Of a stretch of 64,000 nucleotides of DNA, positions 1 through 64,000 are shown in pieces. Origin of the DNA: an uncultured Desulfospira sp. (GTDB lineage Bacteria > Desulfobacterota > Desulfobacteria > Desulfobacterales > Desulfobacteraceae); contig OY760175.1 of NCBI GenBank assembly GCA_963663165.1, positions 4,832,001 to 4,896,000 on the forward strand, in the 5' to 3' direction. Both the position numbers and the translations under genes were made by a program. Below the pieces are notes generated by a model. It saw only the letters and a list, made by a program, of their open reading frames with translations. It was not told the DNA's origin and made no database searches. Numbering within the stretch: position 1 is the first letter of the stretch; the number at the start of each line of letters is the position of its first letter.

Positions 1-1866
1 GATCCGGCCTGGTTGGAGGACATTGGCCGGGACCTTTGCACCTATGCTTACGCCAATCCCCGTTGGGAGAAAAAAAGGGGCGAGGTGGTGGTGGACGAAC
101 AGGTGTCCCTGTTCGGCCTGATCATTGTCCAGAGCAGGCCTAAGGCCTATGGGAAAATCAATCCCGATGAGGCCTGCGAAATTTTTATCCGGCATGCCCT
201 GGTCCAGGGGGAAACCCACATGAAGTTCAAGTTCATGGAAAATAACCTCAAATTAATGGAAAGCCTGGAAGACCTTGAAAACAAAACCCGGAATAAAAAT
301 ATTCTGGCATCGGACGAGGATATTTATTTGTTTTACCAGGCAAGGCTGCCTGTTCCTTTTTATAATATCCGGACCTTTGCCCGGTTTTTAAAAGACCAGG
401 CAGACGACTCATTTTTGCACATGACCCTGGAAGACCTTCAAAAAAGTCAGGTGGACGAGGATCTGCCCATCCTGTTTCCCGATACCCTGAAAACCGAACA
501 CGGACAGTTTGCCTTAGAATACTGCTTTGATCCGGGGGCGGAAAACGACGGGGTGACCATTAAGGTACCGGTTTCCAGGACATCCCAGGTGCCCCGAAAG
601 GATTTGGAAAAACTGGTGCCCGGCCTGTTTGAAGAAAAAATTGCCGCCCTGATCAAGAACCTTCCCAAAGAATACCGGGTCCGGCTGGTGCCGGTCCAGG
701 AAACCGCCGCCGCCATCGCCAAAAAAATCCACGGCCGGAACGAGCCGCTGTTTACGCTGCTTTCAAGCGGTATTCGGGAGCATTACAATGTGACTATCCC
801 GGCATCGGTCTGGTCTGAGGATAACCTTCCCGACCACTTAAGAATGCGGATAGCGGTTCACGATGATAAGGGAAAGCAGATCAAGACCCTAAGAGATCTG
901 TCCCTTTTGGGACAATTCCCGGGCCAAAGCAGTCAAAAGCAGGCCAATGCCGTTGAACAGGCCCGGAAAATCCATGAACGAACCCAGATTACCGACTGGT
1001 CTTTTCCGGATCTGCCGCCCCATATTGAAATCACCCTGGCCGGCGGGTTAAAACAAAAGCTTTACCCGGGCCTTAAAGTTGAGACCGATAATTTGAACTT
1101 AAGGCTGTTTGAGTCAAAGCAAACCGCCGAAATTTCCCATGCCCGGGGCATTAAACAGCTATATGAATTTAAGTTTCCCGATGATTTTAAGGCCTTGCAA
1201 AAGGATGTCAAAACCGCCCCGGGTTTAAAACAGATCGCCCCTTATTTTGATGTTGCCCACAAAGCGTTTGCCCAGAAGGTGGCCGATGCCCTTCTTCGGG
1301 ATATATTTGCCAGAAATTTTAAGACCCAAAAAGAATTTGAGGCCCATGCCCAGGCGGCAAGGCCAGGCCTTTACAACCAGACCCAAAGCTTTATCCGGGT
1401 GATTCAGGATCTCGGGCAAGAATATGAATCCTGCTTTTCCCTGCTCCAGGATCTGTCCCTTAAACACCAGAACCGGCCCGCCACTTTTGCCATCCTAACC
1501 CAGCTGTTCAACGAGTTAAAAAGCCTGGTGCCGCCAAGTTTCCTGGAACTTTACCCGCGGGACAGAATCAGCGAACTGCCAAGGTATCTGTCCTGCCTGG
1601 GGATCCGGGCCCAGCGGGCCGCCGTTGACCCCTCAAAGGAAGCCAGAAAATCAGAGCTGGTCCAGCCCTATCAGCATCGCCTCAATACCCTGGTGGCCTC
1701 ATTGTCGGAAAAATCTTCCAAGGAAAAGGCCCGGCGGACCGAAGACTTTTACTGGCTCCTTGAAGAGTACAAAATCTCCGTATTCGCCCAGGAACTCAAA
1801 ACCCGGGTCAAGGTATCGGCCAAACGGCTGGACAAGGAGCTGCTGAGCATTTCCACTATGATCTGA
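1..1866 (+). CDS. hrpA: ATP-dependent RNA helicase HrpA, C-terminal part (DUF3418 region); gene begins upstream of the window
   Basis: Motifs WEKKRGEVV, FIRHALV, DGVTIKVP, LVPGLFEEKI, WLLEEYKISVFAQEL and VSAKRL typical of the HrpA C-terminus; ORF open at the window edge. Confidence 0.9.
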   Translation, partial: DPAWLEDIGRDLCTYAYANPRWEKKRGEVVVDEQVSLFGLIIVQSRPKAYGKINPDEACEIFIRHALVQGETHMKFKFMENNLKLMESLEDLENKTRNKNILASDEDIYLFYQARLPVPFYNIRTFARFLKDQADDSFLHMTLEDLQKSQVDEDLPILFPDTLKTEHGQFALEYCFDPGAENDGVTIKVPVSRTSQVPRKDLEKLVPGLFEEKIAALIKNLPKEYRVRLVPVQETAAAIAKKIHGRNEPLFTLLSSGIREHYNVTIPASVWSEDNLPDHLRMRIAVHDDKGKQIKTLRDLSLLGQFPGQSSQKQANAVEQARKIHERTQITDWSFPDLPPHIEITLAGGLKQKLYPGLKVETDNLNLRLFESKQTAEISHARGIKQLYEFKFPDDFKALQKDVKTAPGLKQIAPYFDVAHKAFAQKVADALLRDIFARNFKTQKEFEAHAQAARPGLYNQTQSFIRVIQDLGQEYESCFSLLQDLSLKHQNRPATFAILTQLFNELKSLVPPSFLELYPRDRISELPRYLSCLGIRAQRAAVDPSKEARKSELVQPYQHRLNTLVASLSEKSSKEKARRTEDFYWLLEEYKISVFAQELKTRVKVSAKRLDKELLSISTMI

Positions 1867-1886
1867 TTAAGGGGTCAATTAAGGGG

Positions 1887-2864
1887 TCAAGTCTCTCCTT
1901 GACTCATTATGGATTGTCGAACCAAGGCTGTTTTTTTTGATAAGTCCCGGTCATGGGAAAGACGTTGTTTGAACCGGTATATCACGGTACTGACTGTGCT
2001 ATAGCTGTCGATTTTGAAGTATTCTCCTATAGTTTTTAATGATTCCCCGCAGATTTGTCGCGCCAAAAACATTCCCATTGCCCTGGGTTCATTAAAAAAC
2101 GCCCTTTTTGAATAGTACAGTTTGTCTTCGTCGATATTGTAGACCTTACAAATGGCTTGTTTAATTCTGGCTATTTCGGGGGCAAGGCGCTTGGATTCAG
2201 GAACTTCAACGTGCTGTTTCTCCTCAAAAAATTGTTCTTTCACTTGTTCAATAAACCTTTTTCCGCCAAGAATAGCAGGCCATTTTTTCGGGTCTAAAGT
2301 CCGTAATAAATCATCATCGTCCGCTTCACCTATAAAGGCTCGATATGCGCTTGCCTGCGAGCCCGGGGTCGTGGCCAACATGGACAGGATAAAGGATTTG
2401 TGCAGCCATTCCCATTTTTTTGTAACGGAAAGATATCCTTCATGGCTTGACCATTGGTAATCTCCGGGCTTTGCAACTATTTTGGCGCGTACCGGATTTC
2501 GATGAATATATCGAACCAGTTGCAGCAAATAGTTTTCCTCTTCAACCACAAGGGCTTTGTATCTTCCCCGGAATAATTGCCCGTCAAAAGAATGCGCCTT
2601 GTTGAATCGTTGTGTGTAAACACCGTTTATGTGGCGCATGCCTCTTGACAAGTTCGCATCCGGAGTCTGGACCAAAAGGTGATAGTGGTTCGGCATAAGA
2701 CAGAATGCGCTGACACGCAATGCAAAAAGCTCGACAGCCTCAAGCAAAACATTGATAAAGCATTCATAATCTTTTTTTGACTCAAAAATTTTTTCTCTAC
2801 GCCGGCCACGATTTATTACATGATACCAGGCGTTTGGAAATTGTATGCGTAAGGGCCTGGCCAT
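1887..2864 (-). CDS. REP-associated tyrosine transposase-like protein (Y1/HUH, IS200 superfamily) with DnaA domain IV-like C-terminal HTH
   Basis: MARPLRI..YHVINRG, HUH motif MPNHYHLL, GQLFRGRYKA, YIHRNP; C-terminal PRAMGMFLARQ..SLKTIGEYF..YSTV. Confidence 0.9.
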   Translation of the reverse strand: MARPLRIQFPNAWYHVINRGRRREKIFESKKDYECFINVLLEAVELFALRVSAFCLMPNHYHLLVQTPDANLSRGMRHINGVYTQRFNKAHSFDGQLFRGRYKALVVEEENYLLQLVRYIHRNPVRAKIVAKPGDYQWSSHEGYLSVTKKWEWLHKSFILSMLATTPGSQASAYRAFIGEADDDDLLRTLDPKKWPAILGGKRFIEQVKEQFFEEKQHVEVPESKRLAPEIARIKQAICKVYNIDEDKLYYSKRAFFNEPRAMGMFLARQICGESLKTIGEYFKIDSYSTVSTVIYRFKQRLSHDRDLSKKTALVRQSIMSQGET

Positions 2865-2889
2865 GATTATATTGATACCAGCAAGTTTT

Positions 2890-3006
2890 TAATGAGTCAA
2901 GGAGAGACTTGACCCCTATGATTTTCAAGGAGAGACTTGACCCCTATGATTTTAGGAGAGACTTGACCCCTATGATGTTGACCCCTATGATGACCCCTAT
3001 GATTTT
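2890..3006 (+). repeat. Tandem array of progressively truncated terminal-repeat copies
   Basis: Units end in TGACCCC at 2916, 2944, 2970, 2985 and 2997, each followed by TATGA(TTTT). Confidence 0.95.
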
Positions 3007-3710
3007 CTGGAAACCAGGGCGATTGCGGCAATACCGGCACCTAAGAGAATTCCTGCAGAGGGGACCGGGACGGCACCGAATTCAATGTTATCGATACCGG
3101 CCTTACCGTCACCGCCGGTTATTGTAAGGGTAAAGGAACTGATTGGCGTATCTGAAATAAAGGCAAAAAAAGTGCTGCCCCAACCGGTTGCATCAGGGGT
3201 TGGAACCGTAACGGCAACGTCATATTCCGTGCCGTCATTAAACGTAATTGCAATCGGCGAGGGATTATGATCCATCAGGTAAAATGCAAAATAGGTAATT
3301 GGAGAACTAAAGTCAAAAGTGTAATTTGTGGAATCCTGCACAGCCAAGGCAGAGTCTCCAATCGGGTCATTCTTCGTACTTCCCAAGATTGTTGAATTGT
3401 CTTCAGGTGTTGCTACATATGCATATCCCTGACTCGAAGTAATGGTCAGGCCCCCGGAAAGGGTATCACCAAGAATGCTGCCGGTAGAAAAACCACTTTC
3501 AAAATCAATAAGGGTATCCGGCGTTGAGATTCCCAAGGCATTTAACCACGCCGTTCTTTGATCTGTTTTGGCCGCCATAGCGGTTGAATTGTTGGTGCTG
3601 CTGCCTGTACTGGCGGTACAGGAAAATACCGTTACTGTTGCAGCCGCCGCAGACCCGGGGCCCATAAACAAAACTGATAATAGAACAGCGAACAAACCCA
3701 TTTTTTTCAT
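2997..3710 (-). CDS. PEP-CTERM/VPLPA-CTERM sorting-domain exported protein
   Basis: Signal peptide; Ser/Thr-rich body; C-terminal AVPVPSAGILLGAGIAAIALVSRKS; GGAG RBS. Confidence 0.85.
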   Translation of the reverse strand: MKKMGLFAVLLSVLFMGPGSAAAATVTVFSCTASTGSSTNNSTAMAAKTDQRTAWLNALGISTPDTLIDFESGFSTGSILGDTLSGGLTITSSQGYAYVATPEDNSTILGSTKNDPIGDSALAVQDSTNYTFDFSSPITYFAFYLMDHNPSPIAITFNDGTEYDVAVTVPTPDATGWGSTFFAFISDTPISSFTLTITGGDGKAGIDNIEFGAVPVPSAGILLGAGIAAIALVSRKS

Positions 3711-4048
3711 TATAACATCTCCATATCAAAAACAAATTTACCAAACAGTCTGAGAACCGCAAATTTTATAAAGTGAATGACCTTAGGGTGTTCTCTGCCG
3801 CCTTTGCCGCATGGTATCAAAGCCTTGGCAGCCCGGCTGTTAAACCTTTGATGCCTTTTTATATGAAAGTCTCACTAACCTCCTGAGAAGACTTTCATTA
3901 TTTGTTGTGGGCGGTTCTTGGTTGGATAACCAAGACGGCCCGTGGCCGTTATATAAAAACTGAAACCCGGCTCAATTCTGGTCACTTTATTTCATCTGAG
4001 GTCCTGTGCTCCACAGCGCAATAGACCGAACATGAATGCAGGAATATA

Positions 4049-4065
4049 AGCAAAAAAAGTGCCAA
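4049..4065 (-). promoter_or_regulatory. Sigma54 (-24/-12) promoter facing the PEP-CTERM gene
   Basis: Minus strand TTGGCACTTTTTTTGCT matches TGGCAC-N5-TTGC. Confidence 0.75.
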
Positions 4066-4247
4066 TCAAACATGAAAATAAACAGGGACCGGTCGCCCAT
4101 CTCTTTGCCTGGCAGATACCAAAGTCCAATGGGTTTAATTTTAAGATGATTTTTGTTGATAGACCGTCTCATTATGTTTTTAAAATCGAGTCCGACGGTT
4201 CGGGAACCAAAACGCCGGACCTCGCTGTGTTGGGAACTTTTCTTCCC

Positions 4248-4293
4248 AAGTGTGAAGTTTTTTTCTTAAAATTATGAAAAAAACTTCACACTT
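4248..4293. repeat. Perfect 18-bp inverted repeat with 10-nt loop
   Basis: AAGTGTGAAGTTTTTTTC ... GAAAAAAACTTCACACTT. Confidence 0.85.
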
Positions 4294-4381
4294 TTCAGAC
4301 GATACCCACCACAACTGAATCTTATCTAAGGCAATCGCATATAAGAAAGCAGTCTGTCCCGGAATGAAAGATAACTCCAGT

Positions 4382-4453
4382 AAAATGGACTTGGGACTTG
4401 GGGATTGCAGTATCCGTGGCCTCCCCAAGCCCCATATCCCAAGTCCCCATTTT
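4382..4453. repeat. Inverted array of GGGACTT-like heptamers
   Basis: GGACTTGGGACTTGGGGA ... TCCCCAAGCCCCATATCCCAAGTCC. Confidence 0.7.
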
Positions 4454-4594
4454 ATACATTGATCCTTATCACCCAAAGTACGATTAACTATAGGCAAGTT
4501 ACATGCGATCATCCTGCAATCTTATCCTTGACCCCTTATCCATGAAGGGGATACAACTTACGGGAACTTAAATTTTAAAAGAAGGAGAGGAACA

Positions 4595-4780
4595 ATGCAG
4601 CGGGTATATGAGTTTTTAAAGGAATGCGGTCACTATTATCTGGCCACCATAGACGGAGACCGGCCCAGGGTCCGCCCCTTCGGCACCGCCCTAATTTTTG
4701 AGGATAAGCTGTACATTCAGACCGGGAAGGTCAAAGACGTATCCAAACAGATGATGTTTGGGTATAGGGATGCCAGGATC
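4595..4780 (+). pseudogene. Truncated pyridoxamine 5'-phosphate oxidase (NimC/NimA-like) gene
   Basis: YYLATIDGDRPRVRPFG..LYIQTGKVKDVSKQM with a strong RBS; similarity ends after about 53 aa and the frame runs antisense into the next gene. Confidence 0.7.
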
Positions 4781-6089
4781 AGACATCTTCCGGTATATTC
4801 AGTAAAAACCGCCAGGCCGGCAGGATATCGATTTTTCCGGATGCAACGGTTATCTGGTTTTCCTCGCTGCGTGTCACGATGATGCCCCGGGGCAGCGCAA
4901 GTTCAGCCATGGCTTCGGCCAGGGCAGTGGTTTCCCGCTTGCTGGTTTTTGGGTCGGCCATGGTCTCACATACCTGAACCAGCATGCGGGTTGATCCTTG
5001 CCGTCCGGCGATAAAATCAACCTCCCGGCCCGTCCCGGTTTTATAATAAAAGATATCCGGCGTGACCCGGCGCAGTGCAATGTATACCAGATTTTCCAGA
5101 AGATGGCCTGAGTTGACCAGAATGCCGGAACTGGTCGAGGTCACCAAGGCGTGGTCAATGCAGTAAATTTTTTTGGGGTTGGTGTTGGCCTTGGCCAGCG
5201 AGGCGTTAAAAATGCGTACCGTAAATAGAACATAGGCGTCTTCAAACCATTCAAGGTAATTGGAAACAGCGGATTTTGGCGCTTTGTGGCCCAGGGATTT
5301 CAGATAGCCGGTCAGGTTGTTGATGGAATAAAGGGAGCCGGTATTATCCACCAGCCAGTGCGCCAGATCCGTGACCGCTTTTGGATGGGAAATATTATGG
5401 CGTTCAATCAGGTCGCGGAACAGCATCGCGCTGAAATATTCCTGGTGGATTTTCAGCCGCAGCATCCGGTTAAGATCAGCCACCTCAGGGAAACCGCCGG
5501 TTTCCCAGTACGCCTCGAATGCCTTCTGGATGGTCAGCCGTTTTTTAGTTGAGAAAGGACCATTACTCTCGATCCCCCTGCAGTCAAGAAACTCCTGGAA
5601 TGAAAATGGAAACATTTCCCAGGAAAGTGCCCGCCCGCGCATTTGCGTGGCAATTTCCCGGGAGAGCATCTGAGCCGATGATCCGGTAATGGCTACCTCG
5701 CATTTTTCCATCCGCATCAATCGGTCAACAAATGGCTCCCAACCGGATACGACCTGAATCTCATCAAAAAAGCAGTACACCGTTTCAACATTCTTCTTTT
5801 CCGGATAAAGTGAGAAGTATGCCTCGGAAATGATCCCTAAATTGTCATGTTGAAGACGATGCAGACGATCATCAAAGAAATTCAGGTAGAGAATGTTCTG
5901 ACGGGGAACACCTGAGTCCAAAAGCCGTTGCATCAGTTGAAACATGAAGGTTGATTTGCCGCAGCGGCGAACCCCAATGCATACGGTTGCCTTTTCCGGC
6001 ACCGAGGATACCGCCGTCCGTCTGGGCACACCCGTCGGCAGGGTCATTTCCTGGAAATCCAGGATTATTTCCTTGAGGTGGTCAATCAT
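4779..6089 (-). CDS. AAA_14 ATPase with DUF4143 C-terminus
   Basis: Walker A GVRRCGKST, Walker B FFDEIQ, ITGSS, GGFPE, KKIYCID, LLENLV, EVDFI. Confidence 0.9.
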   Translation of the reverse strand: MIDHLKEIILDFQEMTLPTGVPRRTAVSSVPEKATVCIGVRRCGKSTFMFQLMQRLLDSGVPRQNILYLNFFDDRLHRLQHDNLGIISEAYFSLYPEKKNVETVYCFFDEIQVVSGWEPFVDRLMRMEKCEVAITGSSAQMLSREIATQMRGRALSWEMFPFSFQEFLDCRGIESNGPFSTKKRLTIQKAFEAYWETGGFPEVADLNRMLRLKIHQEYFSAMLFRDLIERHNISHPKAVTDLAHWLVDNTGSLYSINNLTGYLKSLGHKAPKSAVSNYLEWFEDAYVLFTVRIFNASLAKANTNPKKIYCIDHALVTSTSSGILVNSGHLLENLVYIALRRVTPDIFYYKTGTGREVDFIAGRQGSTRMLVQVCETMADPKTSKRETTALAEAMAELALPRGIIVTRSEENQITVASGKIDILPAWRFLLNIPEDV

Positions 6090-6230
6090 ACCAACTCCTC
6101 TGGTAATTTTTCTTTCCGATCAGCATATAAACTGGAAATAATTATTACCAGTTATTCTTATAAGTGGCAAGAAAATTTTCTGGTTTTGGATTATTTTTAA
6201 CCCCAGCAGGGGCATCATGAAAGGGAACCG

Positions 6231-7124
6231 TTAAAAATTTTCATCCAGGTTGAAAAACTCAACCGCGTTTTTGGTTGTGATCCTTTCAAGGACTTTATCT
6301 GAAAGCTTATCCGCGGCCAGGACTTTCAGCTCCCGGTCCCATTCATAAGGGATGTTGGGAAAGTCGGATCCGTACATGATCCGGTCCGGCCTGTAACGGT
6401 CAAGGCAAATTTTCTTTTTGACGGGAAAGTAGCCGCCAATGGCCATGGTGGTGTCCAGCCACAAAGTATCGTATGTCTCAATGAGCCGCTGGTATGCGGA
6501 CAGTTCATCCAATCCCAGATGGGGAACACAGATTTTCAGGCCCGGGAAATTCTTTAAAATCTGTTCCACTTTTCCAGCACTGCAAATTATATAGGGATCG
6601 CATCGGTAGGCGGTACTCTTGGGTTCCCGGCCGGCATGAATCACCAGGGGCTTGTTGTTGGCCCTGCAGCAGTCATACAAAATGTCCATGGCGTCGCTGT
6701 TCATGTCAAAACACTGGACATGGGCATGAAGTTTAAGCCCGCCAAGCCCGTCATCAAAGGCCTCCTGTAAAATCCTGCCCGCCTTATCCTCGCCCGGATA
6801 GACCGTGGCCATACCGGTGACACGGCCTGGAAATTGTCGGCAGCGGACCGCCATATAGGTGTTCAATTGTCGTGAAATTCCAGGCTTGTGCGCATATTGA
6901 AGGGCGATAATGTGATGGATACCCCGGGAGAGTAAAAATTCAAATATTTGGGTGGTTCTCATCCGGTACCGGATCTGCCACGCATGGTCATCAAACCATT
7001 TCCAGATGGAGGCCAGAATCTCTTTGGGGAAGATGTGCACATGGGCATCGATAATGAGGGGAAGCCCTGAAGGAACCTCGCTGCCTTCCGGATCATCAAA
7101 ATACGGCATGTTCGGTCTGAGCAT
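6231..7124 (-). CDS. Amidohydrolase family (TIM-barrel) protein
   Basis: IIDAHVH, GLKLH, IHAG, PHLG, YGSDFP. Confidence 0.85.
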   Translation of the reverse strand: MLRPNMPYFDDPEGSEVPSGLPLIIDAHVHIFPKEILASIWKWFDDHAWQIRYRMRTTQIFEFLLSRGIHHIIALQYAHKPGISRQLNTYMAVRCRQFPGRVTGMATVYPGEDKAGRILQEAFDDGLGGLKLHAHVQCFDMNSDAMDILYDCCRANNKPLVIHAGREPKSTAYRCDPYIICSAGKVEQILKNFPGLKICVPHLGLDELSAYQRLIETYDTLWLDTTMAIGGYFPVKKKICLDRYRPDRIMYGSDFPNIPYEWDRELKVLAADKLSDKVLERITTKNAVEFFNLDENF

Positions 7125-7536
7125 TTTGCCTTCCGTATCTGCTGTTCATTTTGACTGGATTTTTAATTTTTACCAATCCGCTAGATTAGCACACAACCCA
7201 AACCCTCATAAAGCATTATCTGATTCAGTCCCCAAATCAGCCACATGAATATTCCGGCATAATATTTGAGTATCTTTGGGAATTTACCAAGGCAATTTGG
7301 CCTTGTTCCTTTGCGCGGGTTTTTGGGAAGGGCAGCCTGCTGTTTTCAAGTGTCAGGCCTGAAACCATAAAAGCAGGTGCCATAAAATAATGGCACTGCC
7401 CTTATCCGGCACGGTATTCTAAACGTTTTTCCAGGTTGCCGGCTGGTCCGTCCCATGGTGTGCAGATGTTAAAAAGTGCTAAATTTCAATTGGTTATCTT
7501 TGCGTCAAAAGAAAATGCCCTTGGATCTCCCTGTGT

Positions 7537-7552
7537 TGGCATGGTTATGGCA
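7537..7552 (+). promoter_or_regulatory. Sigma54 promoter of the molybdoenzyme gene
   Basis: TGGCATGGTTATGGCA (GG-N10-GC); identical copy at 10023. Confidence 0.7.
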
Positions 7553-7637
7553 ATTCCTCAAGGCCAGGAAATTTGAATATTGATATGTCCCGGCCAATGG
7601 CTCCGGGTAAAGACCTATTCCGCAAGGGAGAATAAAT

Positions 7638-9722
7638 ATGACCAAAGAAACGGTATTTAGCGTCTGCGGCATGTGTACGGTGCGCTGCCCCATAAAGGTG
7701 GAAGTTGAAAACGGCCAGGCCGGAATGATCACCGGAAACCCTCATGTACCGGCCATGAAGGGGGCGGTCTGCCCCCGGGGTGCCGCAGGAAAGGCCCTGC
7801 TCCTTGACAAGGAACGCCCCGGGACCCCGCTGATCCGTACCGGAGAAAGGGGTGAGGGCAAATGGCGCAAGGCCACCTGGGACGAGGCCCTGGATTATGT
7901 GGCTGAAAAACTCAACGGGATCAAGGCAGAATACGGGGCCAGGGCCATTTCATTCTCCGACCGGGGCGGCCCGTTCCGGGATATGCACCGGGCGTTTCTC
8001 AAAGGGCTTGGCACCCCCAACTACCACAACCATGATTCCTCCTGTGCCCGGAACGTGCAGCACGCGGCCTTGTCCCTGACAGGCATGGGCCGCAAGGCCG
8101 TGTCCTATGATTTTAAGAACGCCAGGCATGTGGTCCTTCAGTTCAGAAATATTTTTGAGGCCATCAATGTTCAGGAGGTCAACAACCTCATGGACGGCCT
8201 GGAAAAAGGATGCAAGCTGACGGTGATCGATATCCGGGCAAACGTTTCTGCGGCCAAGGCCAGCCGGTTTATGATGATCCGCCCGGGAACCGATTATGCC
8301 TTTAACCTGGCCGTGATTCATGAACTCATTAATAAAAACCTTTATGACAAAGCCTTTGCTGACCGGTGGATTGACGGATTCAAAGAACTGGAACAGTTCG
8401 TGGCGCCCTATACCCCTGAATGGGCCCAGGAACAGACCGGAATCAGTGCCGCACAGCTTCGCCGCTTTGTGGCGGACCTTTCCAAAGCCGCCCCTTCCGT
8501 GATCTGGCATCCGGGCTGGATGGCGGCAAGGTATAAGGATTCTTTTTATATCTGCCGGTCCATTTATATCATCAACGCCCTGCTCGGGGCTTACGGGGCC
8601 AAAGGCGGCTTGCCCTTTGTTCTGAAACCCGGGGATGTAGGGGCCAAAGGCCTTAAATCCTTTATGGATCTTTATCCCAAACCCGAAGAAAAACGGGCCG
8701 ACGGGGTGGGCTGGAAATACACCCATTTTGAACAGGGGCCCGGCCTTGCCCACCTGCTGTTCAAGGCCATTGAAGAGCAGGAACCCTATCCGGTCAAAGC
8801 CTATATCGCCTACCGCCATGACCCGCTCATGGGATACCCGGACCCCGGCCGGCTCCGGAAGATGTGGGATAAGCTGGACCTGCTGGTTTCGGTGACCTTT
8901 TCCTGGTCAGATACGGCCTGGCATTCCGATGTGGTCCTGCCGCTGTCCACATATCTGGAGCGCGAAAGCATCATTGCCACGAAAAATGCCCTCAAGCCCC
9001 AGTTTTTTGTCAGGAAAAGGGCGGTTGAGCCCCGGTATGACAGCCGGGCGGACTGGGAAATTATCTCAGGGCTTGCCCGGCGCATGAACCTGCCGGACCT
9101 GGTGTTTGACCGGGTAGAGGATATCTGGAAATTTCAACTTGAGGACACGGGTCTTTCCATAGATGATTTTGACGCCAAAGGCCAGGTCTCTTTATCCGAT
9201 AAGGCCATATACAAGGACTTCCAGGAATATGCCTTTAAAACAGAGTCCGGAAAAATTCAGATCATTTCAAAAAATCTGGAGGAAAACGGCCAGCCCTCCT
9301 TAAAACCCTATGAGCCGCCATCCGCCGGCAAAGAAGGGGAGTACCGGATCACCTTTGGCCGGTGTGCCCTGCACACCCAGGGCCATACCGTCAACAACCC
9401 ACTGCTCAACGAGCAGATGTCGGAAAACACGCTCTGGATCAATACAAAAGAGGCGGAAAAGCTGGGGATTTCAGACCGGGATGTGGTGACTGTAAGCCAG
9501 AACGGCTATACCGAAACCATCCGGGCCCAGGTCACCGACCATATTCACCCGGAGGCGGTGTTTGTCATCCACGGCTTTGGCCACCGTCTTAAAGCAGAGA
9601 GCCGGGCTTTCGGCAAAGGGCTTGCTGACAACAAGTTCATGGCCGGCGGCATGGATATCTGGGACAAGGCCGGCGGGGCCATTGCCTATCAGGAACATTT
9701 TGTAAAAGTATCCAAAGGATAA
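7638..9722 (+). CDS. Molybdopterin oxidoreductase catalytic subunit (PhsA/PsrA-like, no Tat signal)
   Basis: CGMCTVRC...CPRG 4Fe-4S motif, RGEGKWRKATWDEAL, IRPGTDYA, SDVVLP.STYLER, C-terminal molybdopterin dinucleotide-binding domain. Confidence 0.9.
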   Translation: MTKETVFSVCGMCTVRCPIKVEVENGQAGMITGNPHVPAMKGAVCPRGAAGKALLLDKERPGTPLIRTGERGEGKWRKATWDEALDYVAEKLNGIKAEYGARAISFSDRGGPFRDMHRAFLKGLGTPNYHNHDSSCARNVQHAALSLTGMGRKAVSYDFKNARHVVLQFRNIFEAINVQEVNNLMDGLEKGCKLTVIDIRANVSAAKASRFMMIRPGTDYAFNLAVIHELINKNLYDKAFADRWIDGFKELEQFVAPYTPEWAQEQTGISAAQLRRFVADLSKAAPSVIWHPGWMAARYKDSFYICRSIYIINALLGAYGAKGGLPFVLKPGDVGAKGLKSFMDLYPKPEEKRADGVGWKYTHFEQGPGLAHLLFKAIEEQEPYPVKAYIAYRHDPLMGYPDPGRLRKMWDKLDLLVSVTFSWSDTAWHSDVVLPLSTYLERESIIATKNALKPQFFVRKRAVEPRYDSRADWEIISGLARRMNLPDLVFDRVEDIWKFQLEDTGLSIDDFDAKGQVSLSDKAIYKDFQEYAFKTESGKIQIISKNLEENGQPSLKPYEPPSAGKEGEYRITFGRCALHTQGHTVNNPLLNEQMSENTLWINTKEAEKLGISDRDVVTVSQNGYTETIRAQVTDHIHPEAVFVIHGFGHRLKAESRAFGKGLADNKFMAGGMDIWDKAGGAIAYQEHFVKVSKG

Positions 9723-9745
9723 TACACGGTTCTGCTGTGATGATT

Positions 9746-9850
9746 TTTGTGGGCTTACGTGGACAGGGTGGACTTTGTGGACAAACCGGCAGGCCGTGGG
9801 GGGCTGTCGGACTGTCCACCCCGTCTGCTCCGTCCACTTAAGTCCACAAA
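9746..9850. repeat. Inverted array of 9-nt GTGGACnnn repeats
   Basis: GTGGACAGG GTGGACTTT GTGGACAAA ... CTGTCCAC, CCGTCCAC, AAGTCCACAAA. Confidence 0.8.
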
Positions 9851-10022
9851 GCCTGATCTCCATGTGGACAGCGCCCTGCAGTAAAAAAAATGCAGCGCAA
9901 GTTTTTTATTGCACTGTCCCCGCGTTGGTTCCCCGGCAACCGCCCTGCACCAAAAAACAATTTGGCAGAATTTATTAATGATTTCAAAAATATAAAACAA
10001 AAAAGCCCCCATGCTAACCCCA

Positions 10023-10038
10023 TGGCATGGTTATGGCA
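10023..10038 (+). promoter_or_regulatory. Sigma54 promoter of the Fe-S/flavoprotein operon
   Basis: TGGCATGGTTATGGCA, identical to 7537-7552. Confidence 0.7.
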
Positions 10039-10077
10039 AATCCCAAAATTTAAGTTTAACCCGACACCGGAGGATAT

Positions 10078-10593
10078 ATGAGTCACTATTACCTGTTTCA
10101 GGATACCAGAAAATGCATTGGCTGCCACAGCTGTGAGGTGGCGTGCAAGGCCAATAAAAACCTGCCGGCAGGCCCCAAGCCCTGCCAGATCATCCAGGTG
10201 GGTCCCAAGACCATCGCTGAAGTCCCGAAAATATCCTTTATTTTTATGCCCTGTTTCCATTGTGAAAATCCCTGGTGTGTCTCTGCCTGTCCCACAGGGG
10301 CCATGCAGCAGCGAAGCCATGACGGCATTGTATTTGTGGACCAGGACTTATGCGTGGGATGCAAGACCTGTATTTCCGCCTGTCCCTGGGGGGCGCCCCA
10401 GTGGAACCCGGAAATCGGAAAGGTTGAAAAATGCGATTACTGCAAGGACCGGATTGACCAGGGCCTTTCCCCTGCCTGTGTCACCGGCTGCACCACCAGC
10501 TGCCTTAAGTTCGGGCAGGTTGAAGACATGACACAGATCAGGAGAGAGCGCCACGCTCAATCCGTAACATCCTTTGAGGACACCAGCTTTTAA
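10078..10593 (+). CDS. 4Fe-4S dicluster electron-transfer subunit (DmsB/PhsB-like)
   Basis: CIGCHSCEVAC, CFHCENPWCVSACP, CVGCKTCISACP, KCDYC..PACVTGC. Confidence 0.9.
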   Translation: MSHYYLFQDTRKCIGCHSCEVACKANKNLPAGPKPCQIIQVGPKTIAEVPKISFIFMPCFHCENPWCVSACPTGAMQQRSHDGIVFVDQDLCVGCKTCISACPWGAPQWNPEIGKVEKCDYCKDRIDQGLSPACVTGCTTSCLKFGQVEDMTQIRRERHAQSVTSFEDTSF

Positions 10594-10602
10594 GGAGTGA
10601 CC

Positions 10603-12765
10603 ATGGAAACCACCTGTCCGGTCAGCCAGACCATTGCGTTTTTGACCCGCCAGATCGGCCCCCAGGGGCTTCCTGACCCCAAAGGGCAGCGGATCAGCGA
10701 ACAGATTCTGGTGCTGGCTGAAGAGATTGCCGACGGGACTGCCGGTGAAGCCCATTTGGCGGCTATTGAGTCCCTGGCCAAAGAATACCGGTATGACGGC
10801 AGCCCGGTCCAGACCCGGGAGGCAGGCCGGGTGGTTGAAGAATTTTTAACAGACCACCGGGAAGTCTTTGAAAACCATATTTTAACCCGGAACTGCCCGT
10901 CCCACGACTGCGGGAAACTGGCCCCCTCTCCATGCCAGATGGCCTGCCCGGCCGGCATTGACATCCCCACCTACCTGGCCCTTATTGCCCGGGGCGAAGA
11001 TGCCAGGGCCATTGAGGTGATCCGGCGGGACAACCCGCTGCCCTGGGTCTGCGGCCTGATCTGCACCAGGCCCTGTGAAATGATGTGCGTCAGGGCAAGG
11101 ATCGATACGCCCATCTCCATTAAGTTTCTCAAAGCCTTTGCCGCTGAACGGGCCATGTCCGACCGAACCTATACCAACCCCGCGCCCAAGCCGGCTAACG
11201 GAAAAAAGGTCTGCGTGGTGGGGGCCGGGCCCGGCGGTTTGTCCTGTGCCTATTATCTGGCCCTGATGGGGTATACGGTTAAAATTATTGAGGCCCTGCC
11301 CGTGCCCGGGGGCATGCTCATGGTGGGCATCCCCCGATACCGGCTGCCCCGGGAGGTGATTGACCGGGAAGTGGCCATGATTGAGGCCTTAGGCGTTGAG
11401 ATTTTATACAACACCCGGTTTGGACAAGACATCACCAAGCCAGAACTGGATAAACAGGGATACGGGGCCTACTTCATCGCTATTGGTGCCCACAAGGCAT
11501 GGGATCTTGATATTGAAGGGGAAAAAGAGTTCCCCAAAGTCATTGAGGCGGTTCGGTTTTTAAGGGACGTGGCTTTGGGCGAACGCCACTGCCCCGGGAA
11601 TCATGTGGTGGTGATCGGCGGCGGCAACGTGGCCATTGACGCGGCCCGGACCAGCCTGCGATTAGGGGCCGAGCGGGTCACCATTGCCTATCGCCGGACC
11701 CGGGATCAGATGCCCGCGGACGTGGAAGAGGTGGAACAGGCCGAGGAAGAGGGGATTGAATTTTCCTTTCTGACCATTCCCACAAAGGTTTCGGGAAGTC
11801 AGGGCCGCATCCACGCCCTGACCTGTATCAAGGCTGAACTCAAAAAGAAAAAGGGGTCTGACCGGCTGGCCCCTGTGCCCATTGAAGGGCAGGAATTTGA
11901 CATACAGGCCGACGCGGTCATCAGCGCCATTGGCCAGTATGTGGACGATTCGGGCATGGACGCTTTTGAGCAGATGAAATGGAGCCGCAGGGGAACCATT
12001 GATGTCAATCACGCCAGCATGGAAACGGCCCAGCCAGGGGTTTTTGCCGCCGGAGACGCGGTATCAGGGCCGGCCACCGTGATCGAGGCCATTGGCGGGG
12101 GGAAACGGGCCGCAGATGCCATAGACCGGTACCTTCGCGGCATTCCCCAGCCCCGGGCACCGAGAACCCCGGTCCGGCACAATACCGAACCGGTCATTGA
12201 AATGAGCGCCGGCCAGAAAATGACGGCCAAACCGCCCCAAATGCCCATGCTCAACCTGTACCGGCGGCGGACCACCTTCCAGCAGGTGGAGCTCGGCTTT
12301 GAAGAAGAAGATGTCAGAAGGGAAGCTGCCCGCTGCCTGCGCTGCGATATCTGCCGGCGGTGCGGCAAATGTGTGGATATCTGCCGGGATAAAATGGGGC
12401 TCAATGCCCTGAAACTGGGTTACCTTGATTTTGACGAAACATCCCCCACGGATTTTCGGGTAACCGCTGAAAACTGTATTACCTGCGGGGCCTGTGCGGC
12501 CAATTGTGAAAATAATGCATTGAAAATTGACGAAAAAGACGACCAGCGAAGGCTGCTGCTGTGCGGCACCGTGCTGAACAGCCAGGCCATCCAGTACTGT
12601 GAAGGCTGCGGGGCCAAACTCGGCTCTGTGGAATACACCCGCTTTATCACCAGGAAAACCAGGAACATTTCACCGGCCACGGACAAACGGCTGTTATGCA
12701 ATGACTGCCTGCGCCGCAGCAATGCGGCGGCCGGGGTCACCAACGGCGCCCTGCCCATGGCCTGA
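10603..12765 (+). CDS. GltD/NfnB-like FAD/NAD(P) oxidoreductase with extra Fe-S domains
   Basis: PCQMACP, CGLICTRPCE, VGAGPGG, GIPRYRLP, GGGNVAID, FAAGD, CLRCDICRRC, CITCGAC. Confidence 0.9.
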   Translation: METTCPVSQTIAFLTRQIGPQGLPDPKGQRISEQILVLAEEIADGTAGEAHLAAIESLAKEYRYDGSPVQTREAGRVVEEFLTDHREVFENHILTRNCPSHDCGKLAPSPCQMACPAGIDIPTYLALIARGEDARAIEVIRRDNPLPWVCGLICTRPCEMMCVRARIDTPISIKFLKAFAAERAMSDRTYTNPAPKPANGKKVCVVGAGPGGLSCAYYLALMGYTVKIIEALPVPGGMLMVGIPRYRLPREVIDREVAMIEALGVEILYNTRFGQDITKPELDKQGYGAYFIAIGAHKAWDLDIEGEKEFPKVIEAVRFLRDVALGERHCPGNHVVVIGGGNVAIDAARTSLRLGAERVTIAYRRTRDQMPADVEEVEQAEEEGIEFSFLTIPTKVSGSQGRIHALTCIKAELKKKKGSDRLAPVPIEGQEFDIQADAVISAIGQYVDDSGMDAFEQMKWSRRGTIDVNHASMETAQPGVFAAGDAVSGPATVIEAIGGGKRAADAIDRYLRGIPQPRAPRTPVRHNTEPVIEMSAGQKMTAKPPQMPMLNLYRRRTTFQQVELGFEEEDVRREAARCLRCDICRRCGKCVDICRDKMGLNALKLGYLDFDETSPTDFRVTAENCITCGACAANCENNALKIDEKDDQRRLLLCGTVLNSQAIQYCEGCGAKLGSVEYTRFITRKTRNISPATDKRLLCNDCLRRSNAAAGVTNGALPMA

Positions 12766-12781
12766 AAAAAAGGAGGATAAC

Positions 12782-13006
12782 ATGACATTCCAGCGGGGAG
12801 ATAAAATAGAGGTATTCAGGCCGTCGGAAGACGAGGCCTGGGAGGATTATATGAACGATTTTTTAGGCTGCCACGGGTTTATTGTGGATCCGGACACCTC
12901 GGTTAATGACCCGGATGCCCTGGTGGAGGTCAGCCTTGAAGGCAAAGGCACCCACCGGCTTCCCCAGGACTGCTTAAGACAGATCACCTCCGGCACCGGC
13001 TGTTAA
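12782..13006 (+). CDS. Small hypothetical protein (74 aa, MTFQRGDKIEV...)
   Basis: AGGAGG RBS before ATG 12782; operonic spacing. Confidence 0.7.
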   Translation: MTFQRGDKIEVFRPSEDEAWEDYMNDFLGCHGFIVDPDTSVNDPDALVEVSLEGKGTHRLPQDCLRQITSGTGC

Positions 13007-13017
13007 GGAACCATCCC

Positions 13018-13776
13018 ATGATTGAGATCACCATTGACGGAAAAAAAATTGCAGCCCAGCCCGGAGATACGGTCCTTCGCACGGCCTTAGCCCATAAAAT
13101 TCCCATTCCCCACCTGTGCTTCCACCCGGCCTTGAAGCCTTCGGGCGGATGCCATGTCTGCGGGGTGGAGGTTGACGCCGGCCCGGATAAACAGGTGGTA
13201 ACGCTCTCGTGCCTTCTCAAAGTCAAAGAGGGGCTCAAGATTAAGACCGACTCTGAGCTTGTGGCGGCCCACAGGAAAAAGGCCTTTGACAAGCTGTTGT
13301 CTATGGCCCCGGATTCAGTACGGATCCGTGAACTGGCCCAAAAGTTCAACGTCCCGGTAGCCCCCCGGCCCGACGGGTGTATCCACTGCCGGCTCTGCGT
13401 GAGGGTCTGCAATGAAATTGTAAAGGTGGGGGCCATCAAAATGGTCAAGACCGATACCGGCAGCCGGGTAGGGCCGGGTGAGGGTACCTGTATCGGCTGC
13501 GGCACCTGTGCCAATCTGTGCCCCACCCGGTTGATCCGGGTCCGGGACCAGGACAATGTCAGGACCATCACCATCGGTGATGAGGTCTTAAGCCGCCTGC
13601 CCCTTGAGATGTGCGAGGCCTGCGGCAGAAGTTACGCCACCCTGCCGTTTCTGGCCCATATGGATGAAACGTCAAAAGACCATCCCCACACCCGGGAGAC
13701 CCACCATTTTTGTCCGTCTTGCGCCAAGTTAATGTCAACCAGAACAAGGACAGAAGATGAACACCTTAAAAAATAA
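13018..13776 (+). CDS. 2Fe-2S/4Fe-4S protein (NuoG/HndD N-terminal-like)
   Basis: IPHLC..GGCHVC..SC, CIHCRLCVRVC, CIGCGTCANLCP. Confidence 0.85.
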   Translation: MIEITIDGKKIAAQPGDTVLRTALAHKIPIPHLCFHPALKPSGGCHVCGVEVDAGPDKQVVTLSCLLKVKEGLKIKTDSELVAAHRKKAFDKLLSMAPDSVRIRELAQKFNVPVAPRPDGCIHCRLCVRVCNEIVKVGAIKMVKTDTGSRVGPGEGTCIGCGTCANLCPTRLIRVRDQDNVRTITIGDEVLSRLPLEMCEACGRSYATLPFLAHMDETSKDHPHTRETHHFCPSCAKLMSTRTRTEDEHLKK

Positions 13777-13792
13777 ATTTAGGAGGAGAAGT

Positions 13793-14935
13793 ATGAAAAC
13801 AAAGTTCAAGTGGTTTATTGCAGTTCTGATTATCCTATCCGTTATTCTGCCCCTTATGGCCGCAGCACCGGTTATGGCGGATAAGCTGTCCGATGCCATT
13901 GCCGCCGTTCCCCAGGGCACAGGACCCGGGCAGATTGACCCGGCAGCGCCCAAGGGGGTTTACGGCATCCCCGGTGCCCCATCCCCCGGCCTTTTGTTTT
14001 GTTTCTTATGGGCGGTCTGGGTAGGCTGGATTTTTTCAACCGTGGGGGCGTTTGGCGGCATCATGGCCGGTGTGGGCCACATTTCCATTTACGGGATGGG
14101 GGCCTATGCCAAAACCTTTAAAGACACCTCGCCAACTTTAAATAAGCTGATCACGGACAGCATCCGGGTTTCCAATCAGTGGCTGGTGGGACTCTCCGCC
14201 CTGGTTTCCACCGTTAACTACGGCCGGCAGAAACGGCTGGTGACTTCTCTGGGGGTTTTCCTGGGGGCCGGCGCCTTGTTTGCCACCCTGCTGGTGGTTT
14301 TCACCACGGCCGGAAAGGTTAAATTTTCCCAGTATCAGGGCTGGTTCGGCCTTTGTGTGTTCCTGATTTTTGCCTTCATGGTCTATGAGATGTCCCCCAA
14401 GGGCCAGGCGTCTAAAAAAGCGGCCAAAGCGGCGGCCAAGGCCTTTGAAGATACGGTCAAAAATAAGGGCGATATCGGGGGCCAGGGGGTGAAAACCTCA
14501 AAATGGAGCCTCTCCAGAACCGAAATTTCCTTTTTCGGACAGCAGTTTTCCTTTAGTCCCATCTGGGCCTTTATCGGCGGGTTCTGCATCTCGGCCCTGG
14601 CATCCTTTATCGGGGTTGGCGGCGGGTTTCTCTACGTGCCGTTTTTGACCTCCGTGGTGGGGCTGCCCATGTTTGTTGTGGCCGGCACATCTGCCGTTGC
14701 CGTTCTCATCGGCATGGTGTTTTCCATATTCAATTTCATGGTCCTTAAAGGGGTCATGGTTTACTGGCCCATGATCGGCATTGAACTTTTGGGTGTATTT
14801 GTCGGATCCATGATTGGTCCTAGAACCGGCAAGTATATCCCTGAAAAGGTATTGAAATGGATTTTCCTGGTATTGGCCTTCTATATCGGCATCCGCTATA
14901 CCTTAAGAGGGTTTTTCGGCATCGCCATGCTTTAA
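13793..14935 (+). CDS. Sulfite exporter TauE/SafE family membrane protein
   Basis: FSTVGAFGG, ASFIGVGGGFLYVPFL, AGTS; many TM segments; AGGAGG RBS. Confidence 0.85.
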   Translation: MKTKFKWFIAVLIILSVILPLMAAAPVMADKLSDAIAAVPQGTGPGQIDPAAPKGVYGIPGAPSPGLLFCFLWAVWVGWIFSTVGAFGGIMAGVGHISIYGMGAYAKTFKDTSPTLNKLITDSIRVSNQWLVGLSALVSTVNYGRQKRLVTSLGVFLGAGALFATLLVVFTTAGKVKFSQYQGWFGLCVFLIFAFMVYEMSPKGQASKKAAKAAAKAFEDTVKNKGDIGGQGVKTSKWSLSRTEISFFGQQFSFSPIWAFIGGFCISALASFIGVGGGFLYVPFLTSVVGLPMFVVAGTSAVAVLIGMVFSIFNFMVLKGVMVYWPMIGIELLGVFVGSMIGPRTGKYIPEKVLKWIFLVLAFYIGIRYTLRGFFGIAML

Positions 14936-15113
14936 GAGTGTTTGGGCGGCTCGTCAGAGGAGCTTCTGCTCACAAAGTCACCCATCTGCTGCGTTGCGGA
15001 AAAATTTGCATCTGGGCAACTTTTCACCCAAACACGGGTTCTCGCTGAGACACCAAATACATTTGTCCGGCAGGCTGTTGAAACAGCCTGCCGGCAGCAA
15101 AAGGAGTTTACCC

Positions 15114-15665
15114 GTGGTAACCCAATTCAATCAGTTTTACTTTGCCATTGACGGCTGGATCATCTTTTTCTACCGGGTAACGGGAATCGGCATTGTGGAT
15201 TATTATATCGGCACCTTCTGCCTTTCCATGATCGCTGTCCTCCTGGGAGAAGTCACCATTTCCCTGGCCCTTAAAGCCAACACCCCATACCTGAACGGGT
15301 TAAGCCGCAGGATGAAAGAAAAGGAGAGCCTTTCCATAAAGGCCTATGAAACCGGAAACATGGCCGGGTACAAAGCGTTGAACAAAGAGGCCACCGATGC
15401 CTGGGGACGCAAGTTTTTTGCCATGCTGGCCCATTCGGCCGCCATTTTATGGCCTGTCCCCTTTGCCTTGGGCTGGATGCAGACCCGGTTTGCGGACATT
15501 GATTTTTTAATTGCCTTTCCCTTTTCCCTGGTCACGGACTCGGTGGGGTATGCCTTTTCCTTTTTTCCCATTTATGTGCTGGCAAGGATTGTGTTTGGGA
15601 AACTAAGGCCCCATCTGCCTTATTTTTCGGCTGTTCACCGGCGCCTGGCGGCGGTATCTGCCTGA
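15114..15665 (+). CDS. Hypothetical membrane protein
   Basis: AAGGAG RBS before GTG 15114; hydrophobic segments, LWPVPFALGWMQTRF. Confidence 0.7.
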   Translation: MVTQFNQFYFAIDGWIIFFYRVTGIGIVDYYIGTFCLSMIAVLLGEVTISLALKANTPYLNGLSRRMKEKESLSIKAYETGNMAGYKALNKEATDAWGRKFFAMLAHSAAILWPVPFALGWMQTRFADIDFLIAFPFSLVTDSVGYAFSFFPIYVLARIVFGKLRPHLPYFSAVHRRLAAVSA

Positions 15666-15675
15666 AGGGCAAAGG

Positions 15676-15775
15676 GGGGACGCCCTTAATTTATGTCTTT
15701 GGGCAAGGTTTCTGATGGTTAAAATTGATTTTAATGAATTTTGTGATTTTAAGTTAAAAAGTTAAGGGCATCCCC
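15676..15775. repeat. 100-bp AT-rich segment bounded by GGGGA(C/T)GCCCTTAA inverted repeats
   Basis: GGGGACGCCCTTAATTT (15676-15692) vs AAGTTAAGGGCATCCCC (15759-15775), 15/17 complementary. Confidence 0.7.
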
Positions 15776-15799
15776 ACATCCGTCCCGGGCTTGAGCGGC

Positions 15800-15856
15800 A
15801 GGGTAGGAGCGGTCCATGCCCGCGAACCGATCGCGGGCATGGACCGCTCCTACCCT
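15800..15856. repeat. GTAG-type REP doublet (REPIN-like), copy 1
   Basis: GTAGGAGCGGTCCATGCCCGCGA accga TCGCGGGCATGGACCGCTCCTAC. Confidence 0.85.
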
Positions 15857-16071
15857 TGTATCCACCGAAATGAGTGGGATAAATGGGTGACCCCATTTGT
15901 CCGGTTAAGATTTTCCATTGAAACCCGAAACACAGGTTTCTATAATAAGGCATGGGAAATTTTCATTAACACCCAAAACCGCCCATGAAAGCTATGAAGG
16001 TCTTGGAACCGGCAGCCCTAACACCCTTCGGTCTAAACCCCTTCAGCCTTTCATAGAAAGGTGACCAGGCG

Positions 16072-16548
16072 ATGAGATATCTTAATTACAGCATATTACC
16101 GGTTTTGGCCGCCCTTGTTTTGTTATTGCCGCACAGTGCCGCTGCCCTTCAGCTTCACGCCAGTTCCGAAGGGATCATTACCCACCAGATCGGGCATATC
16201 TTTTTTTTGTTTTCAATGGTTGTTCTCATGTTCATTATCAGCGGGAAAGGGCTGGATATTCAAAAAGGGTGGCGGCTGATTCAGCTGTCCGCCTTTTTTT
16301 TCATTCTCTGGAATGCCTGCGCCATCTGCGCCCATTTTCTTGACAACCAGATTTATGCCGTGAGTATCGAGCGTATGTCCCATGGGCTTGCCAGAATACA
16401 GGTCCAGAACAATTCCGGCCTTCTGGGCTGGGTGTATTACGGGCTCAAGCTGGACCATCTGCTGTGCGTGCCCGCCATGTTTTTTCTGTACAAGGGACTT
16501 GGCTGCCTGGTGGACGAACAGACCTCCAAGGGCGGGCAGATCTCATGA
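16072..16548 (+). CDS. Hypothetical membrane protein with conserved His residues, upstream of the sensor kinase
   Basis: Signal peptide, THQIGH, KLDHLLCVPA; stop overlaps the next ATG. Confidence 0.75.
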   Translation: MRYLNYSILPVLAALVLLLPHSAAALQLHASSEGIITHQIGHIFFLFSMVVLMFIISGKGLDIQKGWRLIQLSAFFFILWNACAICAHFLDNQIYAVSIERMSHGLARIQVQNNSGLLGWVYYGLKLDHLLCVPAMFFLYKGLGCLVDEQTSKGGQIS

Positions 16549-18041
16549 TCGCTCCGAACCTGCCCATTGTGGTCATTGATGTTGCCGGCTCTTTTGCTAT
16601 GGTGGTGCTGGCCCTTCTTTGCTGCCGCAGGGCCGGGATATTGAGGGAAACCGACCCGGATAATGCCCTGTTCCTTTATCTGGTCTGGATTTCCATCGGG
16701 TTTATGATTTTTGCGGTGTCGCGCTCTTTTGGCCATATGCTAAGGCAGCTGCTGATTTTCACAGACCATGCCGAGATCTGGCATGCCATCGGCCCTTACT
16801 CGGGAAGCGTCAATACGGTTTCGTTTATGCTGGTGGGCCTGATCACCCTGTTTTTCAACCAGAGCTGGAAAATCAACGAAAAGATCCTGTCCTCCAGAAA
16901 AAAGCTTGAGGCCGCCCATGGTCAGCTGCTGGGCTTAAACCAGACCCTGGAACTCAAGGTGGTGGAGCGCACGGAAATGCTGACCAGCTCGGAACATAAG
17001 GCCCGGCGTATTTTTGAACACTCCCTGGACACCATTTTGGTGACCAGTGCCCGGTTTAAGGTTCAGGAGATCAACAACGCGGGCATTGCCCTTTTCGGGT
17101 ATAAAAAAGAAGATATGCTGGAGCGGGAAATGGGACTGATGGATTTTATTGCCCATCCCTCTGACCGGGAACAGATCCTTCACCAGCTGAACACCAATGA
17201 ATACGTGGTCAACGAAGAAGTCGATATTGTCAGGGGCGACCAGGCAAAGGTCCGGGTCCTGATCACCGGCGGGGTGGATTACGGGGCCTTTGGCTGTGCC
17301 AAAACCTTTCATTTCATTATCAAGGACATCAATGAAAAAAAACAGATGGAGCAGCAGATCGCCCAGGCCGACAAACTGGCCGCCTTAGGAGAGCTTTCCG
17401 CCGGCGTGGCCCACGAGATCAACAACCCTTTGGGGATTATCCTTGGCTATACCCAGCTGATGCTCAAAAAAGAGTCTGAATTTACAGAAGACCTTAAAAT
17501 TATTGAAAAGCATGTGAAAAACTGCAAGGAAGTGGTCAGCGACCTGCTCTCTTTTTCCCGGAAAGGCTCAAGGGAAATGGGCAGCGTGGACATCCGTGCC
17601 ATGCTCAATGAGCTGGTCAAATTTTTAAGCAACCATGTGGATTTTAGAAAGGTTAAGATTCGCCTTTCCCTGTGGGAGGATGACAAACTGGCCGTCACCG
17701 GTAATCAACGGGAACTGACCCAGGTCATTTTAAACCTGATGATCAATGCCTGCCATGCCCTGGGCGATACCCCTGATGCCGTCATTGAGGTGAGTACCCA
17801 GAAAAAGGAAGATGATGTGGTCATAACGGTTAAGGACAACGGCACCGGTATAAAGCCGGCCCATCTGTCCCGGATTTTTGATCCGTTTTTTACCACCAAA
17901 CCCGTGGGCCAGGGCACGGGACTAGGCCTTTCGGTGGGATACGGGATTATCCGCCGGCACCGGGGGGACATCTCGGCCCGAAACCGTCAAAGCGGGGGGG
18001 CGGTGTTTACTGTCCGACTGCCTTTGGAAACTTTGACTTAA
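16545..18041 (+). CDS. PAS-domain sensor histidine kinase (NtrB-like)
   Basis: [38 protein letters not shown]. Confidence 0.95.
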
Positions 18042-18052
18042 AGGAGGTGCCC

Positions 18053-19450
18053 ATGACATCCCGGATTCTGGTGGTGGATGATGAAAAGGACATGACCCGC
18101 CTGCTTCAACGGACCCTGGAACCGGAGCTGGACTGCAAGGTGGCCATGGCCTTTTCCGGCGAAATGGCCTTGAATGTGATCGAGCAGTCAGATCCGGCTT
18201 TTGACCTGGTCATCAGCGATATCCGCATGCCTGAAATGGACGGATTTGCGCTCTTAGACCGGCTAAAAGAAGTGTATCCGGACCTGACCGTGGTCATGCT
18301 CACGGCCTACGGCAATATTGAATCGGCAGTGGCGGCCATCAAAAAAGGGGCTTACGATTTTATCTCCAAACCCTTTGAACAGGATGAGATGGTTTTTAAA
18401 ATCCAGAAAGCCCTGGAGCGAAGCCGGCTGATTTTAGAAAACAAACGGCTTCAAAAGGCCTGCCAGAGTGCGTCCCTGCCCTTGATCGGCCAGAGCCCGG
18501 CCATGGAAAAGGTGTTTAAGAAAATCGCCCTTGTGGCCGACTCCGACGTTACGGTGCTGATCACCGGGGAATCCGGAACCGGAAAGGATCTGACGGCCCG
18601 GTCCATTCATGCCTTAAGCGGCCGGAAGGACAAACCGTATATCCCGGTCAACTGTCCCACCATCCCCGAGCATATTCTGGAAAGTGAATTATTCGGGTAT
18701 AAAAAAGGGGCGTTCACCAATGCCTACCGGGACAAGACCGGGCTGTTCCAGGAGGCCAACCATGGCACCATTTTCTTAGATGAAATCGGGGATGTAGGGC
18801 CCACCATCCAGACCAAGCTGCTCCGGGTGATCCAGGAAAAAGAGGTCAAGCCCTTAGGCGATACAAGGGTGGACCATGTGGATGTCCGGATCATTGCCTC
18901 AACCAATCAGGACCTGCAGCAGAAAATCGTCGACAAGGAGTTCCGGGAAGATTTCTTCTACCGGCTTTCGGTGATCACCATTGAACTGCCCCCGTTAAGG
19001 GAACGGGTCACGGACATCCCTTTGCTTTGCAATCATCTGCTGGCCAAGCATTGCGAAAAGATGAACAAGGCGCCCAAGCACTTGTCTGAAAACGTCATGG
19101 ACCTGTTAATGAAGCAGCCCTGGCAGGGCAATGTCCGGGAACTTGAAAACGTCCTGGTCCAGGGAATTCTCTATGCCGAGGGCGACGTCATCCGCCGGGC
19201 CAATATCCCCATCCAGACGGAAGGGGACCGGGGCGGCATGGACTTTCATATGGAAATGGGCAACCTGCCGTACAAGGCGGCCAAGGAAAAAATGCTGACC
19301 TGGTTCAACCATAACTACATCGGGGCCATGCTCTCCATGACCCAGGGGAACGTCACCCATGCGGCCAAACGGTGCGCCATGGACCGCCAGGCCCTTCAGC
19401 AGATTATGAAGCGGTATGCCATTGATCCGGATCGGTTCAGGGGAAAATAA
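18053..19450 (+). CDS. Sigma54-dependent response regulator (NtrC family)
   Basis: Receiver domain, GESGTGKD, ELFGYKKGAFTNA, FLDEIG, WQGNVREL, HTH. Confidence 0.95.
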   Translation: MTSRILVVDDEKDMTRLLQRTLEPELDCKVAMAFSGEMALNVIEQSDPAFDLVISDIRMPEMDGFALLDRLKEVYPDLTVVMLTAYGNIESAVAAIKKGAYDFISKPFEQDEMVFKIQKALERSRLILENKRLQKACQSASLPLIGQSPAMEKVFKKIALVADSDVTVLITGESGTGKDLTARSIHALSGRKDKPYIPVNCPTIPEHILESELFGYKKGAFTNAYRDKTGLFQEANHGTIFLDEIGDVGPTIQTKLLRVIQEKEVKPLGDTRVDHVDVRIIASTNQDLQQKIVDKEFREDFFYRLSVITIELPPLRERVTDIPLLCNHLLAKHCEKMNKAPKHLSENVMDLLMKQPWQGNVRELENVLVQGILYAEGDVIRRANIPIQTEGDRGGMDFHMEMGNLPYKAAKEKMLTWFNHNYIGAMLSMTQGNVTHAAKRCAMDRQALQQIMKRYAIDPDRFRGK

Positions 19451-19487
19451 CCCATGAATTTTATGATATATTTCAGTTCATCATTAA

Positions 19488-19760
19488 TTAGTTGTTACCG
19501 GAATTTAAGGCATTCGTGTTTTTAAACATACATTGCCAGAGGCTGTCTCTTTGGCGGGCATACCTGACGGCATCAGCCCTGCTTATTCCGATATCCTTCA
19601 GGTTGTGATCAGTCATTTCCAGAAGCTGCCGGCAATGTTTTGTCAGCATTCTCCAGCGCCTGTACCCCTGCCATACCTGTTTTATGAAATCCCGTATCTG
19701 GTAAAGAAAGTGACCCCTAAACCCGAACCACAACCTGCCTCTTTTTTTGCCGATGCCCAT
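19488..19760 (-). CDS. DUF1127 small protein
   Basis: RQLLEMTDHNLKDIGISRAD; GGAGG RBS; divergent from a LysR gene. Confidence 0.85.
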   Translation of the reverse strand: MGIGKKRGRLWFGFRGHFLYQIRDFIKQVWQGYRRWRMLTKHCRQLLEMTDHNLKDIGISRADAVRYARQRDSLWQCMFKNTNALNSGNN

Positions 19761-19877
19761 GGCCCCTCCATTGAATTTTTTTGATGTGTGTTTGGGTTTG
19801 TATAAAAAATTATTATTGATCAAACAAACGAATTGTTTTAATATTTGTTATCAATAATTTTTATGCAAGGAGGGCGT

Positions 19878-20762
19878 ATGTCTGAATCAATCCCTGTAGA
19901 TCTGCTGAGAACGTTTATTGCTATCGCAGATAGTGGCAGTTTCAGTCTGGCTGCCGATCAGATATCCAGAACCCAATCGGCCGTGAGTATGCAGGTCAAG
20001 CGGCTTGAGGAATTGATTGAAAAACCTCTGATTCACAGGGACAGCCGGAATTTACAATTGACCGGCGACGGCGTTACACTCCTTGACTATGCACGGCGGA
20101 TTTTGAAACTGAACGAGGAGGCCTTGTCATTATTGAAACGGCCTGAACTAAAGGGATGGGTTAGTATTGGACTGCCGGATGATTATGCGGCCCGGTTTCT
20201 GCCCGAAATTCTGGCCAGTTTTTCCCGAACCCATCCAAGGGTTCAGGTAAAAGTCACCTGTGAGCCAAGCAACATGCTTTTGGAAAGGATACAAAGAAAA
20301 GCTCTGGACCTGGCCATGGTCACCTCACCTGCTCCCGAGATAGAGAATGGAACTCTGCTCAGGCAGGATCCAACGATCTGGGTGACCTCAGAACGGCATT
20401 GCCAGCATGAAATCACACCACTGCCCCTGGCCCTTTTCTCAGGTGACTGTTGGTGCCGGACCTGGGTCCTCTCTGCCTTGGAAAAAGCTGGAATTGAGTA
20501 CCGGATTGCCTATACCAGCCCAAGCATCATGGGCCATCAGGCCGCTGTTACCGCCGGCCTTGCTGTTACCGCCATCAGCCAGAGCACTGTCTGGCCAGGG
20601 ATACGCCAGTTAACCCCCGAAGAGGGATTTCCCTGCCTGCCCAATGCCTCTTTCCTGCTCCGCCGTAATCCGGAATCCAACAACTGCATTGTGGATTCAC
20701 TGGCCGAACATATTGGCAAAGCGTTCAGCTCCTGTTCGGAATTCGGCGGGTGTTTTTCCTGA
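19878..20762 (+). CDS. LysR family transcriptional regulator
   Basis: LLRTFIAIADSGSFSLAA..RTQSAVSMQVKRLEE; IGLPDDYA. Confidence 0.95.
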   Translation: MSESIPVDLLRTFIAIADSGSFSLAADQISRTQSAVSMQVKRLEELIEKPLIHRDSRNLQLTGDGVTLLDYARRILKLNEEALSLLKRPELKGWVSIGLPDDYAARFLPEILASFSRTHPRVQVKVTCEPSNMLLERIQRKALDLAMVTSPAPEIENGTLLRQDPTIWVTSERHCQHEITPLPLALFSGDCWCRTWVLSALEKAGIEYRIAYTSPSIMGHQAAVTAGLAVTAISQSTVWPGIRQLTPEEGFPCLPNASFLLRRNPESNNCIVDSLAEHIGKAFSSCSEFGGCFS

Positions 20763-20792
20763 TCCCGCTGATCATGATTCCAGGAACATTGT

Positions 20793-20877
20793 TGGGATAA
20801 ATGGGGATCAAAGTTAAATCAGACGTTACATAATTAATTTTACTCCGCCCCAATCCCCCCCAACAATCCCCCCATCC
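20793..20877. repeat. Degenerate GGGG...CCCC mini-element with stuttered ends between convergent genes
   Basis: GGGATAAAT GGGGATCAAAGTTAAAT ... ATTTTACTCCGCCCCAAT CCCCCCCAACAAT CCCCCCATC. Confidence 0.5.
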
Positions 20878-20880
20878 GGC

Positions 20881-22467
20881 TTAGAAGACACTGCCAAAAT
20901 TATCGGCAAACTTATGAAGATCAGCCTGATCTGCTTCTTCTCCGGCAAAAGATTGCGCAAAATGGTATAAATCTTTACCGTCCACATCATCATCTTCATC
21001 CATATCTCCATAAGGCGGTTCCCAGCACAGGGCCTTGATGCAGACATTCCCGAAACCATTGCTATGAGCGTCTGTCCAGGACTTGCCGTTACGGGAATAA
21101 TAACTTTCCCCTTCATTTGACACGGCCCTGGAACTATAGTCTGCAATGGGGCGTTCTAAGGGAACCGGATAAAGTGTTTTAGTATCATTGCTCTCAAATT
21201 TTACGGCGATGCCAAAACCGTCGTTTGCCTGATATGAAACTGGGGTGTCAAGCTTTATGGTGTGCCATCCACCATATGGAAGCTCGCCTGTCTGGGCAGC
21301 TAATATTCCTGAAAATGAAGAACCGGAATGGTTATCGTATACCGTAATTTCATAGGACATTCCGGAAACGGCATAAAAGTTTACAGCATAAAGGGTGCCG
21401 TTTTTTTCAGGAACAAACCAGTTGGCACCGTATGCTTCGGGGGTCCCATATCCCATGGTTCCTGTGGTCCCTAATTCGTCATAATAATAGACTTTGTTTA
21501 TTTTTGAGCTGTCATCTTCTTTGTCGTCAAAACAGGCCAATGTTTTATATCCCAGCAGGGGATCATGATAGGAAACATAAAAATAGCCGTTGTCCCCCCA
21601 GTTCTGGCCCCAGGAATTCCGGACGATAAACGCACCATTCCCGGGCGCACCCGCTACGGTTTTGGTGTCATCCCATCCGACAATTACAATGGCATGGTTG
21701 CTGTATGTCGAACTGCCCGTGTAATAATAGGTGTTTCCGTCTGAATTGTAGTAACCTTGATTCCAATATATATTAGAATAGATTCCCCCATGATCCATCA
21801 CAGCCTGTTTGATATAATCAATGTCTCCGGCCCCTGACCGTACAGGGAGAAATACCACATTGTCAATGTATCTTAGGGGGGACAGGCCTGTATCTTCAGA
21901 TTGATCGTCATAAGGGTCATCTGCCTCGCTGACCGGGCCGGCAAAGCGCGAAAGATATGCCGCGCTCATATCAATATTGCCCCCGGCATCAGGCCCCCGG
22001 TCAAAACCGTGATGATAGACCAGATTATCTTCTGAAAAGTCTTCCTCTTCATTTAAATGTTGTTTTATCTGGCTTTCAAGGCTTCCAAACGTTGCAAACG
22101 CCCAGCAGGTATTGCGACTCCCCTGGTTTTTTACCGGGGTTAAGAAAGCGTCATCTGTTTTTGGGTCGTTGTCCGGATCCCTCATGTCATAAACCGTGTC
22201 GGCAAGGGTGCCCTTGATTTGGAGAGATGGCTTATGAACAACCGGTGTCAGGGGAGAAGGGACAATGTAATAGCGTTGCTTTTTTTCGCTGCCGTCATTT
22301 TTTGATATCTGTTCCTGTGCTGAGGACTGCAAAAAATCCAGTAATTCCGGGTTAACCGGTGCCATGGAAATTTGTCCGTCTGAAGCATATGAAAATGTGC
22401 CGGGTGCCAATATCAGCATGACTGCGAAAATGGCCTTACATATGGAACAACCGATGTGGGGTTTCAT
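20881..22467 (-). CDS. Secreted papain-like (C1A) cysteine peptidase with lectin-like domain and EF-hand/dockerin-like tail
   Basis: VKNQGSRNTCWAF, NHAIVIVGWDD, VRNSWG..WGDNGYF; C-terminal GDMDEDDDVDGKDL..FAQSF. Confidence 0.9.
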   Translation of the reverse strand: MKPHIGCSICKAIFAVMLILAPGTFSYASDGQISMAPVNPELLDFLQSSAQEQISKNDGSEKKQRYYIVPSPLTPVVHKPSLQIKGTLADTVYDMRDPDNDPKTDDAFLTPVKNQGSRNTCWAFATFGSLESQIKQHLNEEEDFSEDNLVYHHGFDRGPDAGGNIDMSAAYLSRFAGPVSEADDPYDDQSEDTGLSPLRYIDNVVFLPVRSGAGDIDYIKQAVMDHGGIYSNIYWNQGYYNSDGNTYYYTGSSTYSNHAIVIVGWDDTKTVAGAPGNGAFIVRNSWGQNWGDNGYFYVSYHDPLLGYKTLACFDDKEDDSSKINKVYYYDELGTTGTMGYGTPEAYGANWFVPEKNGTLYAVNFYAVSGMSYEITVYDNHSGSSFSGILAAQTGELPYGGWHTIKLDTPVSYQANDGFGIAVKFESNDTKTLYPVPLERPIADYSSRAVSNEGESYYSRNGKSWTDAHSNGFGNVCIKALCWEPPYGDMDEDDDVDGKDLYHFAQSFAGEEADQADLHKFADNFGSVF

Positions 22468-22898
22468 TTTTATTCCTTTTTATGTGGTTTTGAATATCCT
22501 TTTCAGTTTTATAGCTATACTCAAATTTCCTTAAGTTTACAAGAACGAAGAATATGGCCGCGGCCCATGGAAAGGCGTCTGACCGTTAAGTATTCCTCAA
22601 CTATTTGAAATAAAAGGGTATGCTGTATTTATACCTGGCAATGGGAATTGGTTTGTGAAAAATAGATTTGACAATTAAAGAATTATTAAGCTTTTATTAT
22701 TTGGATAGTCTAATTTTTTAATTGACAAGTAATCATTATTGTAATATCTAAGATCTCATTGTAATACAATGGCTGCGAGTGCCCCCTGTTTCCAGTGCCG
22801 AAGGGCAGCCCTTCATGGCGATAAAAATTCGGCCGGTTTCCGGGAGGTGCTCACATCATAGATTTTTCCCTTTTATTTCAATGAACAAGGAGACAGAT

Positions 22899-23636
22899 AT
22901 GACAAAGAAAATAATTCAAGCCATCTCGGTTTTATTGGCACTGGCCGGGCTGATGGCAGGTACGGCGGCCAGTGCGTTTGCCGATTCTTCCCAGTGGGAT
23001 ACCACCTGGACATCCAGTTATGCCTACCTTGATGATGATGTCATGGACAACCTGTATTCGACACTTGCCGGAGAGACCGGATATACGGCGGATCAGGTTG
23101 AATCCGGTTTGGCGTCCATGCTTTATACGGCGTTTTCATCCATCACAATACTGGATATTACCAGTATATTGGGTGCACAAAAGGATACGTTGGCCGTAAA
23201 AATTGATGGGGCTGCCACGGTCTCATATACCTATGAAGACACAGTGACAGTCTCCTGGGGTGAATATTCTTTTGATTGGTATTGCTTTACCGCTGCCGAC
23301 GCAGGAGATTATGAATATATCATCGTTACCGCCGTACATCAGGATGGTGAGGACGGCATGCTGCATTTTCACCTGAGATATGGCTCAACTTCGTTTAATG
23401 ACCTTATTGGCAATGAAGCTTACAATTACTGGTGGCCCACATTCGTGCGCAGCAGCCTGACGGCGGAAGATGTTGCAGCAGAGTATGCCGCAGCAGAAAG
23501 CGTAGCAGAGTTTGCCGCCATGATTCCGGCGATTCTCAGCAGCCAGGGAGTAAACCCGGTTCCTGTTCCGGGAGCGATCTGGCTTTTTGGCTCCGGCCTT
23601 ATTGCCCTTGCCGGGATCAGGCGCAGGGGCTGCTGA
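22899..23636 (+). CDS. VPLPA/PEP-CTERM exported protein with possible ZinT-like domain
   Basis: Signal peptide; HFHLRYG...WWPTF; C-terminal PVPVPGAIWLFGSGLIALAGIRRR. Confidence 0.8.
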   Translation: MTKKIIQAISVLLALAGLMAGTAASAFADSSQWDTTWTSSYAYLDDDVMDNLYSTLAGETGYTADQVESGLASMLYTAFSSITILDITSILGAQKDTLAVKIDGAATVSYTYEDTVTVSWGEYSFDWYCFTAADAGDYEYIIVTAVHQDGEDGMLHFHLRYGSTSFNDLIGNEAYNYWWPTFVRSSLTAEDVAAEYAAAESVAEFAAMIPAILSSQGVNPVPVPGAIWLFGSGLIALAGIRRRGC

Positions 23637-23689
23637 ACACCTGTTAAAAAGCACAACCCGTACATTTTTCTAAAAAAAGGGGAAAAACC

Positions 23690-23730
23690 ACAAAGCACCC
23701 TTCCTGTTAAAATCAAGAAGGGTGCTTTGT
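23690..23730. terminator. Hairpin between convergent genes
   Basis: ACAAAGCACCCTTC ... GAAGGGTGCTTTGT, 14-bp stem. Confidence 0.6.
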
Positions 23731-23736
23731 TATGCT

Positions 23737-24255
23737 TTAGACCGTATAGACAAAGTCTTCTTTTCTCGGTTTTGCTTCAGGAACAGTGCCGTCAATGTAT
23801 CCCAAAATGCAATGGCCGATGCCCTCGTAATCCCCTTCAATGCCCCACTCTTTTAACAGGGCCTTGCCTTCGGGGCTTTCAAACTCTTCTTTGGCCCGAT
23901 GAATCCAGCAGCTTCCAAGGCCAAGGTCGTGGGCAGCCAGCAGTAAATTGGCCATGACCATGCACCCGTCGTACTGGAAGGTATGCTTGGATTTGTCGGC
24001 CAGAACAATGATAACCACCGGTGCTCCGTAAAATGGATCAATATTGTTTCCCATGATTTTTGCGTTGAGCCCGGATAATTTGTCCCTGACGGCTTTGTCC
24101 TTGACCACCACCATGATGGCGGATTGCATGCCCTTGCCGTTGGGCGCAAACGTGCCGGCTTTGGTGATTTCGTTTAGCAGTTCGTCAGGAACCATTTGGG
24201 GCTGATATTTGCGGATGGATCTGCGGGATAACATTTTTTCGATGGCTGTGCTCAT
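23737..24255 (-). CDS. Nitroreductase family protein
   Basis: SRRSIRKY, APNGKGMQ, LAAHDLGLGSCWI. Confidence 0.92.
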   Translation of the reverse strand: MSTAIEKMLSRRSIRKYQPQMVPDELLNEITKAGTFAPNGKGMQSAIMVVVKDKAVRDKLSGLNAKIMGNNIDPFYGAPVVIIVLADKSKHTFQYDGCMVMANLLLAAHDLGLGSCWIHRAKEEFESPEGKALLKEWGIEGDYEGIGHCILGYIDGTVPEAKPRKEDFVYTV

Positions 24256-24323
24256 ACTATTTTCTCCTTTCATTATTTCAAAGGGTAACAGGCTTGATGC
24301 CTGAATGAAGTTCTCTATTTGGT

Positions 24324-24560
24324 TCAGGCGTCTTTCTTTGCCGCCTGTTCAAGATCGCTCAGAAAGGCCAAAAGATCAAGTCCGTATTTTGCAGCGGCCG
24401 ATTCAATGGGTTCAAACAGGGCATTGCAGCAGATGCACTCCCCGGCTTTTTGGTCCCATTGTTTGAACACGGCTTCAGTGGACCTGAAATTGGAAACAAT
24501 ATCCAGAACGGTCATGTCCGGCCGGATCAGGGCCGGGTCAGGGATTTGGGGGGCGGTCAT
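24324..24560 (-). CDS. Small DUF1858-like protein
   Basis: MTVLDIV..TEAVF..CICC; 78 aa; last gene of the yedE operon. Confidence 0.65.
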   Translation of the reverse strand: MTAPQIPDPALIRPDMTVLDIVSNFRSTEAVFKQWDQKAGECICCNALFEPIESAAAKYGLDLLAFLSDLEQAAKKDA

Positions 24561-24561
24561 T

Positions 24562-25428
24562 TTAAATGTTTCCTTCCAGTATCCGGGTCAGTGCACCCGG
24601 AATCTGCCGGATAATGTCAACCACCTGGGATGCCGGTGTCGGGGATGCGGCCACCCCTGCCACGCGGTTGACCAGGGCCGCGATCTGAGCGGATTCGGGA
24701 ATAGGCCGGCCGCTTTCCACCAGGGCCGAGACCAGTCCGGTAAGGGTGTCCCCGGTGCCGCCCATGGCTTCCATGGCTTCGGCCGCCGGCTGGTCCACCT
24801 GGGTCAGGATTTCCCCCCGGCAGACCACATAATCGGTATGACCCTTAACCAAGAGATGCTTTGCCGCATTGTCATGGCTGTAGGCCCGGGCAATGAGATC
24901 GGGAACCTGGTTGTCCTGGTGGAGGATAAAGCCCCGGGTGTAAAAGGGGTGGGGCGCGGTTTCATCGGCAAGAAAGGACAGTTCCCCCACATCCGGGGTG
25001 AACAGATCATAAGAAAGGGCCTGGCCGCTCATCTTGGCCGCATACATGAACCCGGCATCGGCAATCAGGGTTGGCCGCCGGGCCATGGCGTCCATGGCAA
25101 ACAATACTTTGTTGTGCCAGTCCACGTCGGGCTGAAGATAATGGAATACCAGGGTGGATAAACCGGTTTCAGGCAGCATCCGGGTCAACTCCCGGTAGAG
25201 CTCCCGGCTGCCCTTGCCCCTTCCGATATCCCCTGCCAGTATTCCCAGGGGAGGGTCAAGGCCCAACACCTGGCCGGCCCGGATGACCGCCCCGGCCAGG
25301 GCAGGGGTGCCCCGGTTTACAGGGACTTCAAGGCCGTTGATAATAAGGGTGTCATCCCCTTTCAGGGACATCTGCCCCCGGACCAGGGCAAAAGATTCAT
25401 CAGGCACTGTTCCGGCTATGGCAAGCAC
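24562..25428 (-). CDS. Ribokinase-fold (YjeF C-terminal/sugar kinase-like) protein
   Basis: LIADAG, FTPDVGEL, LLVKG, GGTGDTLTG. Confidence 0.8.
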   Translation of the reverse strand: MLAIAGTVPDESFALVRGQMSLKGDDTLIINGLEVPVNRGTPALAGAVIRAGQVLGLDPPLGILAGDIGRGKGSRELYRELTRMLPETGLSTLVFHYLQPDVDWHNKVLFAMDAMARRPTLIADAGFMYAAKMSGQALSYDLFTPDVGELSFLADETAPHPFYTRGFILHQDNQVPDLIARAYSHDNAAKHLLVKGHTDYVVCRGEILTQVDQPAAEAMEAMGGTGDTLTGLVSALVESGRPIPESAQIAALVNRVAGVAASPTPASQVVDIIRQIPGALTRILEGNI

Positions 25429-25961
25429 TGGCGGATCATCTCCTCATGGGCAAGTTCAAGGGCATATCCGCAAAGGGTATGGCCGATTTTTCCCGGTCTT
25501 GGGGCGCTGTCCAGGGGCTTTCCCACCATTTCCCGGGCCAGGTACGGCACATCCGGGCAGCCGCCGCCGGATATGTTGACAATGGTCTTGGTTTGTTTGT
25601 GGATGGTCAGTTTCATGTTGGCGGCCCGGATCATCAGATAATCCCCGAAATCTTTGGTGTGGAACAGGTCAACGGGTTTCAGCAGGGGGTCAGTCACCGG
25701 GACCATTTCCAGGGGCGGAATACCGGCCTCGGTCAGTACCCTCATCAGGGACAGGTTTTCAATGAGCGGGAACTGGATGACCAGATCACACCCGCTTTGA
25801 ATTCCCGGGGGCGGTCCCATCACCTTGACGGTCCACCCCCGGGATTTTAATACATTTTCCGCCTGGATCACTTCGCTGGTATTCTCAAATACGAGAATAC
25901 CCAGGTCTTCGTCCAGGGGTTGCGCTTTGGGAACCTTTTTCGGTTTGAAAAAGTTGAACAC
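25416..25961 (-). CDS. DUF3343 domain protein
   Basis: FENTSEVIQAE..PPPGIQSGCDL; GGGCPDVP; TLCG. Confidence 0.7.
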   Translation of the reverse strand: MFNFFKPKKVPKAQPLDEDLGILVFENTSEVIQAENVLKSRGWTVKVMGPPPGIQSGCDLVIQFPLIENLSLMRVLTEAGIPPLEMVPVTDPLLKPVDLFHTKDFGDYLMIRAANMKLTIHKQTKTIVNISGGGCPDVPYLAREMVGKPLDSAPRPGKIGHTLCGYALELAHEEMIRQCLP

Positions 25962-25968
25962 CGGGATA

Positions 25969-26187
25969 TCAGCCTTTTACAATGGTAATTCTGGTGTCAG
26001 GCCCTTCCTCCTGAACATCCTTTACCTGGCATCCTTTATTTTCAGCGGCCCGGGCAACGTTTTCCCTGGAGGCCTCATTGTCTACCAGCACCTGGATTTC
26101 ATTGTCTGTCCCGGATGATATGGCATCCAGGGTCATCAATACCGGCTGGGGGCAGGACAGCCCCCTTGCATCAACTATTTTACTCAT
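25969..26187 (-). CDS. TusA/SirA/YedF-type sulfur or selenium carrier
   Basis: VDARGLSCPQPV, VLVDN..SRENV. Confidence 0.92.
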   Translation of the reverse strand: MSKIVDARGLSCPQPVLMTLDAISSGTDNEIQVLVDNEASRENVARAAENKGCQVKDVQEEGPDTRITIVKG

Positions 26188-26278
26188 GGGTTATTTCCTT
26201 CCAACTGAAATTTTTTAACTTGGGACATCAGACTCGGCCTTTTTGCAGCCTTTTTTCTAAAGTCTAATGTCTATCATA

Positions 26279-27367
26279 TTAAGCCGCTTTCTTCCTCATG
26301 GCAAACCCGATAAAAAGGCAGACGGCAAAGCCGACGATCACAGCGGCAATGCCGTGGGGGCCGACACCCTTGGGAGAGCTTGCCAGGCCGAAGTTATGGG
26401 CAAAGCCGGCACCGACAATCATGCCAAGGACAAATACGGCGGCATCGGAATCCCCTTCGCCTGACAGAAACAGCTGGCGGCCGGGGCATCCGCCGGCCAG
26501 GGCAAAGGCAAGCCCGGCCAGGGCCATGCCAAGGAAGTTCCACAGATGAACCGTGTGGGCCACGGGCTGGCCGGTCAATCCCGGATTAAACTGTCCTAAG
26601 ATTACATTGGCCCCAAGGGCGCAGATCAGAAGGGCCACAACACCTGACAGCAGGTGGATCTGGCCGAACAGGATCAGGTCCCGCAAGGCCCCCATGGTGC
26701 AGAACCGGCTGCGCTGGGCTATAAATCCGATAAACAGCCCCACCACAAGAGAAATAATCAGCGGGGCGTGCATAAACCCGGGCCCCTTAAGGCTGTAAAA
26801 GAGAATTCCGCTTTTATCCTGGCCTTCAACCTGGGGAAAGATCAGCATCAGGACCAGAAACCCCAGCATGATGATGGGGAACAGCCATCCGGCCCCGGCA
26901 TGGGTGGCCTGGGTCCGGCCCAGGTTATACCCGTTTTTCAAAAACATGATCCCGATCCAGATCCCGGCAGCCAGACCCAAAAGTCCTGTAACGGCATTGA
27001 GGTCACCACCGGCAAGACGAAGCAGGGCCCGCCAGGGGCAGCCCAGGAAAACCAGGGCGCCGATCATGGCAAATACCCCTAAAACAAACCGGACCAGGGG
27101 GGCAGAGCCGCACCGGGGCTTAAATTCTTTAAACGCATAGGCCGCCCCGAATGAGCCTAGAACAAACCCGATGATTTCCGGTCTCATATACTGGACCACC
27201 CCTGCCCGGTGAAACCCCAACGCCCCGGCAATGTCCCTTTCAAAGCAGGCCACGCAGATCCCCATGTTCCCGGGATTACCCAATTTTTGTAGTACAGCTG
27301 CAAGGATACCGATAACAGCGCCGACACAAATAATTCCCCAACGGGTGGAAAAAAAGTTTTTCGCCAT
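26279..27367 (-). CDS. yedE: YedE family putative selenium transporter
   Basis: GNPGNMGICVACFERD, FLGCPWR, RSRFCTMG, GGCPGRQ; divergent from selD. Confidence 0.9.
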   Translation of the reverse strand: MAKNFFSTRWGIICVGAVIGILAAVLQKLGNPGNMGICVACFERDIAGALGFHRAGVVQYMRPEIIGFVLGSFGAAYAFKEFKPRCGSAPLVRFVLGVFAMIGALVFLGCPWRALLRLAGGDLNAVTGLLGLAAGIWIGIMFLKNGYNLGRTQATHAGAGWLFPIIMLGFLVLMLIFPQVEGQDKSGILFYSLKGPGFMHAPLIISLVVGLFIGFIAQRSRFCTMGALRDLILFGQIHLLSGVVALLICALGANVILGQFNPGLTGQPVAHTVHLWNFLGMALAGLAFALAGGCPGRQLFLSGEGDSDAAVFVLGMIVGAGFAHNFGLASSPKGVGPHGIAAVIVGFAVCLFIGFAMRKKAA

Positions 27368-27695
27368 AAAATTTCAACCTCCTTGATTTTGAATAAAGCT
27401 GTTGGCTGACAATCAGCAGCTTCAAATAGTTTTGTTGGGCAGGCCTAATGCAAACCCGTCCAGCCGGCCCGTGATTGTGATATAAAGTTAAAGGCGATTA
27501 TTGGATATCGCCTAAAGCAAATTTCCCTCAACCTGTCTTAATGTCACGCATGTTTTTTGAAATCCAATTGATAATTAAAATATCGATCCAAAACGGCATT
27601 TAAAATTTCCATAAACTATTTTGTCCCTTGAAAACCCAGCCCCTTAAGACCATAATCAAAAAAACTCATAACCATTTTCCCCCAGGAGAAACCCA

Positions 27696-28760
27696 ATGGA
27701 AAAAGACAAACCGCAAAATGACGCGCCTGTAAAACTGACCCATAATGTCAAGGGTGCGGGTTGAGCTTCTAAACTGCCGCCGGGGGACCTGGCAAGGGCA
27801 TTGTGCGGGCTTGAAATCCCCACGAACGATAAGGTGATCATCGGCTTGAAAACCGCGGACGACGCAGGGGTTTATAAGGTTTCAGAGGATCTGGCACTGA
27901 TCCAGACCGTAGATTTTTTTACCCCAATTGTGGATGATCCCTTTGAATTCGGGCAGATTGCTGCGGCCAATGCCCTGTCTGACGTGTATGCCATGGGCGG
28001 CGTCCCCAAAACCGCCATGAACCTGGTGGCGTATCCCTTAAAAAAAATGGGGGGAGCGGTTTTAAGGGAAATCCTGTCCGGGGGGATCGAAAAGCTCAAA
28101 GAGGCCCAAACCGTTCTGGTGGGCGGCCACAGCATCGAAGATGATGAACTCAAATACGGCCTGTCGGTCACGGGATTCGTCCATCCCCAAAAGATACTGG
28201 CCAATCAGGGGCTTCGGCCCGGAGACTGTTTGATTCTGACCAAGCCCCTTGGCACGGGCATTCTCAACACGGCCATCAAAGGGGGACTGGCTTCTGAACG
28301 GGCTGCCCGGACCGCCGTGGCCCTTATGGCCATGTTAAATAAAGGTGCGGCCGAAGTGATGCTGGACTTTCCGGTTTCAGCCTGCACCGACGTTACCGGA
28401 TTCGGTCTTCTGGGCCATCTGGCTGAAATGGTTGACGGCACCGGCCTTGAAGTCACCGTGGACAGCAGTCTGGTCCCTGTGCTGGAGGATGTAGTAGGCT
28501 TTGCCTCCATGGGCCTGGTTCCGGCAGGCGCCCACAACAACCGGCTGTTCAGGGAGCATATGGTTGCCCTGGACCCTGCTGTCAGTCCCGTGACAAGGGA
28601 TATTTTATTTGATCCCCAGACCTCAGGGGGCCTTTTGATCGGTTGTCCGGAAGACCAGATCATGGCGCTTAAAACACGGCTGGTTAACAAGGGGATTGAA
28701 TATGCCACCGTCATCGGTCAGGTAGAAAAGGCGGATTTTTCTGGAATACGGGTGGTGTAG
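27696..28760 (+). CDS. selD: Selenide, water dikinase SelD, selenocysteine-containing (in-frame TGA at 27762-27764)
   Basis: AGGAG RBS, ATG 27696, then KLTHNVKGAG-TGA-ASKLPPGDL in frame with DDAGVY, QTVDFFTP, ANALSDVYAMGG, DPQTSGGLL. Confidence 0.95.
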
Positions 28761-28763
28761 CCT

Positions 28764-28853
28764 GGAAACCGGAAGACCGGAAACGGAAGACCGGATCGTG
28801 CATCCTTAGGCGTTTTCATTTCGGTCTGCGGCCTCCTTTTCTCCGGGTTTTCC
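28764..28853. repeat. Inverted array of GGAAACC/GGAAGACC repeats
   Basis: GGAAACC GGAAGACC GGAAAC GGAAGACC ... CGGTCTGCGG, CTCCGGGTTTTCC; related arrays at 38752 and 50699. Confidence 0.65.
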
Positions 28854-29200
28854 TTCATTTTATTACTCTCCCTTTTAATTAACCCTAAAATTTAAATTGC
28901 CTTGCCGGGGACTGAAGCCTCATTCAGACTGTTTAAGGCATAAACAGTTTGTATACGGTTGTCTTGATCCTATATGGGGGTTCCATTTTTCCCATTGGGT
29001 TTCAGGTCAATTGTGAGTTTTTTTTGTGGATTCTGGTTAATTCCTTGACAATGTGGAAGTTTTTATCATAATTTTAGCGAAATTATAGTACCTAATAAGG
29101 CAGTGTGCTATAAAAAGGAAAGAACTGGATAGAAAAAAAATAAATTTTTTTACCATGGGTGGATAGCACCTAAACACAAGTGAGCAATTTTGAGGACACC

Positions 29201-30199
29201 ATGAAAATACTTAATCTGTTGACCATTGCCGCCATACTGGCCTGGGGTTTATCCGGCGCGGTATGTTTTGCGGACGCCACCATAACCATTGGAACCGGAG
29301 AGGAAATCGGCGTTTACTATCAGGTGGGCAAGGCCATCTCTGAGACCGTTAATTCCCTTCCTGACTCGTATATCCGCAGTCAGGTCAAAACCACTACCGG
29401 CTCAGTTTACAACATCAAATCCGTAATGGGCGGATTTGCCGACCTGGCCATCGCCCAGTCAGACCGGCAATATCAGGCCTGCAAAGGACTGGCAGAATGG
29501 AAATCCCTTGGGCCGCAAAAAAAACTGCGTTCTATTTTTTCCCTCCATTCTGAGGCCATCACCCTGGTGGCTGCTGATCAAAGCGGAATCCAGTCAATAG
29601 ACGGCCTGACAGGAAAAGTGATTAACATCGGCAAATCAGGTTCCGGGCAGATTAAAAATTCCAATGAAGTCCTGCAGGCCTTCGGCATCCCGGCCAACAG
29701 CATAACCATTAAGAATTCAAACTCAAAAAGATACCAGCAAATGATGGAAGCCCATGATATTGACGCCTTTTTCTATACCATCGGGCATCCGAGCAGCTTA
29801 ATTGATCAGATATCAAAGAAGTGCAAGGTTTCCATCATCCCTTTAACCGGCCCGGCCGCAGATACCCTGATCAGCCAGTACCCTTACTATGCCAAAACCC
29901 TTATTCCCAAAAAGCTGTACCCCCATATTCTGAATCAGGGCGATATTGAAACCGTTGGGGTGAAAGCGACCCTGGTGACCTCTACAGCGCTGACCGAAGC
30001 CACGGTGTATACCATTACCAAGGCCATTTTTACCAACCTGAACAAATTCAGGAAACACCATGCAGCGCTTTACCGTCTAACCCCTGAATCCATGTTAAAA
30101 GGGCTGTCGGCTCCGATTCATCCCGGGGCGTTAAAGTATTACCGTGAAGCGGGCCTTGATAACCTTGTTGACCCGAGTCTGATCGGAAACGATATTTAA
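29201..30199 (+). CDS. TAXI family TRAP transporter solute-binding subunit
   Basis: IGTG..GVYYQVG, TTGSVYNI, AIAQSD, PIHPGALKYYRE. Confidence 0.92.
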   Translation: MKILNLLTIAAILAWGLSGAVCFADATITIGTGEEIGVYYQVGKAISETVNSLPDSYIRSQVKTTTGSVYNIKSVMGGFADLAIAQSDRQYQACKGLAEWKSLGPQKKLRSIFSLHSEAITLVAADQSGIQSIDGLTGKVINIGKSGSGQIKNSNEVLQAFGIPANSITIKNSNSKRYQQMMEAHDIDAFFYTIGHPSSLIDQISKKCKVSIIPLTGPAADTLISQYPYYAKTLIPKKLYPHILNQGDIETVGVKATLVTSTALTEATVYTITKAIFTNLNKFRKHHAALYRLTPESMLKGLSAPIHPGALKYYREAGLDNLVDPSLIGNDI

Positions 30200-30291
30200 T
30201 CCTGTTCCTGTTCTTGTTGCGCCGACACCTGCTTGCTCCTCCTGCTTTTGCGCGCTTATTCCTGCTCCTGGGCTCACTGTTGAACCTGCGC

Positions 30292-31071
30292 TTACTTTTG
30301 ATCCTGATTCTGCGCCTGATGCCAGTTGACCACATCCTGATAAGGGATGTTTCCCCCGAAGATGTCCAGGGCAGAACCGATGGTCAGGTCAACCCGGTTC
30401 TGCCCCAGCTTTTTTACCCTGTCAAGGTCTGAGAATTTCCCTGCGCCGCCGGCATAGGTTACCGGAATAGGGGAATGCTGGCCTAAAAGTGTTACCAGAT
30501 CTTCCTGGATCCCCTGCATTTTTCCTTCAACGTCCACCCCGTGAACCAGGAATTCATCGCAGAATCCGGAAAGTTCTTTGATGGTTTCCGGTTCCAGGGC
30601 AACATCGGTAAACTTCTGCCACCGGTCCGTCACAATCCAGAAGCGCCCCTGTTTTTTCCGGCAGCTCAAATCCAGTACCAGGTGCTGTTTACCAACGTGT
30701 TGAACCAGGGTTTCAAGTTTGCCGGCATCCATCGTTCCATCTGAAAACACATAAGAGGTGACAATCACGTGAGAGGCCCCGGCTTCAAGGAACTGGTCTG
30801 CATTTTCCGGCGTGATGCCGCCGCCGGCCTGAAGCCCGCCGGGAAAGGCGTTGAGGGCTGCAAGGGCGGCTTCGGTGTTGCCCGGGCCAAGGCAGATCAC
30901 ATGACCGCCGGAAAGCCTGTCCTTCTGGTACAGCCTTGCAAACCAGTCTGAAGACCGTGCCGATTCATAATTGGTGGTGACGGTCTGGCCCTGGTCTGAA
31001 TCCGCAAGGGTTGAGCCCACCACCTGAACCACTTTGCCGTTGCGAAGGTCAATGCAGGGTCTGAATTTCAT
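30292..31071 (-). CDS. hisA: ProFAR isomerase HisA (His6/eukaryote-like subtype)
   Basis: [57 protein letters not shown]. Confidence 0.9.
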
Positions 31072-31231
31072 ATGTCAAGTTCCTTTATTATCTGTAATCC
31101 TTTTATGGCAAAGGAGAATACGCGAGCTTAAACAAAGGTGCAACGTTAAAGGGGAAATAATTTATCCCCTTGAAACCATGATGCACATGAATTACTTTTA
31201 ACGGTACTTGCGTTGGCATGTAATCATTATA

Positions 31232-31383
31232 GTAACTGTTCAGCAGTGCCCCATCTTCGCTCATTCAGGCCTTCTCACATAGCAAAAGTATGCTACGAAG
31301 TCCTGACTAAACAAATATGAAGCACTGATGAACAGTTACGGACCCTGATTTTGCTTAGTTTTCAGCATTAGCTGAATAGTTAC
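31232..31383. mobile_element. 152-bp MITE, copy 1
   Basis: TIR GTAACTGTTCAGC/GCTGAATAGTTAC; 8-bp direct repeat TCATTATA at 31224-31231 and 31384-31391. Confidence 0.9.
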
Positions 31384-31413
31384 TCATTATATTAATATAC
31401 TGTGGGAGTGACC

Positions 31414-32112
31414 ATGTTTACAGAAACCGTTACCTTTCCGGCAGCCTTTGCCGCAGGCCTGCTCTCTTTTCTTTCTCCCTGTGTCCTGCCCCTGATTCCG
31501 GCATATTTTTCCTTTATCACAGGGCTTTCCCTGGAGGAACTCACGGCCGACAGAAAGGAAATCCGGCAAAAGGTCATTGCGTCCACCCTGGCATATGTGG
31601 CTGGGTTTTCATTTATTTTTATCCTGTTCGGGGCCTCGGCCTCGTTCCTGGGATCTCTGGTGTCCCAATATTCCTGGCTGGTCCGGTATGTGGGCGGCGG
31701 TGTTATTTTAATATTCGGTCTTCATCTTCTGGGCCTTATCAACATCAAGGCCTTTCAGTTTGAAAAACGGGTCCATTTAAAGCAAAAGCCCCTGCACCTG
31801 TTTGGCACCTTTGTTATCGGCATGGCGTTTGGGGCAGGGTGGAGCCCTTGTATCGGCCCTATGCTGGGAAGCATCCTCATTGTGGCCGGAAACCAGGAAA
31901 CCGTTCTTAAGGGGGTCTGGCTTTTAGCGGTCTACTCGGCCGGCATGGCCCTTCCCTTTATCCTGATTTCATTTTTTATTAACTCCATGCTGGGTTTCAT
32001 GAAAAAGGCCAGCCGGATGATCGGGATTATCAACAAAGTCGCCGGGAGCCTGCTCATTGTCATTGGCCTGCTTTTGATTCTTGACAAGTTCCGGCTTCTG
32101 GCCCTGGCATGA
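31414..32112 (+). CDS. ccdA: Cytochrome c biogenesis protein CcdA
   Basis: GLLSFLSPCVLPLIP, GWSPCIGPML. Confidence 0.92.
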   Translation: MFTETVTFPAAFAAGLLSFLSPCVLPLIPAYFSFITGLSLEELTADRKEIRQKVIASTLAYVAGFSFIFILFGASASFLGSLVSQYSWLVRYVGGGVILIFGLHLLGLINIKAFQFEKRVHLKQKPLHLFGTFVIGMAFGAGWSPCIGPMLGSILIVAGNQETVLKGVWLLAVYSAGMALPFILISFFINSMLGFMKKASRMIGIINKVAGSLLIVIGLLLILDKFRLLALA

Positions 32113-32143
32113 AGCGGTTGGCTAACAGCTAAAGACAACAGAC

Positions 32144-33331
32144 ATGCCCCAGAACTCCAACCGGCTTTACACCTTTATCGGCCTTGCCACCTTTGCCAAA
32201 CTGCTGCTCAACATCACCAGGAGACTGGTCTACCCCTTTGCCCCTGAATTTGCCCGGGGGGCCGGGGTCGGCCTATCCGCCATTACCCCCATTATTGCCC
32301 TGAACCAGGCCACGGCTGTTCTCGGTCCCATTGGGGCTTCGGCTGCCGATAAATACGGGAATAAACCTGTCATGCTGACGGCCTTGGCTGCTTTGGCCCT
32401 GGGCACCTTGCTGGCCGGTACTTGTCCCGTTTATGCGGCCCTGGCCCTGGGGCTTTTTTTGTCAGGCCTGGCCAAAAGCCTGTTTGACCCCAGCCTCCAG
32501 TCTTTTATCGGCAGTTCGGTTCCCTATAACCGGCGGGGGCGGTTTATCGGCATCACGGAAACCTCCTGGGCCGGATCCACCCTGGTGGGAATTCCCCTTG
32601 CCGGCCTGATCATTACCCGGTTTTCCTGGCAGACCCCTTTTATCCTGGTATCGGTTTTATCCTGTATCTGTTTTTTAGGTATCCTCAGGATCATGCCAAA
32701 AGCCAAAAGAAGCGCCCCAACAAAGGCCCGGGCTTCCTTTGCAGCCAACTGGCGGCAGATCCTCAAAACCCCTGCGGTTCCCGGCACCCTTGGTTTTGCC
32801 TTTTTTGTTTCTCTGAGCAGCGATAATTTGTTTGTGGTATACGGGGCCTGGCTGGAGCAGTCCTATGACCTGTCCCTGGCTGCCATCGGCATGGGCACGG
32901 TCATGATCGGGATCGCTGAAATTCTGGGTGAAAGCCTTACAGCCCTGGCATCTGACCGGCTGGGCCTTAAAAAGTCGGTTTTCCTGGGGGGCATCTGCTG
33001 CTGCCTTGCCTATCTGCTGCTGCCGTTGCTGGACAGGGGGGTGGGACCGGTTCTGGCCGGCCTGTTCCTGGTCTTTCTTTTTTTTGAATTCACCTTTGTG
33101 ACCTCCATGGGCCTGGCCACGGAACTGGTTCCGGAGCTGCGGACATCGGCATTGTCCGCCTTTTACGCCATGGCCGGCATGGGCCGGGTGGCCGGGGCAT
33201 TTATTGGGGGATTTGCCTGGTCCCATTCCGGTATTTTAACCATCAGCATTGTCTCCGGTGCCGGCATCCTGGCCGGTCTGGCCTGCCTGATGGGGGCCGG
33301 CCGGCTTTCCTTTGGGGCCAAAGGGAATTAA
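32144..33331 (+). CDS. MFS transporter
   Basis: About 12 TM segments; ADKYGNK and SDRLGLK loops; RRGRFIG. Confidence 0.85.
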   Translation: MPQNSNRLYTFIGLATFAKLLLNITRRLVYPFAPEFARGAGVGLSAITPIIALNQATAVLGPIGASAADKYGNKPVMLTALAALALGTLLAGTCPVYAALALGLFLSGLAKSLFDPSLQSFIGSSVPYNRRGRFIGITETSWAGSTLVGIPLAGLIITRFSWQTPFILVSVLSCICFLGILRIMPKAKRSAPTKARASFAANWRQILKTPAVPGTLGFAFFVSLSSDNLFVVYGAWLEQSYDLSLAAIGMGTVMIGIAEILGESLTALASDRLGLKKSVFLGGICCCLAYLLLPLLDRGVGPVLAGLFLVFLFFEFTFVTSMGLATELVPELRTSALSAFYAMAGMGRVAGAFIGGFAWSHSGILTISIVSGAGILAGLACLMGAGRLSFGAKGN

Positions 33332-33476
33332 AAGTTATAAGCTATTACATTTTTTTCATAATATAGAACATTTTTTTCATAGTTTCTTCCCAAATAAAAT
33401 TTTCGAATCCGGTTCGGGCATCATGAAACACTTGAATTATGGGGTTTTTAAATATTTTAAGTGTTCGTGCCTGTAA

Positions 33477-33492
33477 TGGAGCGCTTTTTGCA
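33477..33492 (+). promoter_or_regulatory. Probable sigma54 promoter
   Basis: TGGAGCGCTTTTTGCA (GG-N10-GC); upstream inverted repeat AACACTT..AAGTGTT. Confidence 0.5.
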
Positions 33493-33575
33493 AAACATCA
33501 ACTATTGAACTATAACCATAATTCCAGGGCAGTCCTTTCGGACGCTTCGGAATTGAACCAAGGGGAGAATCCCAC

Positions 33576-35375
33576 ATGAAAAAACAGGTTTCATTCATCT
33601 TTATCCTATCGGCATCTTTTTGTATGGCGGCTTTATATCCGCTGGCCCGGGGCGCTCATGCCATGACCCCGGAAGAATGCTACCAGGGGGTGTTGGCAGA
33701 TTGCGGTATCAGCAATCCTTTAGATGATGAAAATGATTGCTTTGAAGCAAAGTACAATGCGTGTATAAACCTGTACTGTGAGGATGAATGTTATACTGAA
33801 TATAATCAGTGTCACGCAACCTGTTTTAATGCATGCAGTGCGTCTTTTTATACAGGTCAGTGTGCCGATGAATGTGCCAATGGCTATGGCTCTACGGAAT
33901 GCCAGTCTTGTGTCCAAACAGAAAGTGATGCGTGCATGGCCAATGACCCTGGCTGCTGTCTGCGGGCGGAAACTGAATGCCACGAAAATTGCCCTGCAGA
34001 TGAGACATGCACCACGCAATGCGCTGCGAATATGGACCTTGACGGAGACGGTGCCAGCGACGATAGTGACCTGTGTTTCTGGGTCTATAGCAATGAACCT
34101 TACTATGATACAGACGGGGATGGTGTTGGGGATGCCTGTGACCCTGACATTGATGACGACGGCTATCCAAACGATGAGGACAACTGTCCCTTTGTGTTCA
34201 ATCAACCCGGGGATAATACGGATGAAGATGGAGATGGAATATTAGACACCTGTGACCTGACAGACATCCGGATCGGCCCGGATGGCTATACCCCCCTGAC
34301 ACCCGTCATCACCTCCGGACCTGAACTGGCCATGCCGGAAACCGATTCACCAAGCGCCATAATTGATCCGGAAATCAAAACATATACGGCCTGGGCATTT
34401 GACATCAGCAGCGAAGATACCGAAAGGATCGTGGGGCTTTACACCCCTGAAACAGCAAATGACACCCATCAACGCGGGTTTATATGGGGAGACGGTCCAG
34501 CCACAAATGACGCAGTAAACATTGACATATCACAAACCGGTGCTGAAGACACGGTGCTGTGGGGGATTTATAACGCTTCAAATTACGTGGGCCAATACAG
34601 CCTGAACGATATCACCCAATCCATATGGATCCAGCGGAATGAGGGTACCGGCACCTATACCTACCGTTTAATCAATCCGGTTTTCCAGGATATTGCGGTT
34701 TCTTACAGCAGCGCCTGGGATTATGCCCTGGCCGGCGGGATGCCAAGCATTGTAGGCCGGTACGCAGATTCATATGGGGACAGCCACGGATATCTGTACC
34801 AGGACGGCACCTTTACCTCCATTGACGTGAAGGGTGCTGATGAAACAAACGGCTGCGGCATCAACGACCAGGGGAAAATTGTGGGGTATTACAAAGCCGA
34901 TGATACGTATCACGGATTCTTGTTGGAAGGCGCTGCCTTGGAATCCATCCACGTTCCGGGCATGGTCCATACCTGGGCATACCGCATCAACAACGCCGGC
35001 GATATCTGCGGGTTTTTTCTGGGCACCGATGGAATGAACCATGGATTTGTCTATTCCGCATCAGCAAAGACCTACCGGACCCTGGATATTGAAGGGGCCA
35101 AAGACACCTTTGTCCACGGGATCAATGATGCGGGCAAGCTGGTCGGGTACTACAGGGATGCCTCCGGCACCCATTCCTTTGCCGCCGCCCCCCTCTGCCG
35201 GGGGGACCTTGACGGGGACAACCATCTGGACGCCAATGACCTTTCCGCTTTTGCCCAGGCCTTCGGGCGTTCCGGCAATACCGGCCCGGGAGATATCAAT
35301 CCCTTTGACAACGATGTGGACGGTTCCGACCTGGCCGCATTTACCGCCTGCCTGGCCAACGGATGCCCCCTGTAA
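33576..35375 (+). CDS. Secreted protein: Cys-rich N-terminus, thrombospondin type-3 repeats, HAF-like repeats, dockerin-like C-terminus
   Basis: DTDGDGVGDACDPDIDDDG..DNCP; GINDQGKIVGYY, RINNAGDICG, GINDAGKLVGYY; GDLDGDNHLDANDL..DNDVDGSDL. Confidence 0.8.
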   Translation: MKKQVSFIFILSASFCMAALYPLARGAHAMTPEECYQGVLADCGISNPLDDENDCFEAKYNACINLYCEDECYTEYNQCHATCFNACSASFYTGQCADECANGYGSTECQSCVQTESDACMANDPGCCLRAETECHENCPADETCTTQCAANMDLDGDGASDDSDLCFWVYSNEPYYDTDGDGVGDACDPDIDDDGYPNDEDNCPFVFNQPGDNTDEDGDGILDTCDLTDIRIGPDGYTPLTPVITSGPELAMPETDSPSAIIDPEIKTYTAWAFDISSEDTERIVGLYTPETANDTHQRGFIWGDGPATNDAVNIDISQTGAEDTVLWGIYNASNYVGQYSLNDITQSIWIQRNEGTGTYTYRLINPVFQDIAVSYSSAWDYALAGGMPSIVGRYADSYGDSHGYLYQDGTFTSIDVKGADETNGCGINDQGKIVGYYKADDTYHGFLLEGAALESIHVPGMVHTWAYRINNAGDICGFFLGTDGMNHGFVYSASAKTYRTLDIEGAKDTFVHGINDAGKLVGYYRDASGTHSFAAAPLCRGDLDGDNHLDANDLSAFAQAFGRSGNTGPGDINPFDNDVDGSDLAAFTACLANGCPL

Positions 35376-35380
35376 ATCAC

Positions 35381-35412
35381 TGTTTGAACGGCTCGATAGC
35401 GCCGTTCAAACA
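35381..35412 (+). terminator. Hairpin directly after the stop codon
   Basis: TGTTTGAACGGC ... GCCGTTCAAACA, 12-bp stem. Confidence 0.55.
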
Positions 35413-35538
35413 CAGGTTTTCGGCCAGGCGCAAATTAAGCGTCCAAAGCCCATAAAATTGCAACCCTGACCCGTTTCTTCGAAGCTAAAACAATCAGAAC
35501 ATCCCCTTCCCGGGGTTGGTCCCCCATATTTCAGTGGA

Positions 35539-35595
35539 CAATAAAAAGTGTAAATGTTTTTTACATCCAGTAAAAAACATTTACACTTTTTATTG
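35539..35595. repeat. Perfect 26-bp AT-rich palindrome with 5-nt loop
   Basis: CAATAAAAAGTGTAAATGTTTTTTAC atcca GTAAAAAACATTTACACTTTTTATTG. Confidence 0.95.
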
Positions 35596-35731
35596 GGGTT
35601 GCGGTAAACTGACCAGAAGGAGAGGGGCTATAAACATGGGGTGTTGACCGTTAGGTGAACTTGATGGGCTAATGGTGCGAATATTGCTTGTCCTCTCTTT
35701 GGGCGATTTTTTTTATGGTTAAAGGAGGGCA

Positions 35732-38700
35732 GTGCCATTGGGGAAAAAGGCCATTGATGCCATATTTTTTGATAAGCGGGACCACAAGCTCATTGAGATT
35801 GTAAATTCCGTTTATGATGAGCCTAAATCCCTGAAATATACCGGAAAACTGTTTTATCCGTTCTTTCATCCCCTGGGGATCAAAGAGCTGGCCGAATCCC
35901 GGGGGCTGAGAACCGCCTATTCCATTGTCAATTTGATGGAGTCCATTGAACGGGGGGAAATCACCAGCCGCCTTACAGCCCTGGCCGGACTTAAAGACGA
36001 TATTGTCGACACCGTGGGCGGCCCCATGCCGAAAAATACGGCCCGGGTCCTTCTCCAGATCATGAAAGACCTGGTCCGGGCCAAGGGAAATTCTGATCTT
36101 CAGGTCCGGCTGGCCCACGATTTCAGGATGGCCGCCTTTGGCAAGCCCCGGATTATCCGGGCCCTGCTGGACCAGTACCATCTGCTGGAAATGCCTGAAG
36201 AATGGCATCAGATCACCTTTGATGACCATGTCCATGACGCCAACACCTCGGGCAGGAAAACCCCCACCCACCTGATTCTGGATGCCTGGATCAAGGGAAT
36301 TCGCCGGCTCAGGGTGGTGTATTATCATTATATTGAACCCCGGTTCGCCCTTGAGTTGATTGAAGCTGCAAGGATCATGGAAATCGATTTGAGAATCGGG
36401 ATCGAATTCTGGGCCCTCCACCGGGACCGGTATATTTCCTTTACCTGGGTATCGAGAAGCCTGCCCAACCTTGAGGCCTTTTTGTGTTTTTTGAGTTCTC
36501 CTTCTGTGGTGGCGTTCATGGAAGAGGGCAAAGCGGTTCAGCTATATCATAAACGGTATATTCTCTATCGCCTGGAGGAATTTAACCGGTCTGTACGGGC
36601 CAACCTTTGCCGGGATTTGAACATTTCCATGGACCCGTTGCAGGCCGAAGACTTCCTGAAATTTGTTCCTCCGGGCCAGCCCACCCTGGAATACCTGGGT
36701 GAATTTATTCATTCCAGGATACGCCCGGCCATGGAAGCCCATGTCGCAAAGCTCAATGAAGATCTGGCCACGGCCGGCCCAGAACAAAGGCAGGAGATTG
36801 AAAACGCCGTCAAAATTCTGGACAGGTTCACCATCAGGGACCTGTTGAAACAGTATTTGAATTCAGAACGGTTTTTTACAGAATTCAGAGCCTATATTAA
36901 ACATTCACAAGAACTTGTTCCCGACAGGTTGAGCGTTCCTTTCGGCGAATTCCTGGACCGGCTTGTGCAGCTTCACCATGACTACCGTATCACCTTGAAC
37001 CTGGACCGGATCGGGCCGGAGGATGTTCTAGAGCTTTTATATGAAAGCGACGGCCGGATTACCCGGATTGAAATTATTAACCTTAAAAAATATAACCCGG
37101 CGGAAACCGGCCATATTCTCTGTATCAATGACCTTCAGAAGGCCATCAGCCAGGGCAGTACCCTGAAGCTCAAGCGGATCATTTCAAAAATTATCGCCAA
37201 TGTGGAAACCAGCCGTCCAGACGACTGGGAAGACCGGCTCAGGGTACTGACGGCCATTCTCAACGACATTGATGAATTCAAGCATATGTTTGACCTGCGC
37301 CCCATTGAACTGAGAATCGGGTCTGATTCCACCGGCAAACCCCACCACCCCTACGGCATGGGGTTTGCCGTTCTGGACACCCTGCCCGGTAATGTCAGGC
37401 GGAGATTTAAAAGGGCCAATGTGGGCCGGCTGGCGTTGCCGGTTTACATTAAAACCAGCCTGAGTACCACGGTAATTGAACCGGAATATCTGCCCCGGTT
37501 CCTGGCCTGGATTCCGGGTATCCGCCGGTTGCTGGCCGATAGGAAAAATGAATGGGTTGTGGGGCCTTATCTGTTGGACCGGCTCACCCGCAGCAATCTG
37601 GTCACCCTGGGGAAATCCGTCGCAAAATCAAGAAACGGCTTTATCTCCAGCAAAAAACCCGAAAAGAAACCGGGAAAACGACAGTTAAAATATCTGAACA
37701 CCAAGCTGAAGAACACTCTGAAAATTATGATCGGGTTTATCCCGGCCCAGCTTTGTTTTATGCTGACCAAGGAGTGGTGGGTTCTGGCTTATCTGGGGGC
37801 TGTGATCTGGTTTTCCATTACCGGTGTAAGGAACGTGGTGCAGTCCATCCTTGGCGGCGGCGGCATTAAACGGGCGTCGCTGCTCAAGTGGAATGATTAT
37901 GTTTCCTGGGACCGGTTGGCGGATTCTCTGCTGTTCACGGGATTTTCCGTCCCCCTTCTGGATTATTTGGTCAAAGAACTGCTGCTCAAGGAGGCCATGG
38001 GCATCACCATGGCCAATGAGCCGGTGATTCTCTATGCGGTCATGGGGCTTGCCAACGGCCTTTACCTGTCAAGCCATAATGTCCTTCGGGGGCTGCCCAA
38101 AGGTGCGGCCATCGGCAATCTTTTCAGAAGTATTCTGTCCATACCCGTGGCTGTGCTGATCAACACCGCCATTGGCACAGTCCTGGGCGGGTTTCAAGTC
38201 CCTGACATCAACGGGGTTCTCCAAAAATGGGCCGCGATAATTTCCAAGGGCGCATCAGATATTGTGGCCTGTTTTATCGAAGGCGCCGCAGACCGGTCCA
38301 CTTATACCCGATTAAGACAGCAGAATATCCGTAAAAAAATTCTGGACCTGTACGATATTTATTCCAGGCTGGTCATGCGCTTTCCGGACACCGAAGAACT
38401 GATCATTCTTGAAAAATCCGACCGCCTGCTGGAAGACAAGAATTCCGAGGTCCGGGATCTGGTCACCCTGATCATGATCAACGCCCTGGACCTGTTTTAT
38501 TTCTGGATGTACCTTCCCCGTGCCCAAACGGTAATGATGGACATGATTTCGGAGATGACGCCCGAGGAAAAGGTAATTTTTTTTCAATCCCAGAACATGC
38601 TGCGCCACGAACACCACATCAGCCGTCTGTTTGTGGACGGCGTCCTGGGCCGGAATTTTTCCCGGCCCCTTTCCTTTTACCTGACCTCATACCGTTATTA

Positions 38701-38797
38701 CCTTAAAAGCATCCATAAGGCACAAGCCCTGGGGAAAAACGGCCATAACAAGGAGACCGGTGGAAAGGAAACCGGAAACCGAATGCACAAACTTTAA
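35732..38797 (+). CDS. Large hypothetical protein with PHP-like metal motifs and C-terminal membrane domain
   Basis: FDDHVHDANT, RIGIEF, RIGSDSTG; hydrophobic segments at about aa 665-830; AAGGAGG RBS. Confidence 0.75.
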   Translation: MPLGKKAIDAIFFDKRDHKLIEIVNSVYDEPKSLKYTGKLFYPFFHPLGIKELAESRGLRTAYSIVNLMESIERGEITSRLTALAGLKDDIVDTVGGPMPKNTARVLLQIMKDLVRAKGNSDLQVRLAHDFRMAAFGKPRIIRALLDQYHLLEMPEEWHQITFDDHVHDANTSGRKTPTHLILDAWIKGIRRLRVVYYHYIEPRFALELIEAARIMEIDLRIGIEFWALHRDRYISFTWVSRSLPNLEAFLCFLSSPSVVAFMEEGKAVQLYHKRYILYRLEEFNRSVRANLCRDLNISMDPLQAEDFLKFVPPGQPTLEYLGEFIHSRIRPAMEAHVAKLNEDLATAGPEQRQEIENAVKILDRFTIRDLLKQYLNSERFFTEFRAYIKHSQELVPDRLSVPFGEFLDRLVQLHHDYRITLNLDRIGPEDVLELLYESDGRITRIEIINLKKYNPAETGHILCINDLQKAISQGSTLKLKRIISKIIANVETSRPDDWEDRLRVLTAILNDIDEFKHMFDLRPIELRIGSDSTGKPHHPYGMGFAVLDTLPGNVRRRFKRANVGRLALPVYIKTSLSTTVIEPEYLPRFLAWIPGIRRLLADRKNEWVVGPYLLDRLTRSNLVTLGKSVAKSRNGFISSKKPEKKPGKRQLKYLNTKLKNTLKIMIGFIPAQLCFMLTKEWWVLAYLGAVIWFSITGVRNVVQSILGGGGIKRASLLKWNDYVSWDRLADSLLFTGFSVPLLDYLVKELLLKEAMGITMANEPVILYAVMGLANGLYLSSHNVLRGLPKGAAIGNLFRSILSIPVAVLINTAIGTVLGGFQVPDINGVLQKWAAIISKGASDIVACFIEGAADRSTYTRLRQQNIRKKILDLYDIYSRLVMRFPDTEELIILEKSDRLLEDKNSEVRDLVTLIMINALDLFYFWMYLPRAQTVMMDMISEMTPEEKVIFFQSQNMLRHEHHISRLFVDGVLGRNFSRPLSFYLTSYRYYLKSIHKAQALGKNGHNKETGGKETGNRMHKL

Positions 38798-38900
38798 GAA
38801 TTTCCAACGTCCGGTTCCCCTTCTCCGGTCTTCCATAGGGCAATCGCATGTAAAAAAATTATCTTTGATAATTTTTATTTACATATGGATTCAAGGTCCG

Positions 38901-39067
38901 CCCCTCTGTGTAGTTTGGCGAAAGCCAAACCTCGGTGCACTCTGTGGTTTAAAAATATGAAATCCCAAAGGGGTTGAATTATTCTTCTTTAACCTCCTGG
39001 TTTTATAAATTGTGGGCTTCGCCCACTTTTTAAATTCAACCACAGAGGGGCACAGAGAAACACAGAG
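38901..39067. repeat. Inverted array of CACAGAG repeats
   Basis: CTCTGTG, CTCGGTG, CTCTGTGGTT ... AACCACAGAG GGGCACAGAG AAACACAGAG. Confidence 0.75.
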
Positions 39068-39191
39068 TTTCAGTGCTGCGCACTGAAATTGCATTCGGTA
39101 AGCTTAAACAGTGGGAAAGTTACATTCGATTGCCCTGCGGCCTTCCCTTTTTTCCTTTTCTTTTTATTCAATAGTGGTATCCTGCGGGGCT

Positions 39192-40334
39192 ATGAAAACG
39201 ACGAACTTCCAACTGTCACGGGTATTGTTTATTTCCCTGTCCCATTTTGTCCATGATGTGTATACCAGCTTTCTGGCCCCGCTGCTGCCGTTGATCATTG
39301 ATAAGCTGTCTTTAACCTTGAGCCAGGCCGGGTTGCTGTCCACGGTCATGCAGATTCCGGCCCTGGCCAATCCCCTGATCGGCCTGTTTGCCGACAACCG
39401 GAGCCTGGCACGGTGGCTGCTCATCCTGTCGCCGACCCTGACGGCTCTGCCCATGAGCTTCATGGGGCTTGCCCCGTCCTACGGCGTTCTTTTGATTCTG
39501 GTGTTTGTGGCCGGGATTTCGGTTTCCCTGTTCCATGTGCCGGCCCCGGTGCTGGTGGCCGGATATTCGGGCAGTAAAAAAGGCCGGGGCATGAGCTTTT
39601 TCATGACCGGCGGGGAACTTTCCAGGACCTTAGGGCCCATATTTGCCGTGGGCGCGGTCTCTTTGCTGGGCCTTGAAAATTTTCATTTTGTCCTGGTGTT
39701 TGCCCTGGCCACATCGGTGTTGCTCTGGTTTTCTTTGGAAAAGGAGACTGAAAAAATCCAGGTCAAGGCAAAAGGGTCATTAAAGGCCACTTATCGGGAA
39801 ATCCGCCATGTGTTCAATCCCCTTTGCGGGATACTGGCTGCCAGGGCCTTTATGCACGCAACTATGGGAATGTTTCTGACCGTATTTGTTGAGCGGGAAA
39901 CCGGCAGCCTCTGGTATGCCGGGGCGGCCCTGACCCTGTACGAGGCCTTCGGGGTGGCCGGGGTTCTGTCCGCCGGGACCCTGTCCGACCGGCTGGGCCG
40001 CAGACGGGTCCTTTTCTGGGCCCTGGTTACGGCCCCGGTGGCCATTTTGCTGTTTGTGTTCGGCGGCACCTGGGTGAAGATATTAATGCTGGCGATCATC
40101 GGGTTTACGGTGCTGTCCACAACTCCGGTGATGCTGGCCATAGTCCAGGAAAATGCCGTGGAAAATCCGTCGGCCGCCAATGGGTTGTTCATGATGGTCT
40201 CTTTTATGGTCCGGTCCGGGACCGTGGTCCTGGTGGGATGGATCGGGGATGTGGCGGGAATGGAAAATATGTTTACGGTTTGTGCCGTTATGGGCTTTTT
40301 TTCCCTCCCCTTTTTACTCAAACTCGAAAATTAG
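39192..40334 (+). CDS. MFS transporter (Fsr-like)
   Basis: SHFVHDVY..FLAPLLP, LFHVP, GRGMSFFMTGG, LSDRLGRR. Confidence 0.88.
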   Translation: MKTTNFQLSRVLFISLSHFVHDVYTSFLAPLLPLIIDKLSLTLSQAGLLSTVMQIPALANPLIGLFADNRSLARWLLILSPTLTALPMSFMGLAPSYGVLLILVFVAGISVSLFHVPAPVLVAGYSGSKKGRGMSFFMTGGELSRTLGPIFAVGAVSLLGLENFHFVLVFALATSVLLWFSLEKETEKIQVKAKGSLKATYREIRHVFNPLCGILAARAFMHATMGMFLTVFVERETGSLWYAGAALTLYEAFGVAGVLSAGTLSDRLGRRRVLFWALVTAPVAILLFVFGGTWVKILMLAIIGFTVLSTTPVMLAIVQENAVENPSAANGLFMMVSFMVRSGTVVLVGWIGDVAGMENMFTVCAVMGFFSLPFLLKLEN

Positions 40335-40431
40335 GTATAAAGGCTGAAGGTGGTTAGACTGAAGGCTGAAAGGAATTCGATAGTCGATACCTTCAGCCTA
40401 AACCCCTTTTCCCAAAGGAGAACACTATACG

Positions 40432-41328
40432 ATGTTAAAAACCAACAAAGACAAAACCGTTGAAGTGCTGCTGCCCTGTAATCCGGGCCCCCCCAGGGTG
40501 GGGCCCGGATGGCGGGTGGACCACAAGGGCATTCCTTTTCTGTTGCCCGGAATCGGGGGAATCACCCTCAATGTCCAGGTAGGGGACCCGGCATTCGGCC
40601 TTGCCGGGGACCATATTGAACCCGGGGTCTCCTGCACGGCCAATGCGGAAAAGCCCAATGACTTTCCCAACAACTCTCTTCAGCTTCTCTCCTGTGTGGG
40701 CAATGAGGCAAAAATTGTATCCGGGGATGCCAAAGGGGAAACCGGGATTGTTCTCGGCCATCACGGGGGTTCCGAGCATGTTATGGTGGATTTTCCGGGG
40801 CCGGTAAAGGCCCGGATGACTTATGAGGATAAAATACTGATCCGGGCCAGGGGACAGGGACTTGAACTGACGGATTATCCCCATATCAAACTGTTCAACC
40901 TGTCGCCGGACCTGCTGTTTAAGATGAACATCACTGAACAGGGAAACAACACCTTGACGGTGGGGGTTACCACAAAAATCCCGGCACCGTGCATGGGGTC
41001 TGGGGTGGGCCGGGCCCATGTGGGGGCAGGGGACTATGATGTGATGACATCAGATCCTGAAACCGTTCAAAAATTTAACCTGGATAAAATGAGGTTCGGG
41101 GATATCGTGGCCATCATGGATCATGACAACTCCTATGGCCGGGCCTATGTGCAGGGAGCGGTCAGCATCGGCGTTGTGGTTCACTCAGACTGCCGCCTGG
41201 CCGGCCACGGCCCGGGGGTTGCCACCCTGATGACCTGTCCGGCCGGCGGGATTGAACCGGTGATAGATCCCGGGGCAAATTTAGCGGATTTGTTTAATAT
41301 TGGTACGCAACTGACAAAAAAAGACTAA
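40432..41328 (+). CDS. DUF4438 domain protein
   Basis: [41 protein letters not shown]. Confidence 0.75.
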
Positions 41329-41651
41329 TAGGTTACGGTTTCCGCGTATTCGACCCCATACCCATAAGGCCCGGGCGGTTGGGAAGTGCCCAGTTCATCG
41401 GACCATTTAACGTATCCGATATATTTGTCGTACTTTTCAAACCCGCCGTCGGAGGGGTCATAATTGCGGATTTTAATAAATAGCTCCTGGCCGATATCCA
41501 GTGCTTCTTCGGTTTTAAGGTACATGCCGCCGATGCTGTAATTCTGGAGTTCGGCCGCTGCCCCGCTGCTTAAGGTCTCGTTCCGGTACAATAACAAGGA
41601 CGCCTGATGATTGTACCGTTCATACCGGCGCTTTTCTATGCCGCTTGCCAT
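41325..41651 (-). CDS. PilZ domain protein
   Basis: EKRRYER ... NYSIGGM ... GYGVEY. Confidence 0.8.
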
Positions 41652-41884
41652 AACCGTCTCCTTTTAGAGGGTGTTTTGTTACATTATGTTTCGTTTAAAC
41701 CGGTTATATATTATCCTTGTTTGGAATTGGATTACAACCAAAATCCTGATATAGTGTCCTTTGCGTAAACTGTTTGAGAGTTTGACCAGGGACCTGTGTT
41801 GACTTTCAATAGGCGTTGCGGGCGGTTTGGGGTGGAATAAGCCAAAGCCGCCCGGGGCTGTTATTTGATCATGAGGATGAAACG

Positions 41885-43090
41885 TTGAATCCGGCAAAAA
41901 AATGTATTCTGCAGAAAGGCAAAGGCAGAACAAGAAAGCTTGCCAAGCTTGAATATTTATACGAAAAAGAGTCTTTGTATTTTGCACAGATATCTGAAAG
42001 CATTAAGGAACTGGCCCTAAACGAGCTCAAAGAACTGAATGCACAGGATCTCAAACCCGTATTCCGGGGCGTCTGGTTCAAGGCGTCAAAGCCCGATTTT
42101 TACCGGATTATATATTATTCCCGGTTGATATCCCGGGTCCTGGCCCCCCTGGCCCAGTTTGACTGCCTGGACAAGGATGAACTTTACCGGCAGGCCAAAA
42201 AAATCCACTGGGAAGAGTTTTTAACCCCGAGAAAGACCTTTGCCGTATCGGCCAATGTGTCCGAATCATCCATTACCCACTCCAATTTTGCAGGGCTGCG
42301 GGTCAAGGATGCCATTGCCGACTACTTCCGGGACAGGACCAACAAACGGCCGAATGTGGATGCCCAGAACCCTTATGTGCTGATCAACGTCCACATTCAT
42401 AAAGACAGGGCCACTTTGTCCGTTGATGCCTCAGGCGGGCCCCTGCACAAACGGGGCTACCGGGAGGAAACCGTGTCCGCCCCCATGCAGGAAACCGTTG
42501 CCGGGGCCATTGTCCGGCTTTCCGAGTGGGACGGCGCCATCCCCCTTTACGATCCCATGTGCGGGTCCGGAACCCTGCTTTGTGAGGCACTGATGCATGT
42601 CTGCGGGATTCCGGCCCAGGTCCTTCGCACGGACTTCGGGTTTGAGCGGCTTCCCGACTTTGACAAGGGGATGTGGGAACAGGTCAAAGCCCGGGCCCGA
42701 GACGATATAAAGGACCTTGTCCCGGGGCTGATTGCCGGCAGTGATATTTCCGAACATGCGGTCGAGGCGGCAAAGACCAATTTGATGGGGCTTCACCACG
42801 GGGGAAAAGTAAGTATTGAATTAAAAGATTTCCATGATATAAATAAACTTGAAGATGTTGTGATTATTACCAATCCACCCTATGGTATTCGGATGGGAAA
42901 AGATCAGAACATGAATGAATTTTATAAAGACCTGGGGCTGTTTTTGCGGGAAAAATGTTCTAAATGCCAGGCCTTTGTGTATTTTGGAGACCCCAAATAC
43001 ATTAAAAAGGTTCCCCTGTCACCCTCCTGGAAACGGCCTTTAAAAATCGGGGGCCTGGACGGAAAACTGGTTAAATATGAACTCTACTGA
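41885..43090 (+). CDS. THUMP-domain RNA methyltransferase (RlmL-like); start codon uncertain
   Basis: VKDAIAD, LHKRGYR, APMQET, YDPMCGSGT, ITNPPYG. Confidence 0.9.
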   Translation: MNPAKKCILQKGKGRTRKLAKLEYLYEKESLYFAQISESIKELALNELKELNAQDLKPVFRGVWFKASKPDFYRIIYYSRLISRVLAPLAQFDCLDKDELYRQAKKIHWEEFLTPRKTFAVSANVSESSITHSNFAGLRVKDAIADYFRDRTNKRPNVDAQNPYVLINVHIHKDRATLSVDASGGPLHKRGYREETVSAPMQETVAGAIVRLSEWDGAIPLYDPMCGSGTLLCEALMHVCGIPAQVLRTDFGFERLPDFDKGMWEQVKARARDDIKDLVPGLIAGSDISEHAVEAAKTNLMGLHHGGKVSIELKDFHDINKLEDVVIITNPPYGIRMGKDQNMNEFYKDLGLFLREKCSKCQAFVYFGDPKYIKKVPLSPSWKRPLKIGGLDGKLVKYELY

Positions 43091-43114
43091 AGACGGGTGT
43101 TAGAATAAACGACA

Positions 43115-43285
43115 ATGGAAAATCCTCAGACCGGCACCAGCACATACACATGCACTGATTACAGAGAAGAGATGGTCCTTTTAGGGCTTCAGCGAAGACT
43201 GACCCAAACGGACCTTTCCTTAGAAGAAAAACAAGAGATTTTAAAACAGATCACAGAGGTTGAGAAAAAAATGGGCATGGACTGA
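43115..43285 (+). CDS. Small 56-aa hypothetical protein, not in the ORF track
   Basis: MENPQTGTSTYTCTDYREEMVLLGLQRRLTQTDLSLEEKQEILKQITEVEKKMGMD; fills the gap between co-oriented genes. Confidence 0.65.
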   Translation: MENPQTGTSTYTCTDYREEMVLLGLQRRLTQTDLSLEEKQEILKQITEVEKKMGMD

Positions 43286-43310
43286 TGCCAAAAACCTTAA
43301 AAGGTGTAAA

Positions 43311-46300
43311 ATGGCGCTTTCCCACAGTTACCCACAGGCACCGTCTACCAAAATTTACCATGAGCTCATGGGGTCAAAGGTGGCGGACATCCTTCTGGTT
43401 TCCTGCCCCTATGACGCCTTTATCATGGAAGAAGAGGGCCGGCTGTCCAACCGGATCATTCATGAGTACAAGGGCCTGAACCTGTCTAAGCCGCCCCGGC
43501 TGACCTGGGCCTCCTCGGCAAGTGAAGCCTTTGACCTGCTGGAGACCCAAAAATTTAATTTCATCATTGCCATGCCCAGCCTTGACGGCGTGAACGTGTA
43601 TACCTTTGCCCAGCAGGTGAAAGACCGGTATCCCAAGCTTCCCTTTTTCATGCTGCTTCACAATACCTGCGACATTGACCATTTTGTCTGCACAAGCCCC
43701 GGCACAGCTATTGCCCGGACCTATATCTGGGGCGGCAATGCCGATCTGCTGCTGGCCATTATCAAAAATTTTGAAGATGAAATGAATGTGGCCTTTGATA
43801 CCCGGAAGGCCAGGGTCAGGGTCATTATCATGGTGGAGGATTCCCCCCACCATTATTCTGCTTTGTTGCCGGTTCTGTACAAGCAGATTGTGCTTCAGAC
43901 CCAGTCCGTGATTGAAGAATCCATTAACGAAGAAGACCGGCTGCTCAAAATGAGGGGGCGGCCCAAAATTCTGGTGGCCCATGATTATGAGGGGGCCCTG
44001 GCCCTTTATACACGGTATCGTCCCTATGTGCTGTCTGTTTTTTCAGACATGCGGTATCCCCGCAAGGGAAAGGTGGACGAGTTTGCAGGGGTTAAGCTGC
44101 TCAAAAAGATCAAGGCGGATATCCCGGACCTGCCGGTTCTTCTGTTGAGTACCGAGGACCAGGCCAGGCAAAAGGCCTCAGAAATCCCCGCCGTCTTCAT
44201 CAACAAAAATGCCAGCGACCTCAACGACCGGATCAAGAGTTTTTTTGCCGGCAGCCTGGGGTTTGGGGCCTTTGTCTTCAAGACCCCCCAGGGACAGGAG
44301 ATTGCCCGGGCCAGTGATTTAAGGGCCATTGAAAAGCTGATCCCTGAAATCCCGGACGAGTCAGTTGCCCGGCATGCGAAAAACAATGACTTTTCACGCT
44401 GGCTCATGGCCCGCAGCGAAATTGACCTGGCCTTGAGTTTAAGGCCATATACCATTTACGATTTCCCTGATCCCGGCGCCTTAAAACGGTTTCTGGCCGA
44501 AAGTATCCGGGCCAGAAGAAAGGGAACCCGCCAGGGCCAGGTGATTGACTTTGATTCCGGAAAGTTTGATCCGGATACGGATTTTATGAAAATCGGGGCC
44601 GGTTCTCTAGGGGGAAAGGCCAGAGGTCTTGCCTTTATGGCCTCCCAGCTCAAACAGGACGATTCCTTGAGCCAAAAATTCCCGGATGTGGATATCAGTA
44701 TTCCCCAGACCTTTGTCATCTCAACAGACGGGTTTAAATCCTTTATTGAAAAGAACGACCTGGCCGGCCTGTTAAAATCAGAAAAACAGGCCCGGGATCA
44801 GGACATGATCCGCCGTTTTGTAAAGGCGGAGTTCCCCGAACGGCTCAGGCAGCAGCTCAGGGTTTACCTTGAAAACATCCATTACCCCATTGCGGTCCGG
44901 TCGTCTTCCTTATTTGAAGATGCCCATTACCAGCCCTTTGCCGGCCTTTACAAAACCTATATGCTGCCCAATTCTCATTCCGATCTTGAGGTCCGCCTGG
45001 ACCGGCTGATCATGGCCGTTAAAATGGTGTATGCCTCAACCTATCTGGCGGCCCCCCGGTCTTATGCGAAAAGCACCATGCACCGGACCGAAGACGAAGA
45101 AATGGCCGTGATCCTCCAGCAGATGACGGGCAAAGCGTACAAGAATTATTTTTATCCATCCATTTCCGGTGTGGCCCAGTCCTATAATTTTTATCCCATT
45201 GCCCACCTGAAAGCCGAAGGCGGCATCTCCCATATTGCCCTGGGGCTTGGGAAAATCGTAATGGAAGGCGGCCAGACCTTGCGGTTCTGCCCTGACTTTC
45301 CTACCTTTTTACCCCAGTTCTCCATGGTCAACGATATTCTGGAAAATTCCCAGAAATATTTTTATGCCTTGAGAACCGATAAGTTCCCTGGAAAAGATCA
45401 GCTGATTTCCGATTCTTCCGAGGATACGGCCCTGATCAAACTTGAGATCGACCAGGCCCGGGACCACCCGTCTGTTCAGGCCCTTTGCTCCACCTATTAC
45501 TCCCAGGACAACCGGATCAGGGACGGGTTTTCCAATAAAGGATTTCCTGTATTGACCTTTGCCGATATTCTCAAATATAATAGTTTTCCACTGGCCCGGA
45601 TTCTGTCCGAAGTCACCCGCATGGGACAAAAATGGATGGGGACCTCTGTGGAAGTTGAATTTGCCGTTAACCTTAACGGCCCGCCGGGCCGGGAAGACAG
45701 TGAGGGCAAACCGGAATTTTCCCTTCTCCAGATCAGGCCAATGGGCCGGTACCGGCAGAACCTTGGGGTAACCATTTCCCCCGAAGATATTAAAAGGGCT
45801 TTTTGCTATTCTACTTGTTCTCTTGGAAACGGGGAATACAAGGATATTTACGATATCGTCTATGTGGACCCGGACCGGTTTGATCCGGCCAAAACCATGG
45901 AGATCACCCGGGAGATCAACCAGATCAACGCCGGGTTCAGCCATGGGGGCGGCAAATACGTTCTGGTGGGGCCCGGCCGGTGGGGATCGTCTGACCGGTG
46001 GTTAGGGATTCCCGTGGTCTGGAACGATATCTCCAATGTCGGGGTAATGGTGGAAACCACCATTGAGAGTATTAAGGCTGATCCGTCCCAGGGATCACAT
46101 TTTTTCCAAAACATTACCTCTTTGGGGATTAGTTATGTTACTGTATTGGATAAGGGCGACGATTTTATCAACTATGATTTTTTTAAGCAACGGGAATGCC
46201 GGGCCAAGACCCGGTATTTAAGGCATATCCGGTTTGAGGACCCCATTCGGATACTAGTGGACGGCAAAACCTCAACATCCGTGATGATGCCCTGTGCCCC

Positions 46301-46343
46301 GGATGAGGGCGAGGACATTATGGCGGATATTCCCGTGACCTGA
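43311..46343 (+). CDS. PEP/pyruvate-binding (PEP synthase N-terminal-like) domain protein with receiver-like N-terminus
   Basis: GSLGGKARGL, AVRSSSLFED..PFAG.Y, MAVILQ, SGVAQS, ALGLG, EVEFA, LLQIRP, GPGRWGS, SQGSHFFQN. Confidence 0.85.
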   Translation: MALSHSYPQAPSTKIYHELMGSKVADILLVSCPYDAFIMEEEGRLSNRIIHEYKGLNLSKPPRLTWASSASEAFDLLETQKFNFIIAMPSLDGVNVYTFAQQVKDRYPKLPFFMLLHNTCDIDHFVCTSPGTAIARTYIWGGNADLLLAIIKNFEDEMNVAFDTRKARVRVIIMVEDSPHHYSALLPVLYKQIVLQTQSVIEESINEEDRLLKMRGRPKILVAHDYEGALALYTRYRPYVLSVFSDMRYPRKGKVDEFAGVKLLKKIKADIPDLPVLLLSTEDQARQKASEIPAVFINKNASDLNDRIKSFFAGSLGFGAFVFKTPQGQEIARASDLRAIEKLIPEIPDESVARHAKNNDFSRWLMARSEIDLALSLRPYTIYDFPDPGALKRFLAESIRARRKGTRQGQVIDFDSGKFDPDTDFMKIGAGSLGGKARGLAFMASQLKQDDSLSQKFPDVDISIPQTFVISTDGFKSFIEKNDLAGLLKSEKQARDQDMIRRFVKAEFPERLRQQLRVYLENIHYPIAVRSSSLFEDAHYQPFAGLYKTYMLPNSHSDLEVRLDRLIMAVKMVYASTYLAAPRSYAKSTMHRTEDEEMAVILQQMTGKAYKNYFYPSISGVAQSYNFYPIAHLKAEGGISHIALGLGKIVMEGGQTLRFCPDFPTFLPQFSMVNDILENSQKYFYALRTDKFPGKDQLISDSSEDTALIKLEIDQARDHPSVQALCSTYYSQDNRIRDGFSNKGFPVLTFADILKYNSFPLARILSEVTRMGQKWMGTSVEVEFAVNLNGPPGREDSEGKPEFSLLQIRPMGRYRQNLGVTISPEDIKRAFCYSTCSLGNGEYKDIYDIVYVDPDRFDPAKTMEITREINQINAGFSHGGGKYVLVGPGRWGSSDRWLGIPVVWNDISNVGVMVETTIESIKADPSQGSHFFQNITSLGISYVTVLDKGDDFINYDFFKQRECRAKTRYLRHIRFEDPIRILVDGKTSTSVMMPCAPDEGEDIMADIPVT

Positions 46344-46400
46344 AAATTGAGGCCGGCCAGAGGGCCGGTTTACCATATGTGAAATTAACCATTAATTATT

Positions 46401-46552
46401 GTAACTGTTCAGCAGTGCCCCATCTTCGCTCATTCAGGCCTTCTCACATAGCAACAGTATGCTACGAAGGCCTGACTAAACAAATATGAAGCACTGATGA
46501 ACAGTTACGGACCCTGGTTTTGTTTAGTTTTCAGCATTAGCTGAATAGTTAC
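46401..46552. mobile_element. 152-bp MITE, copy 2
   Basis: 148/152 identical to copy 1 by eye; 8-bp direct repeat TAATTATT at 46393-46400 and 46553-46560. Confidence 0.9.
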
Positions 46553-46620
46553 TAATTATTAAGGCTTTCCGTTCCTGTAGGGAAGGCGGCAGGCCGATCG
46601 ACGTCAAAGGCGGGTATGGC

Positions 46621-47889
46621 ATGAGAATTCTAATTGTGGACGATGAGAATATTTCACGGAGAACTCTGGCGAAAAAGGTGGAAAGCCTGGGGGAATGTAC
46701 CTGTGTCGACAGCTCAAAACAGGCCCTGGAACTTTTTGACAAGTCCCTGGAGGACAACGCTCATTTTGATTTGATCACCCTTGACGTATCCATGCCCCAC
46801 ATGGACGGCCGGGAGCTGCTCAAAGAAATCAGGAAAAAAGAGCTTAAACTTAAATTGCCGCCCCCAAAGCGGGTAAAGGTCATCATGGTCACGGCCAAGA
46901 TGAACATGTCCACCATCAAAGAGTGTATTAAGCTGGGCTGCAACGGGTATCTGGCCAAACCCGTCACCCGGTACCAGCTCATGGAAAACTTAGGCAAACT
47001 CGGGTTTGAAATTCCGGAGAAGCTGATGGGGCAGGACGACAGCAGCCATGCCCAGGTGGTTGCCGAGCTCATTCAAAAATTTTATCAGGGGGGCATTTCG
47101 TTGCCCATATTCCCCAAAATCGCCCGGGAGATTCCCCCTCTTTTCAAAGACAGGGACCCTACTGTAGAAGAATTGGAAGCCGTGGTTAAAAAAGATATTT
47201 TTATCATGGCCAAGATGATATCCATTGCCAACTCTTCTCTTTACAAGGATATGCCCCCTGTGGCCACCCTGAGGGCGGGCCTGGAACGGCTGGGGATCCA
47301 AACCATCAAGACCATTATATCCAGAGTGGCTGTCAAGAATCTTTACGAGACAAAAAGTGAACCGCTCACCGCCCAGATGGAAAAAATTTGGCTGCATTCC
47401 ATGGCAGCGGCGGTTATCGCCCAGGGGCTTGCCAAAGAACGGAATATGGAAAACCTGGACGAAATTTTTCTAATGGGCATGGTACACGACATCGGCAAGG
47501 TTTTATTGTACAGCTCATTTGTGGAAATGTCGCCGGACCACGCCCTTGATGATCCCGGCCTGGATACGGCGATTCACGAAATCCATACCACCTTTGGCGC
47601 GGCCCTGCTCAAAAGGCTCCGCTTCCCGGCGTCTTTTGTCCAGATGGCGGAATTCCACCACTGGGAGGCGTACTCAGAAGGGATAGAGCCTGAACTGATG
47701 ATCATCAGCCTGTCCGACCATCTGGCGGACGGCCTGGGATACACCAGCATCGGGGATCCTTTTGAACTCTCGGTTGACCATATCAAGGACCTCTCTGCGG
47801 TCAAACACTTGGGGCTTGCCCCTGAAAAGGTTATGGAAATCACCCAAAACAGCAAAGAGCTCATTGAAGAGACCCGCCAGGGCTTTTAA
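46621..47889 (+). CDS. Response regulator with HDOD domain
   Basis: ILIVDD..LDVSMP.MDG..YLAKP; IANSSLY, WLHS, HDIGK, EFHH. Confidence 0.9.
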   Translation: MRILIVDDENISRRTLAKKVESLGECTCVDSSKQALELFDKSLEDNAHFDLITLDVSMPHMDGRELLKEIRKKELKLKLPPPKRVKVIMVTAKMNMSTIKECIKLGCNGYLAKPVTRYQLMENLGKLGFEIPEKLMGQDDSSHAQVVAELIQKFYQGGISLPIFPKIAREIPPLFKDRDPTVEELEAVVKKDIFIMAKMISIANSSLYKDMPPVATLRAGLERLGIQTIKTIISRVAVKNLYETKSEPLTAQMEKIWLHSMAAAVIAQGLAKERNMENLDEIFLMGMVHDIGKVLLYSSFVEMSPDHALDDPGLDTAIHEIHTTFGAALLKRLRFPASFVQMAEFHHWEAYSEGIEPELMIISLSDHLADGLGYTSIGDPFELSVDHIKDLSAVKHLGLAPEKVMEITQNSKELIEETRQGF

Positions 47890-47891
47890 TT

Positions 47892-48497
47892 ATGAATCAA
47901 ACAGAACTGATCAAGGGATTCATTGAAAAAGCTGAACTGGTGTCTGCCCGGGTGGTCCGGGTGGACAGCCTTGATCAGGCATTTGAACAGGCTGTTGAGA
48001 TCTGCCGGGAAAAGCCGCCTTTGGACCCGTTGATGGATAACGGGCCGTCTTCGGCATCAGACCTTAAAATCATGGCCGCCCCCAACCTGGATGAAGACAC
48101 TTATGCCGGGCTGTCCAAGGCCGTAAGCCGCCACCCGGATATTCACCTGATCCGGGACCATCTCAGGGATTATCCCGGCGGGATTGATATGGGGCTTACC
48201 CTGATGGACGCCGGCATTGCCGAGACCGGAACCCTGGTGCTCAATTGTGATTCTGAAGAGACCCGCCTTTGCACCATGCTGTGTGAGATCCATGGGGCCG
48301 CTGTTTTTGAATCCGATATCCGGCCCACCGCCCTTTCCATGGCCGACGACTTAACGGCCAGGGTAACACCGGCCCATTCCTATACAGCGTTTATCACCGG
48401 CGCCAGCCGGACCGCCGATATTGAGCGGGTCCTGGCCATTGGTGTCCACGGTCCCCTGGAACTTTTCATTTTTCTGATAAGGGGGAATGGCGCATGA
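47892..48497 (+). CDS. Lactate utilization protein (LutC/YkgG, LUD domain)
   Basis: GIAETGTLV, FITGASRTADIERVLAIGVHGP. Confidence 0.9.
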   Translation: MNQTELIKGFIEKAELVSARVVRVDSLDQAFEQAVEICREKPPLDPLMDNGPSSASDLKIMAAPNLDEDTYAGLSKAVSRHPDIHLIRDHLRDYPGGIDMGLTLMDAGIAETGTLVLNCDSEETRLCTMLCEIHGAAVFESDIRPTALSMADDLTARVTPAHSYTAFITGASRTADIERVLAIGVHGPLELFIFLIRGNGA

Positions 48498-50626
48498 CCT
48501 CATCAGAAAGCCCGGCATCCTATAAATCCCGCCTGGATCAGGCCCTGAAGAATGAGTTTTTAAGAACCGCCATGGACAAGTTCGCCGTGTCCTACCGGGC
48601 CTCCCGGGAAAACGCCTTTGCCGGCATTGACCTGGACGGCCTGATCAATGAAGTGGCGGATATAAAAGCTAAGGCCATCCGGAATATGGACGCCCTTTTA
48701 GAAGAATTTACCCGGAAAGCAATGGCGGCCGGGGCTAATGTCCATGTGGCCCAAACGGCTGAAGACGCCAACCGGATCATTGCTGATATTGCCCAGGACA
48801 CCGGCTCTCTTCGGATCATCAAATCAAAGTCCATGACCGCCGAGGAGATCCACTTAAACCAATGGCTGGAAAACTCAGGGATAGAGGTCACAGAAACCGA
48901 TTTGGGGGAATGGATTGTCCAGCTGAGAAAAGAGGGTCCTTCCCACATGGTCATGCCGGCCATTCACCTGTCCCGGCACCAGGTGGCCAACCTGTTTTCC
49001 CAGGTCACGGGAAAGGAACAGGACCCGGAAATTGAGCGGCTGGTCAAGGTGGCCCGGAAAAATTTAAGGGAAAAATTTGTCCAGGCGGATTTAGGCATCA
49101 CCGGGGCCAACTATGCCCTGGCCGATACCGGCACCATCGGCATCGCTACCAATGAAGGCAATGCCCGCCTGGTCTCCACCCTGCCAAAGGTCCATGTGGT
49201 GGTTTTAGGCCTTGACAAGCTGCTGCCGTCCATTAAAGAGGCCTTAACCATTAACCGGGTCCTGCCAAGGAATGCCACAGGTCAGGCCATTACCTCCTAT
49301 GTGACCTGGATCACAGGGCCCAGCGAATGCAAGCCGGCCCCGGGCGGGAAACGTCAGATGCACATTGTGTTCATCGACAACGGCCGGCGGAAAATCGCAC
49401 AAGATCCCGTATTTTCCCAGGTGCTCCACTGTGTCCGCTGCGGGGCCTGCGCCAATGTCTGCCCGGTTTACCGGATGGTGGGGGGGCATCAGCTCGGGTA
49501 CATTTATATTGGTGCCATCGGCCTGATCACCACCTATTTTTTCCACGGCAGGGAACATGCCCGGAACCTGGTCCAGAACTGCACCAACTGCGGGGCCTGC
49601 AAAACAGTCTGTTCGGCCGGCATTGATCTTCCCTGGCTGATCAAGGAGGTTCATGCCCGGATTCAGGATGAAGAGGGGCACCCCTTAAAGAGCCTTCTGC
49701 TGGCCAAGGTCTTGAAAAACCGTAAACTGTTCCATGCCCTGCTGCGGAGCGCGAGCCTGGCCCAAAAGCCTTTTACCGGCAACACCCCATACCTTCGCCA
49801 TCTGCCCATGGTTTTTTCAAAAGAGCATAATTTCAGGGTGCTGCCGGCCATTGCCAAAACCCCTTTCCGGGACCGGTTTGTGAAATTGAATGCCCCGGTC
49901 ACCTCCCCGGCGGTTAAAATTGCCCTGTTTTCAGGCTGTGTCCAGGATTTTGTCTACCCCGAGCATCTTGAAGCGGCCATGCGGGGCTTTTCCCAGAATA
50001 ACGTGGCGGTCCGCTTTCCCATGGGTCAGACCTGCTGCGGTCTTCCGGCGGTAAGCATGGGGGAAATGGACGCGGCCCGGGATGCCGGTCTTCAAAATAT
50101 AGACGCCTTTGAAGATGCGGGCGTGGATTATATTGTGACCCTGTGCGCGTCCTGCGCCTCCCATCTTAAACACGGCATGCCCCATCTGGTGAAGGATGGT
50201 GATGCCCAAAGGGCCCGGGAATTCAGTGAAAAGGTCCTGTCTTACAGCCAGTTCATGGACAGGATTTTTAAAAAAGAGGGGCGCCCAGGCCCGGGAAAGA
50301 AAACCGCCTTTCATTCCCCCTGCCACCTTTGCCGGGGCATGGGGGTGAAACAAGCGCCCCGGACCCTGATTGAAAATTCCGGGAACACCTATGTTCCCAC
50401 GGCAGAAGAGGAAACCTGCTGCGGTTTCGGAGGCAGCTTTACCGCCAATTTTCCGGCCGTGTCCAGTGAAATCCTGAACAAAAAACTTGAGGATGTTGAG
50501 ACCTCCGGGGCTAAACTGCTGGTCACCGAGTGTCCCGGCTGCGTGATGCAGCTTCAAGGCGGGGCCATGAAGCAGAACCGCAACTTCAAAGTGATGCACA
50601 TCGCCGAACTGCTATACCCGGAATAA
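48494..50626 (+). CDS. ldhH: L-lactate dehydrogenase large subunit (LutB-LutA fusion, LdhH-like)
   Basis: KSKSMTAEE, ETDLGEW, CVRCGACANVCP, CCG domains. Confidence 0.85.
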   Translation: MTSSESPASYKSRLDQALKNEFLRTAMDKFAVSYRASRENAFAGIDLDGLINEVADIKAKAIRNMDALLEEFTRKAMAAGANVHVAQTAEDANRIIADIAQDTGSLRIIKSKSMTAEEIHLNQWLENSGIEVTETDLGEWIVQLRKEGPSHMVMPAIHLSRHQVANLFSQVTGKEQDPEIERLVKVARKNLREKFVQADLGITGANYALADTGTIGIATNEGNARLVSTLPKVHVVVLGLDKLLPSIKEALTINRVLPRNATGQAITSYVTWITGPSECKPAPGGKRQMHIVFIDNGRRKIAQDPVFSQVLHCVRCGACANVCPVYRMVGGHQLGYIYIGAIGLITTYFFHGREHARNLVQNCTNCGACKTVCSAGIDLPWLIKEVHARIQDEEGHPLKSLLLAKVLKNRKLFHALLRSASLAQKPFTGNTPYLRHLPMVFSKEHNFRVLPAIAKTPFRDRFVKLNAPVTSPAVKIALFSGCVQDFVYPEHLEAAMRGFSQNNVAVRFPMGQTCCGLPAVSMGEMDAARDAGLQNIDAFEDAGVDYIVTLCASCASHLKHGMPHLVKDGDAQRAREFSEKVLSYSQFMDRIFKKEGRPGPGKKTAFHSPCHLCRGMGVKQAPRTLIENSGNTYVPTAEEETCCGFGGSFTANFPAVSSEILNKKLEDVETSGAKLLVTECPGCVMQLQGGAMKQNRNFKVMHIAELLYPE

Positions 50627-50771
50627 CGGGCTTCGGCTTCTAAAAAATAAGACCAGCGTAACCGGATTTATAATAAACTTAATCTTCAATAAACCTGAAC
50701 GGAGACCGGATGCGCGCCTCCAAGGGAACCCGGCATCCGGCAGCTATCGTTACATTTTTGGTCAATGCAAG

Positions 50772-50822
50772 GTTGGAGCGGGCCATGCCCGCGATCGAAT
50801 CGCGGGCATGGCCCGCTCCAAC
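50772..50822. repeat. REP doublet (REPIN-like), copy 2, nested inside a GGAGACC/GGTTTCC hairpin
   Basis: GTTGGAGCGGGCCATGCCCGCGA tcgaa TCGCGGGCATGGCCCGCTCCAAC. Confidence 0.85.
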
Positions 50823-51033
50823 CCTACCGCTCAAACCAGGGAACTTGACGGTTTCGGTCTCCCGCCGCCTTTTCTCCGGTTTCCGTTTTTTACATTTACA
50901 AATGATTTCAAAATATCATGCCGGATTATAAATTCGATTACCCTGAAAATAAGGTTCTATCCCCTTGACAAAACAATATAAAGTTGCAATGGTTTAACCA
51001 TTGATATATGAAATTAAATGCAGGAGATCGGCC

Positions 51034-51945
51034 ATGATCAATAAACTCATCAGCAACATCCTTCCCCACATGCCGGAAAAACTGGTATGGATGGTTTCAA
51101 AAAATTATATTGCGGGTAAATCCGTTCAGGATGTTTCTGCAGCATGCCTTGACCTGAACCAAAATCAGGTCATGGTCACCATTGATATTCTCGGGGAGTT
51201 TATTGAAACCCTTGACCAGGCCAAGGCCAATATGGATGAATACGTGGCGCTGATCCACGCCATTCAGGAGCAGAACATCAACGGCAACTACTCGGTCAAA
51301 CCCACCATGTTCGGGTTGCTTTTGGACGAGGAAGCCTGCTATCAGCACATCCGGGAAATTGTCAAAACCGCTGCCGCCCACAACAATTTTATCCGCATTG
51401 ACATGGAAGACTCCCCCTGTGTGGACAAGTCCATTGCCCTGTTCCGGCGGATCAAGGCAGAGTTTCCTGAAAACATTGGCCTGGTCCTCCAGGCCTATCT
51501 GAAAAGGACCCTGTCCGACATTGAGTCCATGCTGGATTTGAAAACCGAATCTCAGGACTTGAATTTTCGCCTGGTCAAGGGAATTTATATTGAGCCGGCC
51601 GCCATTGCCTATAAAGATCCGGCGCAAATCAATGCCCATTTTATGGAAGACCTTGAATTTATGATCAAAAACGGGGTCTATGCCGCCATTGCCACCCATG
51701 ATAAGGCCTTAATCGACGGGGCCCTTGACTTGATTCAAAAATACGATCTGGCCAAAGACCGGTACGAATTTCAGATGCTTTACGGGGTTACCCCGGGCCT
51801 TCGCTCCGAGTTGGTGGGTGCCGGCCATCCCATGCGGGTATATGTCCCTTACGGCGAACACTGGTTTGGCTATTCCACCCGGCGGCTCAAAGAAAACCCC
51901 TATATTGTCAAGCACATTGTCAAGGCGGTGTTTTATAAAGGATAA
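51034..51945 (+). CDS. Monofunctional proline dehydrogenase
   Basis: SVKPT, RIDMEDS, LQAYLKR, RLVKG.Y, IATHD, EFQMLYG, RVYVPYG..Y..RRL.E. Confidence 0.93.
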   Translation: MINKLISNILPHMPEKLVWMVSKNYIAGKSVQDVSAACLDLNQNQVMVTIDILGEFIETLDQAKANMDEYVALIHAIQEQNINGNYSVKPTMFGLLLDEEACYQHIREIVKTAAAHNNFIRIDMEDSPCVDKSIALFRRIKAEFPENIGLVLQAYLKRTLSDIESMLDLKTESQDLNFRLVKGIYIEPAAIAYKDPAQINAHFMEDLEFMIKNGVYAAIATHDKALIDGALDLIQKYDLAKDRYEFQMLYGVTPGLRSELVGAGHPMRVYVPYGEHWFGYSTRRLKENPYIVKHIVKAVFYKG

Positions 51946-51958
51946 GGGCTCGACGTCA

Positions 51959-52654
51959 TCAGATCCAGACCTTTAATTCAGTCAACGCGGTTGAGGCCAT
52001 CAGATACGGTTGTTGGGCGGCCAATGCGGCTGCCTGCATCTCATTGAACAGTCTGTTCAAGGACCACGTTTCAATGTGGCGGGCGGGGGCATCGCTGTAA
52101 TCGGAAACATATCCCCACATATGCAGGAGCGCATTCCTGATCCCGCCGGCTGATGGTGCTGTTCGTGATGTTTCGGTGAGCAGGACGGCAAGCTCTTTGA
52201 AATCCTGAGCAGGAGACATTTGGGCCACCCCCCGGCCGATTTTTTTGTAAAGGTTGGGGTCCCGGGCCAAAACCGAGTATTTGTGATGGGCCCATATGTC
52301 CTGGGCTGTATGGGGAAGCCCGATTCTTCCGGGCTCTTTGTCCCGGTATTTTTCACAAAGAATGGCAAACTGGTCAAACGGGGAGTCGATATAGGTTTGA
52401 GGCCACATCCCCTTGTTTTTGCGTGTGGTTACCGGGGACTTGTCCGTGAAGTTCCTTAAAGACATTTCCGCGGCCAGCAGGCGGTGCCTTAAATTCAGCG
52501 CCCACCCGCAATCAACCCATCTCAAGGTCTCAGGATGCCGGGCATATCCTTTCTTTTTGTTGACAATGATGGAGACGATGCCATGAAGTTCACGGTGTTC
52601 GCCCAGCAAACTTTGCCGGTTTAAATACCCTGGATGAATGTCCCAGACTCTCAT
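51959..52654 (-). CDS. Pyrimidine-dimer DNA glycosylase-like domain fused to DUF1722-like domain
   Basis: MRVWDIHPGYLNRQSLLGEHRELH, GYARHPE; WAHHKYSVLAR, NALLHMWGY. Confidence 0.75.
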   Translation of the reverse strand: MRVWDIHPGYLNRQSLLGEHRELHGIVSIIVNKKKGYARHPETLRWVDCGWALNLRHRLLAAEMSLRNFTDKSPVTTRKNKGMWPQTYIDSPFDQFAILCEKYRDKEPGRIGLPHTAQDIWAHHKYSVLARDPNLYKKIGRGVAQMSPAQDFKELAVLLTETSRTAPSAGGIRNALLHMWGYVSDYSDAPARHIETWSLNRLFNEMQAAALAAQQPYLMASTALTELKVWI

Positions 52655-52657
52655 GAT

Positions 52658-53551
52658 TTATCCTAACGGACCAAACCCGTATAGCCTGGCCGGGTTGTCC
52701 ACCAGGATTCCGGTTAAGGTCTTTTCATCGGGGACCCATGCGGCCAGAAGGTCTAACAAATCCCCGTCATTGGGCATGGGCACATTAATACAGGGATGGG
52801 GCCAGTCCGTGGCCCAGACCACCCGGTCCGGATTGGTTTCAATGATTTTTCGGGCATAAACCGCGGTGTCGGTGTAGGGAACGGTCTTTTGGCCGGTAAT
52901 CCGGTAAGCGCCCGAGACCTTGACCCAGGCCCGGCCTTTTTCCAGCATGGCCAGCATTTTAACGAATCCCGGATGATTTACCCCAAGGGATGCGGGCATA
53001 TGTCCCATATGGTCAAACACCACATCCACAGGCAAATCGGCCAGGGTGTCCAGATCAGGGAATTGCGAGACATCCACCAGCATTTGCAGATGCCAGCCCA
53101 GAGGGGCAATCTTGCGGGCCAGGTTTCTGATATCAGATATGGTAATGCCGCTTTTAAACAGCAGGTTGATCCGGATCCCCCGGGCACCCCTTTCGTGCAT
53201 GCGCTTAAGCTCCCCGGCATCAACAGCCTCATCCACCACCACCACAGCCCTGAAATTCTCCCCGCCCTGGGCCACGGCATCCAGGGTGGCCCGGTTGTCT
53301 GTGCCGTATACCGATGGCTGAACAATGACGGCCCGGTCCAGGCCCAGGGTGGCCAGCATCTTTTGATAATCTGTCAGAGATGCTTCGGGGGGCGTGTAAG
53401 ACCGGTGAGGGGTGTAAGGATACAGGGTTTCAGGCCCCAGGATGTGGGCATGGCAGTCACAGCCCCCCGGGGGCGCTTTAAACCCGGGGGCTTTTGGATT
53501 TGGATCTGCGCCGGCGCATTCCGGAATATGGGGCTCTTTGGTCAGTGCCAT
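52658..53551 (-). CDS. Amidohydrolase (2-pyrone-4,6-dicarboxylate lactonase-like)
   Basis: CDCHAH, VQPSVYGTDN, GARGIR, FDHMG, WVKVSG.YR, WATDWPH. Confidence 0.88.
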   Translation of the reverse strand: MALTKEPHIPECAGADPNPKAPGFKAPPGGCDCHAHILGPETLYPYTPHRSYTPPEASLTDYQKMLATLGLDRAVIVQPSVYGTDNRATLDAVAQGGENFRAVVVVDEAVDAGELKRMHERGARGIRINLLFKSGITISDIRNLARKIAPLGWHLQMLVDVSQFPDLDTLADLPVDVVFDHMGHMPASLGVNHPGFVKMLAMLEKGRAWVKVSGAYRITGQKTVPYTDTAVYARKIIETNPDRVVWATDWPHPCINVPMPNDGDLLDLLAAWVPDEKTLTGILVDNPARLYGFGPLG

Positions 53552-53733
53552 TCAATTATCAGCCATTGGTTGAAGGCTGGCGGCTGTCAGGATTGCCGGT
53601 TCCGTGGCCTTCATAAAATGATTGTTTTTAACATTTTTTGAGTTGAAACTTCCAGATAAACCTGATGTAAAGGAAAGGATTCATTGGTCGGAAATGGAAT
53701 AACCGTTCAAATTTTAGGTAAAAAGGGTTTCTT

Positions 53734-54657
53734 ATGAAAAATCATTACATCCCTGAAGACCGCTTTCCAATGGCCCTCAGTCCCAATGTATTCATGCTGG
53801 GCAACTATTTTTTCAACCTTTTTCTGGTCCGGGGGAATACGGGCTCAGCCCTTTTTGAAACGGGAATTTCCGGCATCTGCGATGCCGTGATCGCACAACT
53901 TGATGTATTGGGGGCTAAACCGGATTTTCTGATCCCAAGCCATCCCCATACCGACCATATCACCGGCCTGCCCGGGTTGGCACAACAATTTCCCAACGCA
54001 AAAATCCTGAGCGGTGCCGGTGCCGCGAATTTTCTTTCCCATCCCAAAGCCGCTGCGCCCCTGATCAGGGACGACCGCTTCATGTCCCAAAGCCTTGAAA
54101 AAATGGGCATCCGGCCGGGAAGGCCTTCCCTTGAAACGGTCCCGGACCTCTCTTTGGCCCGGGAGATTGACGCCCCCTGCCGGTTTGACCTGGGCGGCAT
54201 TACATTGGAACTTATCCCGGTCCCGGGGCATTCCCCCGGCAACCTGATCGGCCGGGTCCTGGAGGAAAATATAATATTGAGTGCCGACAGCATAGGGTTC
54301 CATTTTCCGGGCCGCTGGTTCTATCCCCTCTTTTTTACCGGGGTCAGGGACTATCTTTCCACCCTTTCGTTTATCCGGGACCTTGCCCCTGCCATGATCT
54401 GCCCGGCCCACCAGGGACCGCTGAAAGGAGAGGCAGCCTTAAACGCCATAAAGGAATCCACGGACACCACCCGCGAGATCATCCGCCGGATCAACACCGC
54501 AGGCCTGTCCGACGAACAGTTTGCCATGGAACTGTTCACCAAAGGGTATAAGGATGAGTTTACCCTCTACACCCGGGAAAATATCCTGAACTGTTCCCGG
54601 CTTCTGGTCAAACGGGCCCGGGAGGGGGTCAGGGAGGTGGGGTCAAACCTTGATTAG
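53734..54657 (+). CDS. MBL-fold metallo-hydrolase
   Basis: SHPHTDHITG, PGHSPG, PAHQG; the last codons run through a GGGGTCAAACCTTGA repeat. Confidence 0.9.
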   Translation: MKNHYIPEDRFPMALSPNVFMLGNYFFNLFLVRGNTGSALFETGISGICDAVIAQLDVLGAKPDFLIPSHPHTDHITGLPGLAQQFPNAKILSGAGAANFLSHPKAAAPLIRDDRFMSQSLEKMGIRPGRPSLETVPDLSLAREIDAPCRFDLGGITLELIPVPGHSPGNLIGRVLEENIILSADSIGFHFPGRWFYPLFFTGVRDYLSTLSFIRDLAPAMICPAHQGPLKGEAALNAIKESTDTTREIIRRINTAGLSDEQFAMELFTKGYKDEFTLYTRENILNCSRLLVKRAREGVREVGSNLD

Positions 54658-54694
54658 TGAATAAGTTGATATATCTTGGTCAAGATCTGCCCCC
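54620..54694. repeat. Gene-less doublet of element-2 ends between convergent genes
   Basis: GGGAGGGGGTCA GGGAGGT GGGGTCAAACCTTGATTA (54639-54656; 18/18 with 56214-56231) ... TCAAGATCTGCCCCC (54680-54694). Confidence 0.75.
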
Positions 54695-56134
54695 ATTCCC
54701 ATCCATTTCCCGCTTAAGGATATTCAGGGAGTTGCGGGCCTGCTGATAATCGGGGTTCAGTTCCAGGGCCTTCTCAAAACTGGTTCTGGCCTTGGAAAAA
54801 TCGCCTTTTTTATAATAGACATACCCCAAAGAGTTATAGGCCTCCACAATGGCGGCATCCTTTTGCACCACATCCAGAAGAATTTTTTCAGCCTGGTCAA
54901 ACCGTCCCAAATCGCCTAAGGCCACGGCCATGTTAAAAGTGGCCGGCAAAAGGTCGGGCTGGATATCCAGCGCCTTTTGAAATTCATTGATGCTGGCCTC
55001 CTTTTCGCCCTGGTTGAACAATTCATTGCCCTTTTCAAAATGGGGGGCGGCCACTTCTGGCGGGGTCTCGGGCATCCGGACAGGCCCAAGCCCGGTATCG
55101 GGAACAAGATAATTGGCCCGGGCCAAAGGACTGTTAAAATCGGCCAGTTCCATCATTTTATGGGGCAGAACACAAACACTGAAAATTTCATCCACGCCGG
55201 CGGTAAATTCAATCCAGGTCAACTCCCTGCCGGTATTGATATCCACCACCCAGACCCCGCAGATCCGCCGGGGCAGGCGGGTGACAGGCAGGCCGCTGAA
55301 CGTGGCGCTCTCCCTGACCTTGGAAACGCCGATAAAGGCCAGGTCGTTAATCAGCTGAAATCCTCTGGTAAACCCCGGCACCCGGGACTTTTCCATGACG
55401 GTTCCCGTATCCGGGTCCAACCGGCACAATGCACCTTTGCCGGATTCCAGAAACCAGATCGCATCCTGGTGCCATCTCGGGGAATGGGGCATACTCAATC
55501 CTTCGGCCAGGATCTTATTGGTGTCAATATCCATGAGCATCCCGCCGTTGGCCTTATGGGCCCGCCACCCCATGGGGTCATCGGTCTTTCCCAGAAAGGT
55601 GACGTATCTAGGGCGCCCGTCCCGCATGCCAAGGCCGTTAAGATGGCACTTATCCACCGGTGAGAGATCAGAGATAAACGGCGGTTTCCACACCGGTACA
55701 AAGCTGTTTGCCCCGTCATTGACGCACAGGCAGGAGAACTTGGTATTGATGAAATAAAGCCGGTCGGAAAATGCCATTTCATGGATATCAATATCCCCTG
55801 TAAAATGGATATTAAAGGGCAGATAACAGGCGGTGAACACCTTTTCCTTATCCCCCCGGGGGGCTGCGGTGGAAAGATTCTGGAAATGCCATAAGCTGTG
55901 GCCCATGCCGGCCCACAGATTCCTGCCGTGGGTGGTCATGCCCATGGGCCGTAAAAAATCTCTATAACGGATATCCAGTTTTCCGTTTTCCTGGCCCACA
56001 AGTAGAATTTTGCCGGACTGATAGGTACTGACAACAAGGGTAATCCCGAATTGTTCCAGCATTTTTACAAGGCTGTCAGGATAATTAAAGGAGATGGTCT
56101 GGGGTATTTTCCCCCCGGTCTTATGGCCACTCAT
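54680..56134 (-). CDS. TIGR03032/DUF4915 family protein with C-terminal TPR repeats
   Basis: STYQSGK, TGDIDIHEM, NTKFSCL, WKPPFIS, DKCHLNG, GLSMPHSPRW, PGFTRG; TPR tail. Confidence 0.88.
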   Translation of the reverse strand: MSGHKTGGKIPQTISFNYPDSLVKMLEQFGITLVVSTYQSGKILLVGQENGKLDIRYRDFLRPMGMTTHGRNLWAGMGHSLWHFQNLSTAAPRGDKEKVFTACYLPFNIHFTGDIDIHEMAFSDRLYFINTKFSCLCVNDGANSFVPVWKPPFISDLSPVDKCHLNGLGMRDGRPRYVTFLGKTDDPMGWRAHKANGGMLMDIDTNKILAEGLSMPHSPRWHQDAIWFLESGKGALCRLDPDTGTVMEKSRVPGFTRGFQLINDLAFIGVSKVRESATFSGLPVTRLPRRICGVWVVDINTGRELTWIEFTAGVDEIFSVCVLPHKMMELADFNSPLARANYLVPDTGLGPVRMPETPPEVAAPHFEKGNELFNQGEKEASINEFQKALDIQPDLLPATFNMAVALGDLGRFDQAEKILLDVVQKDAAIVEAYNSLGYVYYKKGDFSKARTSFEKALELNPDYQQARNSLNILKREMDGNGGRS

Positions 56135-56243
56135 TTTTTTCCAATCTGTTCAAGTGTGGTCTGCTACGCATTTCTCCTTATAGTTCAGTTTTCCCGCCTT
56201 GGCAAACAACTATGGGGTCAAACCTTGATTATAGCATTAAAAA

Positions 56244-56272
56244 TTGACTGGATTTTCAGATGCTGATAATAT
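56244..56272 (+). promoter_or_regulatory. Sigma70-like promoter predicting a leaderless transposase mRNA
   Basis: TTGACT-N17-TAATAT, 6 nt before ATG 56279; no RBS. Confidence 0.55.
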
Positions 56273-56278
56273 AACGGC

Positions 56279-57253
56279 ATGTCAAGACCTTTGAGAATAG
56301 AATTTGACGGTGCTTATTACCATGTCCTCGCCCGAGGAAATCATCACGGCCCCATTTTTAATACTGAAAATGATTACAATACTTTTCTTGAGTTATTAGA
56401 GGAGCTTACTGATCGGTTTCTGATCACTATATATGCCTATGTTTTAATGGGGAACCATTATCATCTGCTGTTGCAGACCCACCGGGCCAATCTTTCAAAA
56501 GCCATGCAGTGGCTTGGAACGACTTATACCAGACGGTTCAACATAAAAAACAAGCAAAGTGGGCATCTGTTCCAGGGGCGGTTTAAAAGCATTCTGGTGG
56601 AAAACACCTCATATTTCTTTACCCTTTCTTGTTATATCCATAGAAACCCGCTGCGGGCTCAGATGGTTAAAAGGCTGATGGATTATAAATGGAGCAGCTA
56701 CCCCTATTATGCATATCCACGAAAACAGCCGTCCTGGCTGGACACAGACCAAATTCTTTCACAGGTTGGCCAGGGCAAGGAGAGGCATTCATTGTACCGG
56801 AAAAAGGTTCAGGCTTACAGCGAAGAAAAGGAGTCCGTCTGGGAGCAGGTGAAATTCGGGTTTCTTTATGGATCTAAACCGTTTGCAGATAGCATTAAAG
56901 ACAAATATCTGCCGGACAGTCCGGACGGGGAGCGGCCCCAGTTGAACAGAATTTTAAAATCCTATTCCCCCGGGATTCTGATCAAACAGGCTGAACAGGT
57001 ACTCAATTGTGATATTGAATATTTCCGCCATACCAGCAGACTGACCGGGGCGGACCTGGACAAAAGAGATACCCTTGTCATCCTGCTATGGGAAATTGGA
57101 AGGTACAGCAACACAGAGATAGGAGAACTGCTTGGTCTTACACACTCATCGGTCAGTAAACGGTTGACCCGGGCCAAAGGTCTTGTGAAAAGCAGGGAAA
57201 ATAATCCTGTGAAAATAAATTATGATAAAATAAAGGCTATAATCAAGGTTTGA
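56279..57253 (+). CDS. REP-associated tyrosine transposase-like protein (Y1/HUH) with C-terminal HTH
   Basis: MSRPLRI..YHVLARG, MGNHYHLL, GHLFQGRFKS, YIHRNP, WSSY; YSNTEIGELLGLTHSSVSK. Confidence 0.9.
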   Translation: MSRPLRIEFDGAYYHVLARGNHHGPIFNTENDYNTFLELLEELTDRFLITIYAYVLMGNHYHLLLQTHRANLSKAMQWLGTTYTRRFNIKNKQSGHLFQGRFKSILVENTSYFFTLSCYIHRNPLRAQMVKRLMDYKWSSYPYYAYPRKQPSWLDTDQILSQVGQGKERHSLYRKKVQAYSEEKESVWEQVKFGFLYGSKPFADSIKDKYLPDSPDGERPQLNRILKSYSPGILIKQAEQVLNCDIEYFRHTSRLTGADLDKRDTLVILLWEIGRYSNTEIGELLGLTHSSVSKRLTRAKGLVKSRENNPVKINYDKIKAIIKV

Positions 57254-57263
57254 CCCCAATTCC

Positions 57264-58778
57264 ATGACCCCAATTCCATTCATATGGCTGATGCTTCTTC
57301 TGACAGCGATTCCCCAGGCATGGGCAGGCCCGGAGACCCGGCCGCCGGCGGTTTCCGGCAGCTTTTATCCGGCAGATCCGGGCAAACTCAAGGCTGTGAT
57401 TGCCAATTATACGGACCGGGCCGACCTTTCGGGTGTCCACCTGCCGGAAAATGCGACCCTCAAGGCCCTAGTCATGCCCCATGCCGGTTATGTCTACTCG
57501 GGGCCTGTGGCGGCCCATGTCCATTTTTTGCTCAAGCCCCATGCCTTTTCCAAGGTTATCGTGATGGGGCCGGACCACCGGGTGGGGTTTTCAGGGTGTG
57601 CCGTATCCGATGCCAAAAATTGGCTGACCCCTTTGGGAAGCGTCCCTGTCCATCCGGATGCGGCCGCGCTGATCAAAGCGTCCTTGATATTCAGTCCGGT
57701 TGCCGAATCTGACCGGCTTGAACATGGTATTGAAGTGATCCTTCCCTTTCTTCAGACCTATGTGAAAGATTTCTCCCTGGTGCCCGTTGTCACCGGTTCC
57801 TGTGACTTTAAACCGGTTGCCCAATACCTGGCCGGCCTGATTGATCCGTCTACCCTGGTGGTGGTCAGTACGGACTTGTCCCATTACCTTCCTTATAACC
57901 GGGCCATTCATAAAGACCAGGAAACCATCTGGATGATCCTGAACCTGGATCAGGAACGGCTGGCAAAATCGTCCAATGCGGCCTGCGGAAAAATCCCCTT
58001 GCTCATTCTCATGGAAATTGCAAAAATGAAGCAGTGGACCCCCTACCTGCTCCACTATTCAAATTCCGGGGACACGGAAGGGGACAAACAGCGGGTGGTG
58101 GGATATACGGCCATGGCTTTTTTTCAGGAACCGGAAAGCGGCACAGGCCTTAACCCCGGCAACCTGCCCCCGGAAACCAACGGGAACGAAACCGTGAAAC
58201 ATGAATTTTCAGAAGATCAGGGAAAACTGCTGGTAGAACTGGCCCGGAAGACCATTGCCGGAAAACTGGGAAAGCCGCCGTCCCAAGAGGCCGCGTCATC
58301 CCTGGAACAGGCCCTTGACCAGGCCGTGTTCAAGCAGGACCTGGCAAGCTTTGTCACCCTTCATATCAATGGCCGGCTCAGGGGATGCATCGGCACCCTT
58401 GAGGCCAGTGAGCCCCTGGTGGACAATGTCCGGAACAACGCCCTGAACGCCGCGTTCAGCGATCCCCGGTTTTCCAAATTAAGCCGGGCCGAGCTGGACC
58501 TGATTGATATTGAAGTCAGCATCCTGACCCCGCCGGAAAAGCTGGCCTATTCAGATGCCCAGGACCTTTTATCCAAGCTTGAGCCCGGGGTCCACGGCGT
58601 GATCTTAAAAAAGAACTGGGCCCGGGCCACCTTTTTGCCCCAGGTCTGGGACCAGCTTCCCGACAAAAAAGATTTTTTGTCCCACCTTTGCCAGAAAGCC
58701 GGCCTGTCGGCCAATGAATGGAAAAAAGGCGATCTTGAAGTATTCACCTACCGGGTCCAATATTTTGAAGAAGAATAG
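57264..58778 (+). CDS. AmmeMemoRadiSam protein B (Memo) fused to protein A (AMMECR1)
   Basis: RPPAVSGSFYP, PHAGYVYSG, GPDH, EHGIEV, STDLSHY, NSGD..VVGY; FVTL..LRGCIG, DPRF, ATFLPQVW, KAG. Confidence 0.92.
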   Translation: MTPIPFIWLMLLLTAIPQAWAGPETRPPAVSGSFYPADPGKLKAVIANYTDRADLSGVHLPENATLKALVMPHAGYVYSGPVAAHVHFLLKPHAFSKVIVMGPDHRVGFSGCAVSDAKNWLTPLGSVPVHPDAAALIKASLIFSPVAESDRLEHGIEVILPFLQTYVKDFSLVPVVTGSCDFKPVAQYLAGLIDPSTLVVVSTDLSHYLPYNRAIHKDQETIWMILNLDQERLAKSSNAACGKIPLLILMEIAKMKQWTPYLLHYSNSGDTEGDKQRVVGYTAMAFFQEPESGTGLNPGNLPPETNGNETVKHEFSEDQGKLLVELARKTIAGKLGKPPSQEAASSLEQALDQAVFKQDLASFVTLHINGRLRGCIGTLEASEPLVDNVRNNALNAAFSDPRFSKLSRAELDLIDIEVSILTPPEKLAYSDAQDLLSKLEPGVHGVILKKNWARATFLPQVWDQLPDKKDFLSHLCQKAGLSANEWKKGDLEVFTYRVQYFEEE

Positions 58779-58809
58779 CCGATGAAAATGTTGGATTAAA
58801 GGCGGTTTC

Positions 58810-60966
58810 ATGAACCCTTTTCATCCTTCATCCTTCACCCCGCATCCTTCCGGACATCCTTCCAAAACGCTTATCTTCGGCCTCATCATCACCACGGGCA
58901 TTGCCTCGGTGACCAATCAGCTGGTCATGATCCGGGAATTTTTGTCCTTGTTCGGCGGCAATGAAATTATCATCTCCATGGTATTGTTTAACTGGCTGCT
59001 CCTGGGCGGCCTGGGCACCCTGGCCGAAAGGTGGTATGAAAAGCCCTGTTTCAATTTGCCGCCCCCAACGCTTCCGGTCATTGCACGGTTCTGTCTGGTC
59101 CTCTGTGCCTTAGGGCCTGCCCAGGTCATTGGGGCCAGAATGTTAAACCATTTCTGGTTCCTTGAAGGCACATCCCGGGGGTTTTACGCGATTTTCGGTT
59201 TTACCGTCCTGGTTTCCGCGCCCTATTGCCTGCTGGTGGGATTTTTACTTCCCTTCAGTCTTTCCGGGGCAAAGCTTGCGGCCCCCAAGGTTTCATCCAC
59301 TGAAATTTACATGGCCGACAATGCCGGTGATACCCTGGGCGGGGTCTTGTTTTCCTTTGTGTTTATCTGGTTTCTCTCCCCTGTCCAGGCCGCTGCCGCC
59401 GCCGGTCTGCCGCTGTTTGCCCTGTCGGTAAAGGGATTGACCGCTGGTCCGAAAGGGCGCGTGGCTTTATGGATTTTGCCGGTATGCCTTGTGGCCTTTA
59501 TTTCCCTGGGGCTGGAAAGGCCAAGCCTTGGGTTTCACAACGGTTCCCTTGCCGTTTATCGGGAAACCCCCTACGGCCGGGTGGAAGTCCGGGATCAGGC
59601 CGGCCGGTCCGTGTTTATCCTCAACAGCATTCCCCTTTTTGACAGCCAGGATACGGCAACGGCGGAAAAACGGGTCCACTGTGTCCTCTCCCAGCTGGAA
59701 CAGGTCCATCACGTTCTCCTGGTCTCTGCGTCCCCCGGCTGTATCCGGGAAATCCAAAAATACCACCCTGACCGGATCGACTATCTGGAAATAGACCCCG
59801 AGGTGTCCGGGGCCATGGTGGCTTGCGGCTTCATTGCCCGTCCCCCCAGCCTTAATGTGATCCACCAGGATGCCCGGGCATATTTAAGCAGGACAAGGAC
59901 CCGTTACGACGCGGTTATCCTTAACCTGCCCGGACCGGACACCTTTCAGGCCAACCGGTTATACACCAGGCAATTCTTTGCCCTGGTCAGGTCAAGGCTT
60001 ACGGACCGGGGCACGGCCTGTTTTTTTGTCCCGGGGTACGATAACTACCCGTCCCCCGGGCTTTTAAAACAGCTGTCCTGCCTTTATGCCGCCGCGTGTC
60101 AGGCCTTTGATCATGTCCTGGTCCTGCCGGGGCTTGAAACCTATTTTATCCTGGGCAACACCCGGCTTACCAGCGATATCCCCAAACGGCTCAAGGCAAA
60201 GGATATCCGGACATCATACCTGGAAGACCATTTTTACGGGGATTTTTCCCCCATGAGACTTCAAACCCTCATGGCGGCCCTTGATCCTTTGGCCCCGGCC
60301 AATGCCGATTTCTCCCCGGGCCTTTTGCCCGCCTCCTTTGAACACTGGTTTGAAACCTTCGGGCTTTCCCCCACCCTGTTTTTCGGGGTCACCGCCCTTG
60401 TTTTTCTGGTGTATTTTTTTTTGATTACCCCAACGGAAACCCTGCTGTTCACCACGGGCCTGACCGCCATGGGGGTGCAGTTGATGGTCTTGTTTGCCTT
60501 TCAGATTCTGTTTGGCTGCCTTTACCTGAAGACCGGCATCCTTCTCACCCTTTTCCTGGCCGGGCTGATGCCCGGGGCATGGGCCGGCAGGCGGTTTTTA
60601 AAGGGAAGTGCCCGGGGACGTGCATTAACGGTAGACCTGGCCATTCTCATATGGATTGCGGTATTTACGGGGCTGTTGTATTACGGCTATTATACGGGCC
60701 GGCCCCCCGGGGTGCTGTCCTTTTACGGGGCCTCGTTCTTAACCGCCTTTCTCATGGGCCTGGAATTTTCTTTTTGCGTTCCGGGAAAAGGGGATACGGC
60801 ATCCATGGCTGCCGGCCTGTTTGCCGCCGACCTGATGGGCGGGGCTGCCGGCATCATTCTTTTCAGTCTGGTCCTGCTGCCCTTTTGCGGGATGTTTCAA
60901 GCCGGGCTCATTCTGGTGTTGATCAAAGCCCTGGGCCTTGCCAGGTGTCTGGTATGGAAAAGATAA
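58810..60966 (+). CDS. Membrane-bound spermidine-synthase-like (SAM-binding) protein; start uncertain
   Basis: Q..IREFL..F.GNE, Y.AD..G...GG, ETPYG, YLEIDP, DARAY, ANRLYT..F, AADLMG. Confidence 0.8.
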   Translation: MNPFHPSSFTPHPSGHPSKTLIFGLIITTGIASVTNQLVMIREFLSLFGGNEIIISMVLFNWLLLGGLGTLAERWYEKPCFNLPPPTLPVIARFCLVLCALGPAQVIGARMLNHFWFLEGTSRGFYAIFGFTVLVSAPYCLLVGFLLPFSLSGAKLAAPKVSSTEIYMADNAGDTLGGVLFSFVFIWFLSPVQAAAAAGLPLFALSVKGLTAGPKGRVALWILPVCLVAFISLGLERPSLGFHNGSLAVYRETPYGRVEVRDQAGRSVFILNSIPLFDSQDTATAEKRVHCVLSQLEQVHHVLLVSASPGCIREIQKYHPDRIDYLEIDPEVSGAMVACGFIARPPSLNVIHQDARAYLSRTRTRYDAVILNLPGPDTFQANRLYTRQFFALVRSRLTDRGTACFFVPGYDNYPSPGLLKQLSCLYAAACQAFDHVLVLPGLETYFILGNTRLTSDIPKRLKAKDIRTSYLEDHFYGDFSPMRLQTLMAALDPLAPANADFSPGLLPASFEHWFETFGLSPTLFFGVTALVFLVYFFLITPTETLLFTTGLTAMGVQLMVLFAFQILFGCLYLKTGILLTLFLAGLMPGAWAGRRFLKGSARGRALTVDLAILIWIAVFTGLLYYGYYTGRPPGVLSFYGASFLTAFLMGLEFSFCVPGKGDTASMAAGLFAADLMGGAAGIILFSLVLLPFCGMFQAGLILVLIKALGLARCLVWKR

Positions 60967-61131
60967 AACCAGCCGTCTCGTTCATCAGATTTAAACGATT
61001 CTAAGCCGACTTTAAAAAATTTTCCACTGTGTAAAAACAAATGACACACCGGTGTGGGGATTTGAGGCGGTCAAATATGTTTTTTGTTTTATTACAATAA
61101 GTTATAAATTGATTTAAATCCTGACATTCCC

Positions 61132-61147
61132 TGGTACGGTCATTGCC
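61132..61147 (+). promoter_or_regulatory. Sigma54 promoter of the hydrogenase operon
   Basis: TGGTACGGTCATTGC (GG-N10-GC) after an AT-rich tract. Confidence 0.65.
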
Positions 61148-61282
61148 TAAGCAGCTAGTATAAACTGCCCGGCATGGGGGGTTTACCCCCCGCCGGGTTG
61201 TTTTAGTTGATAAAGTTGCACATTCTGGAATTAAATATTCCCGGGGCCCGTGCGGTCCCGGGCAGACCACTAGGAGGAAACA

Positions 61283-63283
61283 ATGGCAAAAGTCATTTTC
61301 GGGGTCTGGGACAATCTGGTCGTCGATAACCGGAGCAAGAAAATTTTTGAGATCGACGAACACGCTGAGTTCAAGGATTTTGACGAATTCAATCCGGGCA
61401 ATCCCATCAAGGCCTTTCTGGGGCCCCATGGTTTTTTTATTTTTGAGCCTGGGGTCAATCTTCTGGACGCTGTCCGCCAGTACATGGAGCGGGTGGCCAA
61501 AGAATCCTGCGGTAAATGTACGCCCTGCCGGGTGGGGACCCAGATCATCCGGTCCAAGCTTGAGGACCTGGCCTTGGGCCGGGGCACCAATGAACTGCTC
61601 AACGAAATCGAGTCCGTGGCCGTCCATGTCCGGACCACTTCCATGTGCGGGTTGGGCCGCACCGCCACCGTGGCGCTGGAGGAGATGATCCGGTACTTCA
61701 GGGAAGAGCTGACCCCGTCAGGCTCAGGCCGCCGGACCCCGGAAAAACAACCCGGCGTCACCTATGTCACGGCACCCTGTATCGAGGCCTGCCCGTCCCG
61801 GGTGGATGTGCCCCGGTACATTGATTATGTCAAAGACGGCAAGTTCACCCACTCTTTGGGCATTATCCTGCAAAAATATCCCATGGCCGCCACCTGCGGC
61901 CGGGTCTGTGTGAGGTTCTGCGAAATGGCCTGCCAGCGGACCCAGGTGGATGAGGCCGTGGGGATCAAGGTTCTCAAACGGTTTGTGGCCGACCATGAAC
62001 AGGAGATGAGCACCGAGTGGTTCTCCTCGCACACCGTCCCAAAGAAAAAGGACCCCGACCTTAAGGTGGCCGTGATCGGAACGGGTCCTGCCGGGATCTC
62101 CGCCGCCTATCACCTGCTGCTCAAGGGATACCCGGTGGATGTCTATGAGGCCAAGTCCGTTCCCGGCGGTATGGCGGCTACGGGCATTCCCGAGTACCGG
62201 CTGCCCAAGGCGGTCTTAAGCAAAGAAATCGGCATTATCCAGGCCCTGGGGGGAAATCTGTATTACAACAAAAAGATGGGCAAGGACTTTACCCTGTCCC
62301 AACTGCTGGGCCGGGGATACAAGGCGGTATTCCTCGGGGTGGGGGCCCATAAGGGCCGTGTCATGAAGGCCATGGGAGAGGACCCCTCCCTTGACGGCTA
62401 CAGCTTTGGCGTGGATTTCCTCTTGCGCATCAACCATGAGTACATTGATAAAGGGATTCCCATGACCCTGGGCGAGAAAATGGTGGTGGTGGGCGGTGGC
62501 AATGTGGCCATGGACTGTGTGAGGTCGGCCCTGCGCATGGGGGTCAAAGAGGTCCATCTGGTGTACCGCCGAAGCCGTGAGGAAATGCCGGCAGATCCCG
62601 ACGAAATTGAAGCCGCTGAAAAAGAAGGGGTGATTTTTCACATGCTGGTCAATCCCGTGCGGGTCATTGCTGAAAAAGGCAAGATCAAGGCCGTGGAACT
62701 GGTGGAAATGGCCCTGGGCGAACCGGACAGTTCCGGCCGCCGGAGCGCCACCCCCATTGAGGGGTCCCAGTTTATCCTGGAAACCGACCACCTGATTCCG
62801 GCCATCGGCCAGGAGGTGGAGCCAGGCTTTGTGTCTCCTGAAGCAGACCAGGTGGCCTTTAATTCCTGGGGCACCATCCAGGTGGATCCCAACTCGCTGA
62901 TGACCACCCGCAAAGGGGTGTTTGCCGGCGGGGACTGTGTGACGGGGCCGGCCACCCTGGTCCAGGCCATGGCCCAGGGTGAAAAGGCGGCCAGGGCCAT
63001 GGACGATTACCTCACCTGCGGCCGGGTCCGGTTTTTTCCGGCTGACCGGATGAGTGAACTGGTGGCATCGGTGCAGCCCATGATCGCCTCGGGCGTTAGG
63101 ATCCCGGTCCGCCATGAATACCGGGTCAAGATTCCCGAACTCAATCCCGAAGTCCGCAAAAAAATCTTTGAGGAGGTGGAAAAACCCATTTCCGTGGATG
63201 AGGCGTACCATGAGGCCCACCGGTGCATGCGGTGTTACCGGGTCTATTCAGTCATCACAGAGCAAGAAGGAGGCAGACCATGA
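61283..63283 (+). CDS. GltD-like FAD/NAD(P) oxidoreductase with NuoF-type 4Fe-4S N-terminal domain
   Basis: ESCGKCTPCRVG..SMCGLG, PCIEACP, CGRVC, IGTGPAG, GGGNVAMD, FAGGD, RCMRC. Confidence 0.9.
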   Translation: MAKVIFGVWDNLVVDNRSKKIFEIDEHAEFKDFDEFNPGNPIKAFLGPHGFFIFEPGVNLLDAVRQYMERVAKESCGKCTPCRVGTQIIRSKLEDLALGRGTNELLNEIESVAVHVRTTSMCGLGRTATVALEEMIRYFREELTPSGSGRRTPEKQPGVTYVTAPCIEACPSRVDVPRYIDYVKDGKFTHSLGIILQKYPMAATCGRVCVRFCEMACQRTQVDEAVGIKVLKRFVADHEQEMSTEWFSSHTVPKKKDPDLKVAVIGTGPAGISAAYHLLLKGYPVDVYEAKSVPGGMAATGIPEYRLPKAVLSKEIGIIQALGGNLYYNKKMGKDFTLSQLLGRGYKAVFLGVGAHKGRVMKAMGEDPSLDGYSFGVDFLLRINHEYIDKGIPMTLGEKMVVVGGGNVAMDCVRSALRMGVKEVHLVYRRSREEMPADPDEIEAAEKEGVIFHMLVNPVRVIAEKGKIKAVELVEMALGEPDSSGRRSATPIEGSQFILETDHLIPAIGQEVEPGFVSPEADQVAFNSWGTIQVDPNSLMTTRKGVFAGGDCVTGPATLVQAMAQGEKAARAMDDYLTCGRVRFFPADRMSELVASVQPMIASGVRIPVRHEYRVKIPELNPEVRKKIFEEVEKPISVDEAYHEAHRCMRCYRVYSVITEQEGGRP

Positions 63284-64000
63284 TCGGATACATCAACGGC
63301 AAAGAGGTGTCCTTTGAACCCGATGAGACCATTCTCACCGTGGCCAGACGAAATGGCCATTTTATCCCCACCCTGTGCGAAATGGCAGACCTTAACCATA
63401 CGCCGGGCACCTGCCGGGTCTGTCTGGTGGAGATGCGCCTGGCAAATCAGACCGGCTATCAGGTGGTGACCTCCTGTACCACCCCCATGGCTGAAAATAT
63501 CGACGTTCTGACCCGGACGCCCCGGGTGCGCCAGATGCAGCGCCTGCAGGTGGAACTGCTTTTGGCCGACCACAACCAGGACTGCGCCTCCTGTATCCGC
63601 CACGGCAATTGCGAATTGCAGGACGTGGCCCAGTTTGTGGGCTTGCAGCAGACCCGGTATCACTACCCCCATTTTTACGAGCAGCGGACCCGGGACTTTT
63701 CCTCACAGGCCGTGGTCCGGGACATGAGCAAGTGTATCCGCTGTTTCCGCTGTGTGAGCGTATGCCGGGAGATCCAGGGAGTGGATGCCCTGGTGATCAC
63801 GGAAAAGGGACTGGAAACCGAAATCAGCGTAAGAGACGGGCTTCCTCTGGGCAGTTCCGCCTGCGTCGGATGCGGACAGTGCATCCTGGTCTGCCCGGTA
63901 GGGGCACTGGCGGAAAAGAACGACATTGAAACCGTACAGGACTTTCTTTACGATCCGTCCGTCATTACCGTGTTCCAGTTTGCTCCGGCCGTGCGCACGG
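63280..64000 (+). CDS. hydA: [FeFe]-hydrogenase group A catalytic subunit, N-terminal part (runs off the window; not in the ORF track)
   Basis: ATG 63280 overlaps the upstream stop; IPTLC..GTCRVC..TSC, HNQDCASC..GNC, CIRCFRCVSVC, CVGCGQCILVCP, then VFQFAPAVRT at the start of the H-domain. Confidence 0.8.
   Translation, partial: MIGYINGKEVSFEPDETILTVARRNGHFIPTLCEMADLNHTPGTCRVCLVEMRLANQTGYQVVTSCTTPMAENIDVLTRTPRVRQMQRLQVELLLADHNQDCASCIRHGNCELQDVAQFVGLQQTRYHYPHFYEQRTRDFSSQAVVRDMSKCIRCFRCVSVCREIQGVDALVITEKGLETEISVRDGLPLGSSACVGCGQCILVCPVGALAEKNDIETVQDFLYDPSVITVFQFAPAVRT

Follow-up and report, generated by a model that had tools for sequence, protein, structure and literature searches.

Both transposase units in the window (the 64,000-nucleotide stretch of DNA analysed here) are very probably TIRtrons, i.e. 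TIRYT genes that are framed by their own GGGG-tagged inverted repeats and moved by a presumed peel-and-paste-type action, the stutter at their junctions being its presumed scar. The system belongs to a known class, of which it is a member with little-documented re-copying of its ends. New here are the end counts of paralog 2 that are tied to the presence of its ortholog, the finding that element 1 moved in one piece and the quantified junction stutter. The coordinates of the features are given in Table 1. The ends of both elements start with GGGGTCAA, and the inner sequence beyond it differs between the paralogs. Both genes take their stop codon from the TGA in TGACCCC (1887-1889 on the minus strand for gene 1, 57251-57253 for gene 2). 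The sequence-only reading of this DNA had proposed two divergent Y1/HUH genes of one architecture, with perfect inverted ends, paralog-specific inner sequences and this use of the stop codon; domains, ends (27 bp and 22 bp), stops and alignment confirmed it on each point.

Table 1. Features of the two elements and of related ends in the window.
Feature	Position	Strand	Description
Left stutter, element 1	1867-1882	+	period 12, k 5, n 8
Left terminal inverted repeat, element 1	1883-1909	+	GGGG tag and GTCAAG...CTTGAC palindrome; holds gene 1 stop
TIRYT gene 1	1887-2864	-	325 aa; RAYT-like Y1/HUH domain and DnaA-domain-IV-like HTH tail
Right terminal inverted repeat, element 1	2890-2916	-	perfect inverted copy of left end
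Right stutter ladder, element 1	2917-2997	-	four partial units; periods 28, 54, 69, 81
Two third-family termini fused head to head	15877-15903		GGATAAAT-GGG / TGACCCC-ATTTGTCC, no body between
Degenerate solo end, third GGGGTCA end family GGGGTCAGAGTAAAATTA	20794-20819	+	22/25 positions, 1 gap
Solo paralog-2 end with stutter	54620-54656	+	end 54639-54656, preceded by imperfect flank-plus-GGGGTCA re-copy
Left terminal inverted repeat, element 2	56214-56235	+	22 bp, perfect; no stutter
TIRYT gene 2	56279-57253	+	324 aa; RAYT-like Y1/HUH domain and HTH tail
Right terminal inverted repeat, element 2	57236-57257	-	22 bp; within last codons of gene 2, holds TGA
Right stutter, element 2	57252-57279	-	14-bp unit GACCCCAATTCCAT x2

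The two proteins are divergent (35% identical) and could be aligned over 305 residues, tail included. Pfam Y1_Tnp matched both (5e-15 and 7e-13) and Bac_DnaA_C matched the tail of protein 1 (7e-11); the tail of protein 2 gave sub-threshold Pfam matches to HTH families only, though it aligned with protein 1 through the tail. The best NCBIfam match was REP_Tyr_transpos, with 78.6 and 68.3 bits, slightly below the RAYT cut-off (NF047646 equivalog, 80 bits) for both. H60, H62, Y119, N123 and P124 were invariant in an alignment of 16 sequences, and the profile of this alignment matched the solved structures of DnaA domain IV (1j1v, 1e-11), TnpA_REP (4er8, 1e-7) and, at E = 0.03, ISDra2 TnpA. Protein 1 as a single-sequence query gave no match to solved structures at E <= 0.01. 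TIRYT stands for TIR-associated tyrosine transposase, here a putative single-strand DNA nuclease of the RAYT-like Y1/HUH type that is joined to a DnaA-domain-IV-like helix-turn-helix. Elements of the IS200/IS605 group usually exist in several identical copies and do not have terminal inverted repeats. The elements described here have the HUH/Y1 chemistry in common with that group (IS608, ISDra2), as well as the absence of target duplications, none of which was seen at the junctions inspected by eye. Since the end contains a GTCAA..TTGAC palindrome, one strand can fold into an identical small hairpin at either end in this clade, as it does in IS200/IS605. However, their perfect inverted repeats, their single-copy genes and a score of 21.7 bits with the IS200 model NF033573 (cut-off 55) set them apart from it.

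The sequence-only reading had put the architecture forward as a candidate for an undescribed system, which did not hold. Di Nocera, De Gregorio and Rocco (2013, BMC Genomics 14:522, PMC3733652) described the TIRtron as a RAYT-like tyrosine transposase gene with long terminal inverted repeats that carry GGGGWSAS, a repeat arm overlapping the 3' end of the gene. The repeats are paralog-specific within one genome and moderately abundant as dispersed singles, dimers and groups, while some paralogs have no dispersed family. Both elements match this description by their RAYT-like Y1 protein, their 27-bp and 22-bp inverted repeats and the 3' overlap; paralog 2 has the dispersed copies and paralog 1 is without a family, as are some of the published genes. 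GGGGTCAA agrees with the motif at seven of eight positions, the eighth base being A instead of C or G. In the classification of Quentin, Siguier, Chandler and Fichant (2018, BMC Genomics 19:475, PMC6006769), TnpA-Y1 subclass 2.1.2 comprises long proteins that resemble TnpA_REP and end in a Bac_DnaA_C, HTH_23 or HTH_28 domain, is equated with TIRYT and has the end consensus GGGG[AT][CG]A[CG]. The Bac_DnaA_C/HTH tail is shared by the proteins studied here, a correspondence at the level of domain architecture. The authors of that paper report that they did not find REP-like sequences near the genes of this subclass, whereas here ends and dispersed doublets are plain. That the system should be categorically new is hardly credible: the earlier structural description was accurate and the TIRYT/TIRtron class is sparsely covered, its name occurring in two of the works searched, but the inverted repeats with their motif, the 3' overlap and the dispersed copies (PMC3733652), the Bac_DnaA_C/HTH tails (PMC6006769) and also the tandem reiteration of REPs and REPINs with flanking DNA had all been published. 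In the passages of the TIRtron paper that were consulted such reiteration is described for GTAG REP clusters only, and ladders of partial end plus flank at the junctions of the terminal repeats were not found there (PMC3733652).

The class is widespread. TIRYT homologs were present in 24 of 41 related genomes, where they occupy up to 8 places per genome, and in many phyla; no data on the biochemical or in-vivo activity of any TIRYT were found in the literature. The predicted inverted ends of the GGGGTCA type were observed at the homologs as well: of 30 loci from the order to which this DNA belongs, 20 were framed by inverted ends of the (G)GGGTCA or GGGGAC kind and 11 had the TGA-in-TGAC(C/T)CC stop, and across many phyla such ends framed 34 of 72 evaluable loci, with the stop in or at the arm in 31. 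The ends of the relatives carry GGGGTCAG or GGGGTCAA.

Whether the two genes belong to mobile units was judged by comparison of the source genome (G000), in which each is single-copy, with two congeners. The 27-mer end of element 1 has exactly two copies in G000, mutually inverted, and dispersed paralog-1 ends were absent from the genome beyond these two ends and their stutters. When G000 is compared with the congener G001, element 1 is homologous precisely as far as the repeat ends (GGGG/CCCC) and no further. In G001 the element lies at a different place, its right flank mapping mid-gene in G000 and its left flank having no match there, and a second copy with an internal deletion is present. 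The DNA at the site that element 1 occupies in G000 consists of 78 unrelated bases in G001. Of four public runs compared as contigs, X3 and X6 showed the same replacement, and a clean empty site was not found among the three. Judged from these alignments, element 1 has moved in one piece, with its ends as the exact limits.

Element 2 gave a different picture. Its locus and the counterpart in G001 are collinear for 3.97 kb (90% identity), and the idea of the sequence-only reading that the system may shuffle accessory genes was not supported; at about 8 of the 17 G001 satellite groups the flanks were non-collinear or unmatched in G000, an uncontrolled count. Of the accessory genes which that reading had named as neighbours, TIGR03032 and the C1 peptidase were confirmed, and the 237-aa ORF called PEP-CTERM had no family match at E <= 1e-5. 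The 18-mer end of paralog 2, counted genome-wide, has 25 exact copies in G000, 16 of which form 8 inverted doublets, and tandem groups occur too (copy number about 25-30). In G001, which has an ortholog of gene 2, 33 copies were counted (none for the reversed-pattern control), and in G002, a congener without the ortholog, a single near-copy. Across these three congeners, the copy counts show the paralog-2 end family only together with its gene. The picture of a REPtron-like Y1/HUH system, in which the end repeats are cognate and satellite copies lack the gene, was supported.

The satellites of paralog 2 are located at gene ends; the solo end at 54620-54656 supplies the C-terminus and the TAG stop of a metallo-beta-lactamase-fold gene (53734-54657). 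Most of their sites are common to G000 and G001. Together with the position of element 2 at one syntenic locus, this suggests that its transposition is rare; enzyme activity is predicted. The same observations, the single-copy state of the genes and the fact that RAYTs generally behave as if vertically inherited (PMC5581495) would also agree with domesticated, immobile RAYT-like host genes, the ends of which are kept for e.g. transcription termination or mRNA stability. The differing places of element 1 in G000 and G001 with the deleted second copy, the several G001 satellites without a G000 counterpart and the multiple places of homologs in relatives all argue against such domestication, which is improbable.

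The TIRtron reading was retained, and its relation to the REPIN-RAYT system was considered. In the latter, including the E. coli REPtron, a single-copy Y1 gene has its own inverted repeats, gene-less inverted doublets are the likely mobile unit, and tandem clusters that include flank are found, often beside the gene; for the local amplification attributed to TnpA_REP, a model of nicking, extension and rejoining has been published (Bertels and Rainey 2011, PMC3116915; Ton-Hoang et al. 2012, PMC3333891). The single-copy gene with its own inverted repeats, the gene-less doublets and the flank-including tandem clusters were also observed here. The systems differ in the tag (GTAG-type REP hairpins there, as in Nunvar 2010 and Bertels and Rainey 2011; GGGG here), in the palindrome, which is short or absent here, and in the protein, which is twice as long here and has an HTH tail. 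Moreover, hundreds of copies there stand against tens here (2 for paralog 1 and about 25-30 for paralog 2), and whole REPINs are re-copied there, whereas mostly partial ends of 12-30 bp are re-copied here.

These re-copies of flank plus end, arranged in tandem, were confirmed at three of the four ends of the two elements, as the sequence-only reading had stated. At the left end of element 1 a 12-bp unit that combines 4 nt of flank with the first 8 nt of the end, TTAAGGGGTCAA, occurs twice in 1867-1890, the second copy continuing into the true end; the array begins 1 nt past the stop (1864-1866) of an HrpA-like gene. The units of the right ladder consist of 5-9 nt of outer flank (..ATCATA) and the first 20, 17, 8 and 7 nt of the end, and the outermost one overlaps the TAG stop of the ORF at 2997-3710 (minus strand). 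The right stutter of element 2 contains the first ATG of a long ORF (57264-58778). At the orthologous junction in G001 GACCCCATTTCG is found twice instead, and the ortholog of the 54620-54656 site has a different stutter as well; orthologous junctions thus differ in their units. Longer rungs are the inner ones at the right end of element 1 and the order is reversed at other loci, so that no rule emerges.

Stutter was found at 27 of 90 ends in G000, or 21 of 79 when ends were collapsed to junctions, compared with 100 of 20000 random positions (0.5%) and 12 of 2618 other GGGGTCA/GGGGACA sites. It was also present at 12 of 36 ends in relatives and at 13 of 76 across phyla. Short tandem duplications at the junction of flank and end are therefore in strong, family-wide excess. 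The outer boundary lay 5-10 nt outside GGGG in 20 of the 21 junctions (median 7), and in 11 of 21 the inner boundary was 6-9 nt inside. Inspection of the unit boundaries by eye showed no conserved dinucleotide for cleavage, unlike the C|T at which TnpA_REP cleaves. As the restart points cluster at 5-10 nt outside GGGG regardless of the flank, a distance measured from a bound protein is suggested.

The stutter best fits, we infer, repeated nicking, short extension and rejoining by the transposase. The enzyme would recognise the GGGGTCA-tagged end, nick single-stranded DNA and move the ends in a peel-and-paste fashion that duplicates no target. Gene-less ends are scattered in the genome as solos and inverted doublets, much as MITEs or REPINs are. 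The stutter would be left by abortive cycles that recur at ends already in place: a nick slightly outside GGGG (median 7 nt) would be followed by a short extension of the 3'-OH that often reaches GGGGTCA or GGGGTCAA of the end, after which the tyrosine-linked 5' end would be resealed onto the extended strand. The same scheme has been put forward for amplification with TnpA_REP and BIMEs. With stutters strongly enriched and lineage-specific at orthologous sites, the statement of the sequence-only reading that the system 'repeatedly nicks and rejoins at TGACCCC' is plausible. In two other end families of the genome, GGGGTCAGAG.. and GGGGACACGA.., a hairpin is not obvious and 6-7 nt outside GGGG are conserved, so a single cleavage geometry may not suit all families.

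Alternatively, the elements could be TIRtrons in which the stutter is a replication error (slippage, fork stalling or template switching) caused by hairpins or cruciforms or by a tightly bound protein. A Ku family match was absent from the 96.7%-complete single-contig genome, which makes end-joining repair unlikely; fill-in with end joining was set aside as a source, and the replication-based routes remain. Microhomology of 1-4 nt at some unit junctions (0-4 nt overall), with k+n exceeding the period in 7 of 21, is in line with replication error, as are the long hairpins that the doublets could form with their base exactly at the GGGG/CCCC junction. GC skew put the origin at about 4.0 Mb, with dnaA at 2.117 Mb, and stutter showed a weak trend relative to the direction of replication: 7 of 41 versus 14 of 38 junctions, p = 0.07, the value of p = 0.011 before collapsing to junctions having come from non-independent ends. 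Against this explanation, many units are joined without microhomology or with 3-5 extra bases, stutters occur at solo ends, at ends 1 kb apart and in end families without a palindrome, and the restart points keep their distance from GGGG whatever the flank. We consider replication error rather unlikely, though a serious candidate. The transposase origin is put forward tentatively, at somewhat short of an even chance in its full form, that the stutter is an in-vivo record of TIRYT chemistry with one abortive cycle per rung and a cut about 7 nt outside GGGG. If so, the unit boundaries would map the cleavage and strand-transfer points of the TIRYT class and form a quantified scar that predicts the cut sites of the enzyme, and the lineage-specific rungs at orthologous sites would imply that it still acts on resident ends without transposition. 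For a widespread class of which no biochemical test was found in the literature, G000 offers a natural experiment, with two paralogs that have distinct cognate ends, one unit-moved element and, in the pair with its congener, an end family seen only alongside its gene; the classification as a known kind of system is left unchanged by these findings.

Further ends were seen elsewhere in the window, in which GGGGTCA occurs 32 times (16.25 +/- 3.8 expected; none of 100 shuffles reached 32). Three gene-less doublets had been reported by the sequence-only reading. The one at 54620 proved to be a single solo paralog-2 end with stutter, and the one at 20793 a degenerate solo end of a third family (20794-20819) with the usual GGATAAAT flank of that family. 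At 15676 a 13/14 inverted pair does exist (15676-15776), a possible member of these families; its genome-wide relatives number at most about four and resemble it loosely. The two third-family termini fused at 15877-15903 look like a footprint.

Two genes of the window encode Y1/HUH proteins, and each is single-copy in the studied Desulfospira sp. genome (G000; 6.74 Mb in a single contig, 50% G+C), which holds nine other, weaker Y1-like matches elsewhere. The window spans C1:4832001-4896000 of this genome. Both products matched Pfam Y1_Tnp (5e-15 for protein 1, 7e-13 for protein 2), and they share 35% identity over 305 residues. Pfam Bac_DnaA_C was matched by protein 1 (7e-11); the same region of protein 2 gave sub-threshold HTH matches only. 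For both, the top NCBIfam model was REP_Tyr_transpos, at 78.6 and 68.3 bits, which is below the cut-off of 80; the IS200 model, with a cut-off of 55, scored 21.7 bits. In a profile of 16 homologs the histidines of HUH and the tyrosine of the YxxxNP motif were invariant; this profile matched the structure of TnpA_REP (4er8, 1e-7) better than that of ISDra2 TnpA (0.03), and its tail matched DnaA domain IV (1j1v, 1e-11).

Genes, inverted ends and tandem end re-copies (stutter) of elements 1 and 2
Feature	Position	Strand or orientation	Description
Gene 1 ORF	1887-2864	-	325 aa
Gene 2 ORF	56279-57253	+	324 aa
Element 1 ends	1883-1909 and 2890-2916	inverted	perfect 27-mers, 5' start GGGGTCAAGTCTCTCC
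Element 2 ends	56214-56235 and 57236-57257	inverted	perfect 22-mers, 5' start GGGGTCAAACCTTGATT
Stutter, element 1 left end	1867-1890		TTAAGGGGTCAA x2
Stutter, element 1 right end	2917-2997		four rungs (re-copies)
Stutter, element 2 right end	57252-57279		GACCCCAATTCCAT x2

The stop codon of both genes is the TGA of TGACCCC. Tandem partial re-copies of the end with its site-specific outer flank were present at three of the four ends and absent from the left end of element 2 (56214-56235). The count of GGGGTCA over the whole window is 32, where 16.25 +/- 3.8 are expected. The inverted ends, the stop overlap, the re-copies and the excess of GGGGTCA therefore confirm what the sequence-only reading had observed, and its description of the system as REPtron-like was right. 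Its claim that the system is undescribed was wrong, as the available text of two papers indicates. RAYT-like genes with long flanking inverted repeats were named TIRYTs, and the units that they form TIRtrons, by Di Nocera et al. (2013; PMC3733652), who gave GGGGWSAS as the common motif, marked arms overlapping the 3' end of the gene and described dispersed repeat copies as single, dimeric or grouped. Subclass 2.1 of Quentin et al. (2018; PMC6006769) takes 20 of the 26 TIRYTs, and the tails of 2.1.2 are Bac_DnaA_C, HTH_23 or HTH_28. Elements 1 and 2 thus belong to the known, little-studied TIRYT/TIRtron class. In the literature searched, the two names were not found beyond these two papers, nor was the pairing of Y1_Tnp with Bac_DnaA_C found beyond the latter.

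A homolog of protein 2 (E <= 1e-20) was present in 24 of 41 related genomes, G000 included, with at most eight matches per genome. The expectation that homologs carry GGGGTCA/GGGGACA-like inverted ends was borne out: an exact flanking inverted repeat with (G)GGGTCA or GGGGAC was found at 20 of the 30 related loci fetched, and the stop was the TGA of TGACCC or TGACTCC at 11 of them. The sample from many phyla comprised 79 loci, seven of which were left out because of short flanks. At 47 of the 72 evaluable loci an exact inverted repeat of at least 12 bp was detected, and at 34 its outer part contained (G)GGGWSA; the stop codon lay in or at the right arm at 31, and TGACCC was present at 16. All these counts are lower bounds because the detector requires exact matches.

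In G000 the 27-mer of paralog 1 is confined to its own gene. The 18-mer of paralog 2 has 25 exact copies (28 at <=2 mismatches), 16 of which are taken up by eight inverted doublets of 55-150 bp. As several doublets match the left end of element 2 past the inverted repeat, they look like internally deleted, MITE-like derivatives. No direct target duplication was seen at the junctions inspected by eye. Two such 55-bp doublets, whose flanks lengthen the palindrome, surround a small J-domain-like ORF (G000:C1:596421-597312), an arrangement kept in the congener G001 (G001:C1:4118659-4119470). Other elements of the same kind have ends GGGGTCAGAGTAAAATTA (35 copies at <=2 mismatches) and GGGGACACGA (27 copies); their Y1 genes are shorter and lack the tail. 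At G000:C1:1954461-1954874 a classical RAYT-like gene (184 aa) is flanked by GGTGGGCA-type hairpins, so that tyrosine-transposase systems of the REP type and of the TIR type coexist in this genome.

The gene-less doublets that had been proposed in the window fared less well. That at 54620-54656 is a stuttered solo paralog-2 end, and that at 20793 a degenerate solo end (20794-20819) of the third end family, a further set of GGGGTCA-tagged ends. At 15676-15776 an imperfect pair is indeed present, its membership in the end families being uncertain. Head to head at 15877-15903 stand two GGGGTCAGAG-family termini, each with its usual 8-nt flank and separated by GGG and TGACCCC alone. The arrangement resembles a footprint of excision or deletion, with break points 3 nt and 7 nt inside the ends, both common stutter lengths.

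Element 2 and the surrounding 3.97 kb are collinear in G001 (90% identity), which leaves the suggested shuffling of accessory genes unsupported. For element 1, the homology between the two genomes (89.5% over 1035 bp) ends exactly at the outer edges of the inverted repeats. The G001 element lies on a different contig, where it adjoins a truncated gene; a second copy misses 353 internal bases, and the counterpart of the G000 site holds 78 unrelated bases. The paralog-2 end has 33 copies in G001 (<=1 mismatch; 0 for the reversed-pattern control) and one near-copy in the congener G002, which is without an ortholog of gene 2. At another G001 locus (C2:729632-730338) two near-identical 93-bp paralog-2 doublets flank an acetyltransferase-like ORF; the outer flanks of the doublet pair map ~380 kb apart in G000.

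Stutter was scored where the first 6 bases of the end recur as a direct copy no more than ~100 nt upstream and at least 10 bases match around that copy. It was found at 27 of the 90 ends scored in G000, which belong to four families (21 of 79 independent junctions after collapsing). The control counts were 100 in 20000 for random positions and 12 in 2618 for GGGGTCA/GGGGACA sites that are not among these ends; no fewer than eight of those 12 proved to be additional end families of this type. Among these control sites, GGGGTCAGGTCTTGAA-type ends (G000:C1:2879932-2879990 and 1812515-1812560) form ladders of up to five rungs. In the order, where 18 TIRtrons with 36 ends were scored, 16 of the TIRtrons being from other genomes, 12 ends were stuttered; across phyla the figures were 13 of 76 ends and 12 of 38 elements. 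Between G000 and G001 the unit differs both on the right of element 2 (GACCCCAATTCCAT x2 versus GACCCCATTTCG x2) and at the 54639 site, and several orthologous sites are stuttered in just one of the genomes. This implies that rungs arose after the two lineages split. In the innermost pairs the re-copied flank measured 5-10 nt at 20 of 21 junctions (7 or 8 nt at 13), and the re-copied end part 6-9 nt at 11 and 12-30 nt at the remainder. The flank is site-specific in the paralog-1 and paralog-2 families. Copies of the GGGGTCAGAG and GGGGACACGA ends agree with one another over 6-7 nt outside GGGG as well, so in these families the 'flank' may be part of the element.

Tandem reiteration including flanking DNA has been reported for GTAG REPs (in the available text of PMC3733652) and for Pseudomonas REPINs. 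The literature searches and the available text gave no description of ladders of partial ends at TIRYT junctions. As a scar that has been well quantified, the stutter could help to direct a first enzymological study of these transposases.

In the clade of elements 1 and 2 the end reads GGGG, then GTCAA..TTGAC. On one strand the small hairpin therefore recurs identically at either end, the left one carrying a 5' GGG tail and the right one a 3' CCC tail, a layout that would permit single-strand peel-and-paste of the IS200/IS605 type on either strand. The proposal of nicking and rejoining at TGACCCC is a plausible hypothesis. The best-fitting explanation of the stutter appears to be the BIME amplification scheme of Ton-Hoang et al. 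(PMC3333891, Figure 7 legend): after a nick, host polymerase would extend the 3'-OH, and the new 3'-OH would attack the tyrosine-linked 5' end. Overlaps of 1-4 nt at 7 of 21 junctions and a weak, non-significant strand trend would also suit replication slippage induced by bound protein or by the hairpin, a rival of lower though appreciable probability. A search of the G000 genome for Ku found none.

Some further features were noted. A ~100-nt repeat at 3850-3960, unrelated to the TIRtron ends, has more than 70 matches in G001, some head to tail. A long near-perfect hairpin with arm GGGTAGGAGCGGTCCATGCCCGCG lies at 15801-15856 and also near 50770; the arm has 55 copies genome-wide (<=3 mismatches), many in close inverted pairs, and forms a REP-like family of its own. 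The cumulative GC skew of G000:C1 turns at ~4.0 Mb and 0.7 Mb, and the sole full-length dnaA lies at 2.117 Mb, within a 100-kb bin of unusually strong negative skew. In the public sequencing run X1, from the likely source sample, a contig matching window positions 1880-2838 (record 3) had a depth of 12.8 versus 142.5 and carried an end and a gene that are related yet diverged, a sign that a second organism or replicon may hold a sister element.
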